The notes under the pieces: model-generated
Database searches by the model: none
Told to the model about the DNA's origin: nothing
The model's input: only the letters and a program-made list of their open reading frames with translations
Program-made: the position numbers and the translations under genes
Assembly: GCA_021613535.1 (NCBI GenBank)
Contig: CP075492.1
Location: forward strand, 310,001 to 374,000
Direction of reading: 5' to 3'
DNA length: 64,000 nt
From: Adineta vaga
Lineage: Eukaryota > Animalia > Rotifera
Shown: piece by piece, positions 1 through 64,000 of the stretch
How positions within the stretch are numbered: the stretch's first letter is position 1
How the letters are laid out: the number at the start of each line of letters is the position of its first letter

Positions 1-2608
1 AAATTCCATAGTTGACAAGTGTCTGGTAACTTATTGACGATTAGATTGACCAGTTTCGATGAACAAGTTTCACCTAGAATAGAAGTTTATTCCTATTGTT
101 TCTGATAAGTTTCGGATAAGTTTTACTAACCACCAGTAGTAACTGAGCGCAGATACTTCAAATTCTTGAAATCGCTCTGTGTACTCAGAAAAGTAAAGAA
201 ACTGTGAAGCAAACTTGGAACAGTCGTAATCGAAGTAATTTGTTTGTCTTGAATAATATTGAGCAGATAGTCAAACTGAAGAATTCCTCTGGGACGTAAC
301 ATAACTAACGCACCTCCACTAGTCAGAGCACCCATTATATCTTGCAAATGATCATCAAAAGAGCAGCGTGACATCTGAAGAATTCTATCGTCTCTATTTA
401 TAATGTTTGTGAAACTTAATGAGTCTATCATATGAGTAATATTTCGATGACGAATTTTGATCTACAAATAAGTAGAAAAATCGCTGTTAGACTTTTCCGA
501 TTACAATATATTGTTTCACAAACCGCTTTCGGTACTCCAGTTGAGCCACTTGTAAAAATGATGTAAGCAATATTTTTTGGTGTTACTACAATGTTTGACA
601 ATTGATCACAGCCAATATTATTTTGATTGTCATTATTAGTTAATATTAAATCAACATTCACTACGATTGTTTCATTATGTATCATAGTCTTTGTTAACCA
701 ATGAGCAATAACAAGATGACTTTGAGTCTGCTCGACAAGTGTATGCAGACGATATGAAGGGTCTCGAGGTGATAATGGACAATATACACCACCTACCATT
801 TCTATTGCCATTATACCAATTACCTAGAATGAACAACAATTTCTCCTAAATTCTAAGAGACACTCTTCTCATTCATCAACTTACCATTGATATACTTCTC
901 TCCACACATTGACAAATAATATCACCAACATTTACACGATATTCATTCAATAGAGTCAAAGACAATACTTGAACATAATATAACAGTTCACAATATGTCA
1001 ACGACTGTTCATCTAGTTCCACAGCTAACTTTTGTGAATAGATCATCGCTTTAGAAACAAACTCATGATGAATACATTGGACAGATGGAAATGATATTTG
1101 TGTATTATTCATTGATTGTACAAGTAATTGTTCAGTTGGTAGTGTTAATGATAATTCATACAGTGGTTTCTTCGATTGACTATCAATAATAGATGCACAT
1201 AGATCATACAACAGTGAATGAAATTGTTGTGAAATCTTATTCACAGTTTCCACGTGAAACAAATCCAATGATGCATCGATTGTACATGAAAGTTCATTAG
1301 GATCCAAAGTATGATGAAAAGTGAGAATAAAATCAAATTTACTCATCACTTCATCTTCACTAATCTCAATCGAATATGGTGCTAAAATAAGTTCACTATC
1401 ACCAAGATTTACTTTGTCTTGATCGTCATTTGTCATCGATGTTATAAACTGGAATGATGTATCAAGAAATGCAGGATTTGATAGATGAGGATGTTGTGCA
1501 AGAATACGTTGAAGTGGAAAATATGAATATTTCATAGTATTTGTCATCAAGACTCGCATTTGTTGAGTGAATTGATGAAACGAAGAATGAGGATCAAATT
1601 GACATCGAAGAGGAATAGCATTGACAAACATTCCAATTAGAGATCTAAATTCATCTCGATAACGTCCATCTGTATTCATTCCAATGCATAGATCTTGTTC
1701 TCCATTGGTTAATTTGAATAAGAAGATGAAATAAGTCATGAGTGACAAATAGTCAAGTGACATGTTATTTGTCGATGCATATGTAAGAAAGTATTGTGAA
1801 AGATCTTGTCCAAAATCAAACGAAATAGATGTTCCACGACCAGTTCGATGTTCATTTGCAAGACGATATCGATCATATGGTAATGAAAGAGATTGATCAA
1901 GTTTACAGTCATGGAGAGCATCAAGCCAAAACATTTCTGCACCAGTCATTGGCATTTGTTTTTCGATAGCAGCATCTATATAGAAGAACAAGTGACAAAT
2001 GAGAAAGAAAACGTGCGATGTTGAGGATGTATACTTACAATCAAGATAACGAAGGTTCGTTTCATCATTGTTGTCGTTAAGTAATTGACTTGTTGTATAT
2101 GCTTGATTAAGATCATGAAGAAATATATGCATTGATGGAAAATCAAATGCTGCATGATGAAAATTGAAGATGATTATATCTTTATGATGAAGTAGATGAT
2201 CGGAAGAGATGTGTTTGTAATAGACAAGATGACATCGAAAGACAAGACCTTGAGTAAGATTGAAGAGTTGAGGATTTCGTTTTTCTTCATGTATGATATT
2301 GTTGAGTTGTTGTTGTGTTTCATAAGTACTCTCAATAAATGTAAATAATGTCTTTTGATCTGTGGTAATGTCTATGATTCGTTGCATCAATATATTTTTA
2401 TCTTTGTCGAAAATGAATGCTGTATGAAGTGCAAGATGTTTGCTGATAGTGAGATCGAGTGCATGTTGAAGTTGTTTGACTGATATAGTATTGTTTGTAG
2501 AAAGGTGATAAACGAAAGGCATGTTATAGATTGCTACTTGTGGTTGATCAAGATCGAATCGCATCTGTTCACCGAGCCAAATGCGAGCTTGTGCATATGA
2601 TGCTGGTG
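1..2608 (-). CDS. NRPS module 3: C domain and N-terminal part of the A domain (truncated by the window edge)
   Basis: C domain with HHAAFDFPS. A domain with YIIFTSGSTGVPK, SFDDHLQD and SVTTGGE. The last exon (73-1) reads ETCSSKLVNLIVNKLPDTCQLWN. Confidence 0.88.
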
Positions 2609-5600
2609 CTATAGTTATCATAGCACATTTGTGTAAGAATAAAAACGCCAATGATGTAGAGGTGCTGAGGACGCACTCTCCCGAGTGATAGTTTCATGGG
2701 GTGTCTCTCTCTCTTTTACAAGTACGTTCAGTATTCATGCGAGTGGTAGCTAAGTACTCTCTTCAAAGATGAGCTATGGATAAAAAATAAAAATATATGA
2801 GTGGCCTAAATCACTCCACAGTTATATCAGAAGTGCCTGTAAAGTATTTTTAAATACTTGAAATATTTAATACGATTATCCTTTAGAACTCTAATTGAAG
2901 TACAGAGTGAATTCGACGTTAAGTAGCGATCCAGTAAGTTTCAGCTTTTATATAGAAAATACTTCACCATGTCTCTCTTTCGATATATATATTTACACTA
3001 ATCCCAAGGGGGAAAAAGCGGATTTAAATCAGTTAGAAATCAAATTTAAATCAAACAAATCACTTTAAATCAATTAAATCACCTTAAATCATTTGAATCA
3101 CTTTTAAATCAATTGAATCATTTAAATCACTTCTAAATCAATTAAATCATTTAAATCACTTCTAAATCATTTAAATCATTTAAATCACTTCTAAATCATT
3201 TAAATCATTACAAAAACTCTATGAAGTTATTACTGCAACTAATACAGTTAAAACATATCACACTTGTACACGTTACTGGATGCTCATGTGATATTGCGGA
3301 GCGAAAATAACTATTTCTTCGGTTTGATTTTATGACAAACATGTGCTTTCTATAGTCGTATAATATCTCGATACATAATTTCCTTTTGTCTGTCTACTTG
3401 AAATCTACTAAGACAGAACGCAAGAGAATTTTTTTTCGGTTCGTTGTTATCAGTAAGACGGAGAAATAAAGAGAAAATATTTTCTCTTCTTCTCGATTCG
3501 TTGTCGCATGTTCATTTTCATCTCATCGATATTCTAATTCAATACGTCTTCTATTCATTTGCATCCTATATACGAACTATTGTATTCTACGTACAAACAA
3601 TATTGTCTAAGAAAATAAGGAATTGAAGAAATAAATCATTTATAAGAATTCTTTTCATTTAGCAACGATTGATTAAGTTCGAAGATGATGAGTTCTATAA
3701 CGTCATACATTAATTTGTTGCGGTTCAACTATTAAACATTTTCAACTATTAAAATGATTATAATATAAGCAAATAAGTGATATATGGCAGTGATCATCTC
3801 AAAATATATTCCATGCGTTCCTGATCGATTCTTTTGTTATTTATTATATCTTCTTTGATGAATTCAAATTTCAGATGACTTTTCCTCTTCCAACTAATTC
3901 TCTTCTATTTTCTGGAGATTCATTCTACAGCATCGTTAAACAATTCTGTGGTGTTGAGGCGGTGGAATTACTTAAATTTCAGTTAATTGATACCTCAATG
4001 GATTTACTTGAAATCGATGATATCTTTTCCATTCTCTATTTCGAATCTGATCAAACTGATACGCTTAAACAAATATTAGGTTGTCCATGTAAAGATGAAT
4101 TTGGTAATTATTCATTCTTCGTTATGCCAGGAATTCGTTTGAAACTTAACAAATTTATTCATACACTTCGTTCTCTTCTACCAACTACTAATTCTGCATC
4201 GACTACCAAGTGCCTGACAATATCTTCTGATCTCATTCAACAATATCCGTTTCTGATTGATCTTATACATTGCCTCGAATCAAACTTATTCTCTAAATTT
4301 GTTTTGGACTTTGTTTCAAATATGACGTCGAATTTAACACGTTCAAAGAACTGCTTTCGTTATCAACAATCTGTGAAAGACTTTGCGACATGTCTTTACA
4401 TTCTGGGAGGAAGAACTGCATACGAGTTCATACGAATCAACATTCCAGGATCTATATCTAGTTTAACCAGCCTTCGAACAATCATTAGATCTTCAAAAAA
4501 TGAATATATTGAAGGTGAATTCTACTATGATCGTCTTAACTATTATATGGATTCGTTTAAATGCATATATGCATCCGTGGGAGAAGATTGTACTGGCGTA
4601 GTACAAAAAATACATTATGATGTTCATTCAAATTGCTTTACAGGATTCACGCTTCCACTTACAGATGGATTTCCTTCGACGCGATATTTCTCTACTGATA
4701 TATTAGCTGATCTTGAAATATGGTATAATCAGGTGGATAAAGCATCTCTTCTCAACGTATATGTCGTGCAACCGTTGTGTCCTACAACTCACACTTCACC
4801 CTCACCATTTATTCTATCAGCGTACGGTACAAACGGCAAGTATACCGCTCAAGACATTCTTAAAAGATGGTTCACCATATTTGATTCGTGTTTGAAGAGA
4901 AATATTAGGATACTCGCATTTTCAACGGATTGTGATCCTAGAAGCCTAAATGCGATGCGTAATGCAATGGGATTTTTTTCAAAATCAGTATTGCAATTAG
5001 AAGAACATCCACAGCATTTCGAAATTTCGTTTTTGAAGGTCAGTACACTATTAAAACGTTTAGGTTAAAAGCTATACGCTGGTTTTATTCGAAATATTTA
5101 GAAAAAAAATAATATCGTAATTATTTGAGTGGTAAAAAGATCTTAGACTTTTACAAACTTCGAACATTAATGAGACATTCTCGTGCAATAGAAAATACGT
5201 GAAGCTAACTGAATGGCCCTGATTTGATGGTTCCTTGTATTAGATAAGCTTAACTAAGTATAGCGATGAACTATTTTGTCAATCTGACGAAAAGCACCTC
5301 TATTTATATGCTAATTTTGTCTACTGATGAAAATCCTTCTACTTCGCAACAGCAGACACATGTGTTTGATCAAACATATACAGAATAGTCTGAAATATTA
5401 GAGGTGTTGAATGGTTAATAGCTTCTGCTAGTGGTGTTGTTTGAGTGAATAGCATCGTTTAAAAATGAAATGGGTATTTCATGACTGAATTTTGTTCCTA
5501 TCTCCCTGTTACGTATAAATAAAAATTTTTAAATTAAACTAATAAAAAACGAATCCAGTTTTCAATTCGACTTAAGAACACATGTTTTTATATTTTTATG

Positions 5601-7399
5601 AACTCTTTGATATTTTTTTCTAATATTTAGAATAGTTCATGGTTTTTTCTAAAACCACAACAACTTTTTGTCTGTTTTCAAGATGGTGTGCATATATGCA
5701 CCAAATTACGCAATCGTCTTTTGGATTCAGCAATTACACTACTGATAGGAGAAAAATATGCAAGTGTTGATTATCTTATGGAATTGATTAACAAATATTC
5801 AAAGCTCGATCATGCTCTAACAGTATCCGATGTCCTTCAAAACGATAAACAAAACTATTCATCTTGTGAAAAGATATCAAATGATGCTGTTCTTACTTCT
5901 CTTAAAAAAATTGCAAATTCTGAAGCATTACAAGCCTATCTACAAGTAATATTTCATCGATTTCTGTATTCATATAACTCACGAGAAACAATTTAATTCG
6001 ATTTAATCTTTGGTTCATTATAAAAAACAGTACTATGATGAAATCTTTTTTATAAGAATAGTCCTAAATTATCTTAAGGCTGCAGCTTTGATTCTGTCTC
6101 AAATTCTATGGAGTGCTTAAATATTTTTATTTAAATTTGATAGATTATTCGATTTGCTCGTTTGGCATTCGTCGAAAAACACACTTCTATTATTGATCGC
6201 TTATACTATTCGTGGACTGCTGTCTTTATAGTTCGTCTTTGGTCTTCATGGTTAGAAATTACAACTTATGCTGATCTAGAAGAGATAATGTCACATTTGT
6301 TACCATCCAATTCCATGGGATCTTTTTCTAAATCAAGCTTGTTCATAACCATGCCAGCTCTTTTTTCACTTGAACTAAATGTTCATAGCTTGACATACCT
6401 TGTAGTACTTGTATCAGAGCGAATGATAACTGAAGAAGCTCTAAATGTGTCGTTATATAATTCACAAATATGCGAGCAAACGTTCCGAGCGGCACGATCA
6501 ATGTCTGGTCCATTCTCATCTATTGTGAACTTTTCCGTTGATGAATTTCTTCAACGTGTCGAGAAACTAGCTGCTCTTCAAGCTATTAAATCTTCGTCTG
6601 ATTCTAATAATAACAACCTTATCTTTCCTAAACACCACAAACATTCACAACAAAAACATCAAGTACCTGTGATGAATATGACAACCGCGATCACAGAAAA
6701 ATTAATTCAAGTTACAGTTTTTAGTGCTTATCTTCAAGCTTGTCAAATTCTTTCAAGTTGCAACCTGTCGATCCTCAATCCTTATGATACAACTATATCT
6801 TTCGAAGAAGTGAATCATTTAGCATTTCAAAAGTTAACAAGATCACACTGTAAAACTTTTAGCCAGAAAGATTCTCAATTGAATAATAGCAAACAAGAAG
6901 ATGATGATGATTATGAAGAATATTTGAGCCAGAAACAGTCCAGTAGAAATAATAATTTTGATGACTACGATGAATCGATATCAAGTGATGAATCAAATAC
7001 TGATGTTCTTCCTAATGTTTCAAATTCAATATTTCGCGGAATGCGCATCTTTGACTCTATCAACAGCCATCAAAATGCATCGTTTTTTTCTGTTGAAGTA
7101 AATGGTCAGAAGAAATTCATGCATAAACAAGCTGCAAACTGGTATTTTTCCAAAAGAAAACCTACTTTATCTTCTGATCGATCAGTTAGAGTTCAAAAGA
7201 AGTGAATTATCTATTTCGTTTGTTTTCTACACATATACAATGTATGTGTATAATAAAAAAGAATGACCATTTCATTTTTCTCTTTCTCTAATTAACATAC
7301 TCAACTAACATGCAGTTCATCTTACGATAATAATACATATATCCTTAGCTAAAATGCTACTCAAAATAAAAAACATTTCATTCTAAATGTTTTCCTGAG

Positions 7400-7434
<35 letters not shown>

Positions 7435-10400
7435 CATGCATTAGATAAACTAAAATTTATGGCTTGTTTATCCTTCGATCCCTATGTTTTCGTATGTGCA
7501 GATTGATCGCTTATTTCGATAATTACTTGATAGACTAACTGGATAAAAATTAGCACGAACATTTATACGATACATGCATATTTCTAGGGAAATAGTAATC
7601 TTATGTCACCGTAAAGTCCTCATACGCTGCTCGATTTATATGAGTTTTAAACCACTTTAACTCATTTAAATCATTTAAATCATGTAAATCAAATAAATCA
7701 CCTTAACTCATTTAAATCAAGCAAATCATAAATCGCTTTTTCCCCCTCGACTAATCCCTTCGTTTTCTTTAACAAAGAAAGTAAATGAACTACATATACT
7801 ATAGGTAGAAGCAGAAGCAAATAAAATATATTCTCTATGAGAAACTAAAACGAACTAGATTTTGTCTTTCGAACACTCACAAATGAATCAAACAAGTGTC
7901 AACTATATATCTTTCATAGCTGCGATGGCTAAGTGCTTATGTTGTTTAAGATAAATTGAAACTATATTCTGTGCAAACGTCAGTGGCATCATTCATAGAA
8001 TAAATCTCAACAAATCAAGAACGAAATACTTCTCATAATTCTTACACTAGGGCATGGCCTACAATGTTAGTCACGATTTTAGAGAGGAGGAGTGCAAATA
8101 TCACTGTCTATAAAGAGAGAAAAGCTGTAGAGAGCAGTTTGATATGTAAATCATAACAATTATAGTTGTCATCTACACAAGACACGTCTATGAAAGATTA
8201 TTCGTAATATGGATCATCAACAACAATAAAATTTTAATCACAACAAGACAGAAACCTACCTTCACTTGTGATATTTGATTGTCGATCAAATATAACATCA
8301 TCGATTTCCTTAGCTTCCTTCGGCAATATAAGATCAAGTTTCGATACAGCTGTCCCACACATGTTCACTTCATCCACTATTCCATTCGATACAAACAATT
8401 GTTCAATACAATACGAAAATCGTTCACCTATATCTGTAACAGTTCCATCATCAAATAAATCATGAGAACATATAAAATACAATGATAATCTATTGTTTTG
8501 TAATGTTGGATTATAAACAAATGTTAACATGAAATCAAATTTAGCTATTTCATCTGATTGTTCTAATGATACTTCTTCTAATTTTGTATCATTCATCGAT
8601 AAGGAACTCTCACTTTCAGATAAAGTGATAAAATCGAACATTGTTTCCAAAAATGTAAGATTCGATTGGTTGGCATGAAAGTCATTAAGAATATGTTGAA
8701 GTGGATAATGAGAATGTTTAAGTATTGATAAACACATTTCTCTTACAGAATGAACAACTTCATCAAATGACCAATCTCCATTGAGTTGAATACGATATGG
8801 TAATGTTGCTACAAACATTCCTATCATATTATACAATTCAGATCGATATCGATTGGCATTTATACTACCAACACATAAATCAGTTTGATTGTGAGATAAT
8901 TTAAATAGAAATACATAAAATATCGATAGTCCAAGTTGAAAAATGTAAGATGATGTGATGATGCATAGTTTAGAAATGATGTACATGTAACATCATTTAG
9001 TATTATTTGAGTTGTAGCACCTAAGCCAGATCGATGATGAATTGATGAACGAGATCGATCATATGGTAATGATAATGAATGTTGAAGATCACATCCTTGA
9101 AGTTGAGAATACCAAAACTCACGAGATAAGGTCATATCCATGACATGTTCATGAACAGAATAATCAACATATTGAAATGAATTGTCATCTAGAGATAGCG
9201 AACTATGATCTTGATAAGCAAGAGAAAGATCACGAATAAAGATTGATGTTGATGCACCATCAAAGAAAGCATGATGAACAGTAAATAATATTAAATCATC
9301 TCTATTCAACATATCATCTTCTTCATTTGAACTGTGTGTGTGAGAACGAAGAATATGACAATTAATGACATGTCCTTTTGATAAATCAAATAAATCACAT
9401 TTATTCAAGATTCTCTTCACAATTTCATTCATATCGCCATCTTCTCTGGAAACATTCACTATTGAAAAACCAAATGTTTCACTATTATTGCTTAAAGTAT
9501 TCATATCTCGACAATCTTGTACAATAATACCATTTTGATCAAGATAAAGTGCTGTTCTCAGAATCTGATGTTTTCTAATGATACATTGATATGCATGATA
9601 TAATCGTGAAATTGATATATGATGGTCATTTATCGATGATAGACGATATATTAATGGAATAACATACATATTTGTATTGTTATCTGTCGAAGAAGAAGAA
9701 GAAGAAGAAGAAGAAAATCGAATATTTTCATCTAAGAAAATGCGTTCTTGAGCAAAGGATGCTTTCGCTAAAGTGAGAAATAGAATGTGGTTATTAGAGT
9801 ATTTTTGAGATTATATTTGTTACCTGTAAGGATATTTAATGAATGCCAAGAATGATCATCTTTACTCAATTCGGTATTGAGAATCTGATGAATAAGTTTT
9901 GCATGATCAATGATAGTTGGATGTTGAAATAGATCAGTAATAGCAATGGAATTTATTTCTAATCGAAATTCTACTTTATAGTGATGTAGAAGTTGCATAA
10001 TAATTAATGAATGGCCACCAATAGAGAATATGTTTGTATTAGTAGAGATTTGTTTTTGTTTCAATAGATCACACCATATATGATGAATAATAGATTCAAT
10101 TTTATTTGTTGGTTCTACTAAATCGTTAGTATTGTTGAGTTTAGTTGAAGAGAGAACAAGGGAATCAGGTGAGGGCAATCGTTTTCGATCAATTTTTCCA
10201 TTTGGATTGAGAGGTAATTTATCAAGAATAATGAAACGAGATGGAATCATATGCGGTGGAAGATGTGATTGACAATATTCATGTAATTCGTTTTCGCTGA
10301 TGACTGAACTTTGAACATAAGCAACTAAATGATCTTCACCCCATTTCACCACAACACAAGTAGATATCGATGTAATACTAAGTAGGCATCGTTCAATTTC

Positions 10401-13400
10401 ACCAAGTTCAATCCTTTGTCCATGTAGTTTGATTTGAAAATCTTTTCTTCCCTCATAATAGACAAGACCATTACGATCTAATTTGACAACATCGCCAGTT
10501 TGATAAAACTTTTGTTCATCGATTTCAAGAATAACTTTTGTGGTCAGATCGTTACGATAAAGATAGCCAGCGAATACACCGCCACCACCAATAAATAGCT
10601 CACCTTGTTGGCCAACGGGCACGTGTTGAAAATACATATCCAATACTTTATAATGTTCATTAGGTAGTAATCTTCCAAGAGCGATAATTGATTCACTGGA
10701 TCTGGAACTTATACGATGATAGAAGGAAACAACTGTGGTCTCAGCTGGCGCGTATATATTGTACAGAGTACAGTTGTTGTCAATGTGGCTTTGTAAGCGA
10801 TGAACAAGTCGTTTCGATATAGGTTCTCCTAGAAAGCTTAGATGTGTTTTCAACATACTTTTCATAGTTAACTTACCTCCAAAGCACAGTGATCGTAGCG
10901 TTGACAAAGAATCGCAGTGTAGACGTTCAATAGCATCACATAAATAATCTAAGAAGGTTGGAACTGGTGCAATACATGTAATTTTTTTAGTTTCGCATAT
11001 GTTCATAAAATACAAAAAGTCCATGTTTCCATATGGATGTAAAAGCACAAGAGATGAAGACAAAAATAAACTACCAATGATCTCCATGGTATGCACATCA
11101 TATGTAGGAGCACATATTTGCGCCATAACATCATTTTTCAACAGTATTCCACTGTGTTGTAAACTTCGTATAAAATTTGAGAAATTCCGGTGCCTAGTTT
11201 GAATCTGGAAAAAAGCAACAAACTGAGGGTGACTCAATACAAAGTGTTAACAACATACTGCTTTTGGTACACCTGTCGAACCACTTGTGAAAATGATGTA
11301 AGCTATATTATCAGATGATACCGTTATCTTTGAAAGTTTCTGTGACTCGATATCGCCACTGAAATCTGTATCAGTCAGCAATATATCAATATCCAATAAA
11401 TTCTGAAGGTCAGAGATCTTTGCTACAGTTGGCTGATGAACAATAACAACGTGAGACATCGTTTGTTGTACAAGAGCATGTAACCGATCTTCTGGATCTC
11501 GAGGAGATAACGGACAATATACACCACCTGCCATTAGAATTCCCATTATGCCAATTACCTAAAACACGAGAAACTTCCTGATTATAAACATCAAAAAATT
11601 ATCCAACGCAACCTACCATTGATATACTTCTCTCCACACATTGACAAATAATATCACCAACATTTACACGATATTCATTCAATAGAGTCAAAGACAATAC
11701 TTGAACATAATATAACAGTTCACAATATGTCAACGACTGTTCATCTAATTCTACAGCTAACTTTTGTGAATAGATCATCGCTTTAGAAACAAACTCATGA
11801 TGAATGCATTTGACAGATGGATATGATATTTGTGTATTATTCATTGATTGTACAAGTAATTGTTCAGTTGGTAGTGTTAATGATAATTCATACAGTGGTT
11901 TCTTCGATTGACTATCAATAATAGATGCACATAGATCATACAACAGTGAATGAAATTGTTGTGAAATCTTATTCACAGTTTCCACGTGAAACAAATCCAA
12001 TGATGCATCGATTGTACATGAAAGTTCATTAGGATCCAAAGTATGATGAAAAGTGAGAATAAAATCAAATTTACTCATCACTTCATCTTCACTAATCTCA
12101 ATCGAATATGGTGCTAAAATAAGTTCATTATCACCAAGATTTACTTTGTCTTGATCGTCATTTGTCATCGATGTTATAAACTGGAATGATGTATCAAGAA
12201 ATGCAGGATTTGATAGATGAGGATGTTGTGCAAGAATACGTTGAAGTGGAAAATATGAATATTTCATACTATTTGTCATCAAGACTCGCATTTGTTGAGT
12301 GAATTGATGAAACGAAGAATGAGGATCAAGTTGACATCGAAGAGGAATAGCATTGACAAACATTCCAATTAGAGATCTAAATTCATCTCGATAACGTCCA
12401 TCTGTATTCATTCCAATGCATAGATCTTGTTCTCCATTGGTTAATTTGAATAAGAAGATGAAATAAGTCATGAGTGACAAATATTCAAGTGATATGTTAT
12501 TTGTGGATGCATAAGTGAGAAAGTAATGTGAAAGATCTTGTCCCAAATCAAAAGAAATAGATGTTCCACGGCCAGTTCGATGTTCATTTGCAAGACGATA
12601 TCGATCATATGGTAATGAAAGAGATTGATCAAGTTTACTATTATGTAGAGCATCAAGCCAAAACATTTCTGCACCAGTCATTGGCATTTGTTGTTCGATA
12701 GCAGCATCTATACAGAAGAACAAGTGACAAATGAGAAAGAAAACGTGCGATGTTGAGGATGTATACTTACAATCAAGATAACGAAGGTTCGTTTCATCAT
12801 TGTTGTCGTTAAGTAATTGACTTGTTGTATATGCTTGATTAAGATCATGAAGAAATATATCCGTTGATGGAAAATCAAATGCTGCATGATGAAAATTGAA
12901 GATGATTATATCTTTATGATGAAGTAGATGATCGGAAGAGATGTGTTTGTAATAAACAAGATGACATCGAAAGACAAGACCTTGATTAAGACTAAAGAGT
13001 CGAGGATTTCGTTTTTCTTCATGTATGATATTGTTGAGTTGTTCTTGTGTTTCATAAGTACTCTCAATAAAGGTAAATAATGTCTTTTGATCTGTGGTGA
13101 CGTCTATGATTCGTTGCATCAATATATTTTTATTTGTGTCGAAAATGAATGCTGTATGAAGTGCAAAATGTTTGTCGATAGTGAGATAGAGTGCATGTTG
13201 AAGTTGTTTAACTGATATGGTATTGTTTGTAGAAAGATGATAAATGAAAGGCATGTTATAGATTGCTACTTGTGGTTGATCAAGATCGAATCGCATCTGT
13301 TCACCGAGCCAAATGCGAGCTTGTGCATATGATGCTGGTGCTATAGTTATCATAGCACATTTGTATAAGAATAAAAACGCCAATGATGTAGAGGTGCTGA

Positions 13401-16400
13401 GGACGCACTCTCCCGAGTGATAGTTTCATGGGGTGTCTCTCTCTCTTTTACAAGTACGTTCAGTATTCATGCGAGTGGTAGCTAAGTACTCTCTTCAAAG
13501 ATGAGCTATGGATAAAAAATAAAAATATATGAGTGGCCTAAATCACTCCACAGTTATATCAGAAGTGCCTGTAAAGTATTTTTGAATACTTGAAATATTT
13601 AATACGATTATCCTTTAGAACTCTAATTGAAGTACAGAGTGAATTCGACGTTAAGTAGCGATCCAGTAAGTTTCAGCTTTTATATAGGAAATACTTCACC
13701 ATGTCTCTCTTTTGATATATATATATATATATTCACACTAATCCCTTCGTTTTCTTTAACAAAGAAAGTAAATGAACTACATATACTATAGGTAAAAGCA
13801 GAAGCAAACAAAATATATTCTCTATCAGAAACTAAAACGAACTAAATTTTGTCTTTCGAACACTCACAAATGAATCAAACAAATGTCAACTATGTATCTT
13901 TCATAGCTGCGATGGCTAAGTGCTTATGTTGTTTAAGATAAATTGAAACTATATTCTGTGCAAACATCAGTGGCATCATTCATAGAATAAATCTCAACAA
14001 ATCAAGAACGAAATACTTCTCATAATTCTTACACTAGGGCATGGGCTACAATGTTAGTCACGATTTTAGAGAGGAGGAGTGCAAATATCACTGTCTATAA
14101 AGAGAGAAAAGCTGTAGAGAGCAGTTTGATATGTAAATCATAACAATTATAGTTGTCATCTACACAAGACACGTCTGTGAAAGATTATTCGTCATATGCA
14201 CCTTCAACAACAAGATATTTTTAGTTCGAACAGAAACCTACCTTCACTTGTGATATTTGATTGTCGATCAAATATAACATCATCGATTTCCTTAGCTTCC
14301 TTCGGCAATATAAGATCAAGTTTCGATACAGCTGTCCCACACATGTTCACTTCATCCACTATTCCATTCGATACAAACAATTGTTCAATACAATACGAAA
14401 ATCGTTCACCTATATCTGTAACAGTTCCATCATCAAATAAATCATGAGAACATATAAAATACAATGATAATCTATTGTTTTGTAATGTTGGATTATAAAC
14501 AAATGTTAACATGAAATCAAATTTAGCTATTTCATCTGATTGTTCTAATGATACTTCTTCTAATTTTGTATCATTCATCGATAAGGAACTCTCACTTTCA
14601 GATAAAGTGATAAAATCGAACATTGTTTCCAAAAATGTAAGATTCGATTGGTTGGCATGAAAGTCATTAAGAATATGTTGAAGTGGATAATGAGAATGTT
14701 TAAGTATTGATAAACACATTTCTCTTACAGAATGAAAAACTTCATCAAATGACCAATCTCCATTGAGTTGAATACGATATGGTAATGTTGCTACAAACAT
14801 TCCTATCATATTATACAATTCAGATCGATATCGATTGGCATTTATACTACCAACACATAAATCAGTTTGATTGTGAGATAATTTAAATAGAAATACATAA
14901 AATATCGATAGTCCAAGTTGAAAAAATGTAAGATGATGTGATGATGCATAGTTTAGAAATGATGTACATGTAACATCATTTAGTATTATTTGAGTTGTAG
15001 CACCTAAGCCAGATCGATGATGAATTGATGAACGAGATCGATCATATGGTAATGATAATGAATGTTGAAGATCACATCCTTGAAGTTGAGAATACCAAAA
15101 CTCACGAGATAAGGTCATATCCATGACATGTTCATGAACAGAATAATCAACATATTGAAATGAATTGTCATCTAGAGATAGCGAACTATGATCTTGATAA
15201 GCAAGAGAAAGATCACGAATAAAGATTGATGTTGATGCACCATCAAAGAAAGCATGATGAACAGTAAATAATATTAAATCATCTCTATTCAACATATCAT
15301 CTTCTTCATTTGAACTGTGTGTGTGAGAACGAAGAATATGACAATTAATGACATGTCCTTTTGATAAATCAAATAAATCACATTTATTCAAGATTCTCTT
15401 CACAATTTCATTCATATCGCCATCTTCTCTGGAAACATTCACTATTGAAAACCAAATGTTTCACTATTATTGCTTAAAGTATTCATATCTCGACAATCTT
15501 GTACAATAATACCATTTTGATCAAGATAAAGTGCTGTTCTCAGAATCTGATGTTTTCTAATGATACATTGATATGCATGATATAATCGTGAAATTGATAT
15601 ATGATGGTCATTTATCGATGATAGACGATATATTAATGGAATAACATACATATTTGTATTGTTATCTGTCGAAGAAGAAGAAGAAGAAGAAGAAGAAAAT
15701 CGAATATTTTCATCTAAGAAAATGCGTTCTTGAGCAAAGGATGCTTTCGCTAAAGTGAGAAATAGAATGTGGTTATTAGAGTATTTTTGAGATTATATTT
15801 GTTACCTGTAAGGATATTTAATGAATGCCAAGAATGATCATCTTTACTCAATTCGGTATTGAGAATCTGATGAATAAGTTTTGCATGATCAATGATAGTT
15901 GGATGTTGAAATAGATCAGTAATAGCAATGGAATTTATTTCTAATCGAAATTCTACTTTATAGTGATGTAGAAGTTGCATAATAATTAATGAATGGCCAC
16001 CAATAGAGAATATGTTTGTATTAGTAGAGATTTGTTTTTGTTTCAATAGATCACACCATATATGATGAATAATAGATTCAATTTTATTTGTTGGTTCTAC
16101 TAAATCGTTAGTATTGTTGAGTTTAGTTGAAGAGAGAACAAGGGAATCAGGTGAGGGCAATCGTTTTCGATCAATTTTTCCATTTGGATTGAGAGGTAAT
16201 TTATCAAGAATAATGAAATAAGATGGAATCATATGCGGTGGAAGATGTGATTGACAATATTCATGTAATTCTTTTTCACTAACGACTGAACTTTGAACAT
16301 AAGCAACTAAATGATCTTCACCCCATTTCACCACAACACAAGTAGATATCGATGTAATACTAAGTAGGCATCGTTCAATTTCACCAAGTTCAATCCTTTG

Positions 16401-19400
16401 TCCATGTAGTTTGATTTGAAAATCTTTTCTTCCTTGATAATAGATACGACCATTATGGTCTATTTTGGCAAGATCACCAGTTCGATAAAATAACATATCA
16501 TCGATATAAATTACTGCTTTCGATGTTAAATCATCGCGTTCAAGATAGCCAGCAAAGACGCCTACTCCACCGATAAATAGCTCTCCTTCTTCGTTGAGCA
16601 TCACACTCTGGAAGTGCTCATTCAAAATTGTTAGACGATAATTCAGCAGCGGCCGACCTATTGGAACACCTTCACTTTCGATAGTGCAATGCAAAAGATA
16701 ACTAGTACAAGCAATAGTAGATTCTGCTGGGCCATATAGATTCCAGATGTTACAGCTTACTATGCTGATGCTGGAAATTAAGTTTAATAAACTTGAATTA
16801 AATGCATCTCCTGTTAAAGCAGAAAACTAGCCCGATGATATAGCAATAAACATATAGTCCGCAACTCACCGATGCTACAGACTGACCGAAGATGTTTAGC
16901 AACATGACCAAGCCTGTAATCCCATATGTACTTGAAAAAACTGACAAGTAAACTAGGAACAGTGTGTATGTATGTAGTTTGTTTGTCGTGTAACACCCTC
17001 GATAGATAATCAAAGTCAATAGTTCCTCTCGGATGAAGCATAATTAATGTAGCACCTTTCGAGAGAATACCAAGTATCTCTTGAACATGAATATCGAAGG
17101 AACATCGTGCCATTTGTACTGCAGTATCTTCTTTATTAAACGAGCCTATGAAGGTCAAAGAATGCATACATTCATTGAAACTGCCATGTCGAACTTGAGC
17201 CTAAAAAGACAAAGAGAAAGAGAAATTCAACAAAAAGAAACAATGAACGCGCACCGCTTTCGGTACCCCAGTTGAGCCACTTGTGAATATGACGTATGCA
17301 ATGTTTTCTGGTATCACTACAATGTTTGACAACTGTTCAAAGTGTATATCATTTTGTGTGTTATTATTAGTCAATATCAAATCAACATTGACTAAGATAT
17401 TTTCATCATATTGCTTATTCCTTGTTAACCAATGCACAAGGACAAGACGACTATGAGTCTGTTCTACAAGCGTATGTAAACGATGTGGTGGATCTCGCGG
17501 TGATAATGGACAATATACACCACCTGCCATTTCAATTGCCATTATACCGATGACCTAGAGTGAAGAACAATCTTTCACTGATAATAACAGATACTTTTCT
17601 GATTCATCTACTTACCATTGATATACTTCTCTCCACACACTGACAAACAATATCACCAACTTTTACATCATATTGGTTCAGTAAAGTCAAAGACAATACC
17701 TGAACATAATACAACAGTTCACAATATGTCAACGATTGTTCATCTAATTCTACAGCTAACTTTTGTGAATATATCATTGCTTTGGAAACAAATTCATGAT
17801 GAATACAGTTGACAGATGCAAATGATATTTGTGTATTATTCATTGATTGTACAAGTAATTGTTCATATGGCAATGTTAATGAGAATTCATACAGTGGTTT
17901 CTTCGCTTGACTATGAATAGATGTTGACAACTGACACAACATTAAATGAAATTGCTGTGAAATCTTATTCACAGTTTCCACGTGAAACAAATCCAATGAT
18001 GCATCGATTGTACATGAAAGTTCATTAGGATCCAAAGTATGATGAAAAGTGAGAATAAAATCAAATTTACTCATCACTTCATCTTCACTAATCTCAATCG
18101 AATATGGTGCTAAAATAAGTTCATTATCACCAAGATTTACTTTGTCTTGATCGTCATTTGTCATCGATGTTATAAACTGGAATGATGTATCAAGAAATGC
18201 AGGATTTGATAGATGAGGATGTTGTGCAAGAATACGTTGAAGTGGAAAATATGAATATTTCATACTATTTGTCATCAAGACTCGCATTTGTTGAGTGAAT
18301 TGATGAAACGAAGAATGAGGATCAAATTGACATCGAAGAGGAATAGCATTGACAAACATTCCAATTAGAGATCTAAATTCATCTCGATAACGTCCATCTG
18401 TATTCATTCCAATGCATAGATCTTGTTCTCCATTGGTTAATTTGAATAAGAAGATGAAATAAGTCATGAGTGACAAATATTCAAGTGACATGTTATTTGT
18501 CGATGCATATGTGAGAAAGTATTGTGAAAGATCTTGTCCAAAGTCAAACGAAATAGATGTTCCACGACCAGTTCGATGTTCACTTGCAAGACGATATCGA
18601 TCATAGGGTAATGATAGAGATTGATCGAGTTTACTATTATGTAGAGCATCAAGCCAAAACATTTCTGCACCAGTCATTGGCATTTGTTGTTCGATAGCAG
18701 CATCTATATAGAAGAACAAGTGACAAATGAGAAAGAAAACGTGCGATGTTGAGGATGTATACTTACAATCAAGATAACGAAGGTTCGTTTCATCATTGTT
18801 GTCGTTAAGTAATTGACTTGTTGTATATGCTTGATTAAGATCATGAAGAAATATATGCATTGATGGAAAATCAAATGCTGCATGATGAAAATTGAAGATG
18901 ATTATATCTTTATGATGAAGTAGATGATCGGAAGAGATGTGTTTGTAATAGACAAGATGACATCGAAAGACAAGACCTTGAGTAAGATTGAAGAGTTGAG
19001 GATTTCGTTTTTCTTCATGTATGATATTGTTGAGTTGTTGTTGTGTTTCATAAGTACTCTCAATAAATGTAAATAATGTCTTTTGATCTGTGGTAATGTC
19101 TATGATTCGTTGCATCAATATATTTTTATTTGTGTCGAAAATGAATGCTGTATGAAGTGCAAGATGTTTGTCGATAGTGAGATAGAGTGCATGTTGAAGT
19201 TGTTTCACTGATATAGTATTGTTTGTAGAAAGGTGATAAACGAAAGGCATGTTATAGATTGCTACTTGTGGTTGATCAAGATCGAATCGCATCTGTTCAC
19301 CGAGCCAAATGCGAGCTTGTGCATATGATGCTGGTGCTATAGTTTAGAAGAATTATTTTAGTTTTTATTTGTGTCATGTCGATGAGAGTACGAAGGGTGT

Positions 19401-21398
19401 GATTTTTTTTAGCCAACATTCTGTTTCTCGCTGAAAGGTTTAGAAACAAGTATAAAATCTCAGATTCAAGGGAAGAGAAAATTGGGTGATGATGGAAATG
19501 GATGGGTGACAACAGGCACAGCTTGGTACAATATTTCATCTGAAGCTTCATTCATGTAGTTTCCAAAGAACTTTAACTCAACTGAAATCAGAAATCGCTC
19601 TTATCCTCTATTTTCACTGTTCAAATGTTTATGAATCACAATGTGGATCAGACTCGATTGTATGACCATTTTTATTAGGTTTGTCCGTTTGCTTAGTTTG
19701 TAGCGAATTATATCCTCTAAGATATTATCGACAAAGATTTTAATGAAAGATTGGTATTATATGTCTATATTAGTCCGTCACCGTGAGTATCAACATTATC
19801 TAATCGAAATAAAAGAATATACCTTCATTTTCAATAGTTTGTAATCTAAAAAAGACAGCTCTTTTTATTTCGTCTATATCTTCTGGTAAGACGAGTGATA
19901 GTTGGTAAATAGGCATGTCAGAGTGTCTAGTAATTGAGTTATCGAGTGCTTGAGAACCGAAAAGTTGCGTCAGTATGTGTTTAAAACGCTTTGCAAGTAG
20001 ATCAACATCAGTTTGATTTTGATATATATCAGCCGAACAATCAAAAAAACATTCGATACTCTTTGCATGATGATCATGTGATATTGTAAGAAAGGTATCA
20101 AATGCCACTACTCCATTTCCATGGAGTCGATCTCGATCAAAATACATACCGAGATCAATATCACCATCTATAGTGAATTCTTTATTATTTTTTGCTGTTA
20201 ATGATGACACTAATGATTCATATTGAAATAATATTGATGGTAATGCTTGTTGGTCTCGTTGTTCATATGAATTAATAATATGCTGATAAGGTAAATAAGC
20301 ATGTTCTAGAATATTGTTACTTAATTCTTGTACTTTTCGTGTAAGATAACTAAATGAACCTTCTGGTTCCATTTTCATTCGATATGGCACAACGTTAACA
20401 AACATTCCGATCATATTTTCCATTCCTTGAGATCGATTTGCCATAACACTTGCTATACATAAATCATTTTTATCATCATCATTGACTAATTTCATTAATA
20501 ATATATAATAGCAAGCAAGACATAATGAAAACATAGTAATATTATTTTCTGTAGCATATAGTGCCATTCCGTCAACAAGCTGTTGATCTAAAGTAAATGC
20601 AACTGAGTAGCTACGACCAAATGATTTTTTATTTGTTTTATTTTTATTAGATATAAAATCTTGTGTTTTAGTCCAATCGTATCCATTCATAAGATTGGAC
20701 CAAAATCGACGTGCTTTATTCATTTTAGAATCTGTACTTGTATCAGCTAACATTGCCTGTTCATATAATGCAACGTCGATATATTGTGGAATCAACAATG
20801 TTGGTTGCTGATGACGATTAATCCAACAAGCTTGTTTAAATGCTTGAATAAATGGTTTAGCTGAATTAGCATCCAATGCGATATGGTGAAAACTAATAAC
20901 AATTAGATCATTTTCATGTAATGATACGTCATGATAATCGTCAGTTCGTTCTATTATGTGACATCGTAAAACTTTTCCTTTTTCCATATCGAAATGTTTT
21001 CGAACAGACTCATTTGTAAGAAGACGATCGAGTTCTTCTAATGTTGCAACATTTCTTGAATGTTCAAATGAATAAATAGCATCAACAAGAGGAAGAATGT
21101 ATTGTTTGATTTGATTAGTTTCCGGATCAAAACGAACAGCAGTACGAAAAACCATGTATTGTTCAATTAATATAAGTAAAATCGAATGGATACGTTCGAT
21201 TAGTAATGAACCTCTTTTGATTATGAATGGTACTATAAGATTATAGACCGATAAATCAGAAGATTCAAAATTAATCTTTTCATGAAGCCATATTCGTTGT
21301 TGAGCCAATGAAGCAATAGTTTCTGTTCGACCTGAAATTGTGAGTTTTGGTTGTTTACGTACTTTTGTTTCGTTTATGACATATTGACGTGAAAACAT
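1..21398 (-). CDS. Multi-exon, multimodular nonribosomal peptide synthetase (C-C-A-T-C-C-A-T-C-C-A...), continuing past the left window edge
   Basis: The ORF fragments join in frame across GT-AG introns at 19822-19337, 18766-18704, 17615-17555, 17254-17201, 16869-16811, 15805-15750, 14241-13341, 12770-12708, 11616-11559, 11258-11205, 10876-10829, 9823-9768, 8259-2609, 2038-1976, 884-824, 523-462 and 130-74. C motifs: ASxAQxRIW/F and HHxxxD. A motifs: YIIFTSGSTGVPK, NLYGPAE, YRTGD, GRKDFQIKLHGQRIELGEIE and NPNGKIDRK. T motif: IFSIGGHSL. There are two 1-nt homopolymer deletions, at ~15449 and ~8941. Confidence 0.9.
3005..7749 (+). mobile_element. P-superfamily DNA transposon (4745 bp) inserted in an NRPS intron
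   Basis: TIRs CAAGGGGGAAAAAGCG (3005-3020) and CGCTTTTTCCCCCTCG (7734-7749). 8-bp TSD ACTAATCC at 2997-3004 and 7750-7757. The empty site with a single ACTAATCC is visible in the paralogous intron at ~13737. Subterminal TTAAATCA arrays at both ends. Confidence 0.93.
3875..7205 (+). CDS. P-element/THAP9-type transposase, 3 exons (3875-5038, 5631-5945, 6144-7205), ~846 aa
   Basis: Phase-0 GT-AG introns join the three ORFs with no stops. P-transposase-like motifs: AYEFIR..IPGS.SSL.SLR, FSTDCD, QDGVHICTKLRNRLL, DKQNY and SQICEQTFRAARS. Confidence 0.82.
8260..9767 (-). CDS. NRPS extra condensation domain exon (copy b; 1-nt deletion near 8941)
   Basis: Near-identical to 14242-15749, including a (GAA)9 poly-Ser tract. 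Contains HHAFFDGAS. Confidence 0.85.
9824..13340 (-). CDS. NRPS module 2: C-A-T (5 exons)
   Basis: C domain with HHAAFDFPS. A domain with TYDVHTME, SLCFGGE and YNIYAPAETTVV. The T domain (GGHSL) has the same protein sequence as in module 1. Confidence 0.88.
14242..15749 (-). CDS. NRPS extra condensation domain encoded by one phase 1-1 exon (copy a; 1-nt deletion near 15449)
   Basis: ASFAQERIFL...HHAFFDGAS...MIGMFVATLPYR. The exon is 1508 nt, or 1509 (3n) after restoring the A that is present in copy b. Confidence 0.85.
15806..19336 (-). CDS. NRPS module 1: C-A-T (5 exons)
   Basis: C domain with HHAAFDFPS. A domain with SFDIHVQE, SVCSIGDA and WNLYGPAESTIA. T domain with GGHSL. Confidence 0.88.
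19823..21398 (-). CDS. NRPS first exon: N-terminal (putative starter) condensation domain
   Basis: Motifs ASLAQQRIWL, HHIALDANS, QYIDVA and MIGMFVNVVPYR. It ends at GAAG|GTATATT, a phase-1 donor at the same position as in the later C exons. It is not similar at DNA level to the repeated C exons. Confidence 0.85.
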
Positions 21399-22495
21399 TT
21401 TTCAGGAAAATAAATCAATAAATTTTGATTAATTGAAAAAATGAATTGAAGAAGCTTAACAAAATCTAAAAGTTTAAAATAAGATTATAAAAACGAAATA
21501 GATATTTCGATTTCATTCGACTCCTATTAGAATACATGAGACAATAAAACATAAAAACTAATTGAATTATTGTGATATTATAATAAATATTCTAAAATAA
21601 GCATTAGTTTAGTATTATTAGTGAATTCAATAATCAAAATACATTTTAACTAAAAAGATATTTCGGCAGAAAATATCGCATTATTAAAATAAACATAAAA
21701 TACCACAGACAAAAGCACAAATATTGTCCTTTGTTGTTAGCGTCATTGGATATTACTTCATGACGCTACCTTCTACATAGTTGTTTTCTTTCTTTTCTAT
21801 ACATATATATACACATATATATGTATATCTTCTTTCTCTTTCTTTCCTGTCGTCTTTTAGTTTTCGTTGATTATCATGTCCGTTCTCATGATGATTTCTG
21901 TGATTGTATTTCTTCTTTGTTTTCTTCTCTTTTCTATTTTTTTTCTCAGATCATCTCTGATCTGTATTTATATTATTGTTTTTCTTTTTCTCTCGTCAGT
22001 CTTTTGTTATCATTTTCTTTAGTGTTTTATTTGATTTCATCCAATAAAACACCATTATCATCTTTCCTCATCTCATCCACATCTATTTCTTCATCTCCTC
22101 ATCCATTCCAGTCATCTCCGGTAGGATATTTGACGTGATTCTTGATTTCACATCAGATCATACTTTCGTATAGTTGTTCAGCTTACGATACATTCGTTAG
22201 CTGGAGATTCATCTTCATCCCCTGATATAAGAGACTCACATTTGTCAATAAAATTTACAGAGAGTATCTTTGAAACAATTTTGTTTTGATATAATTTTTG
22301 AAGAATGCTAAACTTCCTAACACTGATTTAGCATTTTTCTGAGTTTATGAAATTTACTTTAGAGTTCTCGGGTTTTAATGACATAGAATCTTATGACTAC
22401 TTTTACAGTGCGATGTTTGCTAGGTGTTAAGATTAGTATATGAAAAAGAGTACAGACTAACTGATTATTGATCTATGTTCGAATGATTAAAAAAT

Positions 22496-25400
22496 TTAAT
22501 TTTGATCATTTAAGAGGAATAGCTGAGCATCGACAATACCAGAATGAGTTTTTAATTGTTCTAACATTGCATTGGCAATATTTTCTTCTTGATGTTTCTG
22601 AATAGCCACTAATTGATAAGGACCGAGTGGTTGAATACGACGCATTTGTGAAATTAGTTCTTGAGCACATGCTGATATGATATTAGTACTAGATGATTCC
22701 GTAATTGAAGGCATTTGTAACATATAAATAGTTTTGCTCGATAGTTTACTAATGAAAAATTTTGAAAGATTATCAATATTAGCATTTCTTGCTGTGTCGA
22801 TAATACAAAAATAAATAGAAGAACTGCTATTTTGTTGTGATTTTTGAAGACAAATAACATTGTCTATACCAGTAAATGTTGAATTAGTAGATAATTTAAT
22901 ATCATTTTCATTAATAATATCAATATCTGTATCACTTTCTTTCGTATTTGATGAAGTAACCTGTTGTCGTCGTGTATGAAGTTTGTCATAAACTAATGTT
23001 GCAATTGATTCAATTGAAAGTCCTTGAAGTAGATCAGCTATTGGTATAAAAATACTTGTTTCTTGTCCTAACCAATTATATAATGATATGGCAGCTAATG
23101 AATCCATACCTTGACTAATAAGTGATTTATCAATTAAAATATGATCATTCGTAGATGCACCTAAAAGTCGCGTTACAGTTTTCTGTATTCGTTCAATAAT
23201 AGTCTCTTTTCGATTATAATCAAAATCGTTTGTTTTATTTATTTCTGACGATGATAATATATCATTCAATTTCATTGCAAGAGAACGCTTTTCAACAATT
23301 TCAGTCAAATAAGATGTTGCTAAATTATGACGATTTTTATATAATAATTTCCAATTAACAGCAAAAATAACTGGATAGGAAGATATATATTTATATTTAT
23401 GAATACGTTCAATTAATTCAAATACACTTATTGTCGGTACCATATCAAAACCTTCTGCCATTTTTAAAGTAATAAGTGTATCACGATGTCGATGAAACAT
23501 TCCAGCACCACTAACAGCTGGTAAGCTAATTGAAAGAGCTGGTAAATTAAGTTCTTTCATACGATAATTTGCAAGTGTATCAAGAAATTGGTTACCAGCA
23601 TTATAACCACCAGATGATATGTCAAGTAAATGGTTTCGAATTGATGAAAACATAATAAAAAAGTGAATTGGTGTATGAGTAAGTTGTGTTGCTTGATGAA
23701 GATTCCAAGCACCACGAACTTTAGCTGGTAAAACACGTGAGAAATAATCTTGTGTTAAATTATATAAACTACGATCTTCTGATACAACAGCACTATGAAT
23801 AATACCTCGAACAGGATAAGATGTTTGATTAAATTTTTCAATTAAATTATAAACTTGTTGAAAATTTGTTACATCAACTTGAACAACATCAACCTGAGCA
23901 TGATATTTATTGATTGTCTGTTTTAATCGTAACCAATCATTATATTGTGGATTAGAAGGTTGTTCAAGTTCAATTAATGTTCGACGGCTCATAAGTGCTA
24001 TGTGCTTAACACCCCGCTTTTCTATCATCCAACGAGACATTGTTAAACCAAGACCACCAAAACCGCCAGATATAAGAATTGTTCCATGATTACATACATC
24101 CGAAGAAAACATTTCATCATTATTATCTAAAAATATTTATTAAATATAACAAAATAGGAAAACTAGAAATTACCTTCAATCAGAATTATGCCGATTAGAA
24201 TTGCTTAGTATTCAATGCATAGTGGTTCATCAGAGTTAGTTAATCGAATAACAGTTTTTGCCTATAATATTCCACTACTCAGTCTTGTCATAAATGCTTC
24301 GATTATCTTGGAGTTGGCTCATAAATGACTGTTGATTCAACTTGGTTTTAATCTACCTTGAACAATTAAATCCATCATTTCTTGTAACATTTTGTGCAAA
24401 TACAATTTAGTTGTGAGAGGGCGAGCGAAACCAAATCAATACATGTAAGCTACAGTCTGATCGCAATTCAAACATAGATAAATCAGTTTTACCAAAAATA
24501 TCTCGTTTACCCCATTCAATAAAATGACCATGATATGCAAGTAATTTCATAGACTCTTTTAATAATGAACCTGATAATGAATTAACAATAATGTCAACAC
24601 CATTAGGTAAAATATGCAGTATATCATCAACAAAACTCATATTTCGACTATTAAATACATGTTCAATACCATAATATTCACGAAGAAAACGTCGTTTTTC
24701 TTCTGTTCCAGCTGTGGCTATAATTCGAGCACCAATTAGTTGACAATATTGAATACACATTTGACCAGCAGCTCCTGTTGCAGCATGAATAAGAATTGTT
24801 TGATTACGATGAAGATTAGCACGATATTTAAGTGAATAAATAACTGTCATACATGGAACAGGCATACCTGATAACTGTTCATAAGTAAGAGGACATTCTG
24901 CTGGTATACGTATTATATTGATCGAATCAACAATAACATGTGAATGAAATACACCATCAGTAGAGATACCTAAAATATTATCACCTACTTGATATTTAGT
25001 AGTAGGACATGCACGTACAACAGTACCAACAAAATCTGAACCCGGTTCAGTATCTCGATTAACTAATGGTTGATCTTGATCAGATTGTGCAAAAATACGC
25101 GTATGAGGATAAAGACCACGTGCTTTGAGTACATCACGGAAATTAATACCAACACTATGAATACGAACTTCAATCTTGCCTGGTGGTAATTCATGAATTC
25201 TATTCTCTTTAATCCATGTTAAATCAGCAAGAAAACGAGATGTTGGTACACAAAGACGAAATGGATGTTGATCAGCATCTTGCTGAGGAATAATAGGAAT
25301 AGCTTCTAGTTTATTCATTTCAAGATTATCATCATTTACTTGTTGTAACATTTCATAATGCCATGTTATATATTTGATTTGATTTTGATTTTGATTTGTA

Positions 25401-28400
25401 TCAAATTTAAGTACAATTTCACAAGCTTTATTTGAGGATCGAGAATCAATCATATATTGAATTAAAGTTTGAATAAATATTGGTTGATTAATTAATGTTA
25501 ATGATGGTGCTTGTAAATCAATAAGTTTTAATCTATTTCTCTCATATTCAGTTACTAAACTTCGTACAAGACCAATTAGTGGTGATGTAATTAGATTACA
25601 ATTGAAATTAAGATTTAATTGAGCATTATATGTAATAACATATACAAATGGATAAAAATCAGGTGATATTGTCTGAATTGTTTGAAGAAGTAATGACATA
25701 GTACCACATATTGTTTCCTCTTGTTGCTTAAATGCTAAATTATTCTTATCATTATTATTATTAATATCAAGTAATATTTGTTCCAGTGACCATGCAAATA
25801 TAATATACACCTGTTTATATGTTTTTATTATGACTTCGATTGCAGAACGAATGATTTCTAAAGTTGTATTACACATATCAAAAACTCGAACATTTGAACA
25901 GGGTAAAAATGATTTTAAAGAAAGACCAAAACTCTGATCGTTATCATTAGTAAAAAGAACCCATGCTTGATTTTTTCTTTCATTAAGTGTTTCTAATATC
26001 TCATTTGATTTAGTTTTTTGACATACGATTATTGTACTTTCATATTGACTTGATATTGGTTGAATATTTGACAATCCACCAATTTCTTCTAAAATTGTAA
26101 TCCATTGTTGAATATTATTTATTGAACGAGTATTATCAGTTGTTAATGACCACCATTGATCAAGTAAACCAAAAATCAGATCAAAATAAGCAGGTATCTC
26201 ATTTGTTAATTCAAGTAATACAAATAAACCATTAGGAATTAATAAATGACGAAGATTGATTAAAGATTCTATTAAATCTTCTTCATCACTACCTTGAAAT
26301 TGATTTGCAGCAAATATAATATCAAATGTTTCCACGGGTATTTTTTCAAATGTTTTACTATTAAATACATTAATTGTATGATCATATGTAATAAATATAT
26401 GAGTTGATTGATGATCATCTAAATATTTTTGAAATACTTGTTTGGCTTGTGCAAGTTGTTCAGAATCTGTATTGATATAATGTAAGTCTATCCACAGATG
26501 TGTTTTAGTTGATAGACTATGAAGAAGATCGAAAATAGGTAAAATATCAAATAATCATTATGACTTAACCAAAGTATATGCAAATGATAATTATTAAGTG
26601 AATTTGTTATATTATTATTTTGTTGAAATTGAAGAAGATATTGAAAAATAATATGAAAAATTTGTTGAGTTTTGATTAAACTAAGAATAGTTTTTATTTG
26701 TTGGAATGTGTGTTCAGTTTCTTTATTACCTAAAAATACATCTGTACCGGTTTGTTTTCCATAAAAAATATCTTTTAATTGTGAACCATAATTATTTAAT
26801 GCTATTAACAATGGTTTAAGACGAGGAAACTGTTTATATAATTGTAACAGACGAAGTTGTATCGAATGCTCTGTTATTTGTTTATTATGTACGTACAATG
26901 CAAGAGATTGACATGCATTTAATAAAGGATAATACTGTTGATCAATAACACTAATATCCAAATCTTTTAATACCAATTGTGCATAACAGGCAGCTAATTC
27001 ATTGAATGGTTTTATTGAATCAATTAAATCTTGATGACTAACAGTATTTATATTTGCATTAAGTATTAGCTGATTTGGTGAAGGAAACAGATAAGCTATA
27101 TTCTTTATTAATACTGATTCATCCCATATTCGTTGCATACAATAATCTTTCATTATTATGTCTAAATATTCATCATGATTTTTATTAGGTAAATCAGTTA
27201 TTGAATTTAATTTGTCAAATATAGATTTTTCTAATGTCCATTGACCAGATTGAATACCTTGTACTTGTTGAATAGAAAAACCTTGAAAAATACATACTGA
27301 ATCTTCTATTTTCATGCCATTTGGAGTCACTACTAAATCAGCAGTATATGTTTTTTCAACACTTAAACCATATACATCATCATAATAACTTGCACGCATT
27401 TCTACATTTGTGTATGAAGATAGATTATGATTAGATTTATTTTGAGTAATAAATTTGTCAATACTAATTGGAAGAAATGTTGTTTCATTATCAGGTAATA
27501 AAGCTAAAAGCGGATGAAGACATGCATCTAATAAAGATGGATGAATTAAATAATAAGAAGAAAGATTATTAATTTCATTAGAATTTTTATGATTAATTAT
27601 AGCATTTACTTTAGATGTTGTACCATGTAAAGATTCAATATTTTGAAATAAACTTCCATATTGATAACCTCGTGTTGATAAATGTGTATAAATATTAATT
27701 GGTTCATTTGTAGACCATATATTATGAGTTAGATTAACATGCGATGGAATCTTTATTTTTTGTTGATTGTTATTATCTATTTCAATACGGCCATATGCAT
27801 GTAAAGTAAATTGTTTTAATGAATATTCACTAAGCTTTTCTTGATCAAGAAAAGAATCAATAACATCAGTACCTAACATACCTGATGTACGCATACAATC
27901 TGAACCAGCTCCTGACCATGGTCGACTATAAATATTCCATTCACGCATTGGCATATTAATTTTTGTAAATATTTCTGTTAATTCATGTTCAGTTAGAATA
28001 AGTGCTTTAACAAATTTTACTTGTTCAAAAATGATTGTTGGCTGTTTAGCATTAATTGTTGATGATGAAAGTAATTGATGACAAGCAGCTGTTGCTAATT
28101 CAAGAAAAGCAACAGCAGGAAAAAGAATAGCATCTTGAATTTTATGATCTTTCAGAAAAGCATATTCTGGTAGGTTAATATTAATAAGACTTCTCCATGT
28201 AGGATCCATTTGTCCAGTTAATTGTCTTACACCAAGTAATGGATGAGTAGGTATACGATTAGCTAAACGTTTCATAACTGAATCTTTTGATTCATACCAA
28301 CATAATGTATATCGAATGTATATAGAGGAAATCATCAATAATAATTCATTTTCTTTCGAAGGTAAATATACATCACGAGTATCGAAAATATTGTTTCCAC

Positions 28401-31259
28401 ATATCAGATGCTGTTAATTGTGCTAGACTAGTGAGTAATGTTATTTGTTCATTTTCTTTTCGTTTTAGTGTTGGAAGTATAAGTGGTGACTGGCAATTGA
28501 TTAATTCATAACATTCTCGAATAGATGTTGCTAAAACTGGATGTGGTGAAATTTCAAGGAAAATATTTGCATTATTATCTTGTTGAATACATTTTATAGC
28601 ATCATAAAACCGAACACATCCTCGTACATTTGTCCACCAATAATGAGCATCAACGGGTGTTTGTTCATTTTGTTTCTTACCAAGAACACTTGAATAAAAA
28701 TGAGCTTGTGCACATATTGGATTAAACATTTGTTTTGGATCTTTTAAAGGTAATCCTCGAACGTCTTTCAATGATGAAAGCATTTCTTTTTCTATATCAA
28801 ATCGATCCATTTGATATGAATGAAATGCATTTTCTATACGAAGACGAGCTTTAAAAACATTTGGATACAGTGTTGAAAGAATTTCTTCTAGTTCACCAAT
28901 AGTTTTTTCATCACCACTTAATGTTACCGATCGAGGACTATTAACAACAGCAATACAAACAAGATGTTCAATACCTTTGAGAAGTTTTTCTTGTATTTCT
29001 TCTTCACTCATCGAAACAGCTAACATACGACCGCCTTGTCTTGTATTACGATTTTGAAGACGTGATCGATGATAAACAACACGAACAGCTTCTTGTAAAC
29101 TAAGACGACCAGCAACAAAAGCAGCTGCTTGATCACCAGCACTATGTGATATAATACTTGATGGATAAATATTCCATGAAATAAGTAAAGCTGCAAGAGC
29201 AACCTGAATGGCAAATAAAGCTGGTTGAGCAATATTTGTATCATTAATACGAGATTCTTCTTCAGTTTTTTTTTCAATTAATTCTTCTAATAGTTTCCAT
29301 TCACCATTATTAATTTTATTCATTTCTTTATCAATCAATTCAATCCATCGAGTAAAAACAGATTCACTTTCATATAATTGTCGACCCATTGCCCACCATT
29401 GTGGACCTTGTCCACTAAAAACAAAGCATATTTTTGATAGTGGCGTTTCCGGACGTAATGCTGTTGAAAGACCTGATGATGATTGTTCAGCAAGAAATGC
29501 ATTTATTTGTTCCTGAAGTTGCTTACGATTTGAGAATATAAAAATAACTATATGTATATAACTAATTGTTCGTTTGAGAAGAAGTTGTTTAGAAGTACGT
29601 TGAAGAAAAATATAATCATCATCTATATCTATAAACGGCTTTCTTTCTAACCATCGATTGAATGCAGTCACTTGATCATAAAGAGATTTGCGAGCTTTTG
29701 CTAAAAATATAAATAAATTCTTTCGTAAATTATGAAAATAGAAACAATTACAATTTACTTGAAAAAATAAAAGTAAAATATTGTTTGGTTTCTTTATGAT
29801 ATCCATTGATATGTTGTTCTTCTCCAAATCCGTCAACAATAAGAGAGTTTTTCTTTGGTAGATATTCTTCAATAATAGCATGTGTAGCTGTACCACCCAT
29901 GCCAAATGAATTAACACACATAGCAACGGGTTGATCATTATTATTTGATGGAAATGGTACTTCATGTTGAACAATATGAATATTGTAACGTTGTGCTTCG
30001 ATTTTTGGATTTAATGATGTAAATAGCATATTTGGTGGAATACTTCGATGATGCATGCACATAATAACTTTAAGAAGTGATGCAACACCAGCTGCACCTT
30101 CAGTATGTCCTAAATTACTCTTAAGTGAACCAATTAATAATGGAGGATCAAGCTTCGAACGATTAAAAAACCGGCCTAAACAATTTGCTTCAATAGGATC
30201 ACCAACCGGTGTACCTGTACCATGTGCTTCAATATAAAAAATACGTTGAGGATCAAAATTTGTTCTTCCATATATTTGTGATAGTAATCGTGCTTGACCG
30301 ATACCTGATGGTACTACATAACTATTTTTACCTTCATTTCCATCATGACTGCTGAGTATATCATGAATAATACAATATACATGATCTCCATCGCGTTCAG
30401 CATCGCTTAATCGTTTTAATAAGACAAGACCAAGACCATCACCTAGAAAACATATGAAAGACATATATTAATAAATAAGTGAATATAATTTTTGTCTACT
30501 TTTTGCATAACCATTAGCATCAGCACTAAAAGATCGGCTTCGTCCTTCAGATGATAGGGCACCAATTAATGAACTTTTCAATAACTCTTCTGGTGAAGAT
30601 ACACTGTTGACTCCACCACATACAGCCATGTTGGCTTCATTTGCACGAAGACTTTGTACACCTAAACGTACAGTTTCCAATGATGAAGAACAAGCGACAT
30701 CTAATGACACGTTTGGACCTTGTAGATTAAAATGATAAGCCATTCGAGCTGCAGCATTGTACAATAAACCATTTGGACCATGAAATCTTGATCGGTTTTC
30801 AGGCTCCATGCGAAATGTTGTAGCAGCATGATCTATAGAATACTGTCCGATGTATACCGATGTTTGTGTACCATACATCTTTTCAATACTATAACCAGCA
30901 TCATTAAGTAAATGTATAAATTTGAGCAATAGTAATCGGTGACATGGATCAATGGATCCTGCTTCAGCATCTGATAAATTAAAGAAACTTCCTTCGAACA
31001 TGTCCCATTGGTTATTTGATAAGAAATAACCGCCACGAAGAATTTTCTCCTGAAATTGCCCATTATTATCCATATTGAGCATATGGGCAGCATATGATAA
31101 TAGATCAAGTCGATTACGTGGTATTTCACTACCAACATCCCGACTTTCTACTAATGCCCGCCATAAATCATGTGCTGAATGTATATCACCAGCAAATTCA
31201 CAAGCTGTACCTATAACAGCTATCGGCTCCAGTTGATTCGTAGAAGTAGATGGTGACAT
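22496..31259 (-). CDS. Reducing type I polyketide synthase (FAS-like order KS-AT-DH-pseudoMT-ER-KR-ACP-pseudoTE), with apparent frameshifts
   Basis: KS: DVACSSS, HGTGT, KSNLGHTE. AT: GQGPQW, SHSAG, AFHS. DH: HPLLG, DHKIQDAILFP, DACLH. ER: LIHAATGAAG. KR: ISGGFGGLG, YNAGN. ACP: GMDSL. Introns at 30499-30443, 29758-29701 and 24173-24127. Indels at ~28320-28390, ~26551 and ~24180-24440. Confidence 0.9.
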
Positions 31260-33945
31260 TTTTAAATATTAGATTTTAAATGGTTAATGAGTATAAGAAA
31301 CAGATCTAAAAAGTAATATATATGACCGTCATATCAGAGATTATTCAAACATACTATAAAACTAAAATAATAGAAATTTCTTTTACTGAGGATTTTGATA
31401 AAAAAATATTCTAAGTTTACTTAATAAATGATGATACTATGAAGAGAACAATGAAAAACATTGTAACTATAGCATATAAAAGTACCTGCAATTTTTTCAG
31501 TATTTTCGTTGTAGCATCGTCGTTCATCGAACAAATATAGAATCTATTTTTATCGAAACAATCAATACAGTTAGCTCTACAAAGTCTGATAAATGGAGAT
31601 ATTCTCCAAAAACTCTTTGTTTTTATGATTGACTGTCCACGAAAGTACACTAGCTACAGTCTTAAATTCTCTTTTTAATGGACTTTCATTTGGTATAAAA
31701 ACCAATCATAAGTCTCTATGCATTCAAACTATATTATTTCAGACGAACATTTTCCGAAACCTTATAGAAGCACATCTGCTTGAAAAGGTTAAATTGGGTC
31801 AAGATCTATAGTTAGCATGTAAGAATATCTATACTAGAGCCCGGTGGTTTTTAAAAAGTTAAATGAAACCGTTATAATTTGGTCATGTTATCTTAAATAA
31901 CTCATTTGACTTATTATCAACAATATCTATCTTATCCAAAAGTAAAGAAAATGAAAACATGTATATAATATGAGATATTTCAATATAATTAGACATTAGA
32001 ATAAATAAATTTGAAAACAGATCGATGTCATCATTTTTCTTGTCATTATCACAACATAGAATCAAATCTTCTTCAACTGACCTAAACTTTTTAATTGCTA
32101 TTTTAGTCAGTAACCGTTCTTGGTTAGAATTTGAAGTAGTACAAGATGATTTTTTACTCATATTATACTTGATTTTTGTTACATCGGGGTGTTTAATCCC
32201 TTCAATCACGCATGGCATCTCGTAGGTAGTAAAAAAAGCAACAGATTTTCTTCCTTTTGATATCGCTTCAGAAGACGAATATCATAAAGAACCTGTATTT
32301 GAATGAACAAAAGGACAGTATATATGAACACCCCATCACCTAAAAAAATCTATCTATATTTGAATTTTTTTTCTTTTTTTCTTTTAATGCAAAATTCTAT
32401 ATCTCATATCTCCATCATTTAGCAAACGTATCTATATTCGGAAAAAAATCTCTTTCTTATCTTGATACAAATTTCTATATCTCGATATTGTAACGAAAAC
32501 TAGTGGACTCAATGTGGATAAGAAGTGTATGAGATGGAAGTGATGATGGTGGAGACGAATCGAGGATACACTGAAGATGAGATAACCAACCATGTGGTAG
32601 ATCTTTATTGAAGTGAGATCGAAATCTCCTTTCTGCCAAAAAGGCGAGAGTATATATATTAGTTGAGTGAAGGATACATATAATGGAAGAAGAGTATAAC
32701 CATGAAAGAACAATAAGAAAGAATAGAAGACATGAAGGATAAATAGACTCTACACAAAAGGAAGACAATAAGAATATAAAGGACATATATGGACATGTAT
32801 GAAGATAAAGGATAGTATAACGATAAAAGAAGGACAGAACGAAAGAATATCAAAAGATAAGGACATGTATAAAGGTGAGGGATAGTGTATAAAGGAATAC
32901 ACTCATGAAAGATATAGAAAAGTACAAATATGAAGGTGAGAATAAAAGAGTGGAGCCACTAATGGCACAGATATCTCCATCATCTGGAAAATCTATCGGT
33001 TATATAGCAAAAAGGACAACTTCTAGTTTTCTTTTTTTATTTGTATGAATTTCAATCTCAACTGAATTGCCTAACCAGCTACCACATATACATCCCACAC
33101 GAAACTGAAAACTTTATTGCACAGCACGCTATGGCGTTCGGTTACAGCTCTCGTGTGGTGGTTTTTATATTGCTGAGTAATATACATCACTCACAACAAC
33201 TAAAATCGGAATTTCTTTTGAAATCAAATTTTTATAAAGACGGTACAATAAAATCACAGTTCATCCACAATCTTCTTCTTATTCTGTATCATGATAGTGA
33301 AAATATTTAAAAAAATGTTACTTACCGATAATAGCAATTGCTTATATTGTTATCTTACGAATGAAATGAAAATTATGCTACTGTATGTAACTTATAAACG
33401 TACAAGTTTTTTCTACCTCTCACTGCCTACGCGCTCCTTTTCTCTCTCTCGCATTTCTACATTTGCATGTATTCATACATTACTTTTCCTTTTCCTCCCT
33501 ATAGTTGTTTACTTTTACAGTCATCCTTCCCATTATTTCTCGAAAAATTTATTTCACCCATTAATGGTAAATGATTAGAGCACTTGTCCCTTCCATCGTC
33601 AATGTACTCAACACACAGAATTTATTTCCACCAGTAAATATAATATGCTGTTGCAGACACAATTAGTTTTAACACATAAGGTATTGAACCAAAAGCTTCT
33701 ATTAGATCCAACATTTACTCTAAAAAATAGAACAATCCTATGTAAAATACAGGCACTTCTTTACAGATCTTTATAATTCACTTTACTATTGAATTTATTA
33801 TCATCCATTTCGATTGATTATTTCACCACACAAAAATTAAATAATATCAAGAACAATTCCGAAAATCAATTCTCACTCTAAGAGGCTAAACAATTCGGTG
33901 ATCTCTACATTCTATTAATGTGTGTATTTGTTGACAGTTACTAAG

Positions 33946-34285
33946 TTTTCTAATTATAACCATCGATAGATTACAGTAATACGATTCTTTTACTTCATGA
34001 TAAAATGTAATCTAGGGACATTTATTTGTCGATAATAAAAACAAAACATATCCATTAGAAAAGGTAATTGATAGATCAGTAATCCTTTCGTATGATAGAC
34101 CATCTTGACTCTCCATCGATTCTCTTTCTTTTCTTCTACATATTTTATTCAAATTTTTTCATTTTCTAATTATAACCATCGATCGATTACAGTAATACGA
34201 TTCTTTTACTTCATGATAAAATGTAATCTAGGGACATTCATTTTTCGATAATAAAAACAAAACATATCCATTAGAAAAGGTAATT
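33946..34285. repeat. 124-bp direct repeat (33946-34069 and 34162-34285)
   Basis: TTTTCTAATTATAACCATCGAT...TTAGAAAAGGTAATT occurs twice with about 3 substitutions. Confidence 0.9.
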
Positions 34286-34683
34286 ATACTTCAATAAATG
34301 AGTAATCATTGAATTTAAAAGACCATTTCCAATATCTACACATTCTGTCTTGTTCTGCGTATTTCTTAACCATCGTTTCATGTTTTCGTTAGTAATATTA
34401 ATACCGTAGATAGAGTTACTAACAATCACATAGCATTTTTTTAGATTTTGATCAACTATTTACCATTGGTTTGGGATTTAAATAAATATGCGATCATTAG
34501 ATTTCATTGTCATCGTCTAGAGCTGGAACATTTGCTGAATTTGACTTAAATTCTAAATTACTATACACTCTTGTCAAGTCTATGATTTTATTTTAGTTAC
34601 GTTTTTAAAATATTTTTCATTCTATTTTCTGTTCATATGATATTTTTTGTTTGTTTCAAACTGTTTCATCAAGAAAGTTATTA

Positions 34684-35066
34684 CTAGGTTGGCCAATAAG
34701 TTCTGCAACACTTGCGAAAAAGTTGATTTTTATGCACAATTTATGTTGTTTTTGTGTGTATCGTATTCCGGGTTCATCTTTATTCTCAGTTTTAGGTGAC
34801 ATTCGACAAAATGGAGTTTCATGTGCGTTGGATATAATACACTCTTTTTCCTTTCTCATGGATTTGTCCTATATTCATACTTCACTCAGAATTTTTCGTA
34901 CTTCTCACACTTCTACATTCCCTCCATCATTCATATATTCTATATGGCATTTATCTTCCTCTCAAATGGTCTTTATTTTGAGGAGCAGTTGTTATTTTTT
35001 TTAAATAAATTTCCGCATAAAAATCAAATTTTTCAAAAGTGTTGCAGAACTTATTGGCCAACCTAA
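34684..35066. mobile_element. Tc1/mariner-derived MITE (383 bp)
   Basis: Perfect 29-bp inverted repeat TAGGTTGGCCAATAAGTTCTGCAACACTT (34685-34713 / 35037-35065). Flanking TA at 34682-83 and 35067-68. The terminus resembles mariner TIRs. Confidence 0.85.
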
Positions 35067-37695
35067 TAAATCAATATTCAAATCAAACCAATTTTAAACA
35101 TACATTAATTATAACATCACATTTACTTCTGGGTACCTCTAAGTATATTTTACTTTAATTCCATTACACAACAATTTTGACAATAAAACTTTGTTTTTTT
35201 TTTCAACAGATTTTATTTTAATTCAAATAATTCATTTTCTTTCTTTTTTATTCTATCATTATTTTAACATATTCTTAGTTTTTTTTTTATTAAAATGATT
35301 CTTATAGGTCAATCGATAGTACAAAGTCGATTAGGAGAAAACATACATACTTAATTTGAATCTAATCTCTATACAATGGTTCTAATCAAAATTTCAACTA
35401 GTGTGTCAATATATATATTGTTTTATTCAAACACGCTATGAATATTGATACATCTTATCTTTGTAATATCTTAAGAAAACTGTAGATTATGAAGAAATTT
35501 ATTTTTTCAGTATTTTTCATGGACAAATTAAACTTACTTTTTGTACTTTATTGAAATGAGCTTTTGCATAAGCATTAAAAAGTGTTTTATAAAGACGTAT
35601 TAAAGTTTTTTCTATTTAATTTCAAAGATATAAAAATGATATAAATGAATCAGTAGATCGTATATACATCGACGATCGCAAACGAAAAAGAACGGATAAA
35701 AGAGAAAAAAAAGAAATATAATACTGTTTGTATTCAAAGAGATCGAACATTGACCTTATATGCATGAACGATCATCATGTATGGTATATCCTATAAATGA
35801 TCATATCAAGAGAGAATCTACTTCAATGATTATACTATATTATGTATGACATTTTTCTTATATACATACATTACTCATTCTTATCGTAATAATTCAATGT
35901 AATTGAAGTCACGGATGATCGAACAATACACTATTGTACAAGCAAATATTTTTATTTCATCTCTTTTTTCGTTCGTCGAAATTCGATAATTGTTCGAATA
36001 GAATGTATCACTTGAATAAATAAATCTTTTTTCAATTCAAATACAACATTCGCAAAAATCATCATTGAATGAAGATGGAAATGAAGAAGTAAAATTTTAA
36101 TCAAATCATTTTTTGATATCTCTTCAAATCAATATCGGTCCTAATAAATGCAATTCATTAAGTAATAAAGATTAAAATCGATCAAATATTGTTTTAACTT
36201 GTTCTACTGCAGAAATAAAGTATATTTAAATATTTTATATGAACTGAAATAATTTGACATATATCATTCAAATATCAGCGTTGAACAATATATCCAGTCG
36301 TTCGGATACTGTTCTCATTTGTGAAGAAATTCTTTGTTCCACATAAAATCATGCATACAAAAAGGAAATGAAAAAAAAGAATACGTATATATCTAAAACA
36401 ACTATGAATAGTAACATTTCCAATCAAATATATCTTTATATTAGAACGACTGTTAACATATGTGGAGAAGACTTTGCTACTATCAGGAGCATTATAAATA
36501 TTTGTTCATAACCTTACTAAACTTTAGTTTCATTGCATCTGAGGATGTATTTTTGAAGAATTCATATCAATTACTTCAGAGAAAAGATGAAACTGAAATA
36601 TATACAAAAGAGCATATTTGTAATTATTTTAATCAATCACTGTGAATACAGTATAATGAGCAAATGTAATAATCCTTTTTTGTCTTCAATCACACCCACC
36701 CACACCCTAAGATATCATATTTCTAAAAGATTCGAGGTGCCATTTTTCATCTCGACTCGACTCGCTTCGCCTCGACGAATCTTCGCTTCGTTTCGGGCTC
36801 TGTTTTCTATTAGAATCTATAAGCATATGATCTTGTTAAATAATGTTTGGATCGAATTAATTTTGATTAGATGTGTCTTTTTCGATTTTCCTTTTAGTTT
36901 GCTTGAAGTAATCTTCGTTGATAATTTGGACTTTTTTTCATGAGATACCTAGTTATAATCATAATATAAACGGGCCCCCAACAGTCATACGTGATTTATA
37001 AAATAAATAGATAAAGTTATCCTACACATAAAACATACATTAGGTATATATAGGAATGGATTTAGTATTATGTATTAGATATAGATATACATAGTCCTGT
37101 AGATTTAGGAATAGATAGGAATAGATTTATGAGATATTAAGTTATAGTTATAGTATACATTCACAGCTGAATGAAAAAGGTTAAATATAAAATAAAAGCG
37201 TAAATGTTTGTACTTTTATAGCAAAAAAAGTACAATGGTTTTTATAAATTATAATTGTATAAAAATGGATATGGCTGTTTCATTGATGTAATATAAATAT
37301 GGAAAGGAAAAAGTTTGCAAATAATGAAATGCAGGTGGACGCCTTGTATTATACTTTATGTCTTTGTCGAAGGCTGATTAACCATTCTCATCATAATTGC
37401 AAGCAATTCATTAAAGCGAAGTGATAAATAGATATAGGATTGAGACTTTAAGTGTCTCGATTCTAGAGGAATGTGTGGGTGAAAATAAATACTCGTGAAG
37501 TAGAAGGGTTTCTTTGCTAATATCAAAACGAATTCCAACGCGTCCGCGTTTATTTTTTAACGCCCTTGCTCGTCAGTTACCATCATTCCTTTGCTGGTTT
37601 TATACTAGTCTGAATGAAATATTTTTGTATTTTTCTGAATACCGTTCCTCGTGGGGGATCGGTAGCGTTAAATGAATCTCAACGTAAGTTTTTCA

Positions 37696-37769
37696 GGGTG
37701 TGGGTGTGGGTGTGAATGTCAGATAGATGTATTACCCACACCGACACCCACCCTCACCCACCCACACCC
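37696..37769. repeat. Inverted telomere-like unit (TGTGGG)n-spacer-(CCCACA)n
   Basis: GGGTGTGGGTGTGGGTGTG, a ~21-nt AT-rich spacer, then CCCACACCGACACCCACCCTCACCCACCCACACCC. Confidence 0.75.
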
Positions 37770-38656
37770 AATGCGTCGATCTGCAGATGTAGATGACGAA
37801 TAAAGAATCCCATTTTAAGGATGGTATCGACTTCCAATGTTCGTAGAGCAAAATTAAGCTTTGGATAGAGGAACTGACAGTTATAGGTATACCACCAAAT
37901 AGGTGGATGTAATTGGTATTCTCGTTCGAATCTGGCTATATTGTCCCGTTCGGTTGGATTATCTGAGAATTGTTCACGAGAGTAGTCGCCTAATTTGCTG
38001 ATCATTTGTGGTTCGTCGTCTATTTCTAGAAGAATTTCTTTGAATAGTTGGGTGTACATAAAAGATGGCTCGAGATGGTCATGGTTTTGTTGTTGATTGA
38101 ATGAGTCCAGTGTAGTACTTTCTGCAACGAAACTCATCGGGGTGGCATCTTGGTTGCATCGCTGTGCTGCTTGTTGTAAGGCCATGTACATTGGCGTGAT
38201 TTCGTTGTATATGCCCTTGATTTTGTACCAATCCTGCGTCCATTGTTCTTGTTGTTCTTTGTCACTACAAAAGACAAAAATGGCATCCAATTGAGTGATG
38301 GTATCATGGATCTTTGGCACGACAGTTTGACCGATTGAACCTGAGATAATCAGGAAGATCTTAACCTCCTTGATTGCATGAAGATATTCGATGCATGGAT
38401 TGATTTCGGTAAAAGTATCTATGGTGTTGACAACTCCTCGAAGTTGCGTTAATGAGTCGTGAAAATCTTCGTTAGTTTGATCGATGTTAGCATCTAACCA
38501 AACCAGTACAAAATTTTGCACAAAATGCATACGTCTCAGTCTTCCATCAGTTCTGATTGTAGTGGTAGTGTATAGTGCCTCGTTGGATGAGAAGGGTGCT
38601 ACCGTGTTTTTGTTTGTAGGTACAGAGTCACTGGCTGTCATTGAGTTTCGATCCAT
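37770..38656 (-). pseudogene. Truncated ART-TPR family gene (N-terminal part only)
   Basis: Aligns by eye with the N-terminus of ORF 56818-59970 (LVWLD, SFMYTQLFKEIL, PIWWYT, LNFALRT, KMGFFI). It breaks into the telomere-like tract before the YRGQ catalytic motif. Confidence 0.8.
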
Positions 38657-38975
38657 AGTGCGCGTACTCGTAGAACTGAAATGTTCAAATTAAGAATAGT
38701 TGTTAAACTGCAGACAAACTCGGTCGTTTGATTGATGTGAGACTACCATGGACACTAATCAAAAAGCGCATGCAGACAACCGATCGCAGAAATTCTGTAT
38801 TTTGCCAACCCTAATCCAAAACTCAAAACATTCCCGATAACAGAAAAAAACCATTTCGACTACTCTTAGGACTATAAACAACCTATTAAATCTGTACAAC
38901 ATTTCTCTCAGCAAACTTTCCTTATACCGAAAGGTCCAAAACCGACTGTCTTACGGTGATATCAATCTGGATACC

Positions 38976-39669
38976 TGTAATTGATGCAATCACCACAACC
39001 ACACAACTTTTTCAGATTTCAGGACGATGCTTCCCACAACCACCCACAGATTGATGAGCTATGTTCTTAGAGACCTAAACTCACCTATTTTGATCGCGTC
39101 CTAACGAAAATAGACCGTCCATAAACATTCCAAAATCACCCCATCCAACACAACCACCCAGAATCTCTCTTATAGTCCTTACAAACGTCGGTGTGGGTGC
39201 CTACAACCACTCACAGAATTGCAAAATCTGCATTCTTGCAAGCACAAGTAGTATCCTCCCATCGAGTAGTAAGGAACTGAGTGAGCATCGGGGTGGGATT
39301 CATGTGGGTCTCAATTTAATGCGGGTGGGTGTGGATATCACGGAAGCGAATACGGAAGCCCTTGTCCACTTTGGCGTATTAAATTGAGACCCATATGAAT
39401 CCCACCCAGATGCTCACTCAGTTCCTTACTACTCGATGAGAGGATACTACTTGTGCTTGCAGGAATGCAGATTTTGCAATTCTGTGGGTGGTTGTGTTGG
39501 ATGGGGTGATTTTGGAATGTTTATGGACGGTCTATTTTCGTTAGGACGCGATCAAAATAGGTGAGTGTCGGTCTCTAAGAACATAGCTCATCAATCTGTG
39601 GGTGGTTGTGGGAAGCATCGTCCTGAAATCTGAAAAAGTTGGGTGGTTGTGGTGATTGCATCAATTACA
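38976..39669. mobile_element. Foldback/palindromic element (~690 bp)
   Basis: Arms 38976-39320 and 39378-39669 are near-perfect reverse complements around a 57-nt loop. The left arm has a ~50-bp insertion. A CACAACCACCCACAGA motif recurs internally. No clear TSD. Confidence 0.75.
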
Positions 39670-39998
39670 AGTGCCCCTTTCTTTATGACGCTTTAATCAC
39701 GTATGGTACAATGAAAATCAGCGAAGTAATTGGAAAGAAAGAAGGGAAGAAAATGACGATACCTATGATTCATCATATCGTCATGTTCTAATAAGTATGG
39801 ATATTTTCTGTTTCAGAAGGATGAATTTACAACTTGCATATTTCTGTCGACACAATTGAAAGACGTATACTAGCTGTAGAACACACGAGAAATAATCTAT
39901 ACAATTGACATGGATCTTCAACAGACCATAAGTCCTGTCATTCCTGCAACAGCTTCATCAAATACACAATTCTAGATCCTCGAGATGCCGAAAAGTAT

Positions 39999-40327
39999 AT
40001 GAAAATGGCTCAAGGCGAGCCTCATTTTCTTAAACTCATACACGAAACATTTACAGTTACTCACACGTTTACGAAAGGTTTGACACCAAGTGAGCTTCAC
40101 ATTTTGATATCACGAGCTACTCCAATTGCTAAGCAAAGACTTCTTCAACAAGTTCGACTGCTAAGTGATGGGCACGATGGACAGGCGATATTGTTGGCCT
40201 CAATCGAATTAGATCATAAGATGAGCAACTCGTGGGTTGTTCGTGCTGAATTTAAGAATGGAAAATTTGATTTACTTTCTGTTTTTGCAACACAAATTAA
40301 AGAGCTTAATGAAGCCAAGGTAGCAGC
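39999..40327 (+). CDS. Hypothetical protein fragment running into a telomere-like tract
   Basis: Protein-like composition up to ...NEAKVAA, then a low-complexity GVDVGVG translation of the repeat. No recognisable family. Confidence 0.3.
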
Positions 40328-40426
40328 GTGTGGTGTGGATGTGGGTGTGGGGTGGGTGTGGTTGTGGGGTGGGTGGAGGTGGGTGTGGATGTATAATCAT
40401 TTTCTCTCACACACCCACACCCACCC
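40328..40426. repeat. Inverted telomere-like unit (degenerate TGTGGG tract, spacer, CCCACA tract)
   Basis: GTGTGGTGTGGATGTGGGTGTGGGG...GTGGGTGTGGATGT, an AT-rich spacer, then CACACACCCACACCCACCC. Confidence 0.7.
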
Positions 40427-41797
40427 TAATGTAAGATCATGTCGAATTTTTTTTTTCTATACCGTCAGAAACCGAGGGCTTTCGAAAAAACTGTTATCAT
40501 TGGGATTTTTGAATACAGAAAATCAATTTCAATAACGCTTACCAAAATGGAATAATGAAAATATTAATACAATGATTATTATTATGGATTTTGTTGTTTC
40601 TCGTTTGCTTTTAACTCTATTTGCTTTAGCTTTAAAAATCAAGAATAAAAATATATATGATTGTGTAAGGAAAAAACAGATGGATCATTTTACATCGATT
40701 TATTTATTATACTTCTGCTGCACCAAAACCGACTAATTTCTTTGGCGCAATTTGTTCGTCATTCTGTGAAGCATAAGCACATGTATATTCACCTCGGTTT
40801 ATATCAGATACCTGGCATAGAAAACATGATTACTCGTAGTGATTTTTTAATTCATTATAGTATGAATCCTGTTGTGTTTCAGTGTCGCTCCAAGCATACA
40901 AAGTAAAATGTTCTTTAATGGTTCTTTTTGTGGAAATCGAATTTCTATTGTTGAAAGAAAGTTTTCTAGAAACCCTCCAAAGATTCGATGAAGGTCCCAA
41001 CAATACTCCTGTTAGATTTCCCATCAGTTTTTACCTATGCAAACAAATTTTCATGTAGTTTCAATGAAAAATAAGCATTTTATCAAGAGATGACTTCCCC
41101 GTTTTTTTATACTCTCAATAAAAACGAGTTTTCTCTACAAAGGAAAGAAAAGGAAAAAAGAATACGGAGTTTCATGGATAACGGTATGATGGATCAAATG
41201 AGATAAAATATTTGACTATATTATTTACGTGAAAAACTTGATACATTTATAAAATCAACCTATAAACGATGCAGTTGATACGAGTCGAAGCGTCATCATC
41301 AATTAACTTTGAGTTCGAGAATCAATCTAATACTTGGTCTAGACTCAATTTTACATGCTAAATCCGAAAAGAAAAATGTTTGAAGATGAACAATATAGAA
41401 TAAAACAGACTTTTCTCGAGTATTTTGCATTTTTCGACCGGAAGGAACCATTCAGTAAGGTTAAAAACTAAATATCGGCGATCAGCACCTCAGACTCTAC
41501 GAAATGATGTAAAAAAAAATGTTTACTCGATTTTTGCATTGCCGGCACCTTAAAAATCATGTATGACATTTATGATCATCTGGTCATCATTGCATTTTTA
41601 GTGTTTCTTGAATCAGAAGAACCTCAACTTTTATTTATTTATAATCACACAAACAACATCAAATGATATATTTGATTTTCTCATAAATAAAGCAATTATT
41701 GTTACTCCTCGTATAATGTTCAATATAGTATGGTATTTGTTTGAGTCATTTGTCATTCAGATGTTTACCAAGCAGTTCTTGCTATTGCAATAGTTCA

Positions 41798-42733
41798 TCA
41801 GTTTCTTAAACGATTTCTTGCTATTATAATGGAAGCAATAGCGTTTCTTTGTCGTCGATTCAACCGAATAATCATTCGTATTTTCGATCGAAGTTCAGCT
41901 AATGCAGCCATCGATACAAAAGGAATAAATAATGTTACAAAGTAAGAGAAAAATAAAGTAACTAAGAAGAAATCCGTACTCACATCACGTGATAAACCAG
42001 CTGTATAAGCCGTATATAAAATTATAAATGGAAAGAAGAAAATAAAATAAAGAGCAGATAACACTAGTAATTGAAATAGCATCTTGCTGTAATTTCTCCA
42101 TTGAAATTGTTGACCCATTCGATATTTGCTATACCAAACACGTCCAATGAGTAATAAACTGAAAATGACAATCACAAAACCTGGTGTAATTAAGTCAACT
42201 ATACTATCCCACATAGCCAATGTTGGATAAATATGTGGACAATAATAAAGTCCGCATATTGTTAGGCTATAATCGTAAGGAACTTCACATGGTAACACCA
42301 AAAACATAAAAGTATAAAAAATAGATGGATAAATACTACAGAGAATCAATGGGAAATAATGAAAAACAAAACATTTGAATGGTGTTGAAGTTAAACTCTG
42401 ATGAAAAATGAGAATATGTCGTTCAATTGATGCCCAAGCCATGAGAATTGTTATTGATGGAGGTAACGTATAATCTATCCATACCCATATGAGACAAAAT
42501 GTGGGTGATGATACTAACGCTGTATGAGTACGATAGTAGTGCATGAACCAGATAAAATCAGTAACCATATAGCAAAGACCGAAACAATGAATGAGAATAA
42601 TAACATGATTGTGAAGACCTTTCCGTAGTGTTCGATCCATGAGAAAATAATACAGATTGAAAACATAACATACAATCGATGGAATTCCAAAGCTTAAGAG
42701 AAGCCAAAAGGAAACAATATTTGGTATTGCCAT
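41798..42733 (-). CDS. Rhodopsin-like (class A) G-protein-coupled receptor, single exon
   Basis: 311 aa with seven hydrophobic segments. TM3 ends in WASIERH (DRY-equivalent), and there is a Cys at the start of TM3. Confidence 0.85.
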   Translation of the reverse strand: MAIPNIVSFWLLLSFGIPSIVCYVFNLYYFLMDRTLRKGLHNHVIILIHCFGLCYMVTDFIWFMHYYRTHTALVSSPTFCLIWVWIDYTLPPSITILMAWASIERHILIFHQSLTSTPFKCFVFHYFPLILCSIYPSIFYTFMFLVLPCEVPYDYSLTICGLYYCPHIYPTLAMWDSIVDLITPGFVIVIFSLLLIGRVWYSKYRMGQQFQWRNYSKMLFQLLVLSALYFIFFFPFIILYTAYTAGLSRDVSTDFFLVTLFFSYFVTLFIPFVSMAALAELRSKIRMIIRLNRRQRNAIASIIIARNRLRN

Positions 42734-42835
42734 ATTGATAGTCGATATTTTGTGATGGCTAAATAAAATAAACAGTTACTTATGATATATTTACAAGAAC
42801 GAACAGATAAACTCGATGTTGCAGTGCAAGAACTA

Positions 42836-43720
42836 TAGGGCTTGTCCACGCAACGCGACACTTGGCTGATCAAGTTTTGAAAAAACGTTTTTTCGAATTC
42901 CATTTATTCGAATAGATTTTTCGATGCACTTTTTTACGCTGATTACGAATCCGCCATTCATTTTGCGAACAAAACACTTTTTGTTGTAAGAAATCCAGTT
43001 TTAAACTTTTGAAAAACCGTATTTTGAAACTTTTGAGGTAAAAAATTTTTCAGAATTATTCAGAAAGGATACCTTTCGACGCAGAATTTCATTCTCTACA
43101 AAATGGTGTGTTTACTTTTCATTTTTGTAGTTATAGGTAATCCATAGACTGTCACACATTTTTCGACTTGCGGCTCGGTTTAGGAGCTTCCACATTGATG
43201 TATCAATCTGAGTTTCTAGTAGCATGCTGGTCTACACTGAAGGAACAGCATCTTAAAATATGAGATCATTGTGAGCATTTTAAGTGCCTCAAAATTGGTC
43301 AACAAAAAAGTGTGTCACAACGTTACGAAAAATGTCACAGCGTTACATTTGTTTTTTGCATTTTTTATTCGATGGAGAGGGCAGAAAAGAAAATCTTTTT
43401 TACCATCAGGAAGCTCGTCGAAAGCTCTACAACTTTTGTCCTCACAGTCTTTCGATTCTGAAGTGTCTTGCGCTGGAAATGCTAAAGAAAGGTGGATTAC
43501 TCGATACTGAGGGTCCTTTTATGTCACAGTGTTACGCGGTCTTAAATTCTTGATAGATAATCGATGACTAAACCAAATACACCCATTCTTGTATCCCTTG
43601 TAGAGGAAACCGAGCTTCATCGAATGCCGTTTGAACAAGCCTTCCAACTGTTTTCGTTCAAGAGATAATAAAGAAACAATATGTGAAAAATGTCACATCG
43701 TTACGTTTGGACAAGCCCTA
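42836..43720. mobile_element. Non-autonomous TIR element (885 bp) about 100 bp upstream of the GPCR start
   Basis: 13-bp perfect TIR TAGGGCTTGTCCA / TGGACAAGCCCTA with a degenerate extension, flanked by TA on both sides. Internal TGTCACA.CGTTAC repeats. Superfamily not resolved. Confidence 0.7.
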
Positions 43721-45418
43721 TAATCAAACACTCCATACAGATCTGAATAAGTCGAAAAATTTGAAGTATTTTCTATTTTCCCAACACTTTTTCTGATATT
43801 GAATCATCATGGGATATATTTCGAGTATGTGAGTACAAGAATGATTTATTTGATTGACTTCTATGGAGAAATCTTCCTGTGAAAACGGAACTAAATATTT
43901 TATCTGTTATTGTTCAGAACAGAAATGTTAAATGCTTAAAAGCTTTTCTATGTTGCTAGATTTTTATTTGACTAATGAATGAATATAGACAGCTTTTTTC
44001 TCATCCAACTGAAAAAATCACTGCTATTAAGTTGTTTGAAACAAATTTTTATAACATCAAAGAGATCGTTCATGCAATCGTTAACTCATCTTCGTAATAT
44101 AAAAGGCTGCGCAACTAAGACGTCTTACTTTTGAAAACCTTGTAATCATGTCTGCCGTATCTTTGATGTGTGCTCAGTAATTCTCTCATTAATTCTTCAG
44201 ATAGAGAAGCATTAAACAGGTCACGTTTCAACGATTTCAAAAGGCATTTCTTTCCATAAAATGGATAGAAAAAAGCTCTTTTATTTTTTCTCATTTTGTC
44301 TTTTGTGATGACGTTCTTGTCGTCTGTATGCTATTTATTCAGTTGAATAGCATGTGAAAAAAAAGTCTTGATCGTAATTCAACTACAATAATAAATATGA
44401 GGTTATGTGTACTTGACCCATTTTTGATCGAGAAAGTTTAATACATCACCTTTACCTTTAACAATAATTTATCACATTTTGTATCCTTTTAAATAACAAA
44501 CATGACTTTGAAATAGGCATTGCCTAGTCGAAATGCAGACCGATTAAGTGGTGAGAACGTCTTGTGCGTAAAGAGATTGGGAAAAAACGTTAAATGTATT
44601 TTTTCTTGCAGTGTTTCAACAACGAGTTATTTGTGTGTTGCACTGCTTCATTCACGTTTATGAGCCACATAACATCTACTATAATCTAAGTAAGGCAATG
44701 TACATGAAGTATAGATTGTATGTAAGTTAAACAGAGATCTAAATAAGATATTAGATAGTTTGATGGAAATGCCTCGAACATAAAGTAAAATAGAGACAAA
44801 TGGTATACGAACACTAACGATAAGAGCTATGTTTTGACTTCCAATCGCACGTTCATCATGAAATAATCGAATTAATATAGAGAATAATTTCTTTTTCGTA
44901 GATAAAAACAAGCATACCTGAATGATACATAAATTTGTGAGGGAACAAATTCTGTTATTTCATCCAGAGTATTAACATAAACACGAAAGTATCGAACTTT
45001 CATCTAGTTTATATTCATGAGCAATTGGTACTATTGTATCCATTCAACTGTTGTTATTTGTTGCTGTAGCCAACTTCAATATAAATGTATTTGAAATAGA
45101 AAAAAAATATTTCATCAGACTGATAGTATTTCGTTTATTGTGTATGAAGTAAAAAGAGTGTTACTTCTTTCCCATACTGCGACTATAGTGTTCAGAATAG
45201 AGAGGTTTTACTGTATATACATGTTTTTTTGCTACCTCTACCGTCCGTCATGAAAATAGAGACAGTAAACATCGGAAATTTGAAAATTTAAGAAAAATTT
45301 ATTAGCACAAAAAAGAAAAAATATGATTAAAATATTGGAACTGTTTCTTTCTATTGCAGAACGTTACGGTGATCTTGTAATGTTTCTCAGACGTTCGATG
45401 TTTCTAAAGCAAAATTGA

Positions 45419-45495
45419 GGGTGGGTGTGGGTGTGGGTCTCTTCTCCATTACCACACCCACCTACACCCACACCCACTCACACCCACACCCACCC
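45419..45495. repeat. Inverted telomere-like unit at the 3' end of the disrupted ART gene
   Basis: GGGTGGGTGTGGGTGTGGGT, a 12-nt spacer, then ACCACACCCACCTACACCCACACCCACTCACACCCACACCCACCC. Confidence 0.75.
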
Positions 45496-45535
45496 TAGTT
45501 AAGAATCTCTTGCTCAATTTCTCTCTCATCTGGGC

Positions 45536-47777
45536 GGTGTGCCGTCGTTAGACCGAAAGGACAAAGACCGAATGGACTGATATCGAAAGAAAAAAAGAAG
45601 AAATAGTCGAATAGACAAATGTAGAAGAGAAAAAGGCAGAAAAGAAAAATGACGAAGGAAAAATATCGAATAGGACAAACGTCGAAAATTTCATTGAGTA
45701 TGATATTCTTTATTTTTAAGTTAATAACATACTATGACAGCCTAGACTAGACATAAGTGAAACATAATAGAAAAAAATTCATTTCTTTCGCTGTGCAACT
45801 GTAAATGACAGACCATCTAGATATTCCATAACTGTGATTACACCACCATAATATCGTTCATTTTAATTATTTATACGATGTTGAATAGCAATTGTTTTCG
45901 GTTGTTTTTTTCTCGTACCTAAACCAGCATTGAATTGAGTATACATATGGAAAAAGCGATTCTCCTCTCCTTGAAGGAAATGTATAAATGACCATATGTT
46001 AGGATGATGAATTTGTACTCGTCGATTGAAACGACTGTGGAATGCTAAATCAATAATAGAAGTGTTAGAATATATGGATAGAAAGATAAACCTTCAGCAT
46101 TATTGTTTGTTCGCATGGACAAACCATGGACACACCATTGAGAGACAGGAACCTTTGTAAACCATTGATCTTGAAAGTATTTCAATAAACCATTCATCGT
46201 GTCCCTCATTTGTGGCGACAAATTTCCTAATAATTGATCATATGTATCATCAATAATTGATTCGGGCAGTAGTGGTAGTGCCATTAGTTTCCTACAGAAA
46301 TATTTAATATCATCATCATTGTTGTAAATCGATGCTAATCCTAGTCGTTGTATATTTCTGTACACGGCTTGAGTGTAATGAAAATAACAAGATAAGTATG
46401 TCGCTGTAGGAAACTACATTAAATCAAAAATCGAAATACTTATGTCAAACTTGAGAAGTATAGAATATTCACTTCAGTTTTCACTACACCCACCAAAGCT
46501 GGTTCAAAGTCACTCATCACGACTTTTGGTTTAAATTCCAAATTCATTTCGCCAGCGACAGATTTTAATTCTTGAATCATGAACTGATATGTGGTTTTGA
46601 ATTTGTTCGGTAATAATCCGAATATACATGGAAATGCTAAATAGTAGAATTAATGTTTTTAATAGAAAAGCGAAAGAAAATGTATTTACTCACATTGATC
46701 AAATTTGATACAATGTATTGTGTAGACCTGATCAAATATCCGCGGGCACGTTGAAAAAGTGCCGTCCATAAGAATTGTTTCAGCTGTAAAGAGCATCTTC
46801 AGTTGTTCAGATGATCCAAATAAAATCATCCTCTGTCGTCTTGTAATCATCTTATCAGCAGCCAAGAACACATTGTTTCGCAATGTTTTTGTAAAGAAAT
46901 CAGGTATTTCAAACAATTGAGTTGTTGGAATAACAGGTGTTGCACGACGACGTGCTTTATTAATTGCACTGTCTAGAGAAAATAAAAAGTCTATCTATCG
47001 AAGTACTTTTTATAATAAAATATTCGCTTACTTATTTCACGTTCACTTGGTAAAATGGATATTGCTGCGAGTGACATCATGACCTTTTGACACTCTTCGT
47101 CATATATACGTGGAATAGGTGTTGTTTCTTGAATAGCTCGTTTTTTGACTTTTCCACGAAATTCACGAATAGCTTTTTCTTCACCTGCAGGATGACAATG
47201 TTCATTCTTTTGACGAACAAATTTATTCTGTAGATCAGTATGAATTTTTGCTGGACAACCATTGAATGTACACATCCAATATTTTGTGACATTTGCTTCT
47301 TGGTTCAGCTTGAATATGTATTTATTCAATTCAATCATAGGTTGTGTTTTTTGCGATAGAATAATAGAAATGGTCATTGGTGGTTGATTTTCTATCGTTC
47401 GAGATGAAGATGATGTGGTCATGATCAGAAATTTACAGATATGTCGTGTTGTTATTTTTTATTTAGTTCAGTCGAGATCGAACGTGACGTGTCGTCGTTT
47501 CTACTGGTATCAGTTCCATACCAATAGAATCGTCACATAATATTACAACTGGTAGAGGATTATACTTTATTTTCATTAGAGACATCATGTTCGCATGCAT
47601 CTTTATTTTCGATATTTTTCCTTTCGATATTTCTCTTTCGATATTTTTCTCTTTCGGCGTTAATCTATTCGACATTTAGACATTCTACATTTTTCCCCTT
47701 CTTTTATCTTTTTTCGACTTTTTGCTTTCGATATTAGTCCATTCGGTCTTTGTCCTTTCGGCCTAATGACGGCCAAC
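45536..47777 (-). mobile_element. MULE/MuDR DNA transposon (~2.24 kb)
   Basis: TIRs of ~50 bp (GCCGTCRTTAGRCCGAAAGGACAAAGACCGAATGGACT...). TSD CATCTGGGC at 45527-45535 and 47778-47786 (8 bp if the first C belongs to the TIR). Encodes a MULE transposase. Confidence 0.92.
45779..47422 (-). CDS. FLYWCH-MULE transposase, 5 exons, premature TAA close to the C-terminus
   Basis: Motifs YWMC...CPAKIH...HCH, MDGTF, MSDFE, CYFHYTQA, RTNNNAEAFH and HPNIW. Introns at 47031-46973, 46693-46637, 46472-46414 and 46091-46045. In-frame TAA at 45865-45863, 28 codons before the TGA at 45781-45779. Confidence 0.85.
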
Positions 47778-49261
47778 CATCTGGGCCTCTAGTCCATTGA
47801 ACCAGCCATGTATTTTCCTAAAGCAAATAATTATACAATAGAAAATAAGTATCTAATACATTTCTTACTGATAATCTTTTGACTCCATGTTGTCGGAATA
47901 TCGTACCCATCAATATAATTACTTCGTTTTCACTTTTAACCGCACTGTGCTGTCCAACAAAAGCGTACGGTTTCGGCTCATTGGATTTTGTAGTAATCTC
48001 TATTTGAAATATCACTGACACGTAAGGATGTACTGTTTGTCCATCACCAGCATAGATACGAGCCACTGAACGATCTGTTGTTGTTGACAAAAACAATTTT
48101 GTAATAACTAACTTCCCAATATTCTCTTGCAATTCCTGTAATTTTTCGAAAGCCATTACTTTACCTCGGAACACACAAAGCGTACGTGGGTAATAGGAGC
48201 ATGAAAGTCTTGTAAGACGACTCAGTTGTTCGAACAGATCATAGAGAAAAAAGCGAATTGTAAACATAAGAGTGATGCTTCCACTTTCACAAATCTGATT
48301 TATGATACGAAAAATAAAGGCGGGACGCGTGTACCAGAATATGGCGTGACTTGGTTCGTAAGATTTATCAAATTCTTCGATAATTCCTCTCCAGATAGCA
48401 TTATTGGGAATCGATGCACGACAAAGTGAAAGAAAAGCTGATTTGTTTGTTAGTTGTCTCGGAAGACGAAGCAAAATTTCGTTTAATAGTTGATGATATA
48501 AAAAGCTTTGACTCACAGCATTCAAACAGTGCAGATTAAGTGACCTGTAATGTATTTCTAAGAAACCTGATGGCATCTGCGTATGATAGTGTAGTTTCAT
48601 ATCGTGATCTATTTGATTGCTTAATTGTTCAGCGTCAAGAATGGTCAATTTATGATGATTTCTCATAGGAATTCCATGCTTTCTAAATAAGTAAATACAA
48701 GCAATATGATCAAGCCTCAAGATTTCTTCTAATATATCCGTTCCCAAAGAACCAGAGACCATTAAGAAAGTGGATTTGTCTGAATTTAATCGTAAGTAGT
48801 CAAGACATTCATCGATACAATGAATTTGTTGAATATGATGTGCCATCTGATTAACCCGAGTGAAAACATCTAGCAAGTAATCCTGGCAACTACTCGCGTT
48901 CTCATCAAACCATACAAAGATGATACCATTAAAGATTCTCTTCAGTTCATCGGATTGTCTACCAACAACATCCTCCATGTCTGTATTTGTTTCAGAAGAA
49001 ACCATAAATAATTAAATACTAATGGTAATACGTAAATAATTGAACAAAATGAGACCAAAAAGAATTAAAATATGTTTTGGAAAATACTGTAAACACCAAC
49101 ATTTCAAGTTCTGCTACTGTGACTTTTTCTTTTCCCTAACTTTATGGGTTACTAAAGAAAAGGTTTTGTTGATGCCAGTAAAAGAAAATTTGATTGACAG
49201 AATCAACACGTTTCTTTGGCGATGCGTTTTTTCTTCTTTTGGCTGAAGAAAATTCTTTTAT

Positions 49262-50259
49262 GGAAGTGGCTATGTGCACCCAGGTGTACATAGCCAAATG
49301 GCTATGTGTACCCGGGTGTACATAGTCAAGTGGCTATGTACACCCGAGTACACATAGCCACATGACTATATGCACCCAGCTACATATAATAGACTGGTCA
49401 GCATAAATCAAGCATTATAATAAAATTTGTATACAAAAATCAACTTAATTTAAATAAGGAACAACTATTTTGCAAAAATTTCTAGTATAATCTGTCCAAA
49501 AAGTTTGTTTGTGTGAATGTTTTGTTTTATAAATAATTCGAGAACGCAAACAACTAGAGATCTGCAGGTTTCATCAAATGAAAGAGAGGGAATTATGATA
49601 TCTTTTTCTATGATATTTTGTAAGATGAAAGTTCTTCTGAAATTCATCGTCGCCGAAAAACATGAAAAAAGAATGCATCTAAGTGACTTGTAATCTATGA
49701 TTCAGGATATAATGCGCTTTCTCACCTTTCACAACATTTTCATTGCAATATTTACTTGTTACGATAAAAAATGTGAAAATGTGATGAAATATCAGTCCAA
49801 AACCCTATTATTTGTGTATCCACATACGCGATTTTGTTTGGTCAACGTTACGTCGCAATAAGATAACCATTTGTATTGTATCCTGAATCATAGATTTCAA
49901 ATCTGTCTTTCTAAATCAAAGACTATAATTGAAACTACATGTCGATTACAAGTCACTTAGATGCATTCTTTTTTCATGTTTTTCGGCGATGATAAATTTC
50001 AAAAGAACTTTATCTTACACAATATCATAGAAAAAGATATCATACGTCCCTCTCGTTCATTTGATGAAACCTGCAGATCTCTAGTTGTTTGCGTTCTCGA
50101 ATTATTTATAAAACAAAACATTCACACAAACGAACTTTTTGGACAGATTATACTAATTTTATTATAATGCTTGATTTATGCTGACCATCAGTCTATTATA
50201 TGTAGCTGGGTGCATATAGTCATGTGGCCATGTACACCTGGGTGCATATAGCCACTTCC
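49262..50259. mobile_element. MULE-type foldback non-autonomous element (998 bp)
   Basis: Termini GGAAGTGGCTAT / ATAGCCACTTCC. Perfect 9-bp TSD TTCTTTTAT (49253-49261 and 50260-50268). Arms are inverted over several hundred bp. ~31-bp palindromic subrepeats, three on the left and one on the right. Confidence 0.9.
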
Positions 50260-52104
50260 TTCTTTTATTCCTTTTTCATGACTGTGTAAATAGTATCGAT
50301 AATCTTTTTTGCCAATTCTCGACCAGCGTTATTTATTGTTGGAAGAAACATTTTGTAACTAAAAAATTGAATTTCAGAATAATGAGCAAAGTTCTCCGCT
50401 CGACGCTCGTTAGTAATACGAAATCAATAACTTGAATAATTAATTGAATTATTTATGCAGCAAATCAAAGAACATGAATATCTTGGTGGGCCATAATCAA
50501 ACCCAATACTGCCATTATAAATAGGAGTCCAACTACGTCCAAAAGTAAGGTTTACTCCGATTTCATTACTTCCTTCTAATATATTTTGAATTGGCTGCTG
50601 AGTCACTTCTTAATGTAACATATAATCTCATATTGACTGCACGTATAAATTGTTATGATGTGCTGAATATCAAAGAAAATGAAGATGCATAAAAAAATAT
50701 AGAAAATTATGAAAGATACAAATTTTAAATAACCTTATACATAATTAATTGAATTCCATGAAAGCTTTGTTCATTTCATTGAACTTAATCGACCATTTTA
50801 ACTTTTTTTATGCAATATTTTATTTAACGTATAATGTTAATGGACTTTTATCATTCTATTTTTTTTTTGATTAATGTAATACAAAAGTTCCTGCAATACA
50901 GTAAGTTCAAAAAAACGAACGAAAGCTTGAGTAAAAAGAAAAAAAGAGGAATAGTTGTACATAACACAGAGAACAAGAACAAGAATTTGAATTCAACATT
51001 TCAGTTATAAATTCAATAAAGTCTTCTTTGTAAAATAAAATTTTTTTAATCCAAATTCGAACTGAAGTTTCAACAGAAACCAGCTTATGTCGATGAATTT
51101 CTTAAAAACAAATGAAAATTACATTTTGATATTCACATTTCAATTTCAAGAAAAGGTATGAAGATGTAATATAGTTATCTACAGTCATCTTCAAATTCTC
51201 GAGATAATAAACATCATCCATACTAAACATTCATGATGTTTTTTTCAATTGCAGTGCATCCTATAGATGATACTCCATATTATTCATGACGTGATGAATA
51301 TTGTCATTATGTTCAGATAATGAAAATTTGGTGAATAATTATTATTGTTGTAAAGAATATCATTGAATTTGTTTTCCTTTTGCTTGCCGTTGTTGTTCAA
51401 TTTGTTCTCAAGAAAATTATGAACATAATTATAAATGAATCATCTTCAACTTATTCTTTCTCAAAATCTATGTTTAATCAACAAAATATAGAAGGAATGA
51501 AACTGAAATACTAGAAATCGACATAGAAAAAAGTTACTATTGTTAGTACCTTTGTGACAATTCTCGTATAGTCGTTTTTCTAAAACAATGAATATTACAA
51601 TGCATTATTACACCATAAAAAAATGATGCATTTTTCTCATATCAACAACAAAATCCTTTATGCTAACTCAATAATATCCACGTTTTTTTTATTCACATCC
51701 GCTACACCCCCAAGATAGATTTTTATAACATTACAAAGCTAATTTAACTGATAAATATTTGCATATGTTATTTTTCTCATCTACGTGTTAACTGATTAAC
51801 GGATTTCAAGAGATTAAGATAAAATATGGAAACCAATCATTTTAATAATGAAACATATGTTGTAAAGTTTCGTAAAAGAACTCATTCTCAGTCAGAAATG
51901 AGTCTATGACGAGTTATGTCAAATAGAGAAAATAATGTTCGTGTAGAGATGAAATTATTAATCATCACATGATTGAATAGAATTTATCTGATGTGATTCA
52001 CTATTGGAACGTATGGTTCCCATATACTTTCTTCTTAACCAATAGAATTTTTTTATTTGTATCTCGACGATGATTTCCACACAACTATAAAATAATCTAC
52101 ACTC

Positions 52105-53175
52105 ATGAGAGACAATAAGATTATTAAGAAAATGTCTTCAACAACATGTCTTGAACAATTACCAGCTGAATTACTCTTAATTATATTTTCGTTCATGGTA
52201 GGTAATGATTTGATCAATGCCTTCGCGAATCTAAACTCATACTTCAATAGTATACTTCACTCGTCGTTTTTTCAACTTCATCTGTTTGAGAATAAAAATA
52301 CGATTGACTTTCCACATGTTTATATAAAAAATATTCGGTCATTAAGTGACATTAAATATACTAGATGTGCACATCGATTTGTTGATCTGTATATATCTCA
52401 ACTCAAACATCTTCAATCTCTTACAATCAATGTAGACCATTCTAATAACACGCCTATCACTTCAATTCTCCCACAACTCACCGATCTCGAATATTTAAAT
52501 ATTCGATTTAAATATATGGACGATAGTTCGACTATACTTTTAGCAATATTTTCTTTGCCTAAACTTCGCGTATGCATTGTTAACGGGAGGCGTCATAGTC
52601 TTAGAGCAATATCGACGATTGATCATACACCAATAAATAACTCTATTGTACGTCTCAATATTCAAAGCAGACTCCAAACAAGTTTTTTTCATTCTATTTT
52701 ATATCGACTATCCTGCTTACGTTCTCTACAAGTGACATATTTGACTCGCAATACTCGTTCATTGCTACCAGAAAACACTCTTCCGAACTTGAAAGTGATA
52801 ATATTTACGGACAGTGGTATACAAGTTTCTGATTTAGATGAAATTCTAGAAAAATTACCGAATCTTGAATTAATTTGCGTTGGACCAATCAGGGTGAATG
52901 AAAATAAGTTTGAAGAAATGTTATTAGATCAACGATGGATGAAATCTTTCGATCATATCAAACGGATTGATATTGAAATAGAATGGTCTTTCTTTACGGA
53001 AGGAAGAAAAGAAGATATGCGTACACGACTTCCTCTGTCACATCCAGGATTAAGAGGCCCTTTTCATCAATACTTCGATGGAAGCGACGACGAACATATT
53101 TTTCATTTCTATATCGATTTTAATAGAAATATGAAGACAAAAGACAAATGGGGAATGGAACGAGAGATTTTCTAA
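52105..53175 (+). CDS. F-box protein with LRR-like C-terminus (start probably the ATG at 52132)
   Basis: LEQLPAELLLIIFSFM...DLINAFANLNSYFNSIL is F-box-like. LxxLxxLxI repeats follow. Confidence 0.8.
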   Translation: MRDNKIIKKMSSTTCLEQLPAELLLIIFSFMVGNDLINAFANLNSYFNSILHSSFFQLHLFENKNTIDFPHVYIKNIRSLSDIKYTRCAHRFVDLYISQLKHLQSLTINVDHSNNTPITSILPQLTDLEYLNIRFKYMDDSSTILLAIFSLPKLRVCIVNGRRHSLRAISTIDHTPINNSIVRLNIQSRLQTSFFHSILYRLSCLRSLQVTYLTRNTRSLLPENTLPNLKVIIFTDSGIQVSDLDEILEKLPNLELICVGPIRVNENKFEEMLLDQRWMKSFDHIKRIDIEIEWSFFTEGRKEDMRTRLPLSHPGLRGPFHQYFDGSDDEHIFHFYIDFNRNMKTKDKWGMEREIF

Positions 53176-53506
53176 AAGATCGAAAAATTCAAATTCGCGG
53201 GATATTTTCATTATATGATCATTTTTTTTTCATATGGAAATAAATTTTAACTAAAATAAAATTCATTTGATATTCTGTAAGATGTGCATGTAAAAAGCAA
53301 TCATATCGAGAGAAAAACATTTATATTATGTATATCATAGCAAATATACTGAGATTTTTCTTTTTGATGCTATGACTTTTATTAATATATACGATCATAA
53401 TTTTATGATAGAGACATTCTTTTCTTTGCTTTTTTAAATTACTTTTCATCTACAAAACGTATTTTTCGAATTGTGAAGTTTCATAACAATATGTATTTGT
53501 CATTAA

Positions 53507-54145
53507 TCAAAACAGATAATTTGGCATGACAGATAAAATACGGAGTTTTGCTTGATTATATGTCACGTTGATAGCTTTGGCAAACATAAGTTCGACAAAT
53601 TTTTGACAATTTAGCTTTTTATGTGATATTGGAAATAACAGTTGATAATTATGGTTTGAAAATAAGTTTGCATAATCTCGTAATGTTTTCTCATTGAATG
53701 ACGATGAATCTTTCTGTATAATTGTTCATGAAAATCGTTTATGATAACTGTTATACAAATATGGATTATTAGACTGCGAAATGACACCAATATGGATGCG
53801 AGGTTTAATTGGAGCAGTCAATTCATAAATAATTCCATTAATTTGAATACACCAATGATAAACAACAACACCAGATAAAAGGGTGCAACTGATTAGTAGT
53901 TCATCAAGACTTCTTCTACCAATCCAAATACCTTTTTCCATATTTGACATACTACGAAAACCATTTATCAAGTTTCGAGGTACTTTTGCTAGATATAAAT
54001 CAGCGACATCCGTTTCCAATGAATAATCAGCTTCATCTTTATCACCAACACATTTATAAACAACTCCACGAATGAGACCATACGGAATACCAATAGGAGG
54101 AATACGTTTGCAGATATCAAAAACTTTTCTTTCGGTTTGAACCAT
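53507..54145 (-). pseudogene. LRAT/PPPDE-like permuted papain-fold gene with an in-frame premature TGA
   Basis: His motif YHWCIQINGIIYEL. The frame continues past the TGA at 53728-53726 for 72 codons and contains NYQL...LNCQKFV (NC motif). Confidence 0.6.
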
Positions 54146-54399
54146 TCTGTATTCTACTAAATAATATTAAATAACTGTTATTCTCTTTGAAAACGTATAT
54201 CATATATATATATGCGCTTGTTTTTTGATCAAATCTGTTGACAAGTTCGAAAAAATATAATGATACGACAATAATTTAAATCATAAACTCGTTTCTCTTT
54301 CTCTTGAATCTGATAGTTATTAATCACATTGAAGATAAGGATTTAGGCACGTTACTTCCTCTTTACTTTATAAAATAAAGTAACATTCATAGTTTATTT

Positions 54400-56543
54400 T
54401 AAAATAAATGCGGAAACTTCGGATTTTATCTGAATGTTATGCGTACTGCAAAAAGTACATCAGATAGAAGACATAATAAAGTCATACCGAAATACCACTA
54501 TTTTCAATAACTCACAAATCGTTCGGCTGATCAGGCGCTTCTTCAAACTCAAGTGAGGTATCATTGTCGCAATATTCCGTAGAAAATTTCATCAGAACTG
54601 TACCAATACTTCAGGAATTATCGTGTCTATGAACGGATGAGCAGACGTACTAAACTGTTCAAACAGTGCACTCAGTTTCAGGCTTGCCAAATGAAAATTT
54701 TAGAAATCAGGGATTTTTGAAAAAAAATCAGGAGTTTATCAGGAGAATTTTTCTTAGAAATCAGGAGAAAAACCAGGAGATTTTCTTTAGATGTTCAAGA
54801 ACGTTTATATAATTTTTACTGTACAAGTTACACTCATCTAAAAACTTGCTCAAATGTTTCTGGTAGAATCTATGTTCTTCACTGTTACTGAACTTTTTAT
54901 TCACCCAGTTTGCAAAAAATTGACCTTATATTCGAGCTCCACGACTTCAACTATTCGTCGGTGAATCCTTACCAAAAATTATTATTTTTTCGTAGAAGCA
55001 AAGATGTTTTTTTATCCAAAACAATAGGACCTATTCTTTTCAAATTATTGTCAAATCCAGATTTCCTATCTTCTATTACCCTTTAGTCAAGTATTAGGTT
55101 AAATGATCTCTCTTGTTTTTATTTATCTTCCGATCAATCAGTGAAATGCGACCACTAAACAAGTAAATAATTTATTCTTGCAAAAATCCTTTTCTATGAG
55201 AATCAGAATAATATTTAACTTTTGCCTTTTGCCTTAGTGTTTGCCTATACCTTTACAGACGTGTCGCTCTTCTATTACAAAGTAACTATAAAAGAATTCC
55301 ATATAACTAAAGGAAACTGAAAGAAATGCTCATTTCACAAAATTTATTTCTATATTTATTCTATGAATAATTATTAGCAAATGAATATTAACTTCTCGAT
55401 TAATATAGAACAAAACATAAAGCAGAAAGTATGTAATTAAGTAATTACTATTAAATTGGTGGCTTTTTTCAATGAGACTATATTTCTCTGAGTATATTCG
55501 ATTTAGTGAACACATAAACACAAAACTGTAGATGCCAAATGGATGTTCATATAGTTTGGAATTCTACTTCAGCTAAAACATGTGTCATCTGGTTTCTGAT
55601 TGTTGTCAAAAAAAACATCATGTATCTAAAAACTGATTTAGAAAAAGCATTCGACACAGAAATAGTTAATACAATCTATTGAATTCTGCTTATTTTCTCG
55701 TTTTCTCCACCAAATTTGTATAAACGAGAAGGTGTCTGTCAATTTCGACAAAGGGAAAGCGAAAATCCGGAGAAAAGGTAAAAAACCAGGAGACTCCTGA
55801 TCAAATCAGGAGGTTTGGCAGCCCTGCTTAGTTTTCATCATATGAAATAAATTATCTGGCTTATGCATATACCACCTATTTTCATCTTGTCTGTTACCAT
55901 AAAACTTTACATAGGTCAACTTCTTATCTTTACTTTTGTGCCAACACTTTATGGACGTTTCTCTAGACCTAGGAAACCAACTGAGAAACTATGGTGACGT
56001 TATTTACGTGGAACATCTTGACTGACACTTCACCCGGGTTAACCTCGCCCTCATCGTCATCCGCACTCCTTCCTCATGTTCCAAAAAGTTCTCGACGTTA
56101 TTCCGTGCCTAGGAAACCACCATATAAAGTTTGGAGATTTTACCCATCATAAAACCATCTGGGTGAAATTTCACCCAGATCACTTATATCACCCACATTC
56201 ACTCTCAGGACTTGAGGACACAAAGGTAATGCACATGAAGCCCAACAGACCGATATATCCTGTGAAGATGACGAAAAAAAATTTTTAGCAAAAAATCCCC
56301 GTACTCCTCCTCAGGGATGGTCTGGCCACTTTTCAGTATTTTTACGAGGAGTCAAGCAATTCTTGACCGATCGGTCTCATCTTCGAACTCGACTGAGATA
56401 TTAATGAGGCTAAACTGTGTGGAAAATTTCAGCTCGTTCTGCCTCTTCTTTGGAAAGTTATCGTGTAAACGGACGGACGGACGGACGGACGGACACACTG
56501 ACCGATTTTAGTAGTGTACTCACTTTTTGAGTACACAAAAAAG
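54400..56543 (-). mobile_element. Helentron-associated (HINE/DINE-1-like) non-autonomous element with a nested hAT MITE
   Basis: The minus strand begins with T-run-GTGTACTCA...TGAGTACAC (9-bp stem) followed by a (GTCC)n microsatellite. An imperfect sub-terminal inverted copy TTATGCGTACT lies near 54437, with a weak hairpin near 54410. The left boundary is approximate. Confidence 0.55.
54679..55826. mobile_element. hAT-type MITE (1148 bp)
   Basis: TIRs CAGGCTTGCCAAA / TTTGGCAGCCCTG. 8-bp TSD CTCAGTTT / CTTAGTTT (1 mismatch). Subterminal AATCAGGAG repeats at both ends. Confidence 0.82.
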
Positions 56544-56817
56544 ATTCATCCACTGATATTCTTTTTACTATATGTGATAGAATTTGCTCATGGTAAATCG
56601 TGACGTTTAATGAATAAACGTAAATAGTATCAAATTCAGGACTTATAAATCAGATACCTTCATGTTTGACATGTATTGTTTTACCAGTCATTTTATCTAA
56701 GGCATGACTAGAGTATGTCTGAAATATTGATTATTTATTTTTTAATTTGAAAAAAAGAATAAAAGTAAATTATGTTCTGAATTAAGATAAAACAGAATCG
56801 TTTTGTCGATCATTTTT

Positions 56818-59800
56818 CTACCCATATAGCGTTTCATACATCAACAAGTTTTCATGTAGAATAACAAGAGAACCTTGCAAATCTTTTGTTAAACTATGAT
56901 TAGGTCCAAAAGCATTGCGAGCGAACTCGATAGCTCGTTCAGTACAAACGATAGCTTCTTTATATCGTCCGAGCTCATCTAATGTTATTATGATGTCGGA
57001 CTGTACGGAGATCAAGTATTTATGATCAAAAGAAGGTGTTTTCTGCATAATAGCAAATGCTTTCTCGAAGTATGAAAGTGCATCAGTGTAATTTTCTATC
57101 GATTGAAATAGTTTGCCCATATTGTGGTAGACTACAGCCAGATCACAATGTTGAAATGGATGATCTTTCGGTCTGCTATCAAGTTCTAACTGAAAGTACG
57201 ATAGTGCATTTGAAAAGTTCCCCATTGCTTGATATACAAAAGCAATTCTGGCAAAAATATTCATAGATGATATTTGATTGGATGAATGAATTTTCTTTGA
57301 AATTTCGAGTACACTCTCATAATATGAGAGTGCTTTTGAGTAATTACCCATTGATCGATATACATCACCGATATTTATGATAATGCTTGCTAGGCAAAAC
57401 TGATTGATTGGAGAAGATGTTTTTTGAATTTCAAGAGCTTTTTCAAAGTATAAGAGTGCTTTAGAATAATCTTGTTTTGAATTATGTATTTGACCAATAT
57501 TACTATAAATAGAAGCCAACTGTGAACTATTCTGTGGAAATAACGTTTCGTATGTTTTCAATGTCTGTTCATATGATTCAAGTGCATTCGAATTATCACC
57601 CATCAATTGGCACACCGTGCTAATATTAACCTGACTAGTAATTAAATCTGGATGATTTGCCGGAAGAGATTTCTGTCGAATTTCAAACGCTTTCTTAAGA
57701 TACGAAAGTGCAGTTGTGTAATTATTCATTGATTTATATGCTGCACCTATATTATTGTAAGTGATAGCCAGTGATGGATGATTCTCTGGAAATAGTAGTT
57801 GTTGAATTTTCAATGTTTTTTCAAAATATGAGAGTGCAGATGAATAATCTTCTAGTGATAAATATACGACACCAATATTACTGTACATAACAGCCAGATC
57901 TGGATGATTCGGTGGAAGAGATTTCTCTTTGATTTCAACTGCCCTCTTCAATGATAAAAGTGCATTCGGATAATCTTCTGTTTCTCTATATAACAAAGAC
58001 ATATTGTTGCGGATACAAGTTATAGACTGATGATTAATTGGCAGAGAATTTTCTTTGGTATCAAGTATGTTTTTATAGTATGAGAACGCTTTTGAGTAAT
58101 TACCCATCATTTGATGAGTTGCAGCAATATTACTTTCAGTGGTAGCCAAGTCTGGATGAGTTGGTGGAAGAGATTTCTCTTGAATCTGACGTGTTTTCTC
58201 TAAGAACAAAAGCGCATTCGAATAATTTCCCATGAGCATATAGACACCTGCAATATTACTGCTAGTGGTTGCCAATGATGGATGATTAGATGGAAGAGTA
58301 TTCTCTTGAATTTCTAATGTTTTTTCATAGTTTGAGAGCGCTTTCTGATAATCTCCTAAACAATGATATACCATTCCGATGTTACTGCAGATGGTTCCCG
58401 ACAATGAATGATCTGATGAATGATAATTTTGTCTGATCTTGAGAGCAATCTCAAAATTTGACAATGCATTTGAGTAATCTCCCATCGATAGATATGCAAT
58501 TCCAATATTATTATAAGTACTATCAAGCGAACGATAATTGAATGGACTTAATTTGCGTTCAATTTCAAGTATTTTATTAAAATATAAAAGTGCAGTTGAG
58601 TAATCTCCTGTAGAATGATATACTAGACCGAGTTCATTATACATAGGAAGCACCGTGTTGAAAATTTGTTTCAAATCGATGTCTGATATCGATATTGTCT
58701 TGAGTAGAGCATCATAGATTTCTATAGCTTTATCATAAGCACCCATTTTCAGCATCAGAATACCTAGAGAATGCCATCCTGAACTACCTTTGATCTCATT
58801 TCGAATAAATTCCGTTAAAACTTTTAATTGTTGATCATTATCTTTCGTCAATATAAGATTTACTTCCCATAATCGATCTTCAATTTGTTTCATTTCCTTA
58901 ATGCGAAATACACTATGCATGGAGAAAAGAATTTCTTGTTCAAATTCAGAGAAATAACTAAGAGTTTCTATAAAAGCAAATGAAGTTGATGACATTTCTG
59001 GATCGATTTCTATTTGAAACAAAACACCTGTTTTCAAAGGATCGTCTCGAGAACTTTGTGCATAAGCAAACGCCACTGCATGATCAGCACTTGTAGACAA
59101 GAAACTATTAAATGACAAGAGACCACATTGTTTTTTTCGTAATACTTCAAAATGAGCATTTAACATTCCTTGACCTCGATATGTGATTATTTTTGTTACT
59201 GGACGTGTTTTTGTGTGAATTTGTTTCAGTTGGCAATGAAGATCACAAATAAAAAAAGCCATTTTAATAATAGTTTCAATATCTTGTATTCGAAGAGCTT
59301 GATTAAGTTCTTTATAAATAAATATTTCTTTGGTATACCACCAAATAGGTGAATGTTCTTTATAATCTCGTCCGAATTCATAGATTTTCTTCAGTTCGAT
59401 ACTATTTCCAGCGTATCGAACAGAAATAAAATCGATAAATTCTTGTTTTGCTTGTTGATTATGTTCGATTTTAAAAAGTATTTCTGTAAGTAATTGTGAA
59501 TACATAAATGACTGATCCAGTTCATCATAACCTGTGCAAAGATTACCAGAAACCATACCGATAGGTATTAAGTCGGTTGTAGATCGCCGAATCTCTCGTC
59601 TTAGTGCATCGGAAATTGTGTTCATTTGAGTAAAAATACCTTTAATCTTTTTAAAACTACCTTCCGCCAACTGTTCATACTGGAAATGATGGTTCGATAA
59701 GACATAAATCGACTTGAGTTGAGGAATATTTTCAATAAGTGGAATTATTTGCCGACCAAACGAATACGAAACAATTATAATAACTAATTCATCTTGAACA

Positions 59801-59970
59801 TCAGTAATCAAATCGATACATTCATCGAAATCAGTCAATGATATCATTCGATCAGAAACTTCTTGAAGTTGAATTATATTATTTTTTACATCATCATTGG
59901 AAAAATTGATGTTTGGATCGAGCCAAATAACGAGAAAACTTTCAATAATATTAAATTGAGAATTATTCAT
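56818..59970 (-). CDS. ADP-ribosyltransferase (R-S-E clade) with N-terminal WLD-motif domain and a C-terminal TPR array
   Basis: 1050-aa ORF with TYRGQ, FLSTS and FEQEILF. About 15 TPR units of 42 aa (LAxxYxNIGxVYxxMGDYSxALSYFEKxLEI...PxNHP). Confidence 0.9.
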   Translation of the reverse strand: MNNSQFNIIESFLVIWLDPNINFSNDDVKNNIIQLQEVSDRMISLTDFDECIDLITDVQDELVIIIVSYSFGRQIIPLIENIPQLKSIYVLSNHHFQYEQLAEGSFKKIKGIFTQMNTISDALRREIRRSTTDLIPIGMVSGNLCTGYDELDQSFMYSQLLTEILFKIEHNQQAKQEFIDFISVRYAGNSIELKKIYEFGRDYKEHSPIWWYTKEIFIYKELNQALRIQDIETIIKMAFFICDLHCQLKQIHTKTRPVTKIITYRGQGMLNAHFEVLRKKQCGLLSFNSFLSTSADHAVAFAYAQSSRDDPLKTGVLFQIEIDPEMSSTSFAFIETLSYFSEFEQEILFSMHSVFRIKEMKQIEDRLWEVNLILTKDNDQQLKVLTEFIRNEIKGSSGWHSLGILMLKMGAYDKAIEIYDALLKTISISDIDLKQIFNTVLPMYNELGLVYHSTGDYSTALLYFNKILEIERKLSPFNYRSLDSTYNNIGIAYLSMGDYSNALSNFEIALKIRQNYHSSDHSLSGTICSNIGMVYHCLGDYQKALSNYEKTLEIQENTLPSNHPSLATTSSNIAGVYMLMGNYSNALLFLEKTRQIQEKSLPPTHPDLATTESNIAATHQMMGNYSKAFSYYKNILDTKENSLPINHQSITCIRNNMSLLYRETEDYPNALLSLKRAVEIKEKSLPPNHPDLAVMYSNIGVVYLSLEDYSSALSYFEKTLKIQQLLFPENHPSLAITYNNIGAAYKSMNNYTTALSYLKKAFEIRQKSLPANHPDLITSQVNISTVCQLMGDNSNALESYEQTLKTYETLFPQNSSQLASIYSNIGQIHNSKQDYSKALLYFEKALEIQKTSSPINQFCLASIIINIGDVYRSMGNYSKALSYYESVLEISKKIHSSNQISSMNIFARIAFVYQAMGNFSNALSYFQLELDSRPKDHPFQHCDLAVVYHNMGKLFQSIENYTDALSYFEKAFAIMQKTPSFDHKYLISVQSDIIITLDELGRYKEAIVCTERAIEFARNAFGPNHSLTKDLQGSLVILHENLLMYETLYG

Positions 59971-60533
59971 CTATCTATAGATATAAAGAAGAATATTTGT
60001 TTGTTCACTATGCATTCAGACCCTGCGATAGCATAAACTTAAACTTAAAGTTTATGACTTTTCTGACCCAAATGAAGTGAATGTACACAGATGGAATAAA
60101 ATCTGAGAGAGAGAGAGAGAGAGATGAGTTTTGCAGCGGAATTTGTAAAAGAACGAGTGGATTTAGAATTCTATATAGTATAAGTGGTTCTGTCTCAGAT
60201 ATAGATGAAAGTTTTCAAGAATAACTCTCTCTTTCTTTTCTGACATGAAGTTTTCATTTCAGTCTGAAAGATTCTACACTAACATAAATTTGTCTACTAA
60301 CCATACTTTCGTTTTGTCATTGTTAATATAACTCGAAAACTTTATGAATCTTTTTTGAATTTTTGTGTGTCTTTGTCTTTTTTTATTGACATACTTAAGA
60401 TAAGAGACTTGATATCTCCATTTTGATACTTCACATTATCAAAAACGAGTAAAAAGATTCTTATTTTCTTCATCCTCACCCACAATATTTATATTAATTG
60501 TTTTTTTTTAAATCATTGATATAAAAATAAATT

Positions 60534-61984
60534 TTATTCTTTATTAGTTTGTTTAAATTCATTCCAAAGTTTTTGGAAATTCTCCACCTCAATTACTTGT
60601 CTATCTTGAGGAAAATTGAATAAATCCCAATTTTCATTACAACTTTCATTTTGACAAACAAATGGCATTTGTTTTAATTCTTCTTGTTTATTTTCATTGA
60701 TCCAATGAATAAATTTTTCCACAAGAAGTTATAACATATAACGAACAACATTTGTTTCTGCAAAACTCCAATTTCCATCATGACTACTCGTTGTACCAAC
60801 TAACAAGTTTTCTTCATATTGAGATAAAACTACTTGAAAAAGTAATGGTACATAATGAAATGCCATACTTATAGTTAAACAATTGAGATTTTTTCGACCA
60901 GGAACACAATTTGAATAACTATCTTGAAATATTTGATTAAAATGACTAAAAGCATAATGTTCACCATTTAAATCTAATGCTTCTTTTAAAGGAATCTTTA
61001 AATCAATATAAAAATCTTCATAAATCCAACAAAATTCATCACAACACTTTTGATAATATCCTTTCATAAGATTAACCATCAAAGACATGAAAAGTTCTTT
61101 ATTTTCTGGATAGAAAAATATAGATAATGCTTCATTTGGTGTTAAACTTTGTTTAAAAGATACAAATTGTAATGTATTCATTAAAACTCCAACAGTTGCT
61201 TGTTTAACATGATCCAAATAATTTTGATTTTTACTAATTTCACACATTGTTTCTTCTTCTGAAGTATAATACTAATCATCATTGTTTTTATATATTCTCT
61301 CTATATACATGGTGTAATGTATGTATGACGTCATTTTCGACAATATATAATTGTAAACATATTTTCCCTAGATTTTTTTCATGACGTGTAACTAAAAATG
61401 ATGTTATAAAAACAAATGTTCTTCCTTTTTATTTAAATTATAGATAAAAATATATGAAATTAAATGATTTTTATCCTTTACGAAAAGAAGATTTCGACAG
61501 ATGAATAGAAGAACCATGCCAAGTCTTACTTTGATATCTATCAGCATGGAAAGATTGTCGATTATATTCAAAGTTAGGTTGAGGTACAAATGTATCATCA
61601 ATCGGTGAATATTTTTCATTTGAAAGATGATCATCATCATTATCAGATATTTTTTCATAATTTGATTGTTGTACATTAACTGATCTTGAAAGTGTTGTGG
61701 ATTTTATTGATGATGAAGATCGATTATTATTTATTCTTAAAAATTTTTGAATTCGATGATTATTTGAACCAAATTGAATTTTAATTGGTTAATTTAAATG
61801 ATATTGATCATGACCTGGTTCATTATAAATTCCTACAATGGTTTTTATATTAAATAGATTATCAATTTATATTTGTAATATTCGATGATGTTCACTATCA
61901 ATAATAAATAAATTATCACCATAAATGATAAGATTTAATGGACCTTTAAGAATATTTTCTGGAAAGTCTATCTTTTTCATCATA
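60534..61984 (-). pseudogene. Degraded gene with NHL-repeat-like N-terminal remnant
   Basis: Reads LKGPLNLIIYGDNLFIIDSEHHRILQ* and NNHRIQKF with in-frame stops, followed by frameshifted fragments (60729-61247, 60534-60722). Confidence 0.45.
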
Positions 61985-62183
61985 CTTTGTGTAGTTCTTT
62001 TCCTTCACTGAATTAAACTTACTTTACTTCGATAAGATAATAGTATGTTTTTGATTTATTCACTCAAATATGTTCTTTCTGTTGAATGCTACACGAAGAA
62101 AAGAGATATATAAAAAACAAGGCGTTTATAGAGTTACGAAAAACTCATTTCTAATTTCTAGCATTCGAGTCCGTTATTAGGAG

Positions 62184-62777
62184 TCAACCGACTATGGAGC
62201 CGAGTAATGACGTATCATTTGTACATCTAAGTGAACCAGTACCAATTGTAAACCATCCTGTCTTACATTTTCTACATTTTGTTTGTTGAAATAATGCATT
62301 ATATTCACCAATAGGACACGGTAATGGTTCGTTTGTTTTATCTAGACAGTAGTGTCCTTGGGGACATTTGACACAGTAAGTTGATCCACTATATTCGTTG
62401 TAGTAACCTTCCTTACATGGACGGCATAGCGTTTGTCCAGGTTGATCAGTGTAAGTTCCAGGAGGACATTGCAGAGGAAGAACAGAGGCATCGGATGAGT
62501 AATCACCCTTATATGTACGGAAGCAGAATGATGATCCTTCATACTCAGTATAATCACCAGGGGGACATTTTCGACATTTCACTTGACCATAGAGATTATT
62601 GTAGGTACCTGGTGGACACGCCATTTTTACACCATTCGAGCAATAATGGCCTTTATCGCAACGATAGCATTCTTCGAAATCGGTACTGTAATACTGGCCC
62701 GGTGAGCAGGTATTTTGTGCTTGCACGATAAAATCAACAGAATACAAGAGATAAAAATTTATAATGTGAAGAAGCAT
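62184..62777 (-). CDS. Secreted cysteine-rich protein with ephrin-receptor-like (GCC2/GCC3) repeats
   Basis: Hydrophobic N-terminus from the ATG at 62777. Repeated CPPGTY...CxxCxxGxY units. No TM segment seen. Confidence 0.75.
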   Translation of the reverse strand: MLLHIINFYLLYSVDFIVQAQNTCSPGQYYSTDFEECYRCDKGHYCSNGVKMACPPGTYNNLYGQVKCRKCPPGDYTEYEGSSFCFRTYKGDYSSDASVLPLQCPPGTYTDQPGQTLCRPCKEGYYNEYSGSTYCVKCPQGHYCLDKTNEPLPCPIGEYNALFQQTKCRKCKTGWFTIGTGSLRCTNDTSLLGSIVG

Positions 62778-64000
62778 TTTACTTTCTAACAAAAAAATTA
62801 GTATGATTGTAATTAAATCAACTACTGCCTACTATAGTATTAAAAGATATTACATAATATATCAGAGATTTGTCATAATTTAAGTTCTACTAGAATGCAA
62901 AGTTATTTTCAAGAACAAAATTCGGTTAGAAAAGAAAAGAAATGAAAAAAAAACTTGAAAGAACGCTGCTAATTATTCATTCTTCTTTTATCGGTACGTG
63001 TAGATATGTATGCCTCGTTTTCTTCTATCTGTTTCTTCGCTTCATTGTTAATCATACGCACATAACTATTCTTATTGACACAATTTTGTACGAGCTTAAA
63101 TTTAATATAAACTACTTCGTGAAGTCATTTGTTCTTAAGATCGAATCAAAGAAATGCAACGTTTTTACACTATCCTATTGAAAAAATTTATCTATATTTT
63201 TAATTGATTAATTCATTAACAATAAATAGTCGATTATAATTATAGATTTTTTATAGAACTTTTTCAATACAGGTATTACAAAGCAAGTTATTTATTTATA
63301 TCTCTATAGATGTTTCTATTCAGTTCATTTAACACTTGACCAACATATCAATATAATCCAAACTTAAACCAATGTCAGCCGGTTATCCAATAATTGTTGT
63401 TTTTTGGTTTCCTTTTATAATTGGTTTGACCATATGTAGTTGGTACTGTCGTTACTATCGATGAAAGCAAGCAAAGGAACGATTTCTTCATCGGGTAGAA
63501 ATGGCTGCAGCTCAAGGTTAACCACGTATCGTCTATCATATACAACCAATTACTGTACCACTTCTACAAGAGTCAGCACCTTCAACTTACCAAAAATTAA
63601 TTTCTGCTCAACAATATACAGAATAAAATGAATTACTAATTCTCTGTTATATAACAAGTAACGCGGTAAAAATTGCCGCTGACCCTCTACTGAAAGGATA
63701 TAATAATTTCGCTTTTGTCACGTGGACTAAGAGCAGAATTGTTTCAATTCGTAAGTCCAATCAATTAATAATCTGTTCAACAGTCTTTTATTTATACTCA
63801 TCTTGCTTATTATAACCGTCTCAAACTAACGTCTAGTCATTCGTCGGCCTCCCTCCGGTCGGCCACTCACGGCTAGCCGTTGGTATGTAGTCATTTCCCG
63901 TTTTCACATCTCAAACCAATCCATTCTTACCGGATCAGTTCCTAATCGAGGATATTGCAACTTTATATAACAGTATGATGTTTATTACTGACTTTATTTT

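Follow-up and report, generated by a model that had tools for sequence, protein, structure and literature searches.

A truncated thioesterase ahead of an N-terminal condensation domain in the PKS-NRPS locus region3.1 of the bdelloid rotifer Adineta vaga

Introduction

Starter condensation (C) domains perform lipoinitiation in bacterial lipopeptide synthesis, as in surfactin SrfAA, daptomycin (DptE/DptF to DptA) and CDA. Fungi possess highly reducing PKSs that work in trans with an NRPS, as in the emericellamide pair EasB/EasA, and single-chain hybrids are known as well (PsoA, PDB 9x29). Among animals, bdelloid rotifers are to our knowledge the only ones with dozens of bacterial-type NRPS/PKS clusters.

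The bdelloid sequences of these enzymes are horizontally acquired (Nowell et al., 2024; PMC11258130). The window analysed here, a stretch of 64,000 nt, is Adineta vaga Chrom_3:310001-374000. Its ORF coordinates are identical to Chrom_3_350 to _357 of the published catalogue, in which the locus is “region3.1” with ~20,965 aa; the PKS ORFs are Chrom_3_352 to _357. A first-pass annotation of the window had taken the presence of NRPS/PKS genes alone as not new; the PKS-NRPS cluster itself is also already known as region3.1 or cluster 3.1 (Nowell et al., 2024). Since the cluster is published, the gain lies in detail and not in discovery. What is new is a conserved, catalytically dead half-thioesterase (TE) at the PKS end, recurrently just ahead of the NRPS-initial C domain (C1). 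The new details are that the stub derives from a TE, that its end point is shared, that C1 belongs to a separate N-terminal clade, that the order stub then C1 recurs and that PKS and NRPS are read as two proteins. In the catalogue paper, the main text has 0 occurrences of the word “thioesterase” and the supplements have it only within GO terms or BLAST labels, every C domain is labelled Condensation_LCL, and the text makes no mention of a truncated TE, a separate C1 clade or a two-protein reading (Nowell et al., 2024).

These details matter for the function of the cluster. A paralogue on chromosome 5 (cluster 5.2, AVAG|g48151; C1 47% and KR-ACP tail 55% identical to region3.1) is a pathogen-induced PKS-NRPS cluster that is switched on against a fungal pathogen (Nowell et al., 2024). 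Whether the product is predicted as a lipo-undecapeptide or a plain peptide hinges on whether PKS and NRPS are one enzyme or two and on the route by which the acyl chain crosses, and heterologous expression of the pathway hinges on the same answers. The dead half-TE and the dedicated first C domain are concrete pieces of this problem that can be tested.

Gene Organization of the Locus

The first-pass annotation described two co-oriented, intron-containing megasynthase genes about 1.1 kb apart, the PKS ending in an ACP (GMDSL) and a TE-like stub, and the NRPS beginning with a distinct C domain (HHIALD). All of this holds (Table 1); both genes lie on the minus strand. The introns are real: one lies in the KS, and the 63-nt intron in the C-beta domain of module 1 and a junction between exons of the NRPS are visible as joints in RNA contigs.

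Table 1. Coordinates of features in the window (position 1 is the first nucleotide of the window).
Feature	Position	Strand	Basis or remark
PKS gene, KS-AT-DH-pseudoMT-ER-KR-ACP-TE stub	22496..31259	-	Pfam domains and motifs; stop 22496-22498
57-nt GT..AG intron in KS, contains in-frame stop codon	30443..30499	-	intron-like insert at same place in paralogue
Four 1-nt indels, AT/DH linker	28310..28388	-	comparison with two intronless paralogues
Lone 1-nt frameshift, pseudoMT region	26548..26556	-	53-nt GT..AG pair (26569-26517) could skip the frameshift
About seven 1-2-nt indels, end of ER domain	24219..24440	-	comparison with paralogues; no informative RNA cover
ACP (GMDSL)	22952..23209	-	Pfam PP-binding and ACP_SdgA_C; AlphaFold2 helices at residues 14-99, pLDDT ~90-96
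Truncated, nucleophile-less TE remnant, ~125 aa, contains RRIQPLGPYQLVAI	22499..22873	-	homology, 49-sequence alignment, predicted fold, Foldseek
Spacer, 1,097 nt, stops in all frames	21399..22495	-	partly transcribed (21584-22472)
First NRPS exon: C1 condensation domain (HHIALDA)	19823..21398	-	Pfam Condensation; ATG start, initiator Met 21398; phase-1 donor GAAG/GTATAT
Putative 486-nt GT..AG intron, C1 to C-beta 1, phase 1 to phase 1	19337..19822	-	predicted from splice sites
Module 1: C-beta (HHAAFDF)-A-T-C-alpha (HHAFFDG)	14242..19336	-	63-nt intron 18704-18766; 1-nt T-run frameshift 15451
Module 2: C-beta-A-T-C-alpha	8260..13340	-	94-97% identical to module 1; T-run frameshift 8943
Inter-module intron, 5,651 nt	2609..8259	-	
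P-element-like transposon, antisense, within the 5,651-nt intron	3875..7205	+	two ORFs (3875-5068, 6162-7205)
Module 3 start: C-beta and N-terminal part of A	1..2608	-	gene continues beyond window

Profile and homology searches were done with the exons separately, one by one. The PKS ORFs (31259 to 22499) gave Pfam matches to KS, AT, DH, ER, KR and ACP and contain the motifs DVACSSS, HGTGT, NLGHTEG, SHSAG, HPLLG, YNAGN and GMDSL; all catalytic motifs are intact. With the Cys-His-His of the KS, the AT serine, DH, ER and KR domains and the ACP serine, the gene has what a type I fully reducing, FAS-like PKS requires. Relative to two intronless paralogues, its reading frame carries ~12 small (1-2-nt) indels in three clusters. 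The frameshifts mentioned in the first-pass annotation are real in this assembly; decay and assembly error are the two candidate causes. No independent assembly of the locus turned up in an exact-match search with the KR-ACP-stub protein. An RNA contig that reaches 24346-24393 derives from a paralogue.

In the NRPS, the domain after C1 is not an A domain but another C-like domain (C-beta), and A-T come next. The donor and acceptor types of the putative 486-nt intron between C1 and C-beta match those at the RNA-confirmed C-alpha to C-beta junctions, and in one RNA contig a C-beta exon directly continues the exon that ends at 14242/8260. T-run lengths differ separately in two near-identical C-alpha copies (4 vs 5, 6 vs 5). 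Only half of C-beta is present in two chromosome-6 paralogues. The domain after T (C-alpha) was considered as an epimerase, which was rejected: it starts with the C-type motif SFAQERIFL, has no match to an E model and groups in the tree with C-beta as its sister. The estimate of at least three amino-acid modules is too low; the catalogue table carries the NRPS another 85 kb past the window start, and ~11 modules can be counted from it (Nowell et al., 2024).

The Thioesterase Remnant

The PKS tail contains no GxSxG. At the position of the nucleophile elbow the stub reads VAIQKHQ; GYSFGG or similar occurs only in the TE-intact clade. The C-terminal half, with the lid and the other two triad residues (Asp and His), is absent, and the protein ends ~35 residues past the elbow position. 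Still, the stub aligns column for column with the intact TEs of paralogues. It is homologous to the TE of the stand-alone paralogue C6:1.59M (GYSFGG, PF00975 at 85.8 bits), compared with which it lacks everything beyond the LLLLD strand. PF00975 gave no match in the stub at E-values up to 10, NCBIfam likewise called no thioesterase, and a genome-wide PF00975 scan matched C6:1.59M and none of the stubs. AlphaFold2 confidently predicts the stub as half of an alpha/beta fold, a beta-alpha sandwich, for which Foldseek matches were PCP-TE didomains (EntF, SulM), the human FAS TE and the Pks13 TE.

Judged by homology and predicted fold, the stub truly descends from a TE. The alignment, in which the nucleophile and the Asp/His half are absent, indicates that it is catalytically dead and truncated, in agreement with the first-pass annotation. 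Since the ancestral TE was reduced to a folded but dead N-terminal half, the PKS lacks a release domain of its own. The end point is the same in ~40 bdelloid homologues. In the alignment of 49 tails, which come from A. vaga, A. steineri, Rotaria and metagenomes, the motif IxQMRRIQPxGPY hardly varies.

The First Condensation Domain

C1 has its own Met and is preceded by no A-T. In C1 homologues the initiator Met is conserved and the match starts at residue 1-30 of the protein; in A. steineri, C1 is where the gene models start. The C1 motif is HHIALDA, compared with the canonical HHxxxDG; the PKS-linked subclade retains the Asp and the two His residues, the Gly varies, and two distant members have lost the second His.

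Phylogenetically, C1 falls in a separate clade (SH-aLRT 100) that consists exclusively of N-terminal domains, and the rotifer C domains are monophyletic in the tree with two bacterial NRPSs as outgroup. The C-domain phylogeny proposed earlier as a check sets C1 apart within the rotifer domains. PDB searches with C1, C-beta and C-alpha returned the same generic C domains, and neither PDB nor NCBIfam matches discriminate subtypes.

Conservation of the Linkage

The adjacency of PKS and NRPS, named in the first-pass annotation as a property to check, is conserved. In A. vaga, a stub and a C1 follow each other, co-oriented and 0.3-2.6 kb apart, at six loci (C3:0.34M, C3:1.57M, C3:19.94M, C6:13.60M, C6:13.75M and C5:0.68M). 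In A. steineri the same order is found on contig L034 and at three junctions on contig L035.

A strict pairing of the stub with an NRPS was rejected, because stub-type PKSs also occur without an NRPS within 8-10 kb (C3:16.50M and the Rotaria contig L036). A dead TE alone does therefore not imply a hand-off, and these PKSs must have another outlet. In a second subclade, C1-like domains begin NRPSs that lack a PKS altogether. In the closest A. steineri relative of this C1 (P0086, L033) a PKS was expected upstream and is absent; only PKS fragments lie downstream.

Proposed Pathway and Alternative Explanations

We propose that the window contains the first part of a lipopeptide assembly line made up of two proteins, in which a non-releasing FAS-like PKS donates its acyl-ACP in trans to C1 of an NRPS with ~11 modules (probability roughly 0.55). 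The first protein is an iterative, fully reducing FAS-like type I PKS that would build a saturated acyl chain on its own ACP, and the second is a giant NRPS of ~11 modules with its own Met and a dedicated N-terminal C1. We infer a hand-off in which C1 takes the acyl chain from the ACP and acylates the first amino acid, a lipoinitiation like that by starter C domains in bacterial lipopeptide synthesis. The chain would then be passed along the repeated C-beta-A-T-C-alpha modules. The TE remnant, the ~25 N-terminal residues of C1, or both, would help PKS and NRPS to meet. A complex prediction for C1 and the ACP-stub, in which alignments were not used, scored 0.01 and weighs neither way on binding.

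A single co-translated hybrid polypeptide would require that an intron removes the PKS stop and joins the ACP or the stub to C1. Cotranslation is generally assumed for the length estimates in the supplement of the catalogue paper (Nowell et al., 2024), gene model g48151 spans PKS and NRPS, and the A. steineri models P0005 and P0016 fuse KR-ACP to Condensation. However, the junctions of P0005 and P0016 differ, are mutually inconsistent and delete conserved C1 residues, whereas many other gene models start at the conserved initiator Met of C1. The stop after the stub is at one alignment position in ~40 homologues, the spacer has stops in all frames and ACP and C are not in one frame. RNA contigs X1 and X2 run unspliced over the PKS stop and are colinear with the genome for at least 470 nt past it, which makes two proteins likelier than one hybrid. 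Altogether, we consider a hybrid very unlikely.

A decaying cluster head, with the PKS as a recent pseudogene, C1 silent and only downstream modules or paralogous clusters in use, is more probable than the hybrid, although we doubt it. The ~12 indels break the PKS frame relative to the paralogues. RNA contigs from four runs were compared with 18500-24400; contig cover of the PKS is low and patchy, and that of C1 is zero over 19485-21454 in all four runs. The latter is weak evidence: contigs give no strand, no transcript ends and no proof of absence, the locus is weakly expressed, and reads from the repeated modules fall into one common pool of cover. The indels, for their part, are tightly clustered within otherwise well-conserved coding sequence with all catalytic motifs intact, several lie at A/T runs, and the differing T-run changes in the two C-alpha copies resemble residual long-read assembly error. 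Nowell et al. (2024) list region3.1 as intact and state that apparent frameshifts in expressed clusters may reflect assembly problems. Adjacency could also be merely historical, the pair having been copied as a block while the two enzymes make separate products and a trans-acting enzyme releases the PKS chain. The stub PKSs without NRPS and the C1-type NRPSs without PKS fit this explanation, and all linked loci may stem from one ancestral arrangement. Yet the junction has persisted through repeated duplication, speciation, sequence divergence down to 45-55% identity and a local reshuffling of everything around it, and it was kept three times in L035. Moreover, the sole PKS paralogue with an intact TE (C6:1.59M) is the one without an NRPS domain in the 8 kb examined downstream, and an NRPS whose first domain is C depends on an acyl or peptidyl donor. 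A shared history without a shared product seems very improbable to us.

Within the two-protein assembly line, the stub may be a new C-terminal adaptor and not debris: a half alpha/beta-hydrolase, conserved between bdelloid genera, by which the PKS docks to its acceptor, which would be C1 in NRPS-linked clusters. We put this forward only as a tentative idea that is rather more likely to be wrong than right. If true, an animal would have an interface for lipoinitiation in trans between PKS and NRPS that differs from the short helical docking domains known from bacteria.

Comparison With Known Systems

With bacterial lipopeptide NRPSs, the rotifer locus shares an NRPS that starts with a C domain without a preceding A-T, and a carrier-bound fatty acyl chain as the likely donor. 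On the A. steineri contig L034, A-T directly adjoin C1, as expected of a starter C. The differences are that most rotifer loci have a second C-like domain after C1, that a complete FAS-like PKS would provide the donor ACP, and that the C domains of the rotifers form a group separate from those of the two bacterial outgroup NRPSs (best bacterial matches 22-29% identical).

The fungal systems likewise have a reducing iterative PKS that supplies the acyl part of the peptide, with the order KS-AT-DH-(MT)-ER-KR-ACP. Unlike the EasB/EasA type, the rotifer locus has no acyltransferase/ligase shuttle gene in the 33 kb upstream and its NRPS starts with C and not with T-C; unlike in PsoA-type hybrids, the rotifer ACP and C are on separate polypeptides.

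Lastly, the PKS shares its domain order, including the inactive methyltransferase-like region, with animal fatty acid synthase (KS-AT-DH-pseudoMT-ER-KR-ACP-TE), and the best structural matches to the stub include the TE of human FAS (21-22% identity over ~125 columns). In contrast to animal FAS, the rotifer TE has lost Ser, Asp, His and the entire second half, and the rotifer sequences are bdelloid-specific.

The Locus and Its PKS Gene

The window spans positions 310001-374000 of contig 3 in an A. vaga genome made up of six contigs, which together measure 100.8 Mb. Homologues bear the names Adineta vaga, A. steineri, A. ricciae, Rotaria and Didymodactylos. The coordinates of the ORFs in the window are identical to those of 'Chrom_3_350 ... 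_357' in Supplementary Data 9 of Nowell et al. 2024 (PMC11258130), with the entry 'region3.1:225210..345004, intact, 20965 aa, NRPS_term', in which 'NRPS_term' labels the terminal NRPS domain. Therefore, the PKS/NRPS locus belongs to a published A. vaga cluster, which is subtelomeric, and forms its 5' end. Bdelloid PKS-NRPS hybrids are also on record (PMC11258130, PMC10531068). Since the locus is already published, little of it is new; what is added is modest but testable detail: a conserved stub derived from a thioesterase (TE) at the end of the PKS, a clade of first condensation domains (C1), a two-protein reading and clusters of frameshifts.

The PKS and NRPS genes both lie on the minus strand, and all features quoted by the first-pass annotation were present there. 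The PKS catalytic motifs (DVACSSS, HGTGT, NLGHTEG, SHSAG, YNAGN and GMDSL) are intact, and a canonical 57-nt intron containing an in-frame stop was found between the KS halves. The ACP is followed by a linker, a tail with RRIQPLGPYQLVAIQKHQ and a stop 35 residues on. The PKS is of the complete reducing type and has no release domain. Beyond the spacer, an ORF with a Met start encodes a Condensation domain with HHIALDA; PKS and NRPS are in separate reading frames. The 33 kb upstream of the PKS in the window contain no tailoring, transporter or PPTase gene, only the five ORFs listed in the table. One of these is a weak 7TM receptor ORF. The closest A. steineri C1 gene, on contig L033, likewise has a 7tm_1 gene (L033:1-237) about 10 kb upstream; the two receptor genes may be a synteny remnant.

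Features of the window and related loci (window coordinates unless a locus name is given)
Feature	Position	Strand	Details
PKS	ATG 31259 to stop 22496-22498	-	KS, AT, DH, degenerate methyltransferase-like region, ER, KR, ACP
PKS indel cluster	28388-28310	-	four indels
PKS indel	about 26551	-	one indel
PKS indel cluster	24440-24219	-	about seven indels
PKS-NRPS spacer			1,097 bases; stops in every frame
Putative intron, C1 to C-beta	19822-19337	-	486 nt; without RNA contig cover
Two-ORF element	3875-7205	+	inside 5.65-kb inter-module intron 2609-8259, antisense
7TM receptor ORF	41801-42733	-	weak, rhodopsin-type; 10 kb upstream of PKS
FLYWCH ORF	46994-47422		upstream 33 kb
LRR ORF	52105-53172		upstream 33 kb
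TPR ORF	56821-59970		upstream 33 kb
Ephrin-receptor-like ORF	62187-62792		upstream 33 kb
Linked locus	C3:1.57M		PKS-stub, 0.3-2.6 kb, C1, C-beta, A-T
Linked locus	C3:19.94M		PKS-stub, 0.3-2.6 kb, C1, C-beta, A-T
Linked locus	C6:13.60M		PKS-stub, 0.3-2.6 kb, C1, C-beta, A-T
Linked locus	C6:13.75M		PKS-stub, 0.3-2.6 kb, C1, C-beta, A-T
Linked locus	C5:0.68M		PKS-stub, 0.3-2.6 kb, C1, C-beta, A-T; g48151 cluster 5.2
Stand-alone stub-PKS subclade	G000:C3:16500095-16509075 and L036 (Rotaria sp. Silwood2)		tail ...RRLQPRGPYSLISIDNES...; in Adineta and Rotaria

The Thioesterase-Derived Stub

Profile searches of the PKS tail recognised no thioesterase, and a genome-wide PF00975 scan of A. vaga matched 0 stubs. 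The scan did match C6:1.59M, the most distant PKS paralogue, at 85.8 bits; the tail of this paralogue reads ...MKRIQPTGPYYLLGYSFGG... and continues into a full TE, and the stub aligns with it column for column. In an ACP-tail alignment of 49 sequences (A. vaga paralogues, A. steineri, Rotaria, metagenome and Logan proteins) GxSxG was confined to the TE-intact clade. The other tails all stop at a common point just past the LLLLD strand, and IxQMRRIQPxGPY is nearly invariant in them. AlphaFold2 on this alignment predicted the ACP with confidence, the linker as disordered and the tail as a beta-alpha half sandwich (pLDDT 83-95). The best Foldseek matches were PCP-TE didomains (EntF, SulM), and the stub alone matched best the TEs of human FAS and Pks13. 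The 'TE-like stub' of the first-pass annotation is correct by homology to the intact TE and by fold matches, and the tail is a dead, truncated but conserved TE-derived half domain. Because its shape is kept across genera, the stub is more than a relic.

Linkage of PKS-Stub and C1

The A. vaga genome was searched for linkage with KS, the KR-ACP tail and C1 as queries. Order and orientation of the window locus recur at five further A. vaga loci, and the cluster at C5:0.68M is pathogen-induced according to Nowell et al. 2024 (PMC11258130). At C4:14.90M the PKS and its NRPS point in opposite directions. On the A. steineri contig L034, ER-KR-ACP-stub is followed by C1, and contig L035 of this species (CAJNOE010000687.1, 6870-26244) has three copies of the KR-ACP-stub-then-C1 junction among scrambled partial DH/ER and C-beta pieces. 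Judging from this arrangement, L035 looks like a mosaic from repeated recombination in which the junction was always retained. The PKS-NRPS adjacency, for which conservation in related genomes had been suggested as a check, is found at the five loci and on both contigs; the stub-then-C1 junction is conserved across duplication and speciation. C6:1.59M is the sole PKS paralogue whose TE is intact, and the 8 kb retrieved downstream of it contain no NRPS domain.

A strict pairing rule of PKS-stub and C1-NRPS is contradicted. No NRPS was found within 8-10 kb of the stub-type PKS C3:16.50M and its Rotaria relative, no PKS lies upstream on L033, the nearest A. steineri relative of the window C1, and a second C1 subclade starts NRPSs without a PKS. 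Stub-ending PKSs that stand alone need another way to unload.

The C1 Domain

In a quick IQ-TREE phylogeny of 59 C domains with SH-aLRT support, the rotifer domains fell into three clades, C1 and the module types C-alpha and C-beta, with support of 100 each. C-alpha and C-beta are sisters (94), C1 falls outside this pair (80) and all rotifer C domains are separate from two bacterial NRPSs (99). In every clade member C1 is the first domain of the gene. A Met start is common to three A. vaga C1 paralogues and the A. steineri models P0086, P0087, P0088 and P0243 have C1 from residue 1, with no sign of the upstream A-T exon that the first-pass annotation had named as refuting its reading. HH..xD is retained in the PKS-linked subclade. 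C1 is a dedicated N-terminal C domain.

C1 ends with ...LPEDIDEIKRAVFFRLQTIENE-G at a phase-1 donor (GAAG/GTATAT, 19823), C-alpha exons end likewise (GAAG/GTAGGT) and C-beta exons start in phase 1 (TATAG/CACC); the joint of C-alpha end to C-beta start was seen directly in an RNA contig. As the C1 and C-alpha exon ends are alike, C1 occupies the C-alpha position before the first C-beta, from which a putative intron separates it. What follows C1 varies: a whole C-beta in the window, half a C-beta at the chromosome-6 loci and A directly on L034. At both C6:13.60M and C6:13.75M (L028:2103-4742 and L016) the first C-beta has lost its N-lobe, and a single uninterrupted ORF of about 915-928 aa encodes C1, the C-terminal half that is left of C-beta, and the beginning of A.

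One Protein or Two

Length estimates in the published catalogue assume cotranslation (PMC11258130), and some automatic gene models fuse the PKS and NRPS genes. The junctions of two A. steineri fusion models differ, are mutually inconsistent and remove conserved C1 residues. RNA sequencing contigs, which represent RNA since the same runs contain spliced joints elsewhere, follow the genome colinearly at 22024-22663, across the PKS stop. These contigs, together with the conservation of both the stop and the Met, point to two polypeptides, not one hybrid. Transcription extends to about 21584, about 190 nt short of the C1 start, and read-through or polycistronic transcription may therefore occur. 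C1 had no contig among four runs. This gap says little, because PKS cover is just 2-5 and the cover of the modules is pooled over about 11 near-identical copies. Contigs cover the spacer at 21584-22472, the only covered part in run X5; a long 3' UTR, read-through and a small transcript of its own are possible sources of this cover. An A/G-rich low-complexity stretch lies at 21790-22150.

Frameshifts and a Probable Intronic Transposon

Two paralogues with intronless AT-to-ER ORFs served as reference for the PKS frame. Relative to them, the window PKS has small indels, which fall into three tight clusters. Real decay of the gene could explain these, but we consider this rather unlikely and favour assembly error (roughly 60-65%). 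Codons around the indels are well conserved and several indels lie in A/T runs. Two 97%-identical C-alpha copies have one frame-breaking T-run difference each, at 15451 (T4 vs T5) and 8943 (T5 vs T6), which suggests that homopolymer errors remain in the assembly. Nowell et al. list region3.1 as intact and point out that what looks like a frameshift in an expressed cluster may stem from the assembly (PMC11258130). A 53-nt GTTAAGT...TTCATAG pair (26517-26569, minus strand) spans the single frameshift; its removal would restore the frame at a cost of about 18 conserved residues, and it may be coincidence or rescue by intron gain.

The ORFs of the element in the inter-module intron (397 and 347 aa) had no Pfam match. 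Both occur together at about 25 genome places; the copy at C3:18.62 Mb is 99% identical, and their protein-atlas features led to Rotifera P-element-type transposases (score 0.97). The element looks like a recently active DNA transposon.

Proposed Mechanism and Comparison With Known Systems

The observation of the first-pass annotation is confirmed. Its interpretation is partly supported: linkage, dead TE and N-terminal C domain are borne out, and we still infer the hand-off. C1 would receive the acyl chain in trans from the acyl-ACP of the PKS (lipoinitiation), with the stub, the N-terminus of C1 or both as putative docking elements. The resulting product would be an N-acylated peptide about 11 residues long.

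The C1-A order on A. steineri L034 is that of a genuine starter C domain. In the window (8260-19336, minus strand) every module has two C-like domains between T and A, C-alpha (canonical HHAFFDG) and its sister C-beta (HHAAFDF). As neither matched an epimerase model, the modules have the layout T-C-C-A in place of T-E-C-A.

What the first reader, a model, noticed from the sequence alone, without database searches (positions are those of the whole stretch)
2608..19823. All internal C-domain boundaries are phase-1 introns, so the NRPS could be reprogrammed by splicing
Donors after 19823, 15806, 14242, 9824 and 8260 each leave one G. Acceptors at 19336, 15749, 13340, 9767 and 2608 each resume at the same A(P/K)AS(Y/F)AQ motif. 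Any donor can therefore join any downstream acceptor in frame. Skipping the extra C exon gives a canonical T-C-A junction (ILT|APASYAQ), and skipping a full unit deletes one amino-acid module. Both frameshifts seen in the NRPS fall inside the skippable C exons. The same geometry would favour exon shuffling of modules. The short 56-bp upstream intron argues for default inclusion, so skipping remains a hypothesis.
Basis: partly seen in the sequence, partly recalled or inferred. Interest (0 to 1): 0.82.

Follow-up and report, generated by a model that had tools for sequence, protein, structure and literature searches.

The report
Same-phase introns in rotifer NRPS
In a giant peptide-synthetase gene of the rotifer Adineta vaga, every condensation-domain start follows an intron in the same reading phase, but this comes from one old intron copied along with the modules, and nothing yet shows the animal uses it to rewire the enzyme by alternative splicing.

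Summary
All five donors and five acceptors are at the stated bases, have GT/AG, are phase 1, and resume one codon before the C1 motif.

The pattern is not local. The window holds the first 3 of 11 modules of the catalogued A. vaga Av20 cluster region3.1. All 21 such boundaries in that gene share the geometry. So do 15 of 16 related exons sampled elsewhere in the genome and relatives from other bdelloids. One ancient T-C linker intron, copied with the modules, explains the matching phase.

Phase 1 is not specific to domain boundaries. Two introns inside domains are also phase 1.

The "extra" C exon (C') is an old paralogue with an intact HHxxxDG motif, under purifying selection (dN/dS 0.20-0.54). 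A paralogous cluster lacks C' and has plain T|C-A modules, which supports evolutionary cassette gain or loss.

Both frameshifts are 1-nt deletions in T runs, in copies that otherwise differ by one substitution. They are probably assembly errors.

The sequence favours constitutive inclusion: a strong acceptor lies 56 nt downstream, against a weak one more than 2.4 kb away.

The geometry is real but ordinary in origin. Reprogramming by splicing remains speculation.

The parts
22497..31259 (-). Upstream highly reducing PKS (KS-AT-DH-ER-KR-ACP). Its reading frame ends at TAA 22499-22497.
   Evidence: Pfam hits; stop codon read; listed as PKS_KS to PKS_KR CDS of region3.1.
19823..21398 (-). NRPS exon 1: ATG at 21398 and an N-terminal condensation domain (Cs, motif HHIALDA). 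It ends with one G before GT (phase 1).
19337..19822 (-). 486-nt phase-1 intron between Cs and the C of module 1.
   Evidence: GT at 19822-19821 and AG at 19338-19337. It is unrelated to the C'|C introns except for its last 8 nt.
15806..19336 (-). Module 1, C-A-T, in five exons: 19336-18767, 18703-17616, 17554-17255, 17200-16870 and 16810-15806. The internal introns are phase 1, 0, 0 and 1.
   Evidence: all exons are open in the predicted phases.
15750..15805 (-). 56-nt phase-1 intron between T and C', with a pyrimidine-rich acceptor. It is identical to 9768-9823.
14242..15749 (-). C' exon copy 1, 1508 nt. It holds a condensation domain with HHAFFDG plus an A-leader stub. The frame is broken by a T4 run at 15451-15448, where six other copies have T5.
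13341..14241 (-). 901-nt phase-1 intron between C' and C, with a purine-rich acceptor.
9824..13340 (-). Module 2, C-A-T. It has the same exon plan as module 1. Its A core (11461-10606) is unrelated at the DNA level to that of module 1 (17457-16588).
9768..9823 (-). 56-nt phase-1 intron between T and C'.
8260..9767 (-). C' exon copy 2, 1508 nt. The frame is broken by a T5 run at 8943-8939, where the other copies have T6. Apart from the two indels it differs from copy 1 by one substitution.
2609..8259 (-). 5651-nt phase-1 intron between C' and C. It carries a 4.8-kb mobile-element-like insert at about 2993-7749.
   Evidence: Flanks match the 901-nt intron. The insert recurs elsewhere in the genome at 100% and 73-77% identity. 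It has subterminal 9-10-nt repeat arrays and a weak P-element HTH hit.
1..2608 (-). Start of module 3 (C and the N-terminal part of A). The gene continues about 75 kb to the left of the window, with 8 more modules.

Best explanation
The window holds the 5' part of one very large, intron-bearing NRPS gene of Adineta vaga. It lies in cluster region3.1 of assembly Av20, next to a PKS gene. The NRPS layout is Cs, then 11 C-A-T modules, with an additional condensation-domain exon (C') between each T and the next C.

Every C-type domain starts two bases after a phase-1 intron in the T-C linker, one codon before the C1 motif. This is one ancient intron position. It was inherited by all C lineages of the bdelloid family and multiplied by tandem module duplication and concerted evolution, so identical phase at all boundaries is automatic. 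C' is an old, selectively maintained symmetric 1-1 cassette (1503 or 1509 nt when intact).

The most likely mode of expression is constitutive splicing of adjacent exons, giving a T-C'-C-A-T assembly line. The two frameshifts are most likely homopolymer errors of the assembly in its most repetitive stretch (about 70%).

Shown: splice-site positions and phases, open exons, repeat structure, family-wide conservation, purifying selection on C', and the identity of the locus.
Inferred: actual splice-site use, constitutive inclusion, and the artefactual nature of the frameshifts.
For: - Exact GT/AG sites and phases. All other checked exons (module 1 and the first three of module 2) are open in the predicted phases.
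- Modules 1-3 are 94-97% identical tandem copies. There are 11 C acceptors, 10 T donors and 10 C' donors of the same form over about 96 kb.
- The same acceptor position and phase occur in a metagenome relative and in A. steineri. They also occur in 15 of 16 paralogous exons from other clusters of this genome at 36-79% identity. Seven C'-type exons end with the same GAAG|GT donor.
- In a tree of N-lobes, the C, C'-alpha, C'-beta and single-C lineages are separate, well-supported clades that all carry the intron.
- C' has HHAFFDG in all alpha copies. Its nearest solved structures are true C domains. dN/dS between clusters is 0.20-0.54.
- The C' acceptor is pyrimidine-rich and 56 nt from its donor. 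The C acceptors are purine-rich and at least 2.4 kb further.
- Both frameshifts are 1-nt deletions in T runs. The two copies otherwise differ by 1 substitution in 1.5 kb.
- Nowell et al. 2024 list this locus as 'intact', 20,965 aa, and ascribe frameshifts in expressed clusters to assembly challenges.
Against: - No transcript evidence was obtained, so neither constitutive splicing nor the absence of skipping is shown.
- The C'|C introns (0.9-5.7 kb) are far longer than the other introns of the gene (48-63 nt). Splicing across them could be inefficient or regulated.
- Two of two frameshifts fall in C' exons, which make up about 22% of the coding bases in the window. That is P about 0.05 if they were placed at random. 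The assembly-error reading explains this only through the extreme similarity of these exons, and I could not check reads.
- Single-base deletions in T runs are also the commonest natural indels.
Confidence: 0.72

Rival explanations
1. One reading: regulated alternative splicing skips C' exons or whole C-A-T|C' units. One gene would then encode several assembly lines, and skipping would rescue the two frameshifted C' exons.
For: - All boundary introns are phase 1, so every such join is in frame.
- The T|C-A architecture that skipping would produce exists natively in a paralogous cluster.
- Both frameshifts lie in C' exons.
- The long C'|C introns could allow competition between acceptors.
Against: - Phase identity is explained by descent.
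- The strong proximal acceptor 56 nt away favours inclusion.
- C' is conserved and under purifying selection with an intact catalytic motif.
- The frameshifts look like homopolymer errors.
- Neither the paper nor its supplements mention isoforms.
- No RNA evidence exists either way.
Confidence: 0.07
2. The frameshifts are real and nothing rescues them. On this haplotype the NRPS is a recently inactivated gene in a TE-rich subtelomere, and the splice geometry is only a relic.
For: - Two frame-breaking deletions.
- Mobile-element insert in an intron. Several other multi-kb interruptions lie in modules to the left.
- The location is subtelomeric, 0.23-0.34 Mb from the end of a 20.35-Mb chromosome.
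Against: - All other exons checked are open, and five other C' copies are intact.
- An indel-to-substitution ratio of 2:1 between the two copies is unlike natural decay.
- The published catalogue calls the locus intact.
Confidence: 0.15
3. The long 'introns' after C' are intergenic. Each C-A-T-C' unit would be a separate gene whose C' acts as a terminal or docking condensation-like domain.
For: - A stop codon follows each C' donor within about 10 codons if the donor is read through.
- The C'|C gaps are unusually long.
- In two copies an in-frame ATG lies 4 codons upstream of the acceptor.
Against: - That ATG is absent in the other nine copies, which have stops there.
- GAAG|GT donors and AG acceptors are conserved across paralogues whose flanking intron sequence has diverged.
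- The split codon always reconstitutes Ala or Gly.
- The first downstream ATG in the C exon is not conserved.
Confidence: 0.04

Closest known systems
A. vaga Av20 biosynthetic cluster region3.1 (Nowell et al. 2024, Nat Commun, PMC11258130, Supplementary Data 9)
   Same: It is the same locus: Chrom_3 225210..345004, minus strand. Its CDS coordinates equal my ORFs (for example PKS_KS 340468-341259 = window 30468-31259). Both C and C' are labelled Condensation_LCL. The locus is called intact, with 20,965 aa estimated.
   Different: The paper lists domains only. It says nothing on intron phases, the C' cassette, the two frameshifts in the window, or isoforms. Its length estimate assumes the PKS and NRPS are co-translated, whereas the PKS frame ends in a stop 1.1 kb before the NRPS ATG.
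Class 1-1 symmetric domain exons and exon shuffling in metazoan proteins (Patthy; discussed in PMC6335736)
   Same: A whole domain is encoded by an exon flanked by phase-1 introns, so it can be inserted, duplicated or removed without breaking the frame. The cassette is present in some family members and absent in others.
   Different: Here the domain is a catalytic domain of a horizontally acquired cytosolic megasynthase, not an extracellular module. The matching phase traces to one intron position copied by tandem duplication, not to many independent shuffling events.
Recombination and concerted evolution among NRPS modules with preserved A-domain cores (bacterial NRPS literature, from my own knowledge; also scan notes s1-482554 and s1-482646)
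   Same: The module scaffolds are near identical, while an ~870-nt A core is anciently divergent.
   Different: The breakpoints (17457 and 16588) lie inside exons 4 and 6. This diversification therefore does not use the phase-1 introns.
Protein-level module skipping in NRPS (for example the bacillomycin D example in review PMC11546977)
   Same: The outcome would be the same as the proposed one: a shorter peptide from the same gene.
   Different: That process occurs on the assembled enzyme, not by RNA splicing. I found no documented case of splicing-based NRPS reprogramming, though the search was limited.
Engineered NRPS fusion points: the XU site at the WNATE motif of the C-A linker and the XUC site between the two C subdomains (review PMC11546977)
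   Same: The C' exon ends within a residue or two of the WNATE-equivalent (S-N-I-T-S-E). The internal C intron lies near the N-lobe/C-lobe junction (after R-Y-L-D). The T|C intron lies in the T-C linker.
   Different: This correspondence rests on motif reading only and was not tested structurally. The natural sites are intron positions, not proven recombination points.

Membership tests
NRPS condensation domain (Pfam PF00668) | Significant match to the Condensation profile | tested here: met
   Cs, C and C' all score above the gathering cut-off, with E-values from 1e-18 to 1e-44.
NRPS condensation domain (Pfam PF00668) | Catalytic HHxxxDG motif | tested here: met
   C' has HHAFFDG (complete). 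C has HHAAFDF and Cs has HHIALDA, so the His-His-x3-Asp is kept and the Gly is replaced.
Epimerization domain (considered for the 'extra' C) | E-type motifs and closest similarity to E domains | tested here: not met
   C' starts with a C1-type S-x-A-Q-x-R motif and has a C5-type I-G-M-F-V motif. All solved-structure hits are condensation domains such as Txo2, AB3403, TycC and LgrA; none is an E domain.
Symmetric class 1-1 exon-shuffling cassette | Domain exon flanked by introns of the same phase, with length divisible by 3 | tested here: met
   Phase 1 on both sides. Five intact copies are 1503 or 1509 nt. The two in-window copies are 1508 nt because of single-base deletions.
Symmetric class 1-1 exon-shuffling cassette | Cassette present or absent among related genes | tested here: met
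   Many clusters carry C' exons. Cluster C6:1.012-1.032 Mb has single-C modules every 3.3 kb.
Alternatively spliced cassette exon | Transcripts both with and without the exon | not testable with these tools
No same-species protein or contig evidence is on record.
Alternatively spliced cassette exon | Weak or competing splice sites around the exon | tested here: inconclusive
   By eye, the C' acceptor tract is about 15/18 pyrimidines and lies 56 nt from its donor. The C acceptor is about 9/18 and lies at least 2.4 kb away. This argues for inclusion, but no quantitative splice-site model for this species was available.
A. vaga Av20 cluster region3.1 | Coordinates, strand and domain order match the published table | tested here: met
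   The window is C3:310001-374000. The published CDS at 332496-334112, 340468-341259 and 235645-238476 equal my ORFs.

The most novel reading that the evidence does not exclude
The rotifer uses regulated skipping of the symmetric C' exons, or of whole C-A-T|C' units, to make several different peptide assembly lines from one ~96-kb gene. In particular, it would bypass the two frame-broken C' exons. That would be RNA-level reprogramming of an NRPS.
Probability: 0.06. Interest if true: 0.88.

Novelty: new member of a known kind. Interest (0 to 1): 0.35.

Why it matters
If splicing really rewired an NRPS, it would be a new way of generating natural-product diversity, and an animal invention built on bacterial machinery.

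What the evidence supports is more modest but still useful. After horizontal transfer, the bdelloid NRPS family acquired an intron exactly in the T-C linker. Around it, a whole extra condensation domain behaves as a frame-neutral cassette, present in some clusters and absent in others. The natural intron positions also lie at or near the sites that engineers use as NRPS fusion points: the T-C linker, the WNATE-like C-A leader and the junction between the C lobes. This suggests they mark structurally tolerant seams.

The work also flags two probable assembly errors in a locus published as intact.

Tried and rejected
2. Independent records of the frameshifted (412 aa) and intact (478 aa) C' ORFs. 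Nothing is on record.
3. Word-based protein search with the A-T exon. It found only relatives at 69% identity or less (Adineta steineri, Rotaria, metagenomes) and no same-species transcript-derived proteins.
4. Bacterial relatives of C', to ask whether a T-C-C-A layout is ancestral. The search for related loci on genome contigs confirmed none.
5. The idea that C' is an epimerization domain. Rejected.
6. The idea that C' is a recent copy of the neighbouring C. Rejected: they share 34% identity and fall in separate old clades.
7. The idea that each unit is a separate gene. Judged unlikely (see rival explanations).
8. Literature search for NRPS alternative splicing or intron phase. Nothing relevant was found.
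9. All searches used single exons by reference, and the tree used only the single-exon N-lobe.
Full report
**Observation.** The NRPS lies on the minus strand. I read the five donors and five acceptors directly and located them by pattern.
- The exons end with a G at 19823, 15806, 14242, 9824 and 8260, each followed by GT.
- The next exons begin at 19336, 15749, 13340, 9767 and 2608, each after AG.
- The split codon plus the following codons read A-P-A-S-Y-A-Q or A-K-A-S-F-A-Q, which is the start of the condensation C1 motif.
- The introns measure 486, 56, 901, 56 and 5651 nt.

With these phases, exon 1, all five exons of module 1 and the first three of module 2 are free of stops. Only the two C' exons are broken. 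The coordinates, phases and motif in the finding are therefore correct.

**What the locus is.**
- The window is G000:C3:310001-374000 of a 100.8-Mb, six-contig genome.
- The best protein relatives are from the bdelloid rotifers Adineta steineri and Rotaria, at 60-69% identity.
- The coordinates of Supplementary Data 9 of Nowell et al. 2024 (PMC11258130) match my ORFs base for base. Their PKS_KS CDS at 340468-341259 is window 30468-31259, and their PKS_KR at 332496-334112 is window 22496-24112.
- The genome is therefore A. vaga Av20. The locus is their region3.1 (Chrom_3 225210..345004, minus strand, 'intact', estimated 20,965 aa).
- A KS-AT-DH-ER-KR-ACP PKS occupies 31259-22497 and ends in a stop codon.
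- The NRPS frame opens with an ATG at 21398.
- By fetching 80 kb to the left of the window, I found that the NRPS continues to about window -74,760.
- Its layout is an N-terminal condensation domain (Cs), then 11 C-A-T modules with 10 extra condensation exons (C') between them, then a terminal exon with hexapeptide-repeat hits.

**Why all the boundaries share a phase.**
- Modules 1-3 are tandem copies, 94-97% identical over most of their length. The C' exons of the array are 98-100% identical. The five boundaries are therefore copies of three positions: Cs|C, T|C' and C'|C.
- Over the whole gene I counted 11 C acceptors, 10 T donors and 10 C' donors of the same form.
- The same acceptor, two bases before the codon that precedes A-S-x-A-Q, occurs in a metagenome relative (L015) and in A. 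steineri (L014), which are about 62% identical to this gene in the A-T exon.
- It also occurs in 15 of 16 C-type exons that I cut from other clusters of this genome, at 36-79% identity. The exception (L027) has T and C fused in one frame.
- Seven C'-type paralogues end with the same GAAG|GT donor.
- In a maximum-likelihood tree of the single-exon N-lobes, four lineages are separate, well-supported clades: the C fused to A, C'-alpha, C'-beta and the single-C type. The first three all carry this intron, and so do the single-C exons read at base level (L026, L031).
- The simplest reading is one ancient intron in the T-C linker that every lineage inherited.
- C and C' are paralogues (34% identity, E 2e-71). 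C' is not a recent copy of its neighbour.

**Phase 1 is not special to domain boundaries.** Each module has four more introns: one between the two lobes of C (phase 1), two in the N-terminal half of A (phase 0), and one further into A (phase 1). In-frame joins are therefore also possible at sites that would cut domains in half.

**What C' is.**
- It is a genuine condensation-type domain. It has a Pfam Condensation hit, C1- and C5-type motifs, and a complete HHAFFDG in every alpha copy.
- All its solved-structure relatives are C domains, and none is an epimerization domain. The published table also labels both C and C' as LCL.
- Its last ~25 residues resemble the leader of an A domain, up to a WNATE-like S-N-I-T-S-E. 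This is my reading, and is an inference.
- Between paralogous clusters its dN/dS is 0.20-0.54. It is therefore translated and maintained, not a decaying appendage.
- The cluster at C6:1.012-1.032 Mb has plain C-A-T modules every 3.3 kb, with only a ~56-nt gap between T and C. Both architectures thus exist in one genome. C' behaves as a frame-neutral cassette (1503 or 1509 nt) that has been gained or lost during evolution.
- The diversification seen inside this array does not use the introns. The block that differs between modules 1 and 2 runs from 17457 to 16588, with both ends inside exons.

**The frameshifts.**
- Aligning seven alpha-type C' exons shows that copy 1 lacks one T of a T5 run (15451-15448) and copy 2 lacks one T of a T6 run (8943-8939).
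- Apart from these two indels, the copies differ by a single substitution in 1.5 kb. A 2:1 ratio of indels to substitutions, both in homopolymers and in the most repetitive part of the locus, is what consensus errors look like. Natural decay does not usually look like this.
- The Supplementary Information of Nowell et al. says that about 10 of 40 clusters show apparent frameshifts, that several of these are highly expressed, and that this may reflect assembly challenges.
- I put about 70% on artefact. I could not check reads.

**Alternative splicing.**
I followed its instruction to move on and did not use read laying.
- No same-species transcript-derived protein turned up.
- From sequence alone, default inclusion is favoured. 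After the T donor, a pyrimidine-rich acceptor lies 56 nt away. That length is typical of this gene's introns (48-63 nt). The next C acceptor is purine-rich and at least 2.4 kb further on.
- The paper and its supplements contain no mention of isoforms or alternative splicing.
Between modules 1 and 2, the 413 nt before the T donor, the intron and the first 298 nt of C' are identical. Short reads therefore cannot tell 15806>15749 from 15806>9767.
- Template switching between such repeats would also fake skipping.

**Comparison with what is known.**
- The locus is already catalogued.
- The exon geometry is a clean example of the classical symmetric 1-1 domain cassette, here in a horizontally acquired megasynthase. 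I did not find this described.
- Splicing-based NRPS reprogramming would be new, but it has no support yet.

**Limits.**
- The exon model rests on sequence, frame and conservation only.
- The tree uses about 175 residues and a midpoint root.

Noticed in passing
window 21398 leftwards to about -74,760 (G000:C3:235,241-331,398; loci L006-L013): The NRPS has 11 modules plus 10 C' exons spread over about 96 kb. Several introns are swollen to 4-7 kb by insertions, for example inside the A domains of modules 4 and 7. The published estimate is 20,965 aa, which would make it one of the largest proteins known if it is a single product.
   Followed up: partly
window 15749-14242 and 9767-8260; all modules of the gene: Every module has a double condensation layout, T-C'-C-A. 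Both domains keep HHxxxD (C' has HHAFFDG, C has HHAAFDF). Which domain makes the peptide bond, and what the other does, is unknown. I found no bacterial relative with this layout.
   Followed up: partly
window 14242/8260 (C' donor), 18767 (intron inside C), 15806/9824 (T donor): The natural intron positions sit at or near engineered NRPS fusion points: the WNATE-like C-A leader (XU), the junction of the C lobes (XUC) and the T-C linker (review PMC11546977). This rests on motif reading only.
   Followed up: no
window 2993-7749: A 4.8-kb mobile-element-like insert lies in the C'|C intron. It has arrays of 9-10-nt TAAATCA-type repeats near both ends and ORFs of 397 and 347 aa on the plus strand. 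There is a weak, sub-threshold hit to the P-element transposase HTH domain. A 100% identical copy lies at C3:18.62 Mb, and 73-77% copies lie elsewhere.
   Followed up: partly
window 17457-16588 versus 11461-10606: The A-domain cores of modules 1 and 2 are unrelated at the DNA level, although the flanks are 94-97% identical. Both breakpoints lie inside exons. This agrees with the scan's notes on A-core swapping.
   Followed up: partly
window about 15700-15670 and 9718-9688: A (TCT)n poly-serine tract near the start of the C' exons varies by 6 nt between copies, giving the 1503-nt and 1509-nt forms.
   Followed up: no
window 18766-18704, 12770-12708, 10876-10829: In these copies the intron inside C (63 nt) and the module-2 intron further into A (48 nt) are multiples of 3 and free of stops. 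Retaining them would insert 16-21 residues rather than truncate the protein.
   Followed up: no
window 22499-21398: The PKS frame ends in TAA at 22499-22497, and the NRPS frame opens with an ATG at 21398, 1.1 kb downstream. The published length estimate assumes co-translation. Whether the two are joined by splicing was not determined.
   Followed up: no
L008:5241-8587 (window -74,759 to -71,413): After A-T, the terminal exons carry bacterial hexapeptide-repeat (Hexapep) hits instead of a TE or R domain. Another note of this scan calls this end Pls-like.
   Followed up: no

What the first reader, a model, noticed from the sequence alone, without database searches (positions are those of the whole stretch)
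10451..17950. Natural A-core swapping: near-identical modules with different substrate-binding cores and a sharp breakpoint at the A8 hinge
Modules 1 and 2 are near-identical from the GRKD (A8) motif onward (junctions ~16433 and ~10451), through A-sub, T, C and most of the 0.9-kb intron. Their A-cores are strongly divergent. Modules 2 and 3 are near-identical up to the splice donor after ERSISM (11616 / 884) and diverge right after it. Module 1 begins to diverge earlier, at ~17950. Manual alignment to GrsA pocket positions gives DIQHCILIAK (module 1), DVMACGIVVK (module 2) and DDQTTG... (module 3, incomplete), so three different pockets. A-core recombination is an established diversification route in bacterial NRPSs. 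Here it appears in a spliced eukaryotic gene.
Basis: partly seen in the sequence, partly recalled or inferred. Interest (0 to 1): 0.85.

Follow-up and report, generated by a model that had tools for sequence, protein, structure and literature searches.

The report
Identical NRPS scaffolds around old pockets
In a giant, intron-containing peptide-synthetase gene of a bdelloid rotifer, recombination keeps the repeated modules almost base-for-base identical, except for an old stretch in each module that chooses the amino acid; this pattern is known from bacteria and is seen here in an animal.

Summary
Modules 1 and 2 (minus strand) differ by one substitution and two homopolymer indels over 14230-16218. 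They become unalignable (about 45-50% identity) immediately upstream of the first codon of GRKD (A8 motif) at 16433 and 10451.

The pattern covers the whole gene. It is a KS-AT-DH-ER-KR-ACP PKS followed by 11 NRPS modules over about 94 kb. All 11 modules share the same 3' boundary, and so does a paralogous cluster 1.25 Mb away.

The reading "A-core swapping" is only partly supported. Core trees group modules by type across three paralogous clusters (dS 0.4-1.1, dN/dS 0.08-0.24). Flank trees group modules by cluster, and AU tests reject each topology on the other data. No donor above 82% identity exists for the module-1 core.

The best explanation is concerted evolution. Intragenic gene conversion homogenises the scaffolds, introns included. 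The old pocket-coding islands are too diverged, and probably selected, so they escape.

Independent short-read data reproduce the unique cores. They also show a flank depth that fits the seven assembled copies, so assembly collapse is unlikely.

The scan reached the same reading earlier on other DNA of this genome (s1-482554, s1-502044). This is a new member of a known kind.

The parts
19803..31268 (-). PKS part of the same assembly line, in several exons: KS, AT, DH, ER, KR, ACP, then a first condensation domain
   Evidence: Pfam hits in order: ketoacyl-synt, Ketoacyl-synt_C, Acyl_transf_1, PS-DH, ADH_zinc_N, KR, PP-binding, Condensation
17616..19336 (-). Module 1 'up' exon: condensation domain plus the A-domain N-terminus, ending in ERSISM. 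It is 91-100% identical in all 11 modules. RNA contigs show an in-frame 63-nt intron at 18704-18766
   Evidence: Pfam Condensation; identity matrix; donor GTAAGT at 17615; joint 18703>18767
17555..17615 (-). 61-nt intron at the 5' edge of the variable region (GTAAGT...TAG)
   Evidence: Sequence context. M2 and M3 diverge exactly here
17255..17554 (-). Module 1 exon 2 (A2 and A3 motifs). The first ~100 nt are semi-conserved, then it varies. In some module pairs this exon is still shared (A3 = A4 = A7, 100%)
   Evidence: Diversity profile; shared tracts; Pfam AMP-binding 60-187
16870..17200 (-). Module 1 exon 3: A4 motif FDIHVQE and pocket positions 235-301. This is the centre of the old island
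   Evidence: dN/dS 0.08-0.23 and dS 0.43-0.90 against orthologous cores
16434..16810 (-). Module 1 exon 4, variable part (A5 NLYGPAE to A7 YRTGDL), ending 1 nt before GRKD
   Evidence: A read contig at 16438-16669 starts at the branch point
14242..16433 (-). Homogenised scaffold of module 1: A8-A10 (Asub), T domain, a 56-nt intron at 15750-15805, and a second condensation-family domain. From 14230 to 16218 there is 1 substitution against module 2, and six more lie at 16219-16283. Seven modules of the gene share it
   Evidence: The intron is confirmed by the RNA-contig joint 15749>15806. Reads restore an A after 15447
13341..14241 (-). 901-nt intron between module 1 and module 2. Its first 505 nt are ~96% identical to the intron after module 2
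   Evidence: No RNA-contig depth at 13426-14225
11617..13340 (-). Module 2 'up' exon (condensation domain plus A N-terminus)
10452..11616 (-). Module 2 variable region (intron, A2-A7). Its pocket differs (YDVHTME, NIYAPAE). It has a 99% twin in module 10, 76 kb away, and 78-84% orthologues in clusters B and C
7750..10451 (-). Homogenised scaffold of module 2 (A8 onward, T, second condensation domain, start of the following intron)
3700..7300 (+). Insertion with plus-strand ORFs inside the long intron between modules 2 and 3. It is probably a low-copy mobile element and is not part of the synthetase
   Evidence: A ~100% copy at C3:18621109-18624709 and 73-77% copies elsewhere; no Pfam hit
885..2616 (-). 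Module 3 'up' exon
1..884 (-). Start of the module 3 variable region. It has a third pocket type (FDDHLQD) and runs off the window. The rest lies at C3:309703-310000

Best explanation
The window holds the first three of eleven modules of a roughly 94-kb hybrid PKS-NRPS of a bdelloid rotifer (genus Adineta). The gene is presumably of horizontally acquired origin and now carries introns.

The modules undergo concerted evolution. Repeated intragenic gene conversion, or unequal exchange, between neighbouring modules keeps the scaffold near-identical. The scaffold is the condensation domains, the A-domain N-terminus, Asub from the A8 hinge onward, the T domain and the introns.

Each module's pocket-coding A-core is an old sequence of a distinct type. 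It is too diverged from its neighbours for homologous exchange, and chimeric pockets are presumably selected against. Conversion tracts therefore stop at its edges.

The 3' edge falls at the conserved A8 motif in every module. The 5' edge varies between the ERSISM intron and the A3 motif. Cores of the same type within a cluster are homogenised as well.

Shown here: the mosaic, the incongruent trees, the age of the cores and the purifying selection on them, the distance dependence, and splicing. Inferred: gene conversion as the molecular process, homology limitation and selection as the cause of the sharp edge, and differing substrate specificity.
For: - Eleven modules: the up exon is 91-100% identical, the first 290 nt from A8 are 95-100% identical, and the cores fall into 8 sequence types.
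- Mean pairwise diversity over the 11 modules drops from about 0.35 to 0.06 and then 0.02 within one 30-nt window at 16434.
- The same 3' edge, within 3-6 nt, is seen in all tested pairs of cluster A and of paralogous cluster B (p from 1e-11 to 1e-26).
- The core tree groups by type across clusters: (A2,A10)+(C3,(B5,B9)), (A6,A11)+(B7,B10), (A3,B8) and (A1,B1). The up and down trees group by cluster. AU tests reject each grouping on the other partition.
- A2 against C3 is uniformly 78-90% identical along the whole module. This is what an unconverted pair looks like.
- Orthologous cores have dS 0.43-1.09 and dN/dS 0.08-0.24. M1/M2 flanks have 1 substitution in 2 kb, including an intron.
- Same-type cores are homogenised in parallel in both clusters: A2/A10 99%, A6/A11 100%, B5/B9 98%, B7/B10 97%.
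- Up-exon divergence rises with physical distance (rho 0.41, Mantel p 0.003).
- No donor for the M1 core exceeds 81% identity.
- Reads: unique-core contigs have 0 differences in runs from 2015 and 2021. Flank depth is 5-10 times core depth, which fits the 7 assembled copies. Contigs break at 16427 and 16438.
- The model itself was published for bacteria (PMC4256081).
Against: - Conversion events are inferred from patterns and were not observed.
- Flank conversion and core transfer are formally symmetrical for any single pair.
- The gamma-type core occurs with two different downstream architectures (A1 and A7 against A4 and B1), so some true reshuffling of cores relative to scaffolds did occur.
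- Only de Bruijn contigs of short reads were available. No long read was seen spanning a module.
- RNA contigs do not cover the M1 core, so expression of this particular module is not shown.
- All DNA runs may come from one laboratory clone.
Confidence: 0.8

Rival explanations
1. Modules 1-3 are recent tandem duplicates, and different A-cores were later recombined into them from donor modules (true A-core swapping, as inferred for bacterial NRPSs).
For: - The M2 core has a 99% twin in module 10.
- The gamma core is found with two downstream architectures.
- Shared sub-core tracts show that exchange can enter the A-core: A3 = A4 over 355 nt and A4 = A8 over 224 nt.
- Bacterial precedent exists (PMC8097286).
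Against: - No donor above 82% identity exists for the M1 core, and the best hits are 79-81%. Within the cluster, modules 3, 5, 8 and 9 likewise have no twin.
- The cores have orthologues in clusters B and C with dS 0.4-1.1.
- The A2-A10 high-identity tract is about 3.6 kb and runs well into both flanks. It is not limited to the core.
- Flank trees follow cluster and position.
Confidence: 0.13
2. Assembly or polishing artefact. The identical flanks result from consensus collapse of repeats in a long-read assembly.
For: - There are two 1-nt homopolymer errors in the flanks. Reads contradict the one at 15447, and the M2 counterpart of 14921 is likely also an error.
- Subtelomeric NRP/PKS regions are said to be hard to assemble (PMC11258130).
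Against: - Illumina-derived contigs from three studies reproduce the unique cores exactly and break at the core/flank junction.
- The flank-to-core depth ratio of 5-10 fits the 7 near-identical copies in the assembly.
- Variant positions between copies are retained.
- The same pattern appears in clusters B and C and, according to earlier scan notes, elsewhere in the genome.
Confidence: 0.04
3. No recombination. There is extreme purifying selection on the scaffolds and diversifying selection on the cores after duplication.
For: Scaffold interfaces (C-A, Asub-T) are functionally constrained (PMC8097286).
Against: - Introns and synonymous sites are identical too.
- Cluster-specific branching of the flanks against type-specific branching of the cores cannot arise without exchange.
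Confidence: 0.02

Closest known systems
A-core exchange units in bacterial NRPSs (Baunach et al. 2021, PMC8097286; also Calcott 2020 and Booth 2022 as cited in PMC9205934)
   Same: The mosaic is confined to variable portions of the A-core. The C-A linker, Asub and the Asub-T interface are kept. Breakpoints lie near conserved core motifs, including the A8 hinge. There are several alternative breakpoints inside the A-core.
   Different: The host is an animal and the gene has spliceosomal introns, one of which coincides with a 5' breakpoint. Here the cores are the old part and the flanks are the converted part, and no donor was identified. All 11 modules and a paralogous cluster share one 3' edge.
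Concerted evolution of NRPS/PKS modules (Medema et al. 2014, PMC4256081) and GRINS in assembly-line PKSs (PMC8256042)
   Same: Scaffold domains branch by cluster. Internal recombination homogenises them. Domains that have diverged enough, or are functionally selected, escape.
   Different: The earlier work is on bacteria. Here homogenisation includes introns and a 0.9-kb inter-module intron, and it lies in a subtelomeric region of a eukaryotic chromosome.
Bdelloid rotifer NRP/PKS clusters (Nowell et al. 2024, PMC11258130; PMC10531068)
   Same: These are subtelomeric, horizontally acquired PKS-NRPS genes of Adineta. About 40 clusters are reported in the chromosome-scale assembly.
   Different: In the passages read, those papers mention duplication and recombination of modules only in general terms. 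They give no module-level mosaic or breakpoint map.

Membership tests
NRPS adenylation domain (ANL superfamily) | AMP-binding and AMP-binding_C profile matches followed by a carrier domain | tested here: met
   Pfam PF00501, PF13193 and PF00550 on the exons of M1 and M2. PDB matches to LgrA, TycA and GrsA (1amu) A domains, E 1e-81 to 8e-38
NRPS adenylation domain (ANL superfamily) | Core motifs A2-A8 and A10 lysine, and Asp235 for alpha-amino acids | tested here: met
   The motifs are visible in the translations: GGVYCPL, TSGSTGxPK, FD/YD, NxYGPxE, GELxIGG, YRTGD and GRKDFQIKLHGQRIELGE. NGKIDR aligns to NGKVDR of LgrA. The Asp position was set by motif anchoring only
Hybrid modular PKS-NRPS | KS-AT-(DH-ER-KR)-ACP followed in the same orientation by C-A-T modules | tested here: met
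   A single transcript across all parts was not shown
Natural A-core exchange (bacterial type) | The A-core has a different phylogenetic history from the rest of its module | tested here: met
   AU tests in both directions, p from 1e-5 to 1e-102
Natural A-core exchange (bacterial type) | Asub and the C-A linker stay native, with breakpoints inside the A-core or at A8 | tested here: met
   The 3' edge lies 1-6 nt before GRKD in all pairs. The 5' edge lies between A1 and A3
Natural A-core exchange (bacterial type) | The exchanged core is younger than its flanks and traceable to a donor | tested here: not met
   The best genomic match of the M1 core is 81%. The cores are older than the flanks
Concerted evolution by gene conversion | Paralogous units within a locus are more alike than orthologous units between loci | tested here: met
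   Flank trees group by cluster. Flanks are 99-100% identical within a cluster and 82-88% between clusters
Concerted evolution by gene conversion | Homogenisation includes neutral sites (introns, synonymous positions) | tested here: met
   One substitution in 2 kb, including the 56-nt intron, and about 96% identity over 505 nt of the long intron
Concerted evolution by gene conversion | Direct observation of conversion tracts between haplotypes, strains or species | not testable with these tools
   Only contigs of one species label were available

The most novel reading that the evidence does not exclude
The A8-hinge edge is a selected, reusable exchange-unit boundary in an animal assembly line. 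On this reading, frequent gene conversion in a bdelloid subtelomere (perhaps driven by repair of desiccation-induced breaks) keeps all scaffolds interoperable. Pocket cassettes could then be duplicated or moved between positions, which would let an asexual animal reprogram a lipopeptide quickly. Possible traces of such moves are A2/A10, A6/A11, and the gamma core found on two downstream architectures.
Probability: 0.25. Interest if true: 0.65.

Novelty: new member of a known kind. Interest (0 to 1): 0.45.

Why it matters
- It shows that the bacterial rule of NRPS evolution also holds in a horizontally acquired, intron-bearing gene of an animal. The rule is: keep the C-A linker, Asub and T, and vary the A-core.
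- It gives a very clean natural map of where exchange stops, with one 3' edge at the A8 hinge shared by 11 modules and by a second cluster. That is directly useful as an engineering boundary.
- It corrects the direction of the inference: the scaffolds are young and the pockets are old.
- It warns that module trees and copy counts in rotifer NRPS genes are shaped by conversion.

Tried and rejected
- **Stachelhaus codes against GrsA.** The codes were therefore set by motif anchors, with GrsA numbering taken from memory. A first regex pass missed several modules.
- **Epimerisation domain.** The idea that the second condensation-family domain is an epimerisation domain is not supported. The top PDB matches (Txo2, TycC, LgrA) bear no epimerisation-domain name, though their domain types were not checked.
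- **RNA support for module 1.** The RNA-like contigs cover only the shared flanks and have zero depth on the M1 core. The same call does show splicing of the shared parts.
- **Raw long reads.** None were available. Every run was served as contigs.
- **Earlier findings.** A search by words returned nothing. A search by place with one word worked.
- **Joined spliced model.** The joined protein was never built for, or sent to, a search tool, so no whole-domain fold or full-length homology search was done.
Full report
**Setting**

The window is C3:310001-374000 of a 100.8-Mb genome in six contigs with about 31% GC. The closest named proteins are from the bdelloid rotifers Adineta steineri and Rotaria, at 43-66% identity. 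An earlier scan note (s1-502044) also names that species. I did not verify the species name directly.

**The gene**

On the minus strand, Pfam finds KS, AT, DH, ER, KR, ACP and a condensation domain between 31268 and 19803. About 6-kb units follow. Each holds a condensation domain, an adenylation domain split over four exons, AMP-binding_C, a carrier domain and a second condensation-family domain. The nearest solved relatives of that second domain (Txo2, TycC, LgrA chains) bear no epimerisation-domain name.

I set exon borders from reading frames and GT..AG sites. RNA-like contigs from a 2024 study confirm three points:
- a 56-nt intron at 15750-15805 and an in-frame 63-nt intron at 18704-18766;
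- an exon end at 14242;
- no depth over 13426-14225, inside the 901-nt inter-module intron (14241-13341).

The joined step was left out.

**Checking the observation**

- GRKD starts at 16433 in module 1 and at 10451 in module 2.
- Downstream of that codon the two modules differ by six clustered substitutions at 16219-16283. Between 14230 and 16218 they differ by one substitution and two 1-nt indels in A-runs.
- All four read sets restore the A after 15447, and none shows the deletion that module 2 carries opposite 14921. Both frameshifts therefore look like assembly errors and the modules look intact.
- Upstream of 16433 the sequences are about 45-50% identical for roughly 850-1150 nt. Differences fall from 65 per 200 nt to 4 per 200 nt at the boundary (p = 1e-17).
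- Modules 2 and 3 are near-identical up to the ERSISM donor and diverge right after it.
- Module 1 begins to differ from about 17944.

**Beyond the window**

Genome searches with the cores and the flank, plus DNA fetched to the left of the window, show eleven modules between C3:329344 and about C3:237700. The last module ends in a carrier domain followed by a region with hexapeptide repeats.

Over the eleven modules:
- The up exon is 91-100% identical.
- The first 290 nt from A8 are 95-100% identical.
- The downstream part falls into three architecture classes. One of them is shared by seven modules at more than 99.5% over 1.8 kb.
- The cores fall into eight sequence types. A2 = A10 (99%), A6 = A11 (100%), A4 ~ A7 (92%), and five are unique.
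- Motif anchoring gives nine distinct pocket codes, all keeping the Asp of alpha-amino-acid activation.

Mean pairwise diversity collapses within one 30-nt window at 16434.

**Which part is old**

I fetched three paralogous loci:
- cluster B, ten modules at C3:1.57-1.66 Mb;
- cluster C, eight modules at C3:19.87-19.94 Mb;
- a single module (D1) at the start of C1.

The maximum-likelihood tree of the cores groups modules by type across clusters, with 94-100% support for the main types. Trees of the up exon and of the A8-onward region group modules by cluster. Within cluster A they form a ladder that follows physical order. AU tests reject core-type clades on the flank data (p from 1e-5 to 1e-102). 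They also reject flank clades on the core data (p from 1e-9 to 1e-34).

Further points:
- An orthologous pair that escaped homogenisation, A2 against C3, is uniformly 78-90% identical along the whole module with no boundary.
- Orthologous pocket exons have dS 0.43-1.09 and dN/dS 0.08-0.24.
- The best genomic match to the module-1 core is 81%.
- Same-type cores are 97-100% identical within clusters A and B but only 77-78% identical between them. This points to homogenisation wherever homology allows, not to independent recent duplication in each cluster.
- Up-exon divergence rises with distance along the gene (rho 0.41, Mantel p 0.003).

**Edges**

The 3' edge lies 1-6 nt before GRKD in every tested pair of clusters A and B. 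The 5' edge varies:
- the ERSISM donor (A2/A3, A6/A7);
- 70-100 nt into exon 2 (A9/A10/A11);
- the end of exon 2, 355 nt further (A3 = A4 = A7);
- a graded edge in module 1.

One pair, A4/A8, also shares the last 224 nt of the core. The minimal island is therefore the A4-A5 pocket region. This matches the "variable portions of the A-core" described for bacteria in PMC8097286.

The A2-A10 high-identity tract is about 3.6 kb and extends into both flanks, so it is not a core-only swap.

**Artefact check**

Contigs built from short reads of 2015 and 2021 reproduce the unique module-1 core with no differences (17069-17528 and 16438-16669). Their depth is 12-30. Flank contigs have depth 70-240, a ratio that fits the seven assembled copies. 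Contigs end at 16427 and 16438, where the graph must branch. No long read was available.

**Conclusion**

The mosaic and its sharp A8 edge are real and highly non-random. The best explanation is concerted evolution of the module scaffolds by intragenic gene conversion, with old, selectively maintained pocket islands escaping. This is the model drawn for bacterial synthases in PMC4256081, and it is related to GRINS in PKSs (PMC8256042).

True reshuffling of cores relative to scaffolds has happened at some point, because the gamma core occurs on two downstream architectures. It does not explain the M1/M2/M3 pattern.

The same reading was reached earlier in this scan for two other loci of this genome. 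Published work on rotifer NRPSs, in the passages I read, mentions module recombination only in general terms.

Noticed in passing
window 3700-7300 (+): Three plus-strand ORFs (424, 121 and 353 aa, no Pfam hit) sit inside the 5-kb intron between modules 2 and 3. The stretch has a ~100% copy at C3:18621109-18624709 and 73-77% copies on C3 and C6. It is probably a recently active low-copy mobile element.
   Followed up: partly
window 15447 and 14921 / 8938: There are single-base differences in A-runs between the otherwise identical modules, and each breaks a reading frame. All four read sets restore the A after 15447. The module-2 deletion opposite 14921 is not seen in the reads. These are likely homopolymer errors of the assembly.
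   Followed up: partly
C3:299904-304111 and C3:267277-274364 (left of the window; L016-L019): The A-cores of modules 4 and 7 are interrupted by insertions of 4.2 kb and 7.1 kb at the position of the short intron that splits the GGE motif in the other modules.
   Followed up: no
L012:5648-8098 (-) = C3:235648-238098: The last module ends in Asub-T followed by about 600 residues with bacterial hexapeptide-transferase repeats, in place of a recognised thioesterase or reductase release domain.
   Followed up: partly
window 10827-10874 (module 2) compared with module 10: The 48-nt intron after GG in module 2 is in frame and free of stops, so ORF scans read through it. The 99% twin in module 10 has a stop there, which reveals the intron.
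   Followed up: partly
window 18704-18766: RNA contigs show an in-frame 63-nt intron inside the condensation-domain exon. A second contig replaces 18704-18795 with 38 other letters and probably comes from a paralogous module.
   Followed up: no
window 37696-45498: Another first-stage note reports head-to-head telomere-like units here, which would fit a subtelomeric setting. I did not examine it.
   Followed up: no
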